Shown here: positions 1-64,000 of the stretch, piece by piece
How the letters are laid out: the number at the start of each line of letters is the position of its first letter
How positions within the stretch are numbered: position 1 is the first letter of the stretch
Assembly: GCA_002633005.1 (NCBI GenBank)
Contig: NMRA01000113.1
Span: 562,747 to 626,746 of the forward strand
Length of the DNA stretch: 64,000 nucleotides
Direction of reading: 5' to 3'
Source: Phoronis australis
Taxonomy: Eukaryota > Animalia > Phoronida
Notes under the pieces: model-generated
The model's database searches: none
What the model was told of the DNA's origin: nothing
What the model saw: the letters and a program-made list of their open reading frames with translations, nothing else
Made by a program: the position numbers and the translations under genes

Positions 1-463
1 CATTTATTTTAGGAAACTGATTCGCACGTGAGCTGATGAGAAGTTACAAGATAAGTTGTATAGCTGTACATCACTTGAATTATACATTACATTTTCTGTG
101 AGGGAATGCAGGTTCATGGCAGCCTCAACCATTACTTTTTCCGGATGTTGTCTTGTAATTGGGTTTACCAACTATTTAAACGGCAACACATGGAATTCAG
201 TTATTATGGCTAATAACATTGTTTAGGTATTGAAAAAATGTGACAGCTCACAGAGATAATGTGGTGTTACCCATGTAAGATACAAGTGTAAAATTTGCAA
301 GACAGTTGAAAGTTATTGGGAGACTGAATGTATTTGACACTTAAAGCAGTCACATGGCTTTGGCGTATATTTTTTTCTCAAAACTTCCAGATAAAAATTG
401 CTTTTGAAAATGGTAATATAGTTATCCCAAACTTAACAGTTCAATCTTAACTTTCTTTTTCAG

Positions 464-1685
464 TTTACACTAACAAATGTCAATGGTGTTGACATCACAG
501 AGCGCAGCTGCTCGTGTATTGCAGGAAAGGGATTCTGCCAACATCAAGTTGCACTACTATTTCAGACAAATCATTACCAAAACTTGAAGAAGATCCCAGA
601 AATTGTTACAAAAACAGACGAGCGATGCACCTGGACCATTCCCCCCCACGAACAAAAAGCTTCGCAATTCGTCCTGTCACTGATGTGATTGTCTATAAGC
701 CAGTCTTCCCCTCGTCAACTGGTGAAGCTTCATCAAAACACAAGCGGGTGGAACAGGGCGTAAAGTTAACTTTGTGGAACCCTCTTTCCATGCTGCTCTG
801 CAAGGTGCCAAGCATGATCAACCAGCTGATGCCCACGTATACAAATCAAGATAAGCCGCCCAAATGGGTAATGATTTGGAACGTCAGTGACAATTTACCT
901 TAGTAGACTCCAACTTTGGATCCCTAGTGAAGGGTTCCTTATTATCTTATCAAGAAAAATCAGTCCCAGAAATAGTTTTCTTGGGTCCTAGCACTCTCCC
1001 CGACTTGGACATCCCCTGACTACCCCCCATAGAGATCGACATGGATGGAGCAAGCGGTGTGCAGAAAGTTGTGCTAAAGTCTCTGCAAACGACGTTATTA
1101 GTCACTTCAGTATGAGCATGAGACAAGGAAGCAAAGCGAATGCCCGAGTGGTTTAGACTACGCGAGCTGCGACTAACAGCGTCAAAGTTTAGGACTGTAG
1201 CAGCCTGGCGTAGCAAGTTTGAGGAGTTGGCCACAGACTTGCTTACAAAGAAAGTCTGCAGTACACCAGCCATGCAATATGGTATTGACCACGAGGCTGT
1301 GGCTGCGAAAAAATACTCCGAAACTTTTGGAGTGATATTCACGACGTTGGCTTTGTCATTAACCCATCGGCTTGTCACTAAGGGTGCAGCCCTGATCGGT
1401 GCATATTTGACCCCGATGGACAGCCTCAGTGGGGACTTTTGGAGGTGAAATGCTCTACCAAGGAAACCCTTGCCGAGGTTGCATACTTGAATGACAGCGA
1501 GAATGAGTTGGAGCTGAAGCGTAGTCATACATATTATGATCAGTGCATTGGACAAATGGCTATCACGGGAGCAGAATGGTGCGACTTTCTTATTATGTGT
1601 GGGACACATACTTTTGTGAGAGAATTTTGACGGACAATGACTACTTTCGGGAAATGAAAAGAAAGTTGTCGTTTACATTATGATT
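464..1685 (+). pseudogene. SWIM zinc finger + YqaJ (lambda-exonuclease-like) transposon accessory gene, ISL2EU/Kolobok-type, frameshifted
   Basis: After acceptor ttttcag (461-463): SCSCIAGKGFCQHQVALLF (SWIM). Then across frames: EWFRLRELRLTASKF, AMQYGIDHE, GCSPDR, LLEVKC, HTYYDQCIGQMAITGAEWCDF (YqaJ PD-(D/E)xK motifs). Several frameshifts and stops. Confidence 0.85.
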
Positions 1686-3329
1686 TAAACAGTTTGATGG
1701 TAGCAAAGCAAAATGAGAATTTTTCAAAGAAATACAGTTTTCTGGTGCTTGCTTCCGCTTTAGTTAAATTGAAATATTACAATATTGCAAAAATATAATG
1801 TCCCGACAGTTAACCTGTAATTAATTAATCATTATAGCTTTCATATTTTTCTGTAGATTAATGCTAGATGACCATAGTTTATCTGAGCAACCGCACATGT
1901 AACGGGGATTTTAGACTACAACATGACAAGACAGTTTTTATAATACTGGATTCATGCAGGCATTAGCAAAATGTTTTTAAGTCATAAATTACATAAATTT
2001 CATATGCATAGGCAAATGCATGTCTTCCCTAAGTTGAACTGGCGTTCCCAAAAAGCGCTCATGTTTTCCTCGGAAAGGGCGCTTATGGTTGCTCTTTCGG
2101 GAAAATAATTCAAGCTGCAAAGTGCATTGTCTGAAAGCACCCTGGGCAATCTTTCGGAAATTCACAGTACAGCTGCAGGCAGTACTAGAAGTTACCGTAA
2201 GTTTACTTTTATTTCAACAAAACTGATTGCCAAAATTGACATTTTAAAATTGATCAAATGCTTAGAGCATTGTTAAAAATGCGCAAAGTTTGTGTTCGTT
2301 GACAACAGCTCTACAATGCACAAAATGAAGCAAAAATTTCCTTATTTGACTTACAGTCAACTGCAATGCACCATAAACTGCTAAACGATTGACTGCCTGA
2401 GGATTACGTCAACACTTAATGAGGAAAGTAATATGTGTTTAATGTACAGAAATGGCCAACTCCACAATACAACACAGTGTTTGTAACTTTCAAATACACG
2501 TTACAAAATGTCACCCTGAAAATTGGTCAGTAAGCAACACACACTCCAAATCTGGTTTGTTGACCCGACAAGTTACAAAGGAAACACACCCTTAAATATG
2601 TGGAAGCACTTCACTCTGCCAATAACGCGCTCCACATACACCCTCAAACGTGCAATGGTTAAATAAATTACGCAAGAACTACCTCCAAAGACAAACGAGA
2701 TTAGTAAATAGTGTTTCAAAAATCTTTTTGGTAGTCAGATATTTATGTTCAACAAGCAGCTAGAAGTTACCAAAGTTCCAGAAACACGTACGATTTGACC
2801 ATGAATGTGATCACCCTCTGGAGTCTGAGAGACTGCTTGGCAACACCCGGCAACAGGCAGAGTGAAATGACTGGTTCATTGAGTAATTCACATCGACGGT
2901 AAATCTATCCAAATGTGCTGAAACTGTAACACAAAGTCTTAACAACCTGCCGAATGTTAAAACACGGTTGAAAGGAATTGCAACAGTGAACTGACACATG
3001 ATCAAGGCATGTCGGCAGATATCAGTCGATCAATCTCGGCTGATCAGTACGAATTTCGTTTCGGAAATATGCGACGATAAAATATTTTTTTCAGCACTTC
3101 ATTTACCTTGAAATGTCTTCTAGGATCCCTTCAAATGTTACAACTCTATTAACGACCAAGAACTTCATCCTTAGGGAATTTATGAAACGAAAGTTTACAC
3201 TTATTTGATGAACTGCTGCAATGCGACACAAAAGCAGAACATGCTTGTTAAGGGGCAGAACTAGGTCACATCTGCTCGCCTCATTTTCAATCCGTATTTG
3301 TAAACATGACAAATGCATGAAAGTAGAGA

Positions 3330-5790
3330 ATAGTCACCATTCCATTTGTACATCAATACTTCATGGGATACTTAGTATTGACTTGTATGTTTATTTGTAT
3401 TGTAAATCTTGTGGGTTCAGTTGCCATCCGTTGAAATCATTCTCAATGTATGGCATTTCTTTTTAGCTGGAAAACGTGGTTGCATAACCCTAAGTCGCAT
3501 CCTCAAGTTCGTCTTTACTGTTTGATATTTACGATCTGTGCTTCGCCAACACTTATTTTGGCCTTTTATAGTCAAGAAAGAAGCCATTACAATATTGCAT
3601 AGTTCATCATCATTTGGTTTAACCAAGCCACGTGGACTTTTCCAGCACCGTGTTTGCTTCCTTTATATAACAACTTTGTGTTGCAGCTGATGGAACAGAA
3701 ACCCACCATCAAGTTCCTCCTGATGCCAGGTTCTGATGAGGGACAAATGACATCTCGGATACTGATCGAAATGTTTTGTGCCAATTTATACCCTCTTGGC
3801 TCAGTGAGAAGGGCATCAGAAGAGAAAATCTACAAAAGATTTATCAGATATACTAAAGATGTTGCAGGTAGATGTTGAAACCAATTGTAGACATAAAACA
3901 TGGAGCAGTATAAGAGTATACGCCAGACACACTGCCTGTTACTTAATACTTCAGCAATGTACAGCTACAGGTAAATATGAGAGTATACTGTCACTCTACT
4001 TATACTGTTAAAGTTTCAATTAAAATTCTTCATAAATACTTAATTAATAATTGAGAACTGCTGGCTTGAACTAAAGGAGTGAATATTTGTTTGTATTTCT
4101 AAATAGTCACCATTCCATTTGTGCATGAATACTTCATGGGATACTTAGTATTGTTGTATGCTTATTTGTATTGTAAATCTTGTGGGTTCAGTTGCCATCC
4201 ATTGAAATCATTCTCAATATATGGCATTTCTTTTTAGATGGAAAACGTGGTTGCATAACCCTAAGTAACATCCTCAAGTTCGTCACTGGGCTGGAGCGTC
4301 GTCCCATCCTGGACTTTTCTGTCGAGCCAACAATAGAATTTCCCTGCGCTACACCTTATCAGTGATTCCTACCAACGGCATCAACCTGCAGCAACATACT
4401 AAGACATCCCGTTGAACCATTGCCTTCTCTTAGAGCACCCGTTCAAGATAACCTGTTTGATATTTACGATCTGTGCTTCGCCAACACTCATTTTGGCCTT
4501 TTATAGTCAAGAAAGACGCCATTACAATATTGTATAGTTCATCGTCATTTGGTTTAACAAAGCCACGTGGACTTTTCCAGCACCTTGTTTGCTTCTTTTA
4601 TATAACAACTTTGTGTTACAGCTGATGGAAGAGAAACCCACCATCAAGTTCCTCCTGATGCCAGGTTCTGATGAGGGACAAATGACATCTCGGATAATGA
4701 TCGAAATGTTTCGTGCCAATTTATACCCTCTTGGCTCAGTGAGAAGAGCATCAGAGGAGGAAATCTACAAAAGATTTGTCAGATATACTAAAGATGTTGC
4801 AGGTAAATGTTGGAACCAATTGTAGACATAAAACATGGAGCAGTGTAAGAGTATATGGCAGACACGCTGCCTGTTGCTTAAAACTTCAGCAATATACTGC
4901 TACAGGTAAATATGACAGCATACTGGCACTCTACTTATACTATTAAACTTACAATTAAAATTCTTCATAAATACTTAATTAATAATTGAGAACTGCTGGC
5001 TTAAACTAAAAGAGTGAATATTTGTTTGCATTTCTAAATGGTTACCATTCCATTTGTGCATCAATACTTCATGGGATACTTAGTATTGACTTGTATGTTT
5101 ATTTGTATTGTAAATTTTGTGGGTTCAGTTGCCATCCGTTGAAATCATTCTCAATGTATGTCATTTTTTTAGCTGGAAAACGTGGTTGCATAACCCTAAG
5201 TCACATCCTCAAGTTCGTCTTTACTGTGTTTTACGCTCGGTTAACATTTGGCCAAGTAGGAAAAAGGTTAAAAAACACATGCCTGCTGCGTTCCTAGATA
5301 AGTATCCAAACACACGAGTAATCTTGGACTGTACGGAAATGTGGATTCAAAAGCCGTCAAGCTTGGTTTTAAATTCGGAATTTTATTCACACTACAAAGG
5401 CAGGACCACTCTGAAAGCTTTAGTTGGTGTGGCCCCGTCTGGCGCTGTGACATTTGTATCAAAGCTGTTCACTGGCTCCATCTCCGATAAGGCCATTTGT
5501 CAGGTCTCTGGTATTCTTGATCTTATTGAGCCAGGGGACGAGGTCATGGTAGACAAAGGGTTCGTCACTGGGCTGGAACGTCGCCCCATCCTGGACTTTT
5601 CTACCTAGCCAACAATAGAATTTCCCTGTGCTACACCTTATCAGTGATTCCTACCAACAGCATCAACTTGCAGCAACATACTAAGACTTCCCGTTGAACC
5701 ACTGCCTCCTCTTAGAGCCCCCGTTCCAGATAACCTGTTTGATATTTACGATCTGTGATTCGCCAACACTTATTTTGGCCTTTTATAATC
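3330..5790 (+). pseudogene. Tandemly duplicated (~935 bp unit, ~2.6 copies) C-terminal exons of a G2E3-like HECT E3 ligase
   Basis: Exon A (~3687-3868, ~4622-4802): LYPLGSVRRASEEEIY. Exon B (3467-, 4238-, 5173-): ILKFVTG...FLPTASTCSNILRLP...DLCFANTYFGLL*, containing the HECT catalytic Cys. AG/GT splice sites present; in-frame TGA present. Confidence 0.75.
5220..5563 (+). mobile_element. ISL2EU/Harbinger-type DDE transposase internal fragment (DDE_Tnp_4-like)
   Basis: WPSRKKVKKHMP...RVILDCTEMWIQKPSS...YSHYKGRTTLKALVGVAPSGAVTFVS...GSISD...GDEVMVDKGF. Inserted in the third HECT exon B copy. Confidence 0.9.
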
Positions 5791-5888
5791 TAGAAATGAA
5801 AGCAAATTGCCCATCTGCATAACCTGACTACGTCTGCACAAATATTTAATCAGCTGATGCATTGTGGTAACACACTGAGTAACCCAAA

Positions 5889-7420
5889 ATGGCGATTCAG
5901 ATAAGAGAGGTTGGAGATACTGTGTTGACTAATCTAAGCAGAGTGTTTACTTACTGACAGAAGATGTCCCAGGTGCTAAAGTAACGAAGCGGTTTGCAGC
6001 GTGTTCTGTCCCCGAGTTGAGGAGATGGCTAAAATATCGCGGCGCAACACTGAAAGGAAAGCATTCTGACCTTGTGCTAGTTTTCATTTGTAACGTTAAG
6101 AACACCGGTCGGTGGTCGACACCGGCTATTGCCTTTAAGATTTATTCAATATTATCGACCTGCGTCATTTATGGCGACCACCTGTAACATTTTAGAATCA
6201 CATGTGATTTTGTGCAGCTGATTTCACGCGTTTGTTGGATCAGAAAGAAGTGTTTTTAATACCAGTTTTGGACCAACATGGTCGGTGACATTTTTAAGTG
6301 GCCGCATGTCTGAGTGTCCAAAGCAAAATCAAGGGAAACATTAGTGCACAAGGAAGAAGCCTCTGTAAACGGATGCTCAAACTAATTTTTGTTCTGACTG
6401 CACAGTCTCAATTAAAAATGACTATTTTATTTAATACAGAAGACAGTGGACAAACTTTTGGTTGGGGATTTCTGATTCCCACTTAAATGTTACTGCATGT
6501 GCCTGTGCTATTATTTAGTTTAGTGTGTCTGGTCTGGGCTATGATTTAAACCTTGAAAATATAATTATTTCTGGCGGTGTTAATGTTTACAGATGTGACG
6601 TCATTGATTAAGTCAATTCAAAATTAATATATAACACGTCATTTGCAGGTGTGAGCTGTATGCCAGTGACGCAGAAAGAAGCAGTGAAATCATTGATCCC
6701 GACGGTGGTCAGTGGAAAACCATCAAACAAATAGGCCACACAGCAGTCTCCAAGACCACTTCACCATTTGTGGTGTCTGAAAGTCAGTGGGCATCGTCAA
6801 CCCAACCAATTCCAGAACCCTTTGAAAGTGGTACTATTTACCAACATGTTGGGAGGCAGGCCGGAATAACATCGTAGAGATGGTTTTCCTTTATTCAAAT
6901 GTGACAAGGTAGTCAGGATGAAAATAAATCCATGTACTGGCCATAATCACATAGCAGTAGAATGTTTTGTTGAGGCCAGTTTCTCAATTTCTGTCCAACA
7001 CCGCATGAACATTGTACTTAACAAAGTCACAGGAAGTCTTGTTTGGCCATTGCAAATGCAAGGGTAGTGCAGGGGGGAGATGTAAGCATGTGACTGCAGG
7101 ACTGTACAAAATTCTCGATCTAAAGGACAGTGACTCCCCCAATGTGCCTGAAGAACTTGCCTGCACCCAGAAGCCTAGGGCATGGGAAACATATGGCACA
7201 AATAAACAGTTCAAGGTATCAGGAAAATTTAGTGACTTGGTATTTGTCAACCACCAGTTAGGAAAGGACTCTAATAGTCATTTGGCAAGAAATGAAGCGC
7301 CGAAACTATAATTCCGTGGGCACAACACAACTTACAAAAAGAAGGTTGGACGATCTGCCTGCTTCATGGCTGGAGAAGAGGCGGACATTCTAGGCACACA
7401 TCATTACTCAACCATCTAAT
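5889..7420 (+). pseudogene. SAP-like + SWIM transposon accessory gene, second paralog, truncated before the nuclease
   Basis: Exon 1: TEDVPGA...ELRRWLKYRGATLKGKHSDLV. Exon 2 from 6649: CELYASDAERSSEIIDPDGG...HCKCKGSAGGRCKHVTAGLY...ACTQKPRAW. Confidence 0.75.
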
Positions 7421-7484
7421 GTAAGTTCAAGTAAGATATGAATCTGAGACAAAACATCCACAGGACATGAAACATTTGATATTA

Positions 7485-7850
7485 GTTTAGTCATGGTGAA
7501 AGCTCGAGTAGCTCCAGTAAAAAAGATGACCTTGCTATATTTGGAATTATTAGGTGCTTTAGTTGGTGCAAGATTGTTGAAATCTGTTCATAATGCCCTA
7601 AAACTAGGAAATGATGTTTCTTATAATTGTTGGAGAGACTCAAATTGTCATAGCATGGATTAAAGGGGATGCTTCTAGATGGAAAGTATTTGTCATTAAC
7701 AGAGTAAATGAAATACAAGATTTAACTGATCCCTCACATTGGAATTGAAAGTTCTGAGAACCAAGCTGACCTACTGACCAGGGGAATTACTGCAGACATT
7801 TTAATTGGGTAAAATTGTGGTTTGTGGTTAGAAGGCCCCCCTGGTTATGT
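7485..7850 (+). mobile_element. BEL/Pao LTR retrotransposon RNase H fragment
   Basis: LVMVKARVAPVKKMT..LELLGALVGARL...RWKVFVINRVNEIQDLTDPSHW...ENQADLLTRG...PPWL, across frameshifts. Confidence 0.9.
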
Positions 7851-8026
7851 AAACAAAGTGAGTATGAAGTGACTCTGCTTTGTGAGACCGATTTGAACTT
7901 TGACAATACCCTTTGTGCAAATCTAAATGCGCTTGCACAAAATCTTAGTTCGGCTAGAGCATCATGGGATCGTTTGAGGTTACAGCGTGACCAAGTCTGC
8001 AGCTGTTGTTCTGTAAATTGCGAGGC

Positions 8027-10591
8027 ATGGAGAAAAACTCACAGAGGGCGATGTTTTTGGTGCAAACATCGATGTGCCGTTCGAGGCAGCAAGTGTGACA
8101 CAGCTGAAGCGCTGGCTAAAATGCTATTGTGCGCAGACTACTGGAAGGAAACCAGTCTAATTGAACGGTAAGTACATTTGACACTGGAGTTGTAAGGCCT
8201 ACACCGCGACGTGGTCACAACGTGGAACCACTCGTAATCGGGGTTATTAAGAGCTTTGAGGACTTCAATATATTTTTTATTTGTCACACTTTAGTGTACC
8301 CCGATGTTCCTTGCGAGATATACACAGCGATTAATTATGCCAAGGCCAGTCAAGGGGTACTATATGTTTGCTTAGTTACAGTGCTGTTCCTATTCTGCCC
8401 AGAGACAAGGCACAGATAGAGAAGGGAGTAACTGAACGTGCAAGTAAGATTGCATGTAATGAACACCCTAATGCTTAATATTAGGTCATTGCTGGAACAT
8501 GAATGGTACAAAAGGTAATTTAGGAGTTCTCATACTTAATTCATTTTGCCTGTGCTCACTCTCTGGTTCATATACCTTCCCATTATCCATTGCCTGGTCC
8601 TCTTATTCTATCAATCTAGGACTATGGCCCCTAAAGCTTTTGACTGCTCGACCAGAATAGAAAATTATCTAGTTTTCTAAATCATGCGGAGTAGGGCCAT
8701 GGTATTGCTGGCTTTGTGAGCGGAGTTCAGGCGTGCGTAACTTTCGCAGGTTTTCCCAGTCAGGGGTATCACCATTGTTGGGCTCAACTGTGGCTGATGC
8801 AGAGCTTGAAATTTTCCTTTTTTAATATATTGGATTTCCTCTACTTTGGTTTTGATTCCCTCCTATTTTATTTCCAGTTTCCCTTTTTGTTATTTTTCCT
8901 ACTGTTATTTTTACTTAATTCATGCATTGAAAAGCCTTTATTTCAGTTATATTTTACAACACAAAAATATTTCTATCACACAAGCATATTTATTTGCTGA
9001 AAGGATACATCGCCTGGGAAATTTTCCTCTTGATATCGTTAACCGTTCCAAGCCCTGTGTAATCCAATTGCCCTCTGGCAACCAAATTTCTGAAATCTGA
9101 TTTGATGAATGGGAAATTCACAACAAGTCTACGATGACCGAAGTGAACTCGTATTATTAACTGCATTTTTGATAACAGCTAACTCGAAAGCTTGTGGGGC
9201 ACTGTGGTCTTGTCTTTGTTTTCAAACGACTTAAATGTCAGGACGTTCTGGTACATTTCCCATTACATTTAATTGAAGCAAGACAGGTTTTATTATTTAC
9301 TGTCACAGTATTGTTCTAGCTGTTACTTTGTCACTGCAACCTACATTTATGTTCTGACTAAACACAGCTTGTAAATCTTCAGACAACCTAATTATCAGGA
9401 CCTAACCGTCGTAACCGGACAGTGCCACAACGGAAATTGGTGTAATTTATTTCTCAGGTTTTGCTTTAGGTAACATTTTATAAAACACATGGTATTTAGG
9501 TCAGTTTGATATTTAGGTACACTATGCGTACTTCAAATGAACTAGTTTACGCTTATTGACTACAGGAACAATGCTATAAGTTTCAAGTTTGCACTCAAAA
9601 TCTCAATTTTGTACTCTAGTAAGTTTGTAGCTTGAATGCAAACATGGAATGGGTAGTAGTCTACTTAGCACAGATTAATAGACACATAATAGAAGGGAAA
9701 TGTCAAAAATAGTTTCGATTTCGAGTACAAAGATTACAGGAGGCCCTTGTCTATTGAAACCCATAAACCTTTGACTTTTTCAGGCACTGTCATGTGAAAT
9801 CTTCTGTAAGATACATGTTAATTTTTGCCTTTCAGTTGTTACACATATGCAAAGGATCCAGAGAGGGCTGCCAATATTATCGATCCTGATGCTGGGACAT
9901 CAGCAATGGCAAAAGCAGCATTAAAAAGAAGCCCTTTGTGCCAACAGGGCACGAAACAAAGTCTTTGTCAAACCTTCCCGTACTGTTTAGTGATGGCAAA
10001 ATTTCTGAGTGGATTGGCCATGAAGCTGAGAAACACAGAACATCTGGCTATACCATGTTTAAGTGTGGACTCGTTTCACAAGTACTTGTAATGCCCAGTG
10101 AGAACTTCTCCTGCAATGCTGTGGTGGGGGCAAGCTTTGGAAAAGACCGTTATTCTGTAACAATATCGCTAAGCAGCAATGGGCACGCGTTGCATGCAAA
10201 ATGCAAGTGCAAAGCCGGTGCATCCGGGAAGTGTAAGCACGTGTCGGCAGTGCTATTCCAGCTCAACGACTGGCGTCTGAGTGATACAAGAGAAATTCCA
10301 GAAATCCTTGCCTGCACTGAGAAACTGAAGGTGTGGGGCGTTCTGAAGAACAACCGAGGGTCAACCGTCCAAAAGTTCTCTGACTTAAACTTTGTAAAGT
10401 TTGCCCCTGGCAAAAGTGAAAGAAACCGAGAACATAGTAAGAGGTGGCGTGATTACATTTGTTTGCCGCCCAATAAGCTGCAGCTTTCAAAGTCCAGACT
10501 CCAAGATCTGTCAGAGTCTTTGAGTGGTGTACGGACTGTCTTCAGCAGCATCATTGCAGAGTTATGTTCACAGGCAGTCTATTATTTTTAA
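8027..10591 (+). pseudogene. SAP-like + SWIM transposon accessory gene, third paralog, two exons
   Basis: Exon 1 (8027-8167): LTEGDVFGA...QLKRWLKC...SLIER|gtaag. Exon 2 from ~9836: CYTYAKDPERAANIIDPD...AKCKCKAGASGKCKHVSAVLFQL...ACTEKLKVWG. Intron position matches the 5889 paralog. Confidence 0.8.
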
Positions 10592-11124
10592 TTTGAGTGC
10601 CTTCACAAGTTGCCCTGGTGTGGTTTACTACTTAAAATTTAGTCACCTATCTTGGGCTTTTGAAGCAAGTAAACAAAACTGCACTCTGCAACCTCAAATT
10701 TTTTGCACAAGTGGCTTTTGTCAAGGCACTCTTCAGCTTTAGTCATACATAGTATAAAGTGCCATCTATGGTGAATAAATTAGCCTTTGACATTAATCAT
10801 TTAAAGATTACTCTTAGTGCAACGGATCATAGCTAGTTAGACAACTTGTTGCTGTATTTTTCTGACTGCTATATGTAACTCGACCAACTCCATAAATTTT
10901 AACAAGAACATGTTTTTTTTTCAGAGTATTAGACCAGACGTGGAACCGGTCGCAAGTGATGTTGCCACTGCATCTATTTCGAGAGTAAATAGTCTTGACG
11001 TCAACGTCTCCAGCTTGAGGTTTTCGCCAATGAGATAAATATAGCATATAGCTCAGTGGTTATCGCCAAAGAGAACAAAGACGCATGCGCATATGCCATA
11101 TATTAGTTGTGTGTTTGGTTGCCA

Positions 11125-11411
11125 GGATTGACGAAACAGAATCGACGAAACTGGATTGAATTCACGAAGCGGGATTGAATTCACAAGATGATAGGATGGA
11201 CAAAACAGAATCGATTAAACAACATTGAATTCAGTAAACAGGATAGACTATACAAAACAGCATGGAGTTCACGATATGGAATCCATGAATATGGAATAAA
11301 TTGATGTAACAGCATTGAATACACAAGATAGGATTGAATTTTCATACAGCTGGCACTGAGTTCATTCAATGGAATTGAATACACATTTTGATGTTTTTTA
11401 GGCTGCCCATA
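11125..11411. mobile_element. Probable DNA-transposon terminus (TATGG..., IS3EU-like) with subterminal ~20-bp repeats
   Basis: Degenerate GATTGAATTCAC repeats at 11125-11385, ending in GGCTGCCCATA (reverse complement TATGGGCAGCC). Confidence 0.4.
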
Positions 11412-11934
11412 CTATTTCCCATCTGCAGTACTAAATTGATCAGTGATTGAAATTTTACAACCGTAAGACAACTCACTTGAACACAGATAATTCTAGGTAT
11501 GGCACATCAGTCATGCTAACAAAAACTGAAAACCTTTGCTATTAATTTTATTTCAGATGATGAACTGTAATACTCCACTGAAAAAGGATATTATGTCGCA
11601 AGCTGTTATACTCTCACGCACACAATACTAAAAAAATGCTGCATTAAAGCAGAGGTAATTGGATTTTATTGCACTCGTTGACATTCAATTCAACAATGAT
11701 TTGCTGGAAACCAGGCCCGTGTTTATATGCAGCTCATGCATTTCATTTTGTTCAAAACTCACGCAGCTGAAGAAATCAGCAAGAATAGAGGTTAGCAATC
11801 TCATTGCTCAGTCTGAAGATCCAACAAAAACATGTAGGGGTAGTTCGGGGAAACTCGGAGAGCGGTAAAATTCGGACAAATCTAAATGAATGTCAAATAA
11901 ATCACAACCTACCCACCCTTTCCAATAAGCTTCC

Positions 11935-12042
11935 TGTTTCATTAAACAATTGTATGAATTTATTTACAATGTTTCATTAAACAATTGTATGAATTTATTT
12001 ACAATGTTTCATTAAACAATTGTATGAATTTATTTACAATGT
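11935..12042. repeat. Perfect 35-bp tandem repeat x3
   Basis: TGTTTCATTAAACAATTGTATGAATTTATTTACAA three times. Confidence 0.95.
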
Positions 12043-12109
12043 ATCTTTGAATTGCAAAAGGTTTCAGGACATTTGAGGCATGCTCATCACCATACCTCGA
12101 TCGGACGTC

Positions 12110-12500
12110 TGCCTTCAAGCAGTTTATGAAAATAAGCCAATTCCTTGGGGGTTGAAAGTATTTATGCTTTCGGAATCTACATCTGGCTACATGGTGAATA
12201 TGCAGGTGAAGGATGGCACTGCGAAAGGTGCGACTCACGACATAGTTATGAAGGTGTGGCACCAAGTGTTTATGGATAATTATTATACTAGTGTCCCCCT
12301 CTTCCAGGAACTGTTGCGAAGAGGGACATTAGCCTGTGGGACTGTGCGTCCAAACCGGAAAGGACTTCTTGGGACTATGAATAAGAACACTCGTGTTGTA
12401 AAGGCACTGAAACGAGGTGAATCCCTCACCCGTTTCAAGGATTCCACGACGGCCACTACGTGGAAAGATAACAAGATTGTAACCGTATTGACAACACGAT
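12110..12500 (+). mobile_element. piggyBac (PGBD-like) transposase fragment
   Basis: NKPIPWGLKVFMLSESTSGY...VFMDNYYTSVPLFQEL...ACGTVRPNRKG...LKRGE...WKDNKIVTVLTT. Confidence 0.92.
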
Positions 12501-13306
12501 ATTTGATGTCACAAATGTGTTGGTCTATAACAACACGAATATATACAAACACAAAGTCAGCTCAAAGCAGCACAGGTTGCCAGCTTCGTTAACAGATGTC
12601 GCTGAAGCCACGTTGAAAAATGTCTGTCACCCATGAGCTATCGCAAACAAAATTTGAGTAGAAAGAAGCATGGCAATAAGCGCTTATCCATGGTTGGGTT
12701 GATTTTGTCCGAATTTCACCTATGCAGATTTTACTAGTCCAAGTTTCCCCTACGCTCTGTCCAAATTTAACCCTTGGCATCCGAATTTCCCGTCTTTGAC
12801 CATTGTTATTATTCTCAAAATTCAAAGGCATTAACGCTGCGGTAGAAACGAAAGACCTCATTGGTCGATTTCTTAAAAGATTTGCAAATATTTTACGAGT
12901 CGTCAAATGTTATTAGCTGAACCATTAATCTTCAGTAGCAGGTATGCAAGTTGAGTTAGGTGGTTTTATCAGAATTTACCCGAACTTCCCCTACTAATTG
13001 ATTCACCATCTGTTTCTAAGACTAAGCCAACAGGAGCAGAGATTGTCCAAGTCAGTTTACCATGGGTATTCAGTATCTGAGGATTATCAACAATGCAACC
13101 CTTTCCCCTCAAACATGACTAAAGATTCAACTGAGCAAATTGATCAAAAACTGTTATTTAAAATTAGTACATCTTGGATAATCATTGCTAGACTTCTCAT
13201 GAGGGACCTGGATGACACGCTACTTCTTTGGAAAGTTGTGAAAGAACTGGAAAACCGTTGTCCACATGGGCTACCACTTTTTCGTACTATGTGTCATTCA
13301 CATTCA

Positions 13307-14047
13307 TGTTGGTACACAGGCGGATTTTGGGTAAGGGGGGCCAGGGGGCCCGGTCCCCAAAGACCTGCGCAACTGTTTTCGTTTTTTTAGTCCTCCGTTT
13401 GGTTTTTCAGAACCAGGTACTGACACTTGAGCCTCCCTATCTTTCAGGCTGCGTGCGTGCATCTGATCGTGCTTTGCTCGACTGCCCAGACAAAATGTTC
13501 GCCACTCTTATGATATCCTAGATCCGCCACTGTGGTATGACAAAGAACGACTTCACTGTAGCCATAATGTATGGGATAGCTATGTTTGCCAGAAGCCCTC
13601 AGCTCTTGTTTATAGTACATTATCATTATCCTTAAGCTATCCAGGAAGCATGCTCTTTACGTGTACTTCCAGGTATCCATCATTCTTTCAATAAAGGTTT
13701 GAAACGAAATGACGAATGTTTATATACCATTGAGACCTACTTCTACCGACTCAACACTCGCAGCCATGCCAATAACTCAGTGCCCTGTTGAGGGGTGTCC
13801 CTACACTACGCCTAACGTCGATCCTGCTATTGTGGCTGCCCTGCTGATGACACATGCTACAAGACACACGTTACCAGCCCCCAGTAAACTCTACATTCAC
13901 ACTGTACCTGCTGAAAAGGTTTTACGACCTCACATCACCTAAGCCGGAACCAGTGAAGACTGGCAATACTTGCTCACACGCTGGTCAGATTATGTCACAG
14001 CAACCAATATCTCAGGCAAGGACCACATTATACAATTTCTGGAATGT
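13307..14047 (+). mobile_element. LTR retrotransposon 5' relic: probable LTR (interrupted by MITE) and Gypsy-type gag N-terminus
   Basis: TGTTGGTAT...AATAAA(13690)...ATACCA(13729). ATG at 13766: MPITQCPVEGCPYTT...AALLMTHATRH...RPHIT*AGTSEDWQYLLTRWSDY...IIQFLEC. No clear PBS. Confidence 0.6.
13315..13532. mobile_element. MITE with GC-rich CA-starting TIRs and 5-bp TSD
   Basis: CACAGGCGGATT...GATCCGCCACTG, flanked by TGGTA at 13310-13314 and 13533-13537. Confidence 0.75.
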
Positions 14048-14377
14048 TTCTAACCAGATTCAAAGAACACCAGAAATTGGACAGACCCACAGCTGCGGGG
14101 GAACAAATATGGTGACTGGACATTCCATCTCCCTTGAATCATCTAAGATCTTAGCCAAAGAACAGAATTGGTATGCTCGCAAGTTAAAAGAATCCATAAA
14201 TGTCAGCTCTCAGCGCCGTCGCTTGAACCGGGACCCTGGTCTACACTTACCTCCCGTGTATTCTAACATAGTTAATCAGCGAAAGGCGGGAAACCTCTCA
14301 CTCATCGAAAAAGGCCTAGCGGACCAGGACGAAACGTCTAACCAACAAATCCACTTCGTGCACCATGTCCAACCAAT
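14048..14377 (+). mobile_element. Penelope-like element: GIY-YIG C-terminus and pLTR relic
   Basis: GHSISLESSKILAKEQNWYARKLKESINV...LNRDPGLHLPPVY, followed by a degenerate hammerhead-like AAAGGCC...GACGAAACGTC. Confidence 0.8.
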
Positions 14378-14467
14378 CAATAACAGGTTATGGCTCCAGG
14401 AAGTGCTTACTGTTTGATGGCGATGAAAGAAAGTTTGACTTCTGGCAGGTGTGTTTCTTGGGACACG
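14378..14467 (+). mobile_element. Copia-type PBS and gag start
   Basis: ...ATAACA|GGTTATGGCTCCAG resembles the Copia PBS GGTTATGGGCCCAG; then LLFDGDERKFDFWQVCFLGH. Confidence 0.65.
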
Positions 14468-15489
14468 AGACAAACAACCACAAAGGTCCTTTTGTCCTGA
14501 ACGTTTCCAACTGTTACCAAAGTACATGGATGCAGCCAAGAAAGTAGAAAATTTTGCTCCACCATTGCAGCACGAAACCAAAGTACGGGCACAACTTGCG
14601 GCCCTGAGACTAGGACGACAGCAATGGCAATGACTGCCGTGGCCACTCTGGCTTCACAGACTGTGCCTCCTGGACATCCTGCCTCTCCGAACCAAAGATC
14701 AGCCACGAATTGCTGCCCCCAAGACGATTACCACACCAACTCCAATGGGTGGTGCATTCAGTGTTATGGGAACTGTGGGATCCGAGTCATCAGTGGTCAC
14801 AGTGGACTATGGTCACGTCCCACACCCTCTAAAACGAACCATTTTCGAACCAACTGAGGACATTATTCGCGAACCAAAGCACTGTAAGTATAGGCGCCAA
14901 AATGAATCCTAAAATTTGAAATGATTAAGCATTTAAATTCATTTTTAAGTGAAACAAGTGTAATATTTTTATTCAGAAATGCTTTGGACTTGAAATGGAA
15001 TGGGCTCCTTTGAAGCTGTGATTAACTCACGTTGTGTCGAAATAAATCTTGATTTAGACCCCTTACCAGCAATTACTTTAATTGGATAACTTATGTGAAT
15101 ATGTTAATTAACAAAATAAGAAGTGCCCACAGAGGATGAAGGACTGTGCTGCAAGAAAGTATTCCCAAACTGCATAAGTCTCTTGGACGTACGTATCGAC
15201 AGCATTAGATAGTTTATTTACAAATGCACATCAATTTAATCACATTTGTAAGGGAAGTCACATAGTTATGAACAGATAGCGGCCTGCCTTTACTTGCAGC
15301 TTCTCAAAATTCTTTGTTACAAATTCTCTTGTTGTTTATTAGAGTAATCTGCCTGGTTAGAGCCCCCATCTGATTGAACTTCGCTTTCAAAGCCCATCAT
15401 AAAATATTGTAGAGGTAAGGGCCAACCTCCAACTTTTGGGGTTCTTCCAATTTGAGGGCACTGGGCATTGACAGGGAAATTACGGTATT

Positions 15490-15990
15490 TGAATTATGGA
15501 AGTATTCACAACCTGCACACCAGAAAATTCTCAGCGTTACATTTTCATACAGAGACGCCTCTGTGACAGGTTGAAAGAACATTACACCTCAGAGAAAAGT
15601 AACATATACAGGCATTGTATTAGCTACAATCACCAAGCCAACTCTGTTAGAATTATCTGCAGAGAGCCTAATAAGGAGTTACTGTATATTAAAGAGTCAT
15701 TGGCCATTCAGAACCAGCATGCCACTGATTCTCTGAGTAACATGCAAAGCTCTGTGACCCTGCAGCTATGGTGATGACCAGCTACTGACCATATTCTATG
15801 TATCTCTCACTTCACTTTATGGATGTTACCTGAGCTGTATGTTGGCACTTGTTGTCCTAAATTATAGTAAGTATGATCCTGATGATGTCTAATGAAAAGA
15901 CGAAACGTTGAATTGAACATGTACTTTTTTATTTGTGCGACGATCGTCCGGTTTTTGAACATTTTCATATGCATTTATCTTCTATTATTT
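15490..15990 (+). mobile_element. Penelope-like GIY-YIG C-terminus and pLTR (copy 2 at ~20180-20680)
   Basis: RRLCDRLKEH...SNIYRHC...IICREPNKELLYIKESLAI...SSVTLQLW, followed by a hammerhead core. Confidence 0.8.
15871..15915 (+). ncRNA. Minimal type I hammerhead ribozyme motif in Penelope pLTR (copy 2 at ~20565-20609)
   Basis: CTGATGA-T-GTCT(aatgaaa)AGAC-GAAAC-GTT, with palindromic AACGTT as stem III. Stem I is weak. Confidence 0.6.
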
Positions 15991-15995
15991 TTAGG

Positions 15996-16250
15996 ACATG
16001 GAGTACCTAGTGCTCAATGAGGCTGTGTTAGCTTTAGCGCTTACTACAGAAACATGTTGGCCTTCCAAGATGGCGAGAGCTATAACAAGACAAACAGGCA
16101 CCAAGCATATTGACAGTATACATTGTGGGGTTTTGGCAGGATTAGTACAGAACAAAGAGAAGTTGTCGCTAGTTGCTGTGTCTGGCGCATCAGGGACAAG
16201 TTTCCTGATCTGTTTGCTCTGTACAAAGGTTTTGTATCACACCGCGATCA
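15996..16250 (+). mobile_element. KolobokP accessory protein fragment (P2X7 ballast-like His-Me nuclease); copy 2 at ~20687-20940
   Basis: LVLNEAVL...RHQAY*QYTLWGFGRISTEQREVVASCCVWRIRDKFPDLFALYKGF matches the RxxAYRQ...PSC..IR..FP....Y.GF pattern. Confidence 0.8.
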
Positions 16251-16417
16251 TTTCATAATATGAACGTCATTTTCTGAATACACGCCCATGGGCATATTTA
16301 CGGAAATTCCCGTAGTTTACCTATCTGTTAGGATTAGTATAGGCCAAGTATCACCAGTGTTTTCTGTAGGCATGGGGATTGTGGTGAATGAATATGAATG
16401 TTTCACAGGAAGTTCAG

Positions 16418-17100
16418 GAGTACAGCTGAAGTGGTGAACTTCAATCAGTTAGTGCTTATGTATGTTGGAAAGAGGTTTGCTTATGGGCCACCGGCATACA
16501 GAGCCAGAAAACTTTTGGCACCTCTAGACTATAATGCCCATATTGACAGGGATGTCTTGCTCAACAAGAATGGAACCATCAGGTAATAAAAAGGTTACAT
16601 TTGTATCACTTTTATGTTTACTGTAGTCGAAAATGTAATTTGCTCAGTCACATTGTGTTCCCCTTAGTGCAATTTGATGCTGTGGGATGATTAAGTAAAA
16701 ATTATTATTTTAAAATGGGACACTGAGATTGGCTGTTCTGCTTAGTCTAACAAGATTGTTGACAAGTTTTTATGTTATGTTTGATTAAAATATGAACTAG
16801 ACAAGTCTTTTTTGTATTCTTTGAAGATATGCTAGCAAGTTTAATAAGAAATCCGGGCGTTACACTGTTCACCCGGTAAAGGTGGCAAAGACCTATCCTA
16901 ACATCAGGCCATTGATGGTGGCGATAGTCAAAAGGCGATTAAAAGACAACTTGGGGAGGTATAGAAGAGTATTTATTCCATTTAATGACCCGTGGACCAT
17001 CACTCCTTCTGTCAGTGGTGTCACACCATCACCTACTTATGTCTTACAAGACGAGAAAGTCTCAAGATTCCAGTTGTGGGCTTGTCTGCATATGAAATAG
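16418..17100 (+). mobile_element. Kolobok(P) DDE transposase C-terminal fragment, two exons; copy 2 at ~21155-21627
   Basis: TAEVVNFNQLVLMYVGKRFAYGPPAYRARKLLAPLDYNAH...|YASKFNKKSGRYTVHPVKVAKTYP. The expected catalytic E position reads V. Confidence 0.75.
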
Positions 17101-17269
17101 AGCCCCACGTGTAACAACAAGAGCACCGCGAAGCAGTGAAATGCGCCCACGAATGCATTGCAAATGGTAAGCTTTTAGGGTTATTTATTTGTATCATAAA
17201 AATGACCACTAGATGGCGCAAAAAGTACAATCCATCCAAAAATGGGAACATGCCATATTTCATAAAAAT

Positions 17270-18385
17270 GTGTCAAGGAACGTCAGAGAAACAAAGGAAA
17301 ACAGAATAAAATGAAATTGTCACTATTGGGAAGGAAAAAGATGCTTTAAGAAAGCGAATGAAGCGACTGGACCATAAATGTAGGGCAGCAGAGAATGCAC
17401 GCCAAGTTGAAATTAGCAAAACCAGAGACACAATCACTCAAGCTGAAAACAGACTGACACTTTACAGAAAAGACTTCAGTGAAAGGACCAAAGGAGATGG
17501 AAGGAAACGTGAAATGCAATCAAATCCTGTTTATAGAGCGAATGAAAATATGCGTTGGACTTTAAGCAAATGAAAGTTGAGACCAGATGTTGCTCATCAA
17601 GCAAAAGAGAATGAACAAAGAGGTGACACTAGAAAAAAAACGTTCAAACCCTGTGTCTAGAGCTAAAGAAAATGTGCGGGGCACTTTAAGCAAAAGGAAG
17701 TTGCGCTCACATGATGTTCAGAAAGCAAAGGAAAATGAACAAAGAAATGAGATGAGAAAACAAAAGCAATTAAGTTGTGATTACAGAAATTGGGAAAACA
17801 AAAGAGAAGCAACAAGAAAATCATTGAAGCGTGCATGTGACAGGGAACAAGTGTTTGAAGATGATGAACTTGTAAAAAGATTTCATGAAATGATTAAAAA
17901 TGGTCCTAAGTATGTGTGTAGTTGTTATGATCAAACTTGGTTTAGACATAGTGTAAGTAAGACAGTGAAAGGGAATAATAAGACTGCAATTGAGTGTTTG
18001 CCACTGGAGCAAACTGATGAGGAATACGTGTGTAATACATTTCATAGCTACTTAGTGCAAGATAAGATACCACCATGTGCAATGTTGAATGATATGAGAT
18101 TTCACTAGAAACCAGAAGATATATGTGAGCTGTACCCATTAGAGTGGAGACTTCTGTCACCTCGGATTCATTTTATGAAGATGTATGCTGCTCCAAGGGG
18201 TAATCAGAAGAAAATCAGAGGAAATGTAGTAACTGTACCAGCAAATGTTTGTAATACTATTAATGTACTTCCAAGAGCTCCTGATGATACTATGACAATT
18301 GCAGCTAATATGAAAAGACAACTGACATACAAGCATGTTGAAACGACTGAAAATATACCCCATAATAAGATTGTTGAAATGGCAG
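17270..18385 (+). mobile_element. Helitron/Helentron RepHel N-terminal fragment (basic repeats + DUF6570-like); copy 2 at ~21800-22950
   Basis: FHEMIKNGPKYVCSCYDQTWF...IPPCAMLN...LEWRLLSPRI.FMK...Q.KIRGNVVTVP...LPR...MKRQLTYK. Confidence 0.85.
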
Positions 18386-18389
18386 GAAA

Positions 18390-19395
18390 AGAATGGGGGA
18401 ATTGTATACATGAGAAGGCATTGTGTTTAATGTACACAGGAGTGATGAAAACAATGAAACACACCCCAGCAAGTTCCAAAACTGGCCTCAGCTATTTAAG
18501 CAGGGACAACTTAGAGGAATGGTGAACAAACATAAAACACAATGAAAAAATGGAAAAACGAAACTACAAGTGGCTGACAGACCGAATAAATAAAGCAATA
18601 ACAGAGGAGAGCATGGAGATATCGGAGGAGGTTCACCAATGTCTCAAAACGATACTCTCTGAAAATGAGGCACAGCTAACAGACAAAATTGAGAAAGACT
18701 CTGTGCAAATGCTGTTGTGGAAGGAACAGAAAAAAATGTTGATCTGCAAAACAGCAAGAACATGAAATGGCATCCTATGATGCTAAAGTGGTGCCTACAG
18801 TTAAAAAGCTCTCAAAGGTAGCATATGATTTAATAAAAAATTCAGGCTTTCTATTTTTGCTATCCACAACAACATTGTTCAATTATGTGCACCACATGTC
18901 ATTGGACACTGGAGTGAAAGATGTGAAATTTTTGTCCTAGCAATTAAAGAGCATTAACTTTGACTCTTTGCCGGAGCACACACGAAATGTTGTGCTGATT
19001 TTTGATGAAATGAAAATAAAGGCAGACCTAGTGTATTCAAAGGCCACGGGAAAAGTGATTGGTCAGTGCAACACAGGCTTAGTTAATGAACAGTTGACTG
19101 CGTTTGCTGCTAATATTGAGAGCGGTGAGGTCTTGCCTCAGCTTGCTACAAGCGTGTTGCTATGCATGGCACAGGGTATAATAGACTGATTCGTACTGTT
19201 TTTGCGTTGCCCACTATCCATGAATTGGTTTTAACTCAGACCAAGTTTATCCTGATGTGTGGGAATGTGTGCGTGCTGTGGAAACCAATGGTTTAAAGGT
19301 TAGAGCTACAGTTTGTGATGGAGCTACAACAAACCGGCATTTTTATCATATACACAAGCTACCAACAGATGCACAGAATGCTGTTGTTTATAGAA
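18390..19395 (+). mobile_element. P-element/THAP9-like transposase fragment; copy 2 at ~22955-23965
   Basis: MKWHPMMLKWCL...AYDLIKNSGFL...VVLIFDEMKIKADLVY...LATSVL...AHYP...LKVRATVSDGATTNRHF. Confidence 0.85.
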
Positions 19396-19397
19396 CA

Positions 19398-19778
19398 TTC
19401 GTAATATATGAGTATTAGATACATTTGGTAATGAAAGGATAAAGCAAAATTATAAACCGAGCAAAGTAATTTATGGAAATGCAGACTTGATGAGTAAAGA
19501 ATCGGTGTGTATTCCAGCTCACTTTGCCGATCACTGAGCTTTAGTAATTGTTTTCGTTGATTCAAAAATGGTTAAGTTCTACGACTCTCTACTGAATGAA
19601 GGTCAAGCTATGATTTGTTTGCAAAAGATAAAGCAGTTTATTCATGCGATTCAACATCAGCAAGATGAGGAATGGAGCATATGTATTGAAAGAAGAGCAA
19701 CACAACATAGTAATTCATCAGACTGAGGTGTCTATGTTTGCATATATGTAGATCTGGTTCTAAGAGGAAATGGATAGT
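19398..19778 (+). pseudogene. Ulp1/SENP (C48) protease fragment; copy 2 truncated at 23966-24055
   Basis: CIPAHFADH*ALVIV...KFYDSL...TQHSNSSD*GVYVC. The HW, YDS and Q..N..DCG motifs are present, with W and C mutated to TGA. Confidence 0.8.
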
Positions 19779-22700
19779 TGTGTGAAAATGTTAATTAACA
19801 AATAAGAAGTGCCCACAGAGGATGAAAGACTGTGCTGCAAGAAAGCATTCCCAAACTGCATAAGTATCTTGGACGTACGTATGGACAGCATTAGATAGTA
19901 TATTTACACATGCACAACAATTTAATCACATTTGTAAGGGAAGTCACATAGTTATGAACAACAAAGAGATAGCGGCCTGCCTTTACTTGCAGTTTCTCAA
20001 AATTCTTTGTTACAAATTCTCTTGTTGTTTATTAGAGTAATCTGCCTGGTTAGAGCCCCCATCTGATTGAACTTCGCTTTCAAAGCCCATTATAAAATAT
20101 TGTTGAGGTAAGGGCACACCTCCAATTTTTGGGAACCTTCCAATTTGAGGGCCCTGGACACTGACAGGGAGATTACGGTATTTGAATTATGGAAATATTC
20201 ACAACCTGCACACCAGAAAATTCTCAGTGTTACATGTTCATACAGAGACGACTCTGTGACAGGTAGAAAGAACATCACACCTCAGAGAACAGTAACATAC
20301 ATAGGCATTGTATTAGCTACAATCACCAAGCCAACTCTTGTTAGTATTATCTGCAGAGAACCTAATAAGGAGTTACTGTATATTAAAGAGTCATTGGCCA
20401 TTTAGAACCATCATGCCACTGATTCTCTGAATAACATGCAAAGCTCTGTGACCCTGCAGCTATGGTGATGACCAGCTACTGACCATATTCTATGTATCTC
20501 TCACTTCACTTTATGGATGTTACCTGAGCTGTATGTTGGCACTTGTTGTCCTAAATTATTGTAAGTATGATCCTGATGATGTCTAATGAAAAGACGAAAC
20601 GTTGAATTGAACATGAACTTTTTTATTTGTGCGGGGATCGTCCTGTCTTTGAACATTTTCATATGCATTTAACTTTATTATTTTTAGGACATGGAGTACC
20701 TAGTGCTCAATGAGGCTGTGTTAGCTTTAGCGCTGCACTACAGAAACGTGTTGGCCTTCCACGATAGCGAGAACTATAACAAGACAAACAGGCACCAAGC
20801 ATATTGACAGTATACATTGTGGGGTTTTGGTAGGCTCAGTACAGAACAAAGAAAAGTTGTCCCTAGTTGCTGTGTCTGGCGCATCAGGGTCAAGTTTCCT
20901 GATCTGTTTGCTCTGTACAAAGGTTTTGTATCACACCGCGACCATTTCATGTTATGAATGTCATTTTCTGAATACAAGCCCATGGGCATGTTTTCGGAAA
21001 TTCCCGTAGTTTACCGATCTGTTAGGATTAGTATAGGCCAAGTATCACCAGACACCGAGTGTTTTCTGTAGGCATGGGGATTGTGGTGAATGAATATGAA
21101 TGTTTCACAGGAAGTTCAATAATGCCCTAATTTTTTTCATCTTATTTCTTTCAGGAGTACAGCTGAAGTGGTGAACTTCAATCTGCTAGTATTTATGTAT
21201 GTTGGAAAGAGGTTTGCCCATGGGCCACGGGCATACAGAGCCAGAAACCTTTTGGCAGCTCTAGACAACAATGCCCATATTGACAGGGATGTCTTGGCTC
21301 AACAAGAATGGAACCATCAGGTAATAAAAAGGTTACATTTGTATTCTTTGAAGGTATGCTAGCAAGTTTAATAAGAAATCCGGGTGTTACACTGTTCACC
21401 AGGTAAAGGTGGCAAAGACCTATCCTAACATCAGGCCATTGACGGTGGCGATAGTCAAAAGGCAATTACAAGACAACTTGGGGATGCATAGAAGAGTACC
21501 TATTTCATTTGATGACCCGTGGACCATCGCTCCTTCTGTCAGTGGTGTCACACCATCACCTACAGATGTTATACAAGACGAGAAAGTCTCAAGATTCCAG
21601 TTGTGGGCTTGTCTGCAAATGAAATAGAGCCCCACGTGTAACAACAAGAGCACCGCGGAGCAGTGAAATGCGCCCACGAATGCATTGCAAATGGTATGCT
21701 TTTAAGGTTATTTATTTGCATCATAAAAATGGCCACTAGATGGCACAAAAAAGTACAATGCATCCAAAAATGAGAACACGCCATATTTCATAAAAATGTG
21801 TCAAGGAACTTCAGAGAAACAAAGGAAAACAGAATAAAATGAAATTGTCACTAGTGGGAAGGAAAAAGATGCTTTAAAAAAGCGACTGAAGCGACTGGAC
21901 CATAAATGTAGAGCAGCAGAGAATGCACGCCGAGTTGAAAACAGGCTTAGTGACACTTTACAGAAAAGACTTCAGTGAAAGGATGAAGGCTAATCAGCAA
22001 ATGAAATTAAATGTAAAAGCAAACGAAAGTTGAGATCAGATGTTACTCATCAAGCAAAAAAGAATGAACAAAGCGATGAGACCAGAAAAAGAAAAAACTC
22101 AGATCCTGTTTATAGAGTTAAGGAAAATATGCCAAGCACTTTTAGCAAACAAAAGGTGAGATCAGATGATGTTCAGAAAATGAAAGAGAATGAGTGAAGA
22201 TGTGAAATGCGAACAGATCCTGATTACAGACCTAATGAAAATGTGCGGAGCAAATGGAAGTTGCGCTCTGATGATGTTCAGAAAGCAAAAGAAAATGAAC
22301 AAAGAAATGAGATGAGAAAACAAAAGCGATTAAGTTGTGATTACAGAAATTGGGAAAACAAAAGAGAAGCAACAAGAAAATCATTGAAGCGTGCATGTGA
22401 CAGGGAACAAGTGTTTGAAGACGATGAACTTGTAAAAAGATTTCATGAAATGATTAAAAATGGTCCTACGTATGTGTGTAGTTGTTATGATCAAACTTGG
22501 TTTAGACATAGTGTAAGGCGAAGACAGTGAAAGGGAATAATAAGACTGCAATTGAGAGTTTGCCACTGGAGCAAACTGATGAGGAATACGTGAGTGATAC
22601 ATTTCATAGCTACTTAGTGCAAGATAAGATACCACCATGTGCAATGTTGAATGATATGAGATTTCACAAGAAACCAGAAGATATATGTGATCTGTACCCA

Positions 22701-25700
22701 TTAGAGTGGATACTTCTGTCACCTCGGATTCCTTTTATGAAGATGTATGCTGCTCCAAGGGGTAATCAGAAGAAAATCAGAGGAAATGTAGTAAACGTTC
22801 CAGGAAATGTTTGTAATACTATTAAAAATGTACTTCCAAGAGCTCCTGATGATACTATGACAATTGCAGCTAATATGAAAAGACAACTGACATACAAGCA
22901 TGTTGAAATGACTGAAAATATACCCCATAATAAGATTGTTGAAATGGCTGGAAAAGAATATGGGAATTGTATACATGAGAAGGCATTGTGTTTAATGTAC
23001 ACAGGAGTGATGAAAACAATGAAACACACCTCAGCAAGTTCCAAAACTGGCCTCAGCTATTTAAGCAAGGACAACTTAGAGAAATGGTGAACAAACATAA
23101 AACACAATGAAAAAATGGAAAAACGAAACTACAAGTGGCTGACAGACCGAATAAATAAAGCAATAACAGAGGAGAGCATGGAGATATCGGAGGAGGTTCA
23201 CCAATGTCTCAAAACGATACTCTCTGAAAATGAGGCACAGCTAACAGACAAAATTGAGAAAGACTCTGTGCAAATGCTGTTGTGGAAGGAACAGAAAAAA
23301 ATGTTGATCTGCAAAACAGCAAGAACATGAAATAGCATCCTATGATGCTAAAGTGGTGCCTACAGTTAAAAAATCTCTCAAAGGTAGCATATGACTTAAT
23401 AAAAAATTCAGGCTTTCTATTTTTGCTATCCACAACAACATTGTTCAATTATGTGCTCCACATGTCATTGGACACTGGAGTGAAAGATGCGAAATTTTTG
23501 TCCTAGCAATTAAAGAGCATTAACTTTGACTTTTTGCCTGAGCACACACGAAATGTTGTGCTGATCTTTGATGAAATGAAAATAAAGGCAGACCTAGTGT
23601 ATTCAAAGGCCACAGGAAAAGTGATTGGTCAGTGCAACACAGGCTTAATTAATGAACAGTTGACTGCGTTTGCTGCTAACATTGAGAGCGGTGAGGTCTT
23701 GCCTCAGCTTGCTACAAGCGTGTTGCTATTCATGGCACAGGGTACAATAGACTGATTCGTACTGTTTTTCCATGGCCCACTATCCATGTGTTGGTTTTAA
23801 CTCAGACCAACTTTATCCTGTTGTGTGGGAATGTGTGCGTGGTGTGGAAACCATTAGTTTAAAGGTTAGAGCTACAGTTTCTGATGGAGCTACAACAAAC
23901 CGGCATTTTTATCACATGCACAAGTTACCAACAGATGCACAGAATGCTGTTGTTTATAGAACTGTCGTAATATATGAGTATTAGATACATTTGGTAACGA
24001 GAGGATAAAGCAAAATTATGAACCGGGCAAAGTATTTTATGAAAATGCAGACTTGCATCACCCGTTTGAAGTGTCTGGTTTGTTGGGACTGACACAATGT
24101 CTCATGCATTGCCCCCTTCCCTGTACCTATCCTCCAAACTGTGTGTTGAATTGTGATAAAGGGTGATTAGTGGGTTCCTATTGTGGAGAGCATTGTTGAC
24201 TTGCTTTTCAGTCTTGGAGACTGTTTTAAGTTTACAAGCATTGTTCCTTTTATTGGGAATTTTTAAAATAATGATCATACCTTATGTCCTTGCTCTATGC
24301 GATGCACACGGCGTTGCTCTTGTTTTATTAACCGGCATATCATACTGACCAACAAATTCACTTCAGGCACAATGTCCCACCAATCAACAACACCATTTTG
24401 ACATAATGCCTTAAAAAGTTTTTTTGTCATTTTTTGTACAACCATTGTCACTGTCATATTAAATGTTGAGTAAAAATAATAAAAAAATATTGTTAAAAGC
24501 CTCATTTCATTACCTTGCAGAAAATAAATACTTTGTAGTACTTTATACCACGTTCTGATGATTCTATTAAATGATTTAGTGACATCACCCTCGTCTATTG
24601 GAATTTGACATAATTAATTTGGACACTAAAGGGTTAAGCAGGCTCTGGTATAAAAATACCCTATTGTTAAGTATTAGAGTAGATAAGCCAGTGGAGCGTG
24701 AGACCCGTGAGCCCCAGTCAACTCCTCACAATAATTCCTTGTTATGAATGCAATATACCCACACAAGGCATAGGATCAAGCCCCAATCAGAGTCTCACAT
24801 CTCACTAAGGAGACCATTGCTCCATGGTGAACACGCTGCCTATCAACCAGAGACTGTTGACAGTGTCACGAATAATTAGCCCGTGGTAAACAGCGTAACA
24901 AGGTTTATATGATCGTTCATAAGCCAAAATGGTACAAGAATGACGATTCTGTACAATTAGCTTCAGTGCATGAAACACTGATAATCCATATAAATAACAT
25001 TGGTGTTGTAGGTCCATACCCCATATTATTGACTGTGCTAATACATGATGGCTGACAAGTTAGGAGAACTATGCCGTTTTAAAAGAGTAAATATTCATTC
25101 ACGAAGACCCATCACCATGGTGAGGAGTTCACCGTAACATTCATCAAGATATCATAGATGACATTTCGATCAAGCGCGATGTTACATCTGATTCAGACAA
25201 AAAAGAGGCGATTGAGGGAGTTCAAAGAAACATCACAAAGTCTCCATCTTCATCTACAAAGGAAGGCAAAGATAGAAAGAAATGACCCAAGGCCAAGATT
25301 TTCATCGTTCGGGAAAAGACTCTTACCTATTTTACCTATTCTATATTTTTTCACTTCACTTCTACCAATATTTCATGACATTAAGACATACTTTCAACAA
25401 TTATAATCAAAATCCACGAATTACACAATAAACAGAAAGACATAATGACAGATTATTTAGGGTGTTATTACATCAGAAATACTGGTTGGTGCCAAATCAG
25501 CTTAAATTGATTTGAATAATGTAGTAAGTCATAAGACGAGCTCAGCTTGTTTTTATGATGAAGTTGTAAAGAAATGTCTTGCAGCAAGAAGAAAAGAAAA
25601 GTATTTGAAGAAAGAGTTTCAAGAATTACCAAGAAAGGCTTTTGTAGCCTGGAGAACCACTCTTCAAAGGAATATGCTGCTCAACACCTGAATTGTTTCA

Positions 25701-28700
25701 GTTGCTTAGATCTGAGCTCGTTCAACCTGGTGCAACTCCTGAAACTAGGTAAAATCTGAATGAAGAACTCCTGTGTGTCAAACAGTGCACTTGAATTGAG
25801 AATTTGCAGTTATCTAGTAGATGACAACTGAGAGAGATGACACCTGGCAGGGAAGGGTAAACCATAAGAAATATACTGTGCTGACAAGGCTTACAAAATG
25901 TGGAGTGAGTATCTTTCATGTCAAATGCGGTTTTACAGCAATGACTGACATAGTTGACAAATTTAACACGTCAATTGGTGCAGAAATATTCTCTGCATAT
26001 CAGACCATCAAATATTCTTCAAAAGCAGAAAAAAATCTGCTGTTGATTACTTTGTGAAGAGAGAGACCACACAAGATCATATTGATGCAAAACTTGTCAG
26101 AAATATACGAATGAGTGCTCGGAGAAGAAATCAAGAGACAACAGCAAAAGCACACAGCATATAGAAAAGGAGCTGCAAGATCTTGGTATTGTGATGAAAG
26201 TGCACCTGACTAAAAGGCACAAAGTGGAGAGGTAGAAAGTGCTACTTATTGTGAAAATCCCAAATTGTGGATGTAAAAATGTGAGCACGTGAAAAAGATG
26301 AGGGAGTAAGAGTGAGCAACTACTTGTGAAATTTATGCTGCATCGAATGCCCATTAAATTCCTGTCTGTACGTCTTCTCAATACCATCTGACAGGTGGCC
26401 AATATTCTGACCTAATGAAAAGATTGAGCCAGTGGACATTTCCATGACTCATCACACTCTTTGCCACACAAATGGCAAGTACTTTAATAAGGCTGTGTTC
26501 ATTTCAACATGATCTAGTTTATCACCTCTAAAGCTCATGTTATAAGTATTGTTATAGTAGTTTTTAAGTATAAAGCTACCATAGCTGTTGTAAATGTATA
26601 CATACTTTCAGGTACTAATCCTCAATTTAAGTTGTATTGGTGAAAGTGGGCTCATCGCTACAGAGTTGGAGACCAGTTGGAGAAAATGTTGGAGAGAATG
26701 ATTGAAAACGCAAATGTGGCGACCATTTTGTGGTGGAATTGAATGCAATCAGAGAAGGCTTAACAAAACTGGGAGCAGCAGAAGCTAAATCCACAGAAAC
26801 ACACCCCACTTGAAATCAATGGTCATGCTGCAAGGCCGAGGTTTCACATAATAACTCTTTGTGAACAGGTTTATCTATATGTCTGCGGGAGTACAGTTGA
26901 GCTCGAAACCAATCATAAGAGGCTTGAATTTATATATTCTGGAGCTGGTCGAAAAGGACAGCAGGAATTGAACAGTTTGACAACATGAACCAAACCTTTT
27001 GTCCATTTCTAACACAGCCCATCATAATCTGTTGACCTGGCTGTCTTCAGACTTGTCAGCTAGTCCTGAGGCTATGTAAAACCTCTCAAATCAGCGTATA
27101 CACTTGGTCCACGACTATGGATCACTGAAGTTCACTGGATTAAGTGCCTGAACCTGACATGTAGTCATTGACTGTATACTGTTTGTACAGTGTTGTGATA
27201 TGGAAACGTGAGAGCGAGAGAACAAGATAAAATTACTATACACCTGCTGACTACTATGCTGTAGCACACCAAATTAACACTACAGGTAACCCCTGAATTG
27301 GCTAGACACTCAGTGCAAGTTAAACTTCAGGCCAGTGCTATTAGATCACAGTGCAGAAGTTAAGAGAGTTGTGCCATCATGACGTTAGCCCCAGATTAAA
27401 CTTACTAACTCACAACCAGCAGACTGCACCTTTTGCGACACTTTTCACGAGTGTGGAAAATGCAAAGCTGAAATGAGCACTGCTTGAAGTGTAAACGAAA
27501 AGTACACTATTCATGTGTCTGCACACCTTGTGAAAATTTTCTAAGAAAGTGAAAGAAGTCGACCATGGCACCGAGCCTCTTAACAGTGAATTGTTTTGGG
27601 AGCAGACATACAGAGTGAGCGTAGGTGAAGGTAAAGTGGCGTAACACAGGCATTGGTGTAATGATTATTTCAAAGTCAGAATACAGTAGGCCCACTTAAT
27701 GTCACCCCTGATAATAGAATATCCCAGTTACTGTTATGAAATGTCAAAAAACAAATCATTTCTCGTTCATTGAACCCATGTAAAATGATCTGCAAAATGA
27801 CATGATTGTCATATTCTCAAATATTGCAATTGAAATCAGCATTCATTATTACACGTACCTTCATTTTTGTATATGAAAATCAACCCAATTCATCTTTTAA
27901 TTCATTTGCATTATCAGAGCCTCTCAAGGAGGGGGGAATCAGGTTGTCATGCTTGTGTATTGAGAGAGGCTACTGCCTATTAGCAGTGCTAGTTAATAGA
28001 ATTCAGATGCCCATTCAGTTGGACGAGTAGATGTCCACGCGAGTTACTTGAGTAAAAACTTTGTGGTTTAGGCAGTGGAGTAAGGGAGTTTAAGACACGT
28101 CACTGTCATTTTTTATAGGAATATACAATTAGACTTCTTTCCTGGCTTATTCATTTGGCAATCCCTTACTTTGAATCCATAACACTGACAACAGGAGATT
28201 CAGTAGCAAATGATGCCACTCTGACATGAACCTCCCAATGATGCATACAACTACAAATTTTTACTGTTAAGGTAACCATCATTAAAACCAGCGACAACTT
28301 ATCGATAGAAATCTTGTAGTGGCTGCTCTACACAATTTTTCAGTTGTACCAAGTCACAAGTTGCTACTCTTCAAGGAACAACACACCTGTACAAACTGGA
28401 CTTGCCATATCAACACAGAATGGTGACAAACTGGACTCAGTTTGTCACCGCATAGTGTATAGCCAACATATATACATGGCAAGTACGCCATCTCTGTTGC
28501 AAAGAAAATTGCACATTATGTGTGACATGATTCAAGCAATTCATGTTACATGATTTCACTAGATAAAGATAACACTCCACACATACATTATCCTGTACAC
28601 CATATTGCTTCCATGCTGTCATCACTTCCAACCCTACCATGCAAAAGCAACATAATATTTAGACAGTCCTATTGAAAACTTGCCACAGGTTGCTAAATGT

Positions 28701-28733
28701 GAAGTGACTGAACAAACCCAGAATCTTCTAGTT

Positions 28734-31700
28734 TCAACTGTTTGTCAGCAAACTTAGGCTCTGGCTTATCTTCGTCATGTTGTGTTTCACAGCATTTTGC
28801 AGGAAGGTAATCCAGCTGGAGTCCTCTTCTGTATAAAAGTGCGCTGATCTAAAAGTGATAAACGCAGAACCAACTGTAGTATTTAGAACATAAATTCAGA
28901 CTCTTCAAACACACAAAATCATCACTGTTATCGCAAATGTCTGAAAGACTCAATCCATGACACATAAAAAGTATAATACACAAACTGTTATGCCTAGATT
29001 ACATACAAATTAGACACATCCCTTGAAATGAAACAGAACATAGCAGAAAAGACATTGCCGTCTTTCATTTGTGCTAAACTATAATAGTTCTGCTCACAAA
29101 GTCCACACTTGTTCTGCTCCCATGATGAATTTCGTTCAACAAGGCAAGTTTAAATATTGTTATCACACAGCCTCATCAAGACACATAGTGCAACATAGTA
29201 TAGCATAAACTTCTAAATTAGAATTATTTAATGTTCAAGAAGACAGTAAATCAACTCACTTGAAATTTTCAAGAAGGGATTCCAGTATATTTGAAATGCT
29301 CTCAGCCTGAAATACACACGACACATACTGCACAAATAAATTTTTCTTCAAAAAATCCAAAACATTTCTATGCTTGCACTTTACTATAAATGTTGTCCAA
29401 TATGTTATTATATTAAAGAATTAACAATTAACTTAATAACTACCATTAAATTTAATGTCAACTCATTGAGGAAATCTCAAAAGTAACAAAAAACATGAGA
29501 TTTGTTTATCATGTATTGTTTACACAAGCCCGATATTTGGCCTACTTTATAAAACTTTTGTCAAAATTTTTTAACTGCAGCATAAGTGTACTCAGTAAAT
29601 TTAAATGTTACAATAACACACAAATCTTTTGAACAATTTCTTTAGTAAGACCCATGTTTAAATTTGTGCACCTCCAAACACCCCTGACATCAGAGTGAGC
29701 ACTAACTTACATTGACTTTCACATCACTGGAGTTCACTGGTGGGTACAGTCCAGCTACAAAATGGTCTACAGCAGGACTCACACTCTCTGTACGCTCTAT
29801 AAAGTCATCATACTGCTCAATACATGCATCAGTTACTGTAAGACCGTTCACCTTAATGCCGCCTCTAACCTGTAAGGATACGTTTGTTACTGAGAAAAGA
29901 CCATCACAATGAATTCTCTTAACCCCAAACAGTTTCATTTAATTTTTGTTAACAACTTCAAAGTCTTTATATCAAAGTATAGCACAGGTTTACGTGAGGA
30001 GCATGGCAGTGAAAGTGCTCGTATATATTAAACAGGAAGCTTCACAACGTCAAAGTTAAGAAATTGATGAGGTGTATGACAAGGATCAGTTCTAAACTGT
30101 TTATAACACTAAAAAATTATGCAATCAAATTTACAAGATGACTACCCTTTGCCTTTGCGAAATTTTCAATTTACTGTTGGTAATCAATTGAGCATAAGAC
30201 TGAGTCACTTCTCAGAATCATGACGTGCCATAAAGAACTATAAATGTCTATGTCCAGAAGGTATTCTTTCTTCAAAAAATCAGAGTCCCATTTTCACACT
30301 GCAATATTTCTTGGAAATATAAAGTGAATAACCCATCAATTAAAGAAACTGTTCCAAACACTTAAGGTACCTGGAGGTGAAAATGTATAGGATTCGCGTG
30401 TCCACTGGTTCAAATTTATCAAATGATTAATGAAAATTTTGATCCAATACCAATTCTTCATTTTTCTTCCATTTCAAATATAACATATTTTTACATTACA
30501 GATTAGTTGCTAACAAACAAGTCACTTTCTGTTTTGAATTGTGTATTTTAGAGGAAAACAAAATGAATTTCTAAAACAATATGCATGTTTTGCATAGTCT
30601 GTAAGACTTTCAAAGAAATAGAGAAATGCAGATCCCAACTACCTTTTTTATAGAAGACTTGACCACTTTTACAAGGCCTAAGCACGACGTTACTAAATTT
30701 CTCTCAGCATCACTCCATGCATCTTCATTACAACTGTCTTCGTCATCAAAACAAGAACCTTCACTTGATAGACCCTGAAAAGCGAGGAATGGGCCTGTAA
30801 TTACCAACAGAACAGGACAATTGTTTGTAATGACTTGAAACAAATGAGTATTGTACAACACAAAGTGAATAATACACACATATGTAATGTACAACCAACG
30901 GTTATTTTTTTAGTTTGAATGGAAAAAATTAAATACTTCATTTAATTCTTCTATGACATCTTTGATCAAACCCTCTGTGTCCTTCATTACTGCCAGGGTG
31001 AGAAGTTTGCTATCTGAAAAATAAATAAAATGTAATTTGAGGTACGATCATCAAACTTAGTTAAATGACTGTGGGTTGCAATGGGAACGAAACTGAGACA
31101 GTTACAGTGAAGGTAGTGCTAGGTACAATCACTCCACTTGGCTGTGAAATGAACAACACCAACAACTGTCTAATGTGAGCTCATAATTTTCTCGTGATAG
31201 CTTCATGTCCAATCAAATTAAGCCTAAATGACAATACATACATTTACATATGCATAGCAAAATTAAGAAGAATGTCGAATAATTAAGGTTGTGTAGGACC
31301 CTCGAAAAATGTCCAAATTTGGAAAACTTGGGAACATCATATCTCAGAAATGGCTGATTCATATGTAACTCTCAGATCGCAAGCTTCATACACTGTCCAG
31401 TAAAAAATGTTTGGAATTGTTTTTTAATGTTCATTAAACTTTTGCATGGCATGCTGTCAAAAAATAAGACTTTTACGATTTCTGTGAAAAAATCAGGTTA
31501 CATATAACAAAAACGAAGTCACAATTTAGAAAACTGTAACAGTGATCTGTCATCTTGAACAAGTTTATCACACAAAATTTGCTCACATTATTGATACCGT
31601 TCCTTTACTTAGGATGAAACTTTTACTAAAATGACATGGTCACATGACACAGTTAATAGGAGGCTTTCTATTTTCAGGAAATATGCACCTGTACTGAGTT

Positions 31701-34700
31701 TTAAAAAATCTATACTTTTTAGATATTTGACAAACACCCACTCTAGTCAATAAGGTCCTACATAACATTAAATCAATTTTAGCACCAAAGGAAATGAAGA
31801 AGAAAGATAGCATACCTTTTGGCATATCTTTGATTGAATCACAACAATACCACACATTTCCTGTAGCTTGTTTTTGCATTTCTGGACTGGAAACAAAAAT
31901 AATAAATTTGAAAAATGCAGCTGCACTTGAGTTCACTTTCATTTCAACCATGGTACACAATTAACACATATATTACACTTCAATAAAGTAAGTGTTGTGA
32001 GGAAAGACACTTGACAAAATAGACTGAAAAAAAACAGATAAAGACACAGAAGAAGGGTGAGACAACACCCCAGACACCAATGACGATGAAGAAGATAACC
32101 TTAAAGACCACGGCATTGCTAATAACCTAAGCAGTGACCATCATCACAAAATGTTTACGACAGAGTTTATCAAGTAACAAAGGCTTGCATAACACTACCA
32201 ATCAACCAATGATCAGTCAATACAACAATCAATGTACCGAGAAATGGATCACGCACTTCTCATAGCTCTCTTATCTATTCACATTGCAAGTTTCAGTGAG
32301 ATCTGTCAAAGGATGATGGAACTACGGCCCCATAAAATCCCGAGTAACTCAACAACTGTAAGTTGTGAAAAATATAACATGTTCTTTTCTAGTTCAAGAC
32401 AAAAACTCTCTAGATATCAAATTTTAGAAGAATATCTCAAAGGATTGCGGAGCTACAGCTTTGCAAACCGATTGACGAAAGAGGTTCATGGTCATAGATT
32501 GATTGCAGTTAAGTCTGACAGGCTGGGTAGCCGTCACTGACTCCTAAGTTCTGTTCCTCTAACATTATTCTGAGGGCAACAGAATCTTTTTGTTGGCAAA
32601 ATTTGCTATTCTAAAGGACTATTTACCTGAACCAATTTACCAGAACCAATTGTTTTGACCTTACATACATCATGCTACTCAACAACAATCGCTGGAAATG
32701 GTTGATGGTCAAACTAGGCTTAGACACTGCTTCAAGGTGATGGTCTCCTACATACTACGTCATCAATAACAAAATGAAGGTGCTCTAGATCCTAGTGCTG
32801 ATTTTAATTTTGTAAGTAGTGTCCAGTACTGTGTAAACCAGATTTAATTAGAATACAATGAACTTTTCCTGGATGTTGAAAAACCTTACCTTTGTTGATG
32901 ATTTTGATTGGTCCAAAAAATTTCAATTGCTGTATGTTTTAACAATAGATTGATTTCATATTTAAGGTATTTCCATTACAAAATCGTACCTTGTATTATA
33001 AAAACAAATGTCTTTTTAATGTTCAAGAGAATAACATAATGTACATTTTGCTCTGAGTATAGAGACTATATTACATTTATTTGTGGAATCCAGATATATA
33101 CGAGAGTCCTGGAGGAATATTTGTGATGATTTCCTTAGGATTGATAATTTGAATGGTCATGACATTTTGTTTGGAAATATCTAATGTAACATCAGTATAA
33201 ATCTTGTAATTTTAATCACAAAAAACGTAATTTATCACTGTAGAATGCAAAACAAAATTTTGTTAAAAGCTGATGTCACTAGAGTTTTGAAAACTTATAA
33301 AAATATATAATTTACTATTAGCAAAATCAGTAGTACATTAGAAAAACACAACGCTGGTAAATTGCAATTATTAGTTTGTTACAAATATTTGAAAAAAAAT
33401 TCCTGTATGGATCAACAACTACATTTTATTATTCCACGCAGAGCCATAACTTGACAGTGCTAACCTGACTCATCATTTATGGATGACGATGGCCAGGACT
33501 GGCCTGAGACACAACCAATAATCACCTTTCAGTTTTGCCACATTCCACTATCTTCTGCAGAAGACTCACAATACCCTCTACCACGCCAACCACCGACAAT
33601 CTCACGCGCTTCCTCAGCTTCACTCCTGTAAATAGGTTTAAAGGGGAAATACAATGGGCCAAATGACATTTGGACATGTTAAATACATGTATTGTTGGTC
33701 AACACAAGCGTGTTATTGCTTCTTTTACTCTTGACATCAACTATCTACATTAATTACCATCAGACGACCCCATCAGGAACCCCATTTAGCGCCGAAAAAA
33801 AAAACTAGGTGCCACTTGTACTAACTGAAGCAAATGACGCCATGTTTGAGACAGCAGACACGCAGGCCTTTGACACTAGAAAACATCACACGGTGACAGG
33901 TGCAGATTTCAAACAGCAGAATTTCAAAATTAAGTCTATTAGAGACTGTGAAATGCTTTAATTCGATACCGTGACACAGATCTTGACACTTGCACTACTT
34001 GCACAGAATATCCGACAGTCACAGTGCCCCATTACCATGGCGTCTTTTAAGTCAGCAGCATGGTCCCCATGGGGGCCACTCAGACTTACTCAAAAGAACA
34101 TTGAAGGGTTATTCACAACTAGACACGAGAAGCGCAGGGCTTTGCTACTAGAAAACTTACTACTTGAAAATTTCAAATTGCAGAATTTCAAAATTGCATC
34201 TATCACAGGCAACATAGTTTAAAGACAGTGATACAGATATGGACACTTGCAGCTGCTTAGAATATCTGATCGAGTGGCATCTTTGAAGTCAGTAGCGAGG
34301 TCGCGGTGGGAGCCACTTATTCAAAATAACATCAAAAGCTTAGTCACAAAGACATTAAATATGGAGCTACACAGTAACAATCAAACAGGTGGGGATCTTG
34401 GTCTCTGTTTTGCCCTGCATCTTTGCCAACTTTGCTTCCAGTGATCAAAATGACGGCCCTTTTATGATTGTGCACTAACAATAAGCATGACAATGTTTAT
34501 AAATACCAATTGAAAACGTTTTGTTCAGTAGGAGCTTTTTTGCTACTACGAATTCAAAATCAATCCTTATTTACTCTACCATTTTGGTGTGTTTGAATGT
34601 GATTGACAGCATATGACACTTTATTTTCTAAATATGAAAAATAGGTCAGCAGGGTCATTTGAAAAGTGATTTTCTTTATTATTTTGCTAAATTTTCTAAT

Positions 34701-37700
34701 TATTTGATCTTTCAGTGCCACAACGATTAAATAGTCAAGAGTTGGAATGGCAAGATCATGGTATGTATTGCTCATGACATGAATTTTTTTCTGAGAAAAA
34801 TTGTGTGGCCTGGATGATCAACCATCTGAAACTTTACCTCAATTTAATTATTTGTAGAGAGTGAACTAATGAACCATCCAGAACATGGCACTCAATTTAA
34901 AATCTTGAAAGTTTAAACCATTTCAATACCATTATCGGTTGGCATTTCCCACGTTGAAAATTGCTCAAAAGTTAGGTCAGCTGAGTTCTAGATTGGGTCA
35001 AGTTATGTTTTTTGATATCATGTCCAATGTTGAAATTGCAAAATCCAGGTTGAAATTCTCCACCCAGCAGTCGTGTGTTTAATAATGGTTGCTAGCACTG
35101 TCGATTCTACATGAATCAACACAAGTGGAAAAGGAAAAATACTAAAATCTTACCTTGCGACTTAGGTAGGCTGTAGAACACTGATACCAATGAGAGAACA
35201 GCTTGCTCCATAGATGAAACCATCTGTTGACAGCCATCGTTTGAGGGAAGGGGTTCTTGGCTGTATGCCAGGCACAACTTTGTAGCCTCTTTGGATATCA
35301 CCTGATACAGTAAATCTAAAGGAGACATACAGTGTTAAAATGATGCACCCAGTATTACTCAGGGACTCTTAATAATATGGACATTTGAGGATGAATTGCG
35401 AGAAACAAGCAAAATCACTTAGCAGGGAGAATATTAACTTAAGATTATGAAGAGTTCCTTATCAATTCTATGCAATCAGCCAAATAACTACTTAATGATA
35501 GATTTCAACACAAGAAATGGAAATATTGCTACAAGCAGAAACACTGTAGAATTAGATTTTGGACTTTATACGAAACTACTAATACAAAAGCGTTAGGCAA
35601 ACAAGTGTTAACATGATACTGATGATATTAACAATATCACCTTAACACCACATATAGTTGCACCAAAAATGCTTATCTTTTCATAAAGCCATTACCCATT
35701 TTATTCCAATATGATTCTAGATCAAAGCTGGCACCTTCTGTTCTTGAGAATTCACCATCTAAAAGTTTGACAGAAAGACTTCAGACATGATATTTCCAAC
35801 ACATAAAACACAGTCATGCTCTGTATAACTGAAACACCCTAACTCAATTCAATAAATAATTCTCAATGGAACTAATATCATACAAAAATAGTGTGCAGTA
35901 CTTCAGTCAAGAGAAACTATCCCAATAATCATTAGCATTAGCAGACATGGCAAATATGCAGATTAATGGTAATGAATGTATGTTAAACTAAACACGTCTT
36001 GACATAAATATGGGTGATGTCAGGGGCGGATCAAGGATTTTGAGTTGGGGGGGGGGGCAGGGCACAGGAATAACCAGAATTTCGGTACATGCATGCGCCT
36101 AGCCTAAAATGAAGTGATGCAGGGGTCCCAATTCACTGCGGACCTTATTACTAAAAAAACGGGGTTTCTTCAAGGCCTATGCATTGTTTAGGGATGTGCG
36201 CAACCGAACAGAGTAGAAATTGGATGTTGTTAACAGAGGTTGTTGCGCTAAGAAAAATTGTCAAGAGGCCGAATGCCAAGTGAAAATGCTGGCTCGGTGC
36301 AGCAGCTACGGCTAACGATACACTCGGTACAAAAATGAGTGTACTTTAACATACAGTAATTCTCCATTTACATGGCACACTCACTTCCTTTCACACACCC
36401 AAATTTATTTGCAAAATGATCATTTATCCTTCACACGAGGCTACTTGCCCTGTCATTAATACTAGACAAGACACATCTTTATAAATGTGGTAATAAGGTC
36501 TGAACATTGTATACTCACTTAACTTCCCACACTGGTCAACTATGAAGTCCGTTTGGTCAGTTTTTAATTTATATGGTGCAAAATATGTTGAAAATTACCG
36601 TATTTATAAAGTTGCACTCGCTTCATTTTTTCCCAAGCAATAACCCTGTAACGCGACTGTGCATTGAAATTTTGGGTTAGTACTTGGACATGCGTCACGG
36701 TTATTGCACGGGCATATCATGACATGTGCTACTGATGACTGAAAAAATTTCAAGGAGCTTTCATGTCCCTGAGTGAGAGGTTGATGGGCAACTTTTTCAT
36801 AGGTTAGAAGAACAGAAAGATGGAATTTTCTGCCAACTTAACTTTACAAAGGTTTTAGAGCTTTGTGCTTTTGTAGGACATAATCTTAGGTACATATATT
36901 TCAGCATTCAGAAACCTCAGGTAGAACAAGTAAAAAGGTTCTGGTCAACCATGGTGGGGCTTTTAAAGGCATAGGCCCGAGTCAAGTCCCATAGACTGCG
37001 AGCCATTACTTCGTACTCGTGGCGAAAAATTTTCATTTATGGAATGGAAACATTTAATTCAATCCCCACAATTAACTCTCTAATCTCGCAGACCAATCAT
37101 TTTGCTGGGACAGGCCAATCCAGTCACACAACACCAATAAGCTCCCAAGCACTATACTCACAAGACACTCACATGAGTTTACGAGCTCTTACTTTCTAGC
37201 ACAACAAACTATGTCTATATATACGGAATGCTCCCGCTGTGCTTTACCCATGTACAGGGTTGGTATGGTAGACGATGCCACAGCAGCTGTAGATCAATGT
37301 TAGAACACACATATGACAATATGAAATTGTGCACGCAGTACTCCCTTCTTTACTTGTACGGTGTATACTAGTGTTAGTATACTAACTAGCATCATTGCCA
37401 TCAGTGTTCTAACAGATGAAATAAGCTCACAGCATGGGCATCGCCACAGAACCAACAGCATGGGCGACGCACCATAGGGGGATGGGGAGGGGGTTATAGC
37501 AACCACTTTTTTTCAGTGCTCCGCCGTGCATTGTCTATGGCCGGTGCACCACAGGGGAGCTGTAGCCTCCCCACTTTTTTCAGCGCTACGCCGCCCATGA
37601 ACAGGGTACAGTAACACTGTTGATCAAGGGAACACTATCTCTACTAAAAATGTCCTATCTTTCTATAAAGCTTGTTCTTCACCACTTCGCTTGTATACCT

Positions 37701-37771
37701 TTTATCTGATTCAAAACAAGCTCAAGGTTGTCGATCAAATTAAGAATCGGATTTGGAACAGAGGACGCCAT
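28734..37771 (-). CDS. CCNDBP1: Cyclin-D1-binding protein 1 (GCIP) homolog, 10 exons, 332 aa
   Basis: Exons 37699-37771, 35696-35758, 35154-35315, 33526-33625, 31816-31886, 30937-31013, 30643-30774, 29711-29869, 29260-29306, 28734-28848. All GT-AG, 999 nt in frame. Motifs ISKEATKLCLAYSQEPLPS, TGNVWYCC, LIKDVIEEL, SPAVDHFVAGLYPP, WITFLQNAVKHN. Confidence 0.92.
37459..37599. mobile_element. MITE (internal dimer) with 5-bp TSD in CCNDBP1 intron 1
   Basis: CATGGGCGACG...CGCCGCCCATG, flanked by AACAG on both sides. Confidence 0.8.
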
Positions 37772-38196
37772 GTCGTTGATTCGTCGTCTTGGCTTTCGTT
37801 ATTCCTTCAAAAATTCTACGCAGTGCACTAACAAAAGACGTAGATATCTAATTTCCAGAAAGTCTACGACAGTTCTTAAACACAAATTACACCAATTAAC
37901 AGCATAAAACGCTGTTAAAAGTTAACACAAATTATCTGTTGACGATCAGCATATTACGATCAGCAAAGCACGCCGGACAGACTTCCGCTCCTGGTCTAAT
38001 GGTAATGTAATTTTTATAAAACCGACAACAGTTAAAATGGAAAAAAAGTTATACATTAAACTAAAAAAAATATATTTTTGCCAGCATAATATGACTAAAC
38101 ACGATGTGAATATACAAACTAGGTCCAATTACGTAATATTATCTGGAAAAACTTATCATAATAAAACACATTTTACAAGACAATCTTACTGCAAAA
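37772..38196. promoter_or_regulatory. Bidirectional promoter between CCNDBP1 and PDCD5
   Basis: Divergent ATGs separated by 425 bp. YY1-like AAAATGGCGG overlaps the PDCD5 start and ATGGCG the CCNDBP1 start. Confidence 0.75.
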
Positions 38197-41100
38197 ATGG
38201 CGGACGACGAACTAGAAGCTTTGAAAGCGAAGCGTTTGCAAGAAATGCAAAGCCAGTTTGGGGTACGAGTACCGAGTTTCATGCGTCACAGTATTGAGGA
38301 ATATTACTATGAAGACACACTCAGAAAACTCCTTTGTGCCCTCGTGTCTTTGTTTTAAAAGTTGTTACTGTTATAAAATATATGGTGAAAAATCTGTAGT
38401 CGGATACAGGCATAGTACACATGTCGGTCTCTGGAGAATCAGTTACTCCAGTGAATATGTTATTCAGTGGGAGCAACTGATTATCAAACCAATTTTAATC
38501 AGGGACCCACCTATTAGACTATTACAAGGGCGGCGCACCATAGGAGGCTGGGGCTATAGCCTATAGCCCCACTTTTTTCAGGGCTGCACCGCCCATGTAT
38601 TACTGAAAAATCACCTGACTTGAATCAACTAGGGGACCTTATAGAACATACCGGCGAATGTTGGGTATAAAGTTTTTAAAAGAAGAATGGTTCTCGAAAT
38701 GCAGGTACTTAACAAAGCAGGGAGTACTGCTTACGGCGTTGCATATTGCATATAGAACAGCCGCAAGTCTGACAAGGTTAGCAGTAGCACCACTATAGGA
38801 CACTTATGATTGGCCGCTGTTTGGCCTTGATCAAAGGTCAAGCAGCAGCCAGACTTGCGGCGGCTCTATATAGCGTTGTAATAACATACGCTATACTCCC
38901 TTCTTTACGTAAGCTGTATACTTATCAAACTTGAAAAAAGCTCCTGTGCAGTGTTGAAAAATCCTCTGGTGCCGAGATTCAAACCAGGCATCTGTTTTGT
39001 GAGCTAAGCATTCAAAATTTTCAGCCAATTGGCAATTGCAAACAGTGATTGCATGGTTCTCTAAACTAGGAACCATTATATTCCACCACATGTTTCCTAT
39101 AAACCCTCATGCAAATGGTTTGAATGTTGAGCGAAATGCTCGACTCTCACATGAAGAGCCCCGATTCGAGTCCAGCCTCCCGTTCAGTAACGCTAGGACC
39201 TAGCTTAAAAGCAAGACTTTGCGAGATTACGCGAGATATTGCCGTGTATTTTAAATTAGAGCACGTGACCTTGACTAGCTTTTGGCTAGGTCCTAGCCTA
39301 GGTCCTAGCGTCTACTGAACGCACGCCAGGTGTCATCAAATTTTTCATTGACATTGACACCCAACTAAGGTGAGTCCCGTGAATTCCCTAAGATGTTAAA
39401 CTGTTCTTAAGTAGTGGAAGGAGGGGCTGCCGGCCAGGTGGTGATGGATCCAGAACACAAGAAGGGTGTAGCCGAGTGCAAATTCCAGGATGCTAGGGTA
39501 TTGTTGAAATCTTAAGTCAAGAGGCATGCCAGTTACGCTGAAGGCGAAGGTGATGCAGTGTTGAATTGCTGTACGTGAACTTGGAATCCTGCTTAATCTT
39601 GAGATTAAGCAGGATTCCAAGTAGTGAAAGTTGAGTGAAGTGAGAGTTGCATGAACTTGGAATATGTGAGGCAACTTCACAAGTTCACTCAAATAATCGC
39701 GTTCAAAATTTGCACTGCACTAAATCAAGTTACATTTGAATATAATAATGTCAATTTTAACCAACCTTTTCAACTATGGGCGATCAGTTTCACCAAACAA
39801 TAAATCAATTTAGCCATTCACATATTCCTCTGGTTCAGCGACACAAGTTACGGTAAAGGAGAAAATGGTTGATCGCGAGGCCAATAATTGCAAAAATTCT
39901 TTTCACCAAACAAAAATTTCACCTTTTTGCCTTAAAGAATATTCAATTCCAAGTTCACGCAACACTCACTTCCGCTTAATCTTGAGATTAAGCAGGATTC
40001 CAAGTTCACGTACAGCAGTATCACTTGACTTTCTGGCGTGACAATCCAATAAAGCCTCTACAAGTCACCTGCTAAGTAGCAATTGCCTCTTAAGCGAACT
40101 TAACAATTGAGAGGCATGCTCGTAATATGGGAGTGGCAACTCCCAGACAAGGCACATGGTTAACATGAGGAGCATAAAGGTGGCACACTTAATCCAGTGT
40201 AGAAGGGTCAGGACTGTTGTTACATATGACCTCTTGACTGAACAGTTTGGACACTTGGCTCACATGTCGGAGATACGTGGTTCGAATCTCATTAATGGTG
40301 AATTTTCCACGTAGGCACACCTCCTGGTAACAGAACTAAATAGCATTCTCCCTGTGTTCTGGATCCACCACCACCAGGCCCATCCAGTGAACTCCACGAC
40401 CGCTCAGCCTGCGCTGCCTCCATAATTAGATGGGGAGGAGTGCAATCTGCTGTAATTGTAGTAATACTGGGTTATGCTTAGTCATCCAATCGCCAATGTG
40501 ACTAAAATAAGAAATACGTCAAGTAACCATAGATAACGAGGTGCATAAATCGTGTATTGAAATTTACCAGTGTTGTGTGCAATACTTGTATACTCTACAC
40601 GCATGGCGAAAATACTCCACACCCTGTGACCATTTCCAAAGCTGCATGGGGGCTAGTGGCCAATTGAATGAACTACATGTCCTGAATTTCTAGCGCATTT
40701 GTTTACTTTGCGCAAACATTGATTGTCCTTTCTTCTACAATTGACATATCAACAAGATTTTGAGTAATGGTTCAACAGACTAATTGGAACACAGCATTCT
40801 TGACACACCTTTGTTTCCAAGCTGCCCTTTTACCTGACAAACAACACGTTGTCAGGTAAAACTTATTGTTTGTTTGTCGAGTTTAGGCAAGTGAGCAGAG
40901 CTCGCGCTAGCTCAATTTCATCTTCATTGCAGCTATCAGTTTCAGCTTTAATATACAGCTTTAGAGAATTCTGTCTTGGAATTCTGAATATTATTGCGAA
41001 TAAGCAGGGACCTTTTGATACAATGTCCCTTACTAAAGGGATTGGTATATTATTTGTTTTGTTTGAAATAAGGGATATATTTTAGAAAATGTTACAAGTA

Positions 41101-44100
41101 AAAGAAGTCGTAATAAAGATGAAATGATGGAAAATATAGCATTAGTGTGTAAACAAAGTCTCCAAATGTGCTGAAAAGTTTGGGGAACAAAGTTGAGACC
41201 CTTTTGGGATTGTTTCATGCAACCTGCTATAGATTCCTTACCAGGAATCCGGGTCTAAAATTTGGTCTCTTAGTATGGAGTATTTTCTGCTAAGGTGTGA
41301 GTTTAGGGGCACTTATATGGAGTTGCGTGTTTGCTGGTCCAGTATTGGGGCTTAGGGGATCAAATCTAAAATTAAGAGGCACAGTCGTGGAATGGTTTCA
41401 ACAACTTCGTATTTTCAATTTTCAGCATGGTGAATATTTTGTCAGTATTTATCTAGAATTAAACTCTGTTTTTCTAGTCATCACTATGAAAAACCTTAAC
41501 ATTTTCTTTCTAGTTTTTCTGAACCCATTGAGAAAATACATGTGTGATTACTATTTATATTTGTTGTCCGTGTTCTCTGTTCAAGAGTGGCCAGGGTCCG
41601 TCTCAGGAGGAACAACAGCAGATGGTCAAGCAGCAACAAGAGTTCAGAAATAGTGTTCTTTCTCAAGTGCTCAATCAATCAGCTAGGGGCCGATGTAAGC
41701 ACCTTGACTATCCTTACCAGTATTGCCTCTTCTGTTGCTTGATGAAACTGTTTCATTGCTTTAGCTGCAATTGTAGATGGCTGTTGCAATGTCAAATTGT
41801 TTTCATGGCACATTATTTAGGTTCACTGGCTCAGTTTATCCAAAAAGGGCCAGTACAATAGAGGCACAGAGCAGAAAAATCACTATGATTAACAGTTTTC
41901 ACTCTTCAAATTAGCTGACCAGCATATCAAATTTCCATCTGCTTCCCAAACTATTCTATGTCATGCCACCTAATCGGTTCAAGTGCTATGTAAAATTTGT
42001 GTGCAGGAATGATGAACAATTAAGGGTCATTTCTTTTTCTCACAATAACCATCTCTAGTTTGGTTTTTAAACTTGTCGTGTTGCACTGATACATCACAAC
42101 TTCATGCTGATCGCTGTGGTTTGATTGTCTGGTTTTAAACCGATTTCATAGACAGGTGACTTTATTTTTATTCCATCCAAGTTAAACTCACTGAATTTGT
42201 TTAAGACAAATAAGTGTTAGATTGTACTGTGCAAATTTTCATTGATTATATCCCTGTCCTTAAAACACATTTTTCTCTATGCATGTGACTTCCATCCACA
42301 CGCATCCTCCGAACTCGACAAAAATGCACTCCAGGATCAATTTTTTTGACAATGCAACTTTCTATAACTTCTTCTTTACGGGTAAAATTTTGTCCACACA
42401 TACTGGTACTCACAACCAAAAATGCAACTTTTGAAAACGGTGACTTCCTCATTGTATTACTGTCAAGGTAACCGTGTGGATGGAAAACTTTAAAAACTCA
42501 AAGAACAGTTGGATTTTTGGTATTTGGCATTACCTGTGTGGTTGGAGAACTTTTTGAAAACTCCAATGAAAAAGTTGGTTTTTCAAATAAAACAGAGCTT
42601 GAGTCATAAAAACTGTCCAAGACCAGCTATGTCTAGCCACTCTAAAACTGGGATTTGATTTTCTCTGTTTTCAGTAAGTAACATAGCTGTGGCCAAACCA
42701 GAAAAGGCTCGTGTGATAGAAGACATGATTATACAGATGGCAAGAAGTGGGCAAATTCAAGGAAAGGTAGTGAATTGACTTTATCAATTGTTGACATTTC
42801 AACAAAGAGAACATTTGAATACAACTAATTCACAATAGACTTGGGGCATTGTATTTACATGCACGTAACTACTTGTTCATTTTTGTTGCTTTGCCAAATG
42901 CATTGCTACGAATATTTCTTTATACGACGACAATTGAATAGCGAGGAGCAAGTGAAGCAAACAACAGTGAGACAACATAAGTAAGTCTTCACTAGAACTG
43001 CACAATTTTACTGTTCTGTTGATGCTGGAATGAAAAAATGCTGCTATATAGAGATTGTTTTACATTTAGGCATTCTCACATTGTAAGATTGCCTTTATTC
43101 TTCACATAATAGTATATTCTGTCACTGTGACATTGCATTAAAGATGTATTTGCATGCTGCTAACTATGCTAATGTATAGCAGAAATTAAAGGACAATGCT
43201 ATTTTAATATCATCTACGCTAAACAAAGTGCAACTTATAAATGTAAGAAAATAGGAGACCTTTGCACTAATGATGTACCTTGAGAGCTCTCATAGCCCGC
43301 ATCATGCACTGTTATTCTCCAACACCATGTCACGATACTTACTGGACGCAGTTGAGTGATTTATGGTGGATCATTTTCTACACAAAACTCATTCTTAAAA
43401 ACATTTTGAACTTTTCAATGTATTTCATATTCACATAGTCACTATATGTTGTGTTTCTAACTATTTTGACCTAGCAGTCACAGTGATTAGGAATTAGCGT
43501 GCAAGTTCCACTTTAATTCTTCACACAGTGGCGCATTCTGTCACTGTAAGATTACCCATAATTTTGGCAACATCTATGAAAGTGATAACAGATGATGACG
43601 ACATCGTATCTGACTACCACTGTACCCTCTGATGACAATTTTTTACGTCTTCCTCAGTCTATATCTTGATGGATTTTCATAAAATTTGTTACAAAACAGG
43701 TTTGTATTAAAGAGTTGATGAAACCCTTTCATTTTCGGACAGATTTCACATCTGTTACCCACCAGGTGGCCATTTTTATCATTTTGATTCTGGTTTTTGG
43801 TGTCTGCCTCTCTGTTGACATAATCACTCTAAGGATCATTATGAAAATTGACATGTAACAGTACTGGGAAGTACACCTATGGTTGTTTGATCTTACTGAT
43901 GTTTTTATATCCATTACAGTTGGACGAAGATCAGTTTAAGTCAATACTGGAACGTGTAAGTGAACAAACTCAGAAAAAAACTACTGTTAAGGTAAGCAAA
44001 TTATAACAGTTATACTTAGCTAACTTCAACAAAGTTTGATCAAGCTTCATAATACGTCACCTTATTTGACATTTTTCTCCAAGGTTGAATTTTCCCGTTA

Positions 44101-45125
44101 CTAATTATTTCTCGGACAGCTTGAAAAAGACTATTGATAAGAAAAGTAAATTAGGATTAACAAAATAATCTTGAAACGACCTAACTTGTTAAGGCCATCG
44201 CCTGTTTGAACAAGACTATTTCAAGTTTAGAAAACCTACACAAGATAGAATAAGATTGCTGGTCATTAACGTAATGTAACCTTAGTGCTGTCACCAAGCA
44301 AACTAGTTTTCTTATCAACTACTAAATTAAATGAAAATGAACATATCCCATGTTATATTCATGGTTGACATTATAGTTGATAGAAAGGTTATGCTAATCG
44401 GGTACCTTGAATAAAGTAGACCCAAAAAGCTTGAATAATGATTGGCCAAGCTTGAATAAGTTTGGGTAGTTTGTATTAATGTAGTCTGTAAGGATCATTC
44501 ATGCAATAGGAATTTGGTGTGGTGCAGTCATTATCTGAAAATGGTGCATGTTTAGTCACATGAAGAGTGCAGACTTGTCAATGCATCATACACCACATTC
44601 TGTCAACATTCATGTTTAGTAGAGTGCAGGTCTGTCAATGCATCATACCTAATTCTGACAATATACATGTTTAGTCACATGTGGAGTGCAGTCTTGTCAA
44701 AGCATCATACCAATTCTGCCATAATTTAGTCACATATTGTGTGTGTGCGTGCGTGCGTGTCATTACATTTCAGGGGCAGATGTGTTTATTAGTCCTCCAT
44801 TGTTTTGCTTCTAAGCACCAGAAAGTGTAATCAACAAAGTTGGCTTACAAAAATTATCCACTGGAACTTTTCTATGTCCACTGCTGTTAAAAAATTGTAA
44901 TGCCACATACTATATTGTGATGTCATTAACACTTTTCCCCATACGATTTCAACAGTACCCTTGCTAAATTTCTAAAACAAAGTAACCCCCTGTCCAGTCT
45001 TACTTGACAGAAATACTGACAAGATTTCTCACGAGGTCCTGGTGTAGTATTGTGGCCTTTTTACATTTTCATTTTTCCTCATTTAGTTCAACCGAAGAAG
45101 ATTGGACGACTCGGATGATGACTGA
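38197..45125 (+). CDS. PDCD5: Programmed cell death protein 5, 5 exons, 125 aa
   Basis: Exons 38197-38262, 41586-41694, 42675-42766, 43920-43991, 45087-45125 (378 nt). MADDELEALKAKRLQEMQ...RNSVLSQVLNQSARGRLSNIAVAKPEKA...QMARSGQ...TTVKFNRRRLDDSDDD. Confidence 0.96.
38525..38597. mobile_element. 73-bp MITE with 5-bp TSD in PDCD5 intron 1 (same family as 37459)
   Basis: CAAGGGCGGCGCACCATAGG...CACCGCCCATG, flanked by TATTA on both sides. Confidence 0.8.
39181..39321. mobile_element. Small TIR element (MITE)
   Basis: CGTTCAGTAACGCTAGGACCTAG ... CTAGGTCCTAGCGTCTACTGAACG. Confidence 0.6.
39567..40017. mobile_element. MITE with long TIRs and internal palindromes
   Basis: TGCTGTACGTGAACTTGGAATCCTGCTTAATCT ... 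AGATTAAGCAGGATTCCAAGTTCACGTACAGCA. Confidence 0.75.
40230..40400 (+). mobile_element. SINE-like relic (related pieces at ~39410-39510 on - and ~58060-58140 on +)
   Basis: B-box-like GGTTCGAATCTC, plus a CTGTGTTCTGGATCCAC-type core shared by three loci. Confidence 0.45.
44547..44720. repeat. ~59-bp minisatellite x3 in PDCD5 intron 4
   Basis: CATGTTTAGT...GAGTGCAG.CTTGTCAATGCATCATAC repeated. Confidence 0.85.
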
Positions 45126-46136
45126 GGTCCCACACAGCTATTGGACGACTCGTACTACTGATGTGCTGTACAGCTATTGTAGCTTCATCAGTATGACCAC
45201 TGGCTTTAGGGAATGTAATGGACATGGACCCATCGATATTGTGTATATTTTGTGTGAATTCTCTTTGAAAGTGTCTGCCAGTGTACTTTGGAATAGTATG
45301 TGACAGGCCTTTTGCTTACACGCGAGTCGCAGCTGTAGGTGCTTACTGCTACTGTAAGCCAGCGTCGAGTACTTTCATCACCTGTATAGACTGGACTGCC
45401 TATGATGGTACCAGTATTTTCTATGTTTAGGCAGCTACAATAGAAAATAGTGTGGCATTGTTTTGCATTAATAAACAGAACAAAATGCCCAATTCTGTAA
45501 GTGCGATAAAGCTGGGTACAATCAAAGAAAAGTAACATAAAAAATATTGATTTAGTAAAGTCAAAAGCAATTTGAAACAGTTTAATCTCTTTTATGTTAC
45601 CCAAAACTATGTCTCTGAGTTCAAACTCACTTGTAATAAAGGAAGTAAGAATTCTGAAGGCTCTGTATCATGTCAGTTGCTACATAAAGGGGAATGCTAC
45701 TGAAAATTGACCCATTTATTTATACTAACCCATAACAGATGAACCAACTGGCTTTAACTTTATCAATGTTTTTTACCTCATTACATACAGTGTACATGAT
45801 GTTATATGTAACCCACTGCACAATGCGTCCAAAACTTATGGAATACCAAATCTCATACTGTGTATGCAACTGCTTTCATTTGAATTTTGGATAATAAATA
45901 ATATAAAACGAGTGATATTTTATTATTTTAAGAATTTACATACAAATATGTCAAGCTTATTAAACAAACACAGAAGTATAACATTGTCATACATTTAACA
46001 CCTTTAAGTTAGTAAGCTTTGAAATAACCAGACTGTCTACTCAAATATATTGTTCAACATAAAATATTGCAACAATCTTTTAAAAATGTAAATCAGATGA
46101 CTAATGCATCTCAACAATAATACAAAGGTGCCTCTT

Positions 46137-49100
46137 CTACTGCTCTTTCTTCTCTTGCTTTACTGGTTCCTTAAATACTTGACCGTACTCATTCACTCGA
46201 GTTTTGTCAACAGGATACAACCTGAAGCAAAGGCATATAGATTTTAAAACTAAAAATACTGGAATTTTTGAAGTGCAAGACTGCATATTTATTTAAGATT
46301 AGAGATCTTGATTAGTAACGAACAGTGACACTGAATCAAGCCAGTGTTGCATTAACCCAACATGGTTGATCACTACCACAGCCAACTATCCGACTGTAAT
46401 TGGTCAGAAATACATTAAAACTAAAATCTAGATCATTGCTTAGTTTAAAAAACAACCATATAACAGGGAACAATATCGAATACTTCTGACAATTAAAGTC
46501 ACAGCATCTATAAAATAAATGAATCAAAAAATGACATCCTTTAGTCAATATTATTACTTTAAACTATATTTGTAGAGTGTTGCATATCACAAGAAAGTTC
46601 TCATCTACTCCACTTCCAATATCGCAAAACTTGTAATCACAGTGTAGCAATAGTCATAACCAACTTGCAAGAAGTGTGAAAAGTTGCACAAGAGGTTTCA
46701 CAACCAAATCGATGTTCAGATTTCATTATTTTTTCATCAGTTGTTAAATTGTGCAATATTGCATATTAGCAGTATGTCTATCCAGACAATACAATAAGCC
46801 ACCCTGAATCTTAGAAATGTTTGCGAACATGCTGTGTATCAATTGTGAAAGTTAAAGTTACAGATTTGGGCTTTGTTCAGATCCATAAATATATTGTGAA
46901 CGTGCCTAAAATTTTTAAAGGAGGATCTGCTCATATGAATAAAGATACAATCACTGTTGTTAGCAGTGGTTCGTAAAAGGAATAAATAAACTTTCTTGTA
47001 CCCTAATTGCCTGGTAATAATAGTTTGGTTGACATGTCGGAACTATTCATTCCCAATAAAAGAAACAAAGTTATTTGTTGTTTCTATCTTGTTGGATCTT
47101 TAGAGGGATTTTAACAATTTACTGTATACAGGAAGGATGTTTATTGATATGAGGACCGGTACAGCTACCCTACCCTACTGATGATAACAGGACCAGTGCA
47201 GTTACCCTACCCTGTGTGAAAGGTCTTGGAAGGCCTACAACACTGCTTCGCATCTTCCAGTTTTAAAACGTCGGACAAGCCTTAAAGTGATTTTGTTAAG
47301 CAAATTGCAGTATATAAGGAGTTCAACTGTGTCATACAGTACTGTGAGCAAGATGGAACAAACACGTGAGAAGAGATTTTAAATAAAAAGTACCACATTT
47401 GGACCAAATTCAGGATAGAGAGATCAATTACTTTAAAGAGAGGGATAACAAACCCATTTGGATTACAGTAGAAAACTCATTCAACTAAAACGGCAGCATT
47501 CTGTTCAAATTATCGATAACCTGGGATTGCATGAAACATAAATTAATATGCAATAGTCGCTTTTGATAACCTCAACAATGATATTCATTAGTACACATGT
47601 ACACGACAACGCAATCTTAAAATTCCTTTATTGTATAAGGAGGCAGGTTGTTCCAGACCTGCAGTTTTGGTAATAACAGTTGTCCAGAGTAGATTATAAT
47701 TTTCATCAGCCTCCATGGTTTCAACCAAATTCTATTTTTATAAAGTTAAGTAGCACATGAACTACTCCAGGTACTCATCAAGGAACTCTGTATACGAACA
47801 GCACACTTATTGTATTAACATAAGTCAACAGTTTAGAGGACAGTTTGCTAAAATGTAAGGTTTAATGACCAGCATTTAATTGTTTAATTAATTTGGTCAA
47901 CATTAAGCCCAACGATAGAAACTTACATTCATGACTAAATCAAAGACATTTGGGTATGGGACTCGTCCTTGAGGTAATATAATGTCATCATAGTATACAC
48001 TTGAAGGTTATTTCATCAGGCAATCTGTTTCACGATTTTGCAATACTATAAGCACTACACTCCAGCCTTGCCTGTCTAGGGTTGCCTGTTGTCACGGTAA
48101 CGATGTCATCTTGGAGAAACAGTTGCCCCCTCTCAGGCTGGTATTCCTTGTCTTCAGGCACCAATATCATTGTTTCATCGGTCTTTCCGTGTTAATTTCC
48201 AACTCTTTGCTTATTATTTAAATATTGTCTTTCATTTTGTAATTCTGTTAGTTTATCTTACTGTCTGTATGTTTTTACTGAGGGCCCCATTTAAAGCAGT
48301 GTGAACTGATGGGGCTAACCTCATTGTATATATTATATTAATAAATAAATCAATAAATAAACACTGCTCTCGCTGGCTTAATTGTGTATAAATGAAGCAA
48401 TCTGACGCTACTTACCATCGTTGGTATAAATATATAACAAATACCACATCATCACGGAAGCAAGCTAATCGATGGGCTGTTGGCATGGTGATAATGAAGG
48501 CAAAGATATCATCTATGAAGGTGTTGAATGCCTGCAAAAGAAAGACCAATCCATACATTCGCATCGTACTTCTAATGCTTGCAATGCGGATATTAAACAA
48601 ACACATTTTAAATAAGTGATACGCGAAGTTGCTGATTAGTTCAGATCTCCAATAAACAATTTCAACATAGAATACTGTATATACACAAGCTTACCTTGTA
48701 CATGAAGGCCCTCCAAGGTAAGTGAGCAACAGACTTGAGCTGAAATATATGAACTAAGTTATAAATCCATGCAGTTGCCTTACAACTCGCTGACAGTTCT
48801 ATAACAATGGCACAAATATATAAATCCATGCAGTTGCCTTACAACTCGCTGACGGTTCTATAACAATGGCACAAATATATAATCCATGCACTTGACTTAC
48901 AACTTGCTGACGGTTCTATAACAATTGCACAAATATATAATCCATGCAGTTGCCTTACAACTTGCTGACGGTTCTATAACAATTGCACAAATATATAAAT
49001 CCATAGTGTAACTACTCTGCTCGAAAAGTTTCACTAAGAATGGCTTTATAAATACCAATGAAAGACTTGTAGATGTTTCACTAACACTAAATACACAAAC

Positions 49101-52100
49101 TACTAAACACTAAGTGTAGCTACACTGCTTCTTGCACCACTAAATATCTAGTAAGTTGTCATGCTAAGCTGGTCATAACGGGTTTATGAATGTAATTTTT
49201 CATACTGTTCTTTGTAAATCCTTGACAATTAAGCAAACAATGATGTGATAAGTAAATATTTCACTGAGAACAGTTGTACTCACTTTGTAGTTCACAAACA
49301 ACTGTGGCATCATGAATAGAAATCCAAACGCATAAATACCATTGACAAGGCTCTGTATGCTCCAAGAGTACCAACTGTGGAACAGGAAACAAACATTAAA
49401 TAGACAACACCAGGAATATAGATATATCATACAACTTGCGAGTTGCAAGGCACTACCCTCCTCAGCTGCAAACCGAACACGATAACACAGTTTCGGTGAC
49501 TATTGACGGTACTGCCATCTCTGGCGTCGCCAGCAGCAAAAAGTCACCATGTGGTGTCTGTTGGACAGTCAGCCAGAGTGGCTGGACCAACATTGTCTGG
49601 TCTTTAACCAAACATGTAGTCATTCAACTTACAGCTACTTCATTAATGCAGCATAATATATGAATTCCCTTAGTTGCTCAAATGAATACTTGTTGCCTAA
49701 CAAGAAAAGGGAGTACTTGATTGATTTGGTTTTATTTTGGCTGCACCTAAAAAGGCCAAACACAAAAATACAAAGATTGTAAAGAATGGCGTATAACAAA
49801 TTTCCATTGGAACTAGACATTAAATGAACTGGTTGTTTGAATGCAGAGCACTTTAACTGACTAAGTTCATAAGTGTTCTTAAAATAACACTGGACAGTAG
49901 CAAGTGATCAAGAAAACAAACCTTTTGTGTGGTGTATACAATAGTGAATAAATGGCACCAGCAGCACACAGTGGATATAAGAAGTATGAGAGGTACTTCA
50001 TTGCCTGAAATGTAAGGAAAATTCTCCAGATGATCTCATTGCCACATTGTGAGCTCCTAAAGAAGAACAGAGAACATCAAAACCATAGATGATCTCATTG
50101 ATCAATTATCCATTTAATAGTAAAATAGAACAGAAAAATACAAAAACTGACTTTGAGTTCGAGGACTGGATTTCGAAGCCAGAAGTCTCGACAATCACAT
50201 CAACAAACATTTAAAACTGTAATCCTTATACACCACTATTTTTTGGGTTGCAAATTCTGAGACTGGCCACTACGTTTGTCTGGAAACAACATCAACCACC
50301 AAGACTTGTATTTGCATGATGAGAACACAGTGCTGTCAGGGGAAGAAATGCTCTTCTCATCCTATTCCAAGCTTTAATAACACAGACACTTATGATGTAG
50401 GGAAAAGCCCATGGTCCATTTTATCAAAGGGTGTGAGTGCAGCCTGAACAGAGACAAAGTTGTAATTTCCGTAATCGCACAGTTTATTACCGTGGTTTGT
50501 TTAGGCAGAACATGAAAAATTATCAACTTTATGTCAGTTGCAACGTTTTTGCTGTTCTGAAACACCCCCCTTAACTATGACCTGACTAGAACAACTTTTG
50601 ATAAAACGGGCCAAAATGTAATTTGTTTCATTGCAAAGTCGAGGTTAATAAATTCAAAAAAAGAAAATAAAACTTACCTGAGCATCAAACTCCTCCGTCT
50701 GCTTTTCTTTTTCACTGTGAGATCCAAGCTGCAAAAACATTGACATAATGAATTACAAAAAGGTAATTTTTTTCAATAGCAGGCGGGGATCATTTTGGAA
50801 AAGCATGGACATGGGTCAAATCATAATTATGGATGTTTAAACTATTTAGGCAAGTGCCTACTTGCAACGTTTTAGGTGAAATTACTTTCTCCAATTAGGT
50901 GGCGCCATTATTGCACAAAACAGTACGCAGCACCCACGACTCCCATGCTTTGCCAGGCTACACGTCTCATACTCAATTACAATGGTAATGAAATTACGAA
51001 CAATTGGTTATTTTCACGATCTTCTCAACTTAGTTACATTTCATATTTTGTCTATTAGCCTCATTGGTGCATGCATATGGCAACACACAATTGACATTTT
51101 ACACATCTACACATCAATTTTCAAAAACTTCTCCCAGTACCACACACAAATAGAGTAATTCTTTAGCAAAACATAGCTAATATTCAGATTGCTGATAGCT
51201 ATTTACAGAAATGTTATTATCAGATTTCAGAAAATCCATAACATTCCATGCCCATGTAATTTCCCAAGCAGCAGGCTATAATATTGCTCTTCAATATATT
51301 TTAAGTACGGCATTACCAAAGTACATATACCATTAGCAAAGAAGGAGGAAAAAATGACCATTTTATTTCGAAGCAGTGGCCTTTCAGAGTATAGAACTTT
51401 TGATGTGTATTGTGTATTTGCTTCAAGGGGTGGCACTTTGAAAATAAAATCATCACAGTAACGTCCCTTTTAAGAAAAGGCTCTTCAGAGGAACTGACTG
51501 CATTACACTTATAAAAGTCAGATGTTAGCCTTTGAAAGCACCAATAGCCACTGAACTAGTGAAGTAAAAAAACCTTTGAGGCAATGCAGCCAAAAATCAG
51601 ATACACAGCATAACTAGGGTATGGCTGTATGACTTGCCTGAATAGACGGTATCCAGCCACTCCACAACAAGGTGACCTTAAATGCCTTCTTAACCTTCCA
51701 AACCTACAAAGACACTCTGATTGATCATTTGTGTCAGAGTATATTATTGTTCGGAATTGTTGGGCCAATGTCTAGCATTGTTAATGAAAACACAAGACAC
51801 TTACCATGTATTACAAATTGACTGACGTCCTTTTTTAAATATGGTTATCTTCTATTTAGGTTTCAAATTAAATAATGAATGAGGTCAAAATCTCACTTTA
51901 TCAATGAATAATGTACGTAAGATCATGTAATGACTTCAGCCACAAACAGGAACAATATCTTTACACAATAAGAAATATAATGTGCTAAAAGGCAATTTTC
52001 AGGAAGTATCTGATGGTCACAAATAGTTAACCTGTTGCTGCAAAATGAAATCACATCACCGCATCATGACAGTATACCCATGTCAAAGTAAAAAACAAAG

Positions 52101-55100
52101 CTTTTGCTGATTAATTGTAACATTATTTAAAACATCAGAAGGTTCTGGTCATCACAGAAAGTAGATGTGACAACTTCTCTCTTCCACTGACATCACTTAA
52201 CAATACAACAGACTCCCATTCACCTCTACCACAGCCCCAATATCCCTTTGACTTCACAACAGAATCCCACTCACCCCTATCATAGCTCCAACATTCTCTT
52301 GACAATACAACAGACTCCCACTCACCCCTATCACAGCTCCAACATCCCCCTCACAATACACCAAACTACCACTCATCCCTATCACAACCCCAACACCACA
52401 TGACAATACACCAGACTCCCACTCACCTCTGTCACAGTTCCAACACCACATAACAATACACCAGACTCCCACTCACCTCTATCACAGTTCCAACACCACT
52501 TAACAATACAACAAACTCCCATTCACCTCTGTCACAGTTCGAACACCATTGGACAATACACCAGACTCCCACTCACCTTTATCACAGTTCCAACACCACT
52601 TGACAATACATCAGACTCCCACTCACCTCTATCACTGCTCCAACACCACTTGGTATAAGAACCAACAAGCTTGTCTCTTGGTCCAGCAGGTACAAAAAGA
52701 TGATCCATGTACTAACACAACGCCAAACGACTGGAAAAGATTAATACAGACAAATAAATAAAACTGTAGTCTTGGTTCACAGAAATCCTCAATAATTATT
52801 GCCATAATAAGCTAGGATAAGAAAAATCTTTGCAAAAGAAAAGGTTGAAAGAAAGTCACCCCTGTTTTCATACTGTTTAAAAGCACTTTAAATAATTAAA
52901 TTGAACTCTTGAGATAATTATTTATTTAGAAAAATGATAAAAATTGTAAATTAACAACATGATGTGAAACTTAAGATCACCATGAATTAATTCAAGATGA
53001 CCATCACAATCACAGCTCTTCACCCCACATGTACATGTGACATCAACTGTTAAATTATCTTACTTTACAGTGAATTTTGTGTCCACTACGAACTTGAGAT
53101 GAAATAGCTGATTTTTTATTATAAACTCAATATCTTATATTCATTGAAATGACCTAGTCACCATTCATGCATCGACCACAATTGGTAACATCTAAACCAG
53201 CAAGTGATGATATCATGCGACGTCCTAAACACTATTATGAATAGACAATAATGCCTGTATCACATGTTGGCTACTGATGACATCTAACACCAACCTACCA
53301 CCATATTAAGCATTTTACAAAAGCAACAAATACTGGTCATGCTTACACCTACAGGCTAGCGACTAGACTTATCAAGTTATAGTTTCAAATCCAGAAAATA
53401 AAGTGCTATTGATGAGTATTAACCTTCCAAACTACACCATAAGTAACAGCAAGTTGAAAACAATAACGACGCTAGAGTGAAGCATGAACCATGTTTCGAT
53501 ATTAGGCAATTATCATGCTCAGGTACAGTAGTCACGCATAGTAGAACAGAACACCATAACAGAATGGTCAATTCACATCACTGTACATGCCCTATCATCT
53601 ATCAACTACCACAACTCCATGTCTCCACAGTTATTGGAACTCCATTATAGAGGAGGAGCAATTTGGCCTTAAACATACCTTGTTAATGTTTGGAGAGGTA
53701 ATATAACACATAAAATCTGGCATCTGGGTATGCGTAAGGCTAAATTGTTTTCCCGCTAGATAAAAGGGGTTCCACTACATAGATTTTCTTAGATATTTGA
53801 TATGTTTTATAGCAGCTCAAGAGCATTCACCTGGTATGTAATTTATAACTATTTCAATTTGTCTACATAGGTTTAGATGACAAGTAAGTAATGCGTTTCA
53901 TTACTATAATAGGTCACCATGTGAACTATGCTGCAGTCAACATGTCTACAAATGTCTGAGAAGTATGCGTGAACGCAGCAATGACTGGGAATTGCATAAC
54001 TTGTAATTGAACTCGAGAAACATACCAACTTTAGTAGATAAGCCCACCATGGAGTCTCTATTCTTCCAGAAGTTAATGTCATTCTTGAAGGCCAGAAAAT
54101 CAAACAGGAGCTGAAATAAACATTTCTAAGTGTATTTTGGGTTCAATTTAACCAACAATATGCGACACAGAACTGGTTATTGGCATAGAACTTCATACTT
54201 ACAGTTAACCCAACATAACTCACACACTTACCCGTCTCAGGGATATTCCTGGACTGCGCCTTTGTGCCATAAGCGCATGAAAAATAGAAAGGCGCAAGTA
54301 CATTGCCGCAGTGCACCCCACGGGTGCATCTTTTAAAACACAACACTCTTCCAAAAATGCAAGATTCTTGCCAACTTACAGCAAGTGGGGTAAAACATGA
54401 CCCTGTTCTTGTTTCCATTGTCCTTGGGGGTTTCTGTTTCATATGTTACCACTTTACATTTACTTACACTAAAAAGTCTGATGGGCACAACTTTTTGAAA
54501 AGGGCACATTTTTTATCATCAGGTGTGTCCAAAAGGCACAGGTTCAAACCTGGTCAGGAATATCCCTGCAGTCTCTGTTAATACATTTAGATTCATGTGC
54601 TTCATCAACTTAAATAAACTTATTGCATTCTTCCATGATATCAGGTGTTTCAAAAGAAAGTCATATAACATCTGTTTTAGAAGACTTTGTATTACTCACA
54701 TGAAATGCTGCCACAACAAAGGTTAGCATAAGAAAGTAGAAGTTTGTGTCCGCAAATATCCCTTTCATTTCATCCGTGTCCTTCTCACCAAACCCTGTAA
54801 GCAATGTTAGATAATGCTATAGAAAAACTCACAGATGGTGCACTTAAACACACATAATAATAATAATAATATAAATACATAGTCGTATAGTATTTGAACG
54901 AGGAGGAGGAGTCACCATATTTTTTCAATACCAGTTTTCATTGAGCGTCATTCTGTGCCACTGCTTTCTCTACTGTTTTCAAGAACTCCAAAAATGTAGA
55001 CAGACCACAACATTTTTGGAAAGTGGAACCACTGAACACTGGTATGTGTACAAGTGGCAAGTGTAAATTTCAAACATCGCAGCAAGATCAGCTAAGTTAT

Positions 55101-57679
55101 CTTGTTCAAAATATGGCACATATTTACATGCAATTTGATTATCTTGAACTAAGAACCAGCTATGATGTTACGGCAACTTACAAGGTAACAGAGAATATAC
55201 AGTGTGTGCTCAAGCCTGAGAGTGTACAAACCTAGCTGGTGAAGCATGTCCATGGAGTGTTGAATAGTGACCCAGAACCTGAGTTTGCCCACAGATATGG
55301 GTGTGTAGTATATGGTGAGAGGCATCTCCAAGCTGCTTGTATTGATGGGTTGTTGGTCTAGAATTCTGTACGACAGCTCATCAATATAGACCAGGGGAAG
55401 ATATTCATTGGCTGTAAACCTACACAGAGGAGGTTGCATCAGAATAACACCAAATAATCCATCGTTAAATTAATTCAAGTCATGTGAATCATTAATGTGC
55501 ATCCATTACGGAGCACGGCATTCGTAAATATTCACGATGTATAGCATTGATATACAGCCACTGTGGTACAAGGCATTGAGACACCTGGAATGGTGCATAG
55601 TACTCATGCACACATCCACCAGAGTTCATGGCATTCAGATAGACACCGGCAATGGTGCAAGAAGTTCATACATGCATACAGCCACCATTTTCTTTGTTTT
55701 CTAATAACATAGCATATTAAGCAGCTCTATTTCAGACAGGTTCCACTCTTAGAGGGGTGGCCAGATGCACATGCCCATTTGCCCTTGAAAATCCACTACA
55801 ACTGAACTATTCAAGAGAGGAAGTACATAAAATTTCAAATTGGATGAAAAACACTAAACATATTCAGGTGAAGCACAGCAGCATCAAGACATCCGACCCA
55901 AAAAACTCTCTTGTTTTTAGTTGTTCAGCTCTTAAACTAACCTGCTACTTTCTACATTCTATACTCTAAGAACCAACAGATGACAAGTGAAAACTGCATA
56001 CCTCATAAATCTAAACAACTCTCCAGGAATTTCTCTTTTTGGGAAAGAGATAAGGTCACTAAGTACATTGACAGTCATTTTAGATCTCCAGTGAGACACC
56101 AATTGACGCTCCTTAACACTTGCCTCCTAGCAACAGAAAGGTTAGAAACTATAACAGCACAAAATGAGCAAAAAAAATACCTTGCAAAAGCAACAAAAAT
56201 TGTTTATGCGAAATCAATTAAGTTGATTGATGTTGGTACTACAACAACTTCTAGGTATGTTTTAACTGAACAGTCACCTCCAAAAATTTTCGAAATAAAC
56301 TATGTTATGGAAGTTTGGAGAAATGACTGGTAGTTTTATTTCAAAAAGGCAAATCAAACTCAGAAAATATTGCTATTGTCTTTACAACAGAAGATTCAAT
56401 TTTATTCAAAGACGATTCCGTGTTCACGTACATTTTCTGATGAATTCCCAACAGCATTTAATAAGTTGAATGCAGTTGCCTTAGGGTATGCATAGGTAGT
56501 CAGTCTACTGTGTGCAAATGAAGTCTTAGGGTGGGAAATGGGGTTTTCTCCTTTGTGGTGCAGGAAGGCATAGACATAGAGACTTCCATTGTTTCTAGTC
56601 TGCTTCGGAAGTTTCACCGTGACAGTGCTAAAATATACAAATAAATGCAAGAGCAAATACTTGAAACAATGAAATAAAACAACATTATTGTAATAAAGGA
56701 CAAGCATTCTTAAGTTTCAAACCCACCAATTCATTAAATCAACATAATGATTACCTTTGATGGTGCCACATTTTTTGAAAAAAATGTGACAGGTCTTTAT
56801 GTTACTAGTGTGACTGTATACTAAGCTTTGTTGGGGATCATCATACCATAATGTAACTGGTGTATAATTCTAACTTTTGTTGGGTGTACCATGATATGCC
56901 TAGTGCATACACTAACCTTTGTTGGGGACCACTATACCATAATGTAACTAATGTATATATGAATCTATGCTGAGGATCACCATGCCATAATGTAACCAGT
57001 GTATAATTCTAACTTTTGTTGGAGATCACTGTACCATAAAATACCTAGTGTATTATACTAACCTTTGTTGAGGACCATTATACCATAATGTAACTAGTGT
57101 ATAATTCTAACTTTTGTTGGAGATCACTGTACCATAAAATACCTAGTGTATTATACTAACCTTTGTTGAGGACCATTATACCATAATGTAACTAGTGTAT
57201 AATTCTAACCTTTGCTGGGGATCACTGTACCTTAATATATAGATTAATACTAACCCACATTGGGCACTAATACACCACAGTGTACCCAGTACATATACTA
57301 ACCTCTGTTGGGGATCAAGAACAGAAAAATTGCTGCATTTCCAAATCAATTTGGCACTTCTTTCTTTAAATTGGTCTTTTGGTGAAGTATAGACTGAAAG
57401 CTGAAACGAAATTCAATTTTCCATAATAAGTTATTTAATGACTATGAGCTTGAAATTAAGAATTTTAGAATACTAGATGGTGACAGGAACAATCATAAAA
57501 TTGCAGTTATTATATAAATATCCTACCTCCAGAGAAGGGTTCCTGGCCAGATAAGGCTTCATACAATCTCCGTTAGGTTGGCACTGCTTAGGATTAAACA
57601 GCTGGTAGATGGTCCAAGCAGAATGACATATATACACAGCGAAGAAGACAATGATGATGGCTGTAAAACTAGGCTTCAT
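46137..57679 (-). CDS. CLPTM1L: CLPTM1-like lipid scramblase, 15 coding exons, 526 aa
   Basis: Exons 57527-57679, 57303-57400, 56432-56627, 56002-56126, 55232-55419, 54700-54794, 54026-54110, 52627-52730, 51638-51703, 50678-50728, 49922-50004, 49284-49374, 48695-48739, 48416-48531, 46137-46221 (1581 nt). Motifs [72 protein letters not shown]. Confidence 0.95.
48760..49003. repeat. ~59-bp minisatellite x4 next to a CLPTM1L acceptor
   Basis: ATAAATCCATGCAGTTGCCTTACAACTCGCTGAC.GTTCTATAACAATGGCACAAATAT repeated. Confidence 0.92.
52180..52652 (-). repeat. 50-51 bp minisatellite (~9 copies) built from a CLPTM1L exon/intron junction
   Basis: Unit on the minus strand is GTGGTGTTGGA.C.GTGATAGAG|GTGAGTGGGAGTCTG...; its first copy overlaps the real exon end at 52627. 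Confidence 0.92.
56817..57317 (-). repeat. 49-bp minisatellite (~11 copies, 98-bp higher-order dimer) built from a CLPTM1L exon/intron junction
   Basis: Unit on the minus strand is TGATCCCCAACA.AG|GTTAGTATA...; it overlaps the exon end at 57303. CTAAC recurs at 57009, 57058, 57107, 57156 and 57205. Confidence 0.9.
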
Positions 57680-58573
57680 GGCTGCCTCCTGAAAATCAAG
57701 GATGTGAGAGGAACACCTTAGAGAAACAATTAAGAGTAGTCTTTGAGGGTTCTTGAGGTGAAAACAGAAACAGAAATTTTTCGGAATAGGCAATTGCTCA
57801 TTAGCGAGTGTCTAACAGAAGCTTGTGTGATTCACCAGAACCGCATCTACAACATTCCCTCCTTTTCTATGGAACAGGCACACCTCCAGGTTGATGAAGA
57901 TTTTGGCGGGTCCAGGACTTGAACCCAGGTTTTCTAGAGGCAATTGCTGCTTGGAAAGCAATTTAGAGAGGCTTTGTCTGGATGTACGTCACACCAGGAA
58001 GTCATGTATCACACGACAAGGCTGCAGATCTTAACAACACCCAAGCGTCCCTACATTTGCTCTTAGCAACACTACCCCGTGTCCTGGAATTTGCCCCAAA
58101 CCAACAGCCTCCTGTGTTCTGGATCCACACCAGTTGTGCCCTGTCTGAGGTCCGCAACACAGGCTCATGAGTTGGCAGCTCAGTGCTTCATCGGCACTAG
58201 TAGTCATCACTTTGCCAACTATGCCAATTGCAGGAAATTGCCAATATTACCGGACCTGGAAATTGAACCAATGACCCCGACAAAACCGGTAAGCGTGCAA
58301 GCAGCTAACAGGTATATTGCCCATTAATGAGTGGCTAACACTAACAGAGGTGTTCATATGATTCACTACTGGCTGCAGAGGCACCTCTACAACATTGTCA
58401 CCAACAGCCTCTTTGATGATGTGGTAAGTTCATGAGGCATGAGATTTCTGAGAAGCTTCCAGTGTACACGATACACTAGGCAGGGTGTACAGGTTTCTAA
58501 CGTCAACTGTGTACAGGTTTCTAAGGTCAACTGTGTGATGCGAGATACGAAACATTATCAAAGTCTGTCACTA

Positions 58574-58711
58574 GTAACAGGTCGAGTTACCGCCCGGAGT
58601 CCGGGCGGTAACTCGACTAGGCAATGACCATCGCCTCTGTTGAGTCTGTTGGCCAACGTCGGCCAACAGAGGCTATATAGGCATTAATTGCCTATAAACT
58701 CGACTTGTTAC
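58574..58711. repeat. Nested-palindrome element (MITE-like)
   Basis: Outer inverted repeat GTAACAGGTCGAGTT/AACTCGACTTGTTAC; perfect 18-bp hairpin at 58581-58617; two further hairpins. Confidence 0.8.
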
Positions 58712-58844
58712 GCGGACAGATGAATTTTTCTAATAGGTCTGCGGGTAAAATTCGCAAACACAGGGCAAACTTTAGGCTGGTACGTTTAGTGGTACAGAAT
58801 CTAAACAATTACGTTTGGTTTAGAGCAATATTTATACTACTTAC

Positions 58845-58960
58845 AGAGCAATATTTATACTACTTACGTTGAAAATATGAAAATTGTGAGCGAAATCAAG
58901 AAATCATATCGATGGTAAATCAGACGCTAGGTGGCACTTCAACGACCTTGACCTTTAAAA
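58845..58960 (-). promoter_or_regulatory. Probable CLPTM1L non-coding first exon and promoter
   Basis: The acceptor at 57689-57690, just upstream of the ATG, implies a 5' UTR exon. Donor GTAAGT at 58867. CTCF-like motif at 58924-58937. Confidence 0.45.
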
Positions 58961-59851
58961 TACAGCTCGGCAAAAACAAGTGGCTGCACGCCTTTGATAA
59001 TTTGATTCTTGAAGATGCCCATTCTTTCAATATTGCCATGAAGGTATTAACTATTCCATGCAGCGTTATTTAACTGGTCTTGGTTAACTATCATTTTATG
59101 GCCTGGTCATCCATTCAGCCAAAAGTAGTTCCATAGGTGGCTTATCAGCCGATTATTCACGCATAAAATTAAAATGACTCACAATGACACAAATCAAATG
59201 CCGTGAAATGGCTTTAAAATTAATGCCTGATAGATGAGTGAAGGTGGATAAATGCGGTGTTCCTACAGTTTCTTGTGGTAGTGGATGTGTTCACGACAAA
59301 GTGACGAAAAATTGATAGCAGTGAAGTTATTGGTCAAAATGGTGCCTATGAGAAATGTAGGCGGTGAATTCAATGCCAATTAACTAAAACCTGGGAGTTA
59401 ATTAATTATTGATAATAAATGCATAGCCATAGAAAACCTGGAAGTTAGATGAAGTAACATTATACAATAAGATTTTCAGTGTTTAATTTTCTGTATCAAA
59501 AAATCAACTACATTTTACATTGTTTACAATATGACAACATCGTCATCGACTTACACATATGATTTTGGTATCGTTTGATTCCTTGAAAAGTTATCTTTCC
59601 ATAAATACACAGAAAATTTTCCTACCCCGTTCCCTAAGTATTTTATTGTGAAATTTCTTCTCACACTATTTCCCGGTACTCGGTAGTAATACCGCCATGT
59701 TGAATGGAAGGAGTCCCCTGGTGGTCAAAAACTGAACTAATCTTCCGCGACTTCTGCAGATCGTCACTTTTCAGAAGTTTAAACTGACCGAGACCTGCCT
59801 ATCCCCTGCCCCAGTTACGGTCCCAAGGGTTCGAATTCGATCCTATGGTGA

Positions 59852-60496
59852 CCAGGCCTTTATCCAGGATTTCGAAAATAGGGTGTCCAAAATGGGGTTC
59901 CCAATATTCCAGGGCGTCCATAATTCCGACGCGTAACCCCCACCCCCCAGCAACCCCCCTCCCCCAAACACACAGATTTTTTTTACAAAAAATGCATAGA
60001 GCAAGGTTTTTACATCTGAGTTCACAAAACAGCCTTCTGTGAAAGTCATCAGGAACTGGCAACAGAAGTTATTCAAATCTCTTTCCTTGGTATGTTGACT
60101 TAGACACAGACAGGACTTTATCCAGGATTTCGAAAATAGGGTGTCCAAAATGTGGTTCCCAATATTCCAGGGCGTCCATGATTCCGACGCGTAATACCCC
60201 ACCCCCAGCAAACCTCCCAAACACAGATGTTTTTACAAAAAAATGCATAGACCAAGGTATTTATATCAACCAACTGTGAGCATAGCAATATTGTGTATAA
60301 TTTGTATGTACATTGTATATTTCTTCCTGCTTTGAAAAAAGAGCCACCATTGTGAGTTTTCATAGGATTACTAGTAATCATTACAATATGTGTGTCCAAA
60401 CTTGAAAGGTTCCTATTGATAGTGGGTGTCCAAATGATACATTGGGCGTCCTTGTCAGGGCGTCCATATTAGTGGACATATGCTGCATAAAGGCCT
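59852..60496. mobile_element. Non-autonomous hAT-like element with internal ~260-bp duplication
   Basis: CAGGCCTTTAT...ATAAAAGGCCTG; 59852-60010 is repeated at 60111-60260. Confidence 0.65.
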
Positions 60497-60578
60497 GGAC
60501 ACAAACCAACACAAATCGTGAGCACAACAATTGGTGGAACTTTACTTTGAGATAAGAATATACATTTTTTCATTTCAG

Positions 60579-62437
60579 GATATACAGGATTCCGATTCCC
60601 CATTTGTCATTACCCGACACGAGGGGCAAAGGCTGCAGAGTTGCACCAAATGCTATACGATGTTATAGCAAAACTACACTTCTACCAATTCAATGTAGAC
60701 TTCATTTTAATGGATGGCGTCCAGGAAAAAAGATCATTCATCAAGTAAGCCTTTAATACACAAATAACAATTTCCAGCCATCATTATAGTCTCACTGGCT
60801 GAACTCCACACTTATAGCCACAATCCTTAAACATTGTAAAAAGGCAAGATTTTTGTATTAATTGCTTAATTAATTTTAATTGTCATAAAAATTTACTCTA
60901 GACTATTTACTCTAGGCTATCTCTTTATCATGTATATGGTGTCGAGATAAGTCATTTCCATTTATTTAATATTGTTTCAGGTCTCACTTCTGCGGGTCAC
61001 CTTATGACCACAAGTGTATCACTCCTGATGTCACAAACCCACCCAATTGATTGCTCTATGTCAAGATGTGAAACATAACACGAAAAAAATTAGAAATGGT
61101 TTGAATAAAAGTGGCGACAGTGACAAATGTACACCTAACATTATGCTGGATGGGAAGTTCATTCAATGGAAAATGTGGGTAAGTATTTAGAGTGAAAATG
61201 ATTACTGCAGGGGCTAGCGTCTATGAATTTGGGGTGACCAAAATTGCAAATTTTTGCGAGACAAGGTCCAACCTTGACCAATAATTACTTTACACTGCTC
61301 GAAATTGAAAAAAGGTTTGACCGTACCTAGACTAGAGGCTCCTACCATATGCGTCTAAAGTACTGCCCGCAGCATTTAAATTGGCACACGCAAACATTGG
61401 GAGGTCGACATCAAGGTGAGCATAAACATTCAAAAAACAAATGTTTAACAAATCTATAATACTTAACATTACCTGCGAGGTTGCTGATTGTCTTAACACT
61501 GATAGTGGTCATTTCCAAAAAACAACTAAAATATCAGTAAATTGTCAATAGCATAGTAAGCCAAAGGGATTAGTGATTCATGTACTTTGGGGATGGGTGA
61601 TCAGTTGAACATGGTTAAAATGAAAATCAGCAAAATTTCATGGTTGGGCAGTAACCTGGACAAGTACGGCGATGCAAAATGTCAAAATTGGAAGTACAGT
61701 GTGATTAGCATTTTTATGAATGTTATTCTTCTCACAATAGATTGATGCCGTTAAATGGGACCAGAAAACAAACACCCGTCTCTCATGCCAAAAAGTCATG
61801 GAAAGCTACTTGCATCCAAGCCAGTCTGAGAAGATGCGGAACCACTTGGCAGAAGAAGTGTTAAACAAGGACTTTTTATACCTTATGAAGGCATACCAAG
61901 CTACTCTAACTGATGGTCAGTGCTGGGACAGTGCTATCAAGCTACTGTAGAACACGAGTGCATATATAGAGATATTTAATGACACAAGACCCATTAAACA
62001 TCTGCAAGATGTACACTTGAATGTTTAAATTGGGCGAAATTCTATCATTCTTTAAAAAGCGGAGGATGCAGACGAGCTCAGTGCCAAAGTCCAATTTGTC
62101 AACGGAATGTTTAGATGACATTGAGAACTCCCTTTTGACATTCCCGCAAGTGTGTAGGCTACACCTGGAGAGATTCTCCAATGGTGGCGTAGTACCAGCA
62201 TACTTTAACAGCGACGTCATTGAGAACCACTTCTGCCAAATGCGCAGCTACAATGGCAACAACAACCGTCCAAACTATGCATCGTACTGCAGTACAGTGA
62301 ATTCGATAACGCTAGGACAATCGTCACTTACATCAGCTAAAAGATCAAATGCTGGCCTACATGCAGCGGGTCCCTATAACATCAGTTCGCCTAAAAGAAA
62401 GACAACGGGAAGGAAAGGTGGACTGTGTGTAAGGTGA
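60579..62437 (+). mobile_element. Intron-containing P-element-like transposase relic
   Basis: Exons ~60579-60744 (GFRFPICHYPT...FILMDG), ~60981-61178 (QDVKHNTKKIRN) and 61741-62437 (EKMRNHLAEEVL...FNSDVIENHFCQMRSYNGNNNRPN). Stop and frameshifts present. Confidence 0.82.
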
Positions 62438-62550
62438 ATGTTGCTTAAAGGTAAATCAGTGCCATGGTTAAGCATACATGCACTACTTGAACTAAAGGTC
62501 ATCTGTAATGTAAACATTAGAAATCAAATTTTGGTCAAAGATTTACTCAC

Positions 62551-62727
62551 CAGTTTATATCAAGTAGACAATCTGGGATCGTTCTCTCAACATCATAATT
62601 AGTTGCAAACACTTTAACAGGATTAGGCCCAGGTGGAAGTGGTCTTTGCATTCGCTTAATGAGATTCATTATCTCATTTGAGACCTCTCCTCGGCTGAGT
62701 TCATGGACTGCTTTTACCAAATCAACT
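62551..62727 (-). pseudogene. Pif1-like helicase fragment (probably transposon-borne)
   Basis: DLVKAVHELSRGEVS...KRMQRPLPPG..PVKVFATNYDV, bounded by AG/GT. Confidence 0.6.
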
Positions 62728-63483
62728 GAAAGCAAGAAATTTGTATTATCACATTTTGTATGAGATACTTTTATCAACAAGAGGCATTGCCTACTTCCGT
62801 ATCCAAGGATTCAAATTTTCAAACATCTTTGAAGAGTTAATAGTGAGGCCAATATTTTCACAACTGTTTAATTTTGACACCAAAATTTCAAGGCGACAAT
62901 GGAATAGAAAATAGAACAATCCTGGTCAGTATCAAAGCAGCATGAGCAGCACGTATTCTTGATTGCCACTATGTACCGGGTTTTAGGCCAATAAAAGTTT
63001 TTGATGTTCCACAAGCTGGAAAACCAGGGCAGTGATAAATGACACAAAGCTTTGCATAAATCTGGAAAATCAAGTTTCAAACACTCGCTTTAATTGGGGC
63101 TCTGTGGTATTGCCTCAGGCTATCTGTTCAAATGCTTTCAAGGCAGACTTACTTTTAAGTAATTGTTTGAACCATTAAATCTCACTTTAACTTCGGACAA
63201 GAATATTTGCTAATTAAATACTCATATTTTCCTTTTCAAGAACTTAAGCATTAACATGATGGTCACACTTTTCTTCATTGAATGTTGTGGCAGCTACAGT
63301 GAAAGACATGACAACAGCAGACATTTTGCTTCAGCAGATTTTTTGAGACGTACATAATAACATCAGAGATCACAAGTTAGCCTTTTGAGTCCTAAATTAG
63401 TGACATTTTACTGCACAACTGCTAACTGAAACAAAACTTACCCTGATTGTCACGTTTTTCCCCGTGTTTGGGTTGGCACAGGT

Positions 63484-64000
63484 TGTTACAGACCGGTGCT
63501 CATAGCTTTCGGTGCGAAGATTGACTGAAGACTGGTTCGAGTTAATCCTTTATTAATCCCGACCGTACGTTCACAAGCCTACTCGAACAAAACGTCCGAC
63601 GTAATGTCTGTTTATGCTCCAGCCAGTGCTGCGAAGCCTTGACTTGTGTTGAACTTCTGAGATACTTCCAGCAACTGTTACACTCGTTAATTCAATAACA
63701 TGCTGTCTCTATAGCTGGCTCTCTATTGACTATCGCTGTAACTGCTGATTCTCTTCACTGCAACTCAACTATAGTTCTCCTGATTAAATTTCTTTAACTT
63801 ACTTGATCTTCTCTTGATCTCCCGACTTGATCTCCTTGGACTCAACTGACTTAATCTGACTAACACAAACCCGTGCTTGTGTATTTATAGCCTAATGCAT
63901 TGTTCTGGAACTTTTCATCAATTCAAGCACATACCAGAACTTTCTGGAACCTACCCAATCATTCTACAAACATGTACTAGTCTCTAGAATATTCCAGACT
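63484..64000 (-). mobile_element. Probable LTR (runs off the window) with TATA box, polyA signal and heat-shock elements
   Basis: On the minus strand: TATAAATA (~63882-63889), AATAAA (~63549-63554), end ...TGTAACA (63484). nGAAn arrays at 63902-63997. Confidence 0.55.

What the first reader, a model, noticed from the sequence alone, without database searches (positions are those of the whole stretch)
464..24055. Same-strand library of transposon fragments: candidate unistrand piRNA cluster
Seen: about 13 independent-looking coding fragments from at least 10 unrelated TE groups (YqaJ/SWIM x3, HECT, ISL2EU, BEL, piggyBac, Gypsy gag, Penelope x2, Copia, KolobokP, Helitron, P, Ulp1) all read on +. 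They are short, dead, often abut directly and mostly lack their own termini. For 13 random orientations the two-sided chance is 2 x 0.5^13, about 2e-4. Known: unistrand piRNA clusters such as Drosophila flamenco accumulate TE fragments antisense to their transcript. Inference: a minus-strand transcript, from a promoter near 24-28 kb or read-through from CCNDBP1 (which points into the region), would yield antisense guides against both DNA transposons and retroelements. The host-gene introns hold only MITEs and SINEs.
Basis: partly seen in the sequence, partly recalled or inferred. Interest (0 to 1): 0.85.

Follow-up and report, generated by a model that had tools for sequence, protein, structure and literature searches.

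The report
Antisense transposon archive behind CCNDBP1
Just behind the host gene CCNDBP1 lies a 24-kb patchwork of broken jumping-gene pieces that nearly all point one way and are copied at low level into RNA of the opposite strand, so it is likely a read-through source of transposon-silencing small RNAs (piRNAs), which were not themselves tested.

Summary
Largely real. In 1-19.8 kb, 8 of 8 single-gene transposon pieces confirmed by tools read on + (14 of 14 with motif-only calls). One exception was missed: a minus-strand THAP-DDE remnant (2492-3247), partner of the + YqaJ gene in one ISL2EU element. 19.8-24.1 kb is a 93.5% tandem copy. 'KolobokP' is Kol0/KolX. New evidence: three stranded RNA-seq runs show low minus-strand RNA over the block (23 of 26 informative bins; 18 of 18 after dropping 8 repeat-affected bins), at about the depth of the CCNDBP1 body and the gap between. 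No AATAAA follows CCNDBP1 for 4.4 kb. One fragment has a sense-expressed ~97% relative elsewhere. A 332-bp internal transposase piece sits between 7-bp direct repeats, as after repair capture. Best reading (0.55): a read-through unistrand piRNA source like Aedes core clusters and mammalian piC-DoGs, here mostly DNA transposons. Small RNAs were not available, and no read links gene to block. The scan has noted such one-way arrays before on other DNA (23 notes, at least 4 genomes).

The parts
443..1700 (+). SWIM-YqaJ exonuclease gene remnant (ISL2EU second gene)
   Evidence: Pfam SWIM, YqaJ; tblastn; collinear with related locus L002
2492..3247 (-). THAP-DDE transposase remnant, core missing; convergent partner of the YqaJ gene; the one minus-strand coding piece found
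   Evidence: Pfam DDE_Tnp_4 E 4e-4, THAP E 0.006; tblastx to 18 of 21 related loci
3329..5796 (+). Tandemly repeated HECT-like C-terminal piece with intron (label from recalled motif)
   Evidence: self-BLAST 93-96%; no Pfam or PDB hit
5220..5559 (+). Internal piece of an ISL2EU-type DDE transposase (about 330 bp), inserted between 7-bp direct repeats; empty site in the neighbouring HECT unit
   Evidence: Pfam DDE_Tnp_4 E 8e-23; junctions and empty site
5963..7430 (+). 5' half of a second SAP-SWIM(-YqaJ) gene
   Evidence: tblastn E 5e-34; weak SAP
7448..7800 (+). BEL/Pao polyprotein piece
   Evidence: Pfam Peptidase_A17 E 8e-10
8032..10612 (+). 5' part of a third SAP-SWIM(-YqaJ) gene with intron, perhaps reaching 11.8 kb; a ~97% relative elsewhere is read as sense RNA
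   Evidence: phmmer 483 hits; relatives carry YqaJ in 13 of 13 tested; variant-bearing plus-strand reads
12077..12500 (+). piggyBac transposase piece
   Evidence: Pfam DDE_Tnp_1_7 E 4e-21
13772..14870 (+). Abutting gag-like, Penelope GIY-YIG-like and second gag-like pieces (labels from recalled motifs)
   Evidence: translation; no library hit
15400..15780 (+). Second Penelope GIY-YIG-like piece (recalled motif)
   Evidence: translation; no library or homologue hit
15985..17325 (+). Kolobok Kol0 pieces: KolX tail, then transposase tail
   Evidence: Pfam P2RX7_C E 1e-9; KolX = Kol0 (PMC9587614); transposase tail by recalled motif
17326..18420 (+). DUF6570 piece (Helitron-associated; association recalled)
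   Evidence: Pfam E 3e-8
18450..19390 (+). P-element-like transposase piece
   Evidence: Pfam TNP-like_RNaseH_N E 9e-9
19390..19767 (+). Ulp1-like protease tail (recalled motif)
   Evidence: translation; no Pfam or PDB hit
19768..24055 (+). Tandem copy of 15080-19489, 93.5% identical, with its own deletions
   Evidence: two RNA reads cross the junction
24056..28730 (-). CCNDBP1 3' UTR and gap, with low minus-strand RNA; no minus-strand AATAAA above 24329
28735..37770 (-). CCNDBP1 (GCIP) gene, likely promoter donor
   Evidence: Pfam GCIP_N/C; five CT..AC joints, 23 reads
1..28730 (-). Inferred read-through precursor; left end beyond the window
   Evidence: stranded depth; continuity inferred

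Best explanation
The block is a mosaic of dead transposon pieces lying antisense to low-level minus-strand RNA, and it is likely a unistrand piRNA source fed by read-through from CCNDBP1. Shown: co-orientation, minus-strand RNA over gene, gap and block, and no canonical poly(A) signal for 4.4 kb behind the gene. Inferred: polymerase from the CCNDBP1 promoter (about 37.8 kb) passes the weak 3' end and runs through at least 28 kb more. Inferred: the transcript is cut into antisense piRNAs against DNA transposons and retroelements, including a sense-expressed ~97% relative of the 9.6-10.4 kb piece. Inferred: pieces arrive by insertion and by repair-type capture, are trimmed by microhomology deletions and tandem duplication, and selection keeps the antisense ones.
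For: Strand key: 23 of 23 reads on five CCNDBP1 CT..AC joints have the first mate on +, and PDCD5 exon 1 shows the reverse. 1-19750: minus RNA exceeds plus in 23 of 26 informative pooled bins; mean depth 0.35/0.33/0.26. After dropping 8 of 30 bins with reads from other copies: 18 of 18 informative bins, about 74 against 6 read-equivalents. Gap 24348-28331: 0.35/0.40/0.005; CCNDBP1 body without 3 of 14 repeat bins: 0.51/0.30/0.15. 127 of 332 laid reads lie wholly on 1-19750, 71 are 99% or more alike, and 2 cross the duplication junction. First minus AATAAA behind CCNDBP1 is at 24324 (chance about 0.045), while PDCD5 and the CLPTM1-family gene have one within about 350 nt of their last exons. 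ISL2EU's two genes lie on opposite strands in 10 of 10 informative relatives (of 21 loci), yet pieces of both genes read + here, so the bias follows the coding strand. In mouse, read-through without piRNAs shows no antisense bias, and productive piC-DoGs do (PMC11615739, passages).
Against: No small-RNA data. Depth is very low, about one read pair per bin per run; 33 of 90 bin-run cells are empty, and 660-1977, 5932-6590, 17794-18452 and 22356-23019 are empty in all three runs. Run X3 has almost no signal in the gap. No read or contig links CCNDBP1 to the block. 205 of 332 laid reads fit only in part, and loose ends show some minus reads come from other loci (2637-2658, 17325, 21858). The two lays used different thresholds (95, 97). 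Tissue and library selection are unknown. Minus-strand AATAAA is not depleted inside the block (26 against 14 on + in 1-19767). Six of 14 units rest on recalled motifs. No genome was held, so copy number, background strand bias and the left end are unknown.
Confidence: 0.55

Rival explanations
1. A passive transposon graveyard inside a read-through tail, long non-coding RNA or large intron on the minus strand. Sense insertions were purged because they disturb that transcript; no piRNAs are made.
For: Explains the same strand pattern and the intron-like depth. No small RNA was seen. Deletions with 4- and 7-bp microhomology and tandem duplication can make abutting pieces without any function.
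Against: The minus strand is full of AATAAA (26 in 19.8 kb), so poly(A) signals were not purged. Host introns in the window hold no coding debris (0 transposon hits in frames over the three genes). Mouse non-piRNA read-through shows no antisense bias (PMC11615739).
Confidence: 0.25
2. A unistrand piRNA source with its own promoter at 24-28 kb (flamenco-like), or with much of the signal coming from sister loci.
For: Run X3 has block signal (0.26) but almost none in the gap (0.005). Some minus reads run on into other sequence.
Against: X1 and X2 show minus RNA in 5 of 6 and 4 of 6 gap bins, and no pile-up of molecule ends was listed in the gap.
Confidence: 0.1
3. A chance run of co-oriented debris picked out after the fact, beside a gene with ordinary leaky termination.
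For: Tool-confirmed counts alone give p 0.008-0.02, and the scan covers some 250,000 windows.
Against: The RNA strand was predicted beforehand and held. The debris is dense here and nearly absent in the other 40 kb (1 of 278 frames).
Confidence: 0.06
4. Cargo of one Helitron or giant element that captured fragments in its own sense.
For: A DUF6570 piece and an Ulp1-like piece are present.
Against: RNA is antisense, not sense. No hairpin-CTRR end on either strand in 1-28700, though the same scan finds one at 58611. No long inverted arms. Helitron-like pieces are themselves broken and duplicated.
Confidence: 0.04

Closest known systems
Aedes/Culex/Anopheles core piRNA clusters made by read-through (Qu et al., bioRxiv 10.1101/2022.08.22.504762; abstract and 12 passages read)
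   Same: Unistrand; lies within about 5 kb behind an expressed gene of the same strand; no own promoter; foreign pieces antisense.
   Different: Cargo there is largely non-retroviral virus pieces; here transposon pieces, no viral piece found. piRNAs shown there, not here.
Mammalian piC-DoG clusters such as Zim2, D10Wsu102e, TMEM181 (PMC11615739; 12 passages read)
   Same: Host promoter, transcript past the poly(A) site, densely packed antisense transposon fragments over tens of kb.
   Different: There LINE-1 and ERV in germ cells; here DNA transposons of at least four groups dominate, with introns kept, in an invertebrate of unknown tissue.
Drosophila flamenco and flam-like clusters (PMC10643416; 12 passages read)
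   Same: One-strand layout with antisense fragments.
   Different: Hundreds of kb, bias driven by Gypsy, own promoter. Not met here.
Mollusc piRNA clusters (PMC6128900; 4 passages read)
   Same: Enriched for DNA transposons such as Kolobok, besides Gypsy and BEL.
   Different: The passages seen do not describe read-through or one-strand layout.
ISL2EU elements (PMC4482050, PMC9179366; passages read)
   Same: THAP-DDE transposase plus YqaJ gene at 443-3247.
   Different: Decayed; termini not found; three further pieces hold one gene only.

Membership tests
Read-through unistrand piRNA cluster (Aedes core / piC-DoG) | Lies directly behind an expressed gene of the same strand | tested here: met
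   CCNDBP1 spliced and minus; stop about 4.7 kb from the block, 3' end nearer
Read-through unistrand piRNA cluster (Aedes core / piC-DoG) | Foreign pieces antisense to the transcript | tested here: met
   8 of 8 confirmed single-gene units; one two-gene element has a sense remnant
Read-through unistrand piRNA cluster (Aedes core / piC-DoG) | One-strand long RNA over the locus | tested here: met
   23 of 26 bins; 18 of 18 after exclusions; low depth
Read-through unistrand piRNA cluster (Aedes core / piC-DoG) | Transcript continuous with the upstream gene | tested here: inconclusive
   similar depth in gene, gap and block in two of three runs; no linking read
Read-through unistrand piRNA cluster (Aedes core / piC-DoG) | Makes 1U-biased, phased, PIWI-bound small RNAs | not testable with these tools
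   no small-RNA run was listed among 4 runs; short RNAs get lost in that index
flamenco / flam-like cluster | Gypsy-dominated antisense content | tested here: not met
   at most two short gag-like pieces; confirmed units are mostly DNA transposons
flamenco / flam-like cluster | Own promoter | tested here: inconclusive
   no molecule-end pile-up in the gap, but depth too low
Helitron with captured cargo | 3' hairpin plus CTRR end | tested here: not met
   0 in 1-28700 on either strand under a strict pattern; one found at 58611
Helitron with captured cargo | Whole unit is multi-copy | not testable with these tools
   no genome held
ISL2EU (443-3247) | THAP-DDE gene plus YqaJ gene | tested here: met
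ISL2EU (443-3247) | GG-starting inverted termini and AT target duplication | tested here: inconclusive
   no convincing arms among the 25 longest of 398 pairs; left end may lie outside the window
   second protein is P2RX7_C/KolX, which marks Kol0

The most novel reading that the evidence does not exclude
The locus actively acquires internal coding pieces of transposons by break-repair capture and fixes them antisense to its read-through RNA: an animal 'spacer archive' in which polarity follows the captured gene's coding strand, not the element's ends. The ~330-bp transposase piece between 7-bp repeats, and both genes of a two-strand family ending up on +, would be its footprints.
Probability: 0.1. 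Interest if true: 0.85.

Novelty: new member of a known kind. Interest (0 to 1): 0.47.

Why it matters
Read-through piRNA clusters are described in mosquitoes and mammals. A case in a marine invertebrate (clade label from an earlier scan note, not tested), aimed mostly at DNA transposons, would suggest the mechanism is general in animals. Searches listed no paper on such a locus outside insects and mammals, but the library lacks most subscription journals. Unlike most similar scan notes, this one has stranded RNA support, a named promoter donor and an expressed candidate target, so one small-RNA library would settle it. The repair-type insertion bears on how clusters gain new specificities.

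Tried and rejected
No RNA holder listed by index and no small-RNA run listed; this is no evidence either way. Three word-indexed protein searches found nothing, so the organism was not placed. PDB searches for HECT and Ulp1 pieces were blank. NCBIfam gave only a sub-cutoff chance hit. The two Penelope-like pieces do not align with each other. Four of five viral-contig scans were blank, and the fifth gave one weak 26-aa match, L022, treated as chance. The first metagenome scan was blank. The Atlas gave no answer. Rfam: 0 hits. Self-tblastx was swamped by summed E-values and not used. The bacterial promoter scan is irrelevant to an animal. Poly(A)-signal avoidance inside the block was tested and not found. 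KolX-transposase orientation in intact Kol0 elements could not be found (four supplements of PMC9587614 listed, not read, and they may bear on it). Helitron capture orientation: PMC4224331 passages were uninformative. A false haplotype duplication is unlikely, as two reads cross the junction. DNA contamination is unlikely, as the signal is one-stranded.
Full report
Setting. The window is animal DNA with three host genes: CCNDBP1 (minus, about 28.7-37.8 kb), PDCD5 (plus, from 38.2 kb) and a CLPTM1-family gene (minus). No genome was held. The species is coded as organism A. An earlier scan note calls it a marine invertebrate (not tested).

Observation. I scanned every stop-free frame of 30 aa or more in 1-19.8 kb: 11 of 198 plus frames and 2 of 205 minus frames hit transposon families. 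A search with the 9890-10588 frame gave 483 relatives; 13 of 13 long ones tested carry YqaJ. They map to three + genes in the window. ISL2EU elements encode exactly this pair, THAP-DDE plus YqaJ (PMC4482050, PMC9179366; passages). In 21 related loci, 10 hold a SWIM-YqaJ match and in 10 of 10 it is on the strand opposite the transposase; L002 is collinear with 452-2719. So 443-3247 is one two-strand element whose sense-facing gene has lost its core. HECT, two gag, two Penelope, Ulp1 and the Kolobok transposase tail rest on motifs that I recall; libraries did not confirm them. Counts: 8 of 8 confirmed single-gene units on + (p 0.008), 14 of 14 with motif calls (p 1e-4), 16 of 17 coding pieces. 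Post-hoc selection weakens these. 19768-24055 is a 93.5% copy of 15080-19489. The rest of the window gave 1 transposon hit in 278 frames.

How the pieces are joined. Several DNA-transposon pieces keep GT..AG introns, so they are DNA copies. The two clean internal deletions that separate the duplicate copies have 4 and 7 bp of microhomology (random expectation about 2% and 0.1%); six other gaps of 4 bp or more have 0-2. The transposase piece at about 5220-5559 is purely internal and is flanked by the same 7 bp on both sides; the neighbouring HECT unit shows the empty site with no loss of flank, and about 4 of the 7 letters on the right match the donor's DKGF codons. That fits repair-type capture rather than transposition followed by trimming. 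It is one example.

RNA. Three paired raw-read runs (about 18% of each read) and one contig set were laid in two calls, at 95% (19700-39600) and 97% (1-19750). The libraries are stranded: 23 of 23 reads on five CCNDBP1 CT..AC joints have the first mate on +, and PDCD5 exon 1 shows the opposite. Over 1-19750, minus RNA exceeds plus in 23 of 26 informative pooled bins (30 in all), mean depth 0.35/0.33/0.26. I then dropped 8 bins where loose ends or shared variants show reads from other copies (1978-3295, 8568-10544, 15158-16475, 17135-17793). That left 18 of 18 informative bins of 22, depth 0.28/0.34/0.16 against 0.004/0.04/0.02. The gap has 0.35/0.40/0.005 and the CCNDBP1 body, without 3 repeat bins, 0.51/0.30/0.15. 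In 19700-24347, 5 of 6 informative bins favour minus but cross-mapping is heavy. Bins are treated as independent and mates count twice, so the cleaned set is about 37 pairs. Two reads cross the duplication junction. Plus RNA is concentrated at a short repeat (8962-8996) and at 9.6-10.4 kb, where reads share 7 variants over 255 bp, five of them seen in all three runs or in X1 and X3; I read these as a sense-expressed copy about 97% alike, though an allele is not excluded. Against: four stretches are empty in all runs, X3 lacks the gap, nothing links gene and block in one molecule.

3' end. The first minus-strand AATAAA behind the CCNDBP1 stop (about 28,735; frame chosen by recalled likeness) is at 24324; weaker variants lie at 28260, 28112 and 27896. 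At the local rate the chance is about 0.045. Inside the block AATAAA is not depleted on minus (26 against 14), so a precursor would have to ignore many sites.

Comparison. Mosquito core clusters have no promoter of their own, start close behind an expressed gene and hold antisense virus pieces (10.1101/2022.08.22.504762; abstract and passages). Mammalian piC-DoGs hold dense antisense transposon fragments; read-through without piRNAs shows no such bias (PMC11615739; passages). Flam-like clusters are far larger and Gypsy-driven (PMC10643416; passages). Mollusc clusters are rich in DNA transposons (PMC6128900; passages). PMC13172572 (passages) supplied the mosquito reference. The locus works like a read-through unistrand cluster in layout and long-RNA strand; membership needs small RNAs. 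The scan holds 23 notes on similar arrays in at least 4 other genomes, two behind named host genes and one where stranded RNA showed no transcript; these are unchecked notes and not support.

Verdict. Observation largely confirmed with one minus exception. Likely a read-through piRNA source (0.55); passive graveyard under read-through is the main rival (0.25). New member of a known kind; interest 0.47.

Noticed in passing
window 60.5-62.4 kb (+): Decayed P-element-like transposase with introns and small inserted repeats (Pfam E 8e-5); an ordinary whole-element remnant, in contrast to the block.
   Followed up: partly
window 58571-58611 (-): GC hairpin followed by CTAG-T, as at a Helitron 3' end; probably a non-autonomous copy.
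   Followed up: no
window 37770-38200: CCNDBP1 and PDCD5 start head to head about 430 bp apart, a likely bidirectional promoter.
   Followed up: partly
window 16264-16313 and 20746/21297: An imperfect palindrome lies between the KolX and transposase pieces, and 4 reads of one run join the two pieces on opposite strands. In other copies the two genes may face each other, with one piece inverted here. Weak.
   Followed up: partly
window 24345-24392: 85% match, same strand, to the tail of the Penelope-like piece at 14338-14385; the array may reach 24.4 kb.
   Followed up: no
window 25.1-27.0 kb (+): A-rich, coding-looking frames without any family hit; perhaps older debris in the gap.
   Followed up: partly
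window 17200-17325 and 21780-21858: Abundant one-strand reads from other copies of this repeat that run on into a different end; antisense to the Kolobok piece.
   Followed up: partly
L009, L011, L018: ISL2EU-type transposase match lies between the SWIM and YqaJ parts of the opposite-strand gene, as if nested in its intron.
   Followed up: no
window 48760-49004, 52190-52653, 56817-57317, 59853-60267: Intronic or intergenic tandem repeats.
   Followed up: no
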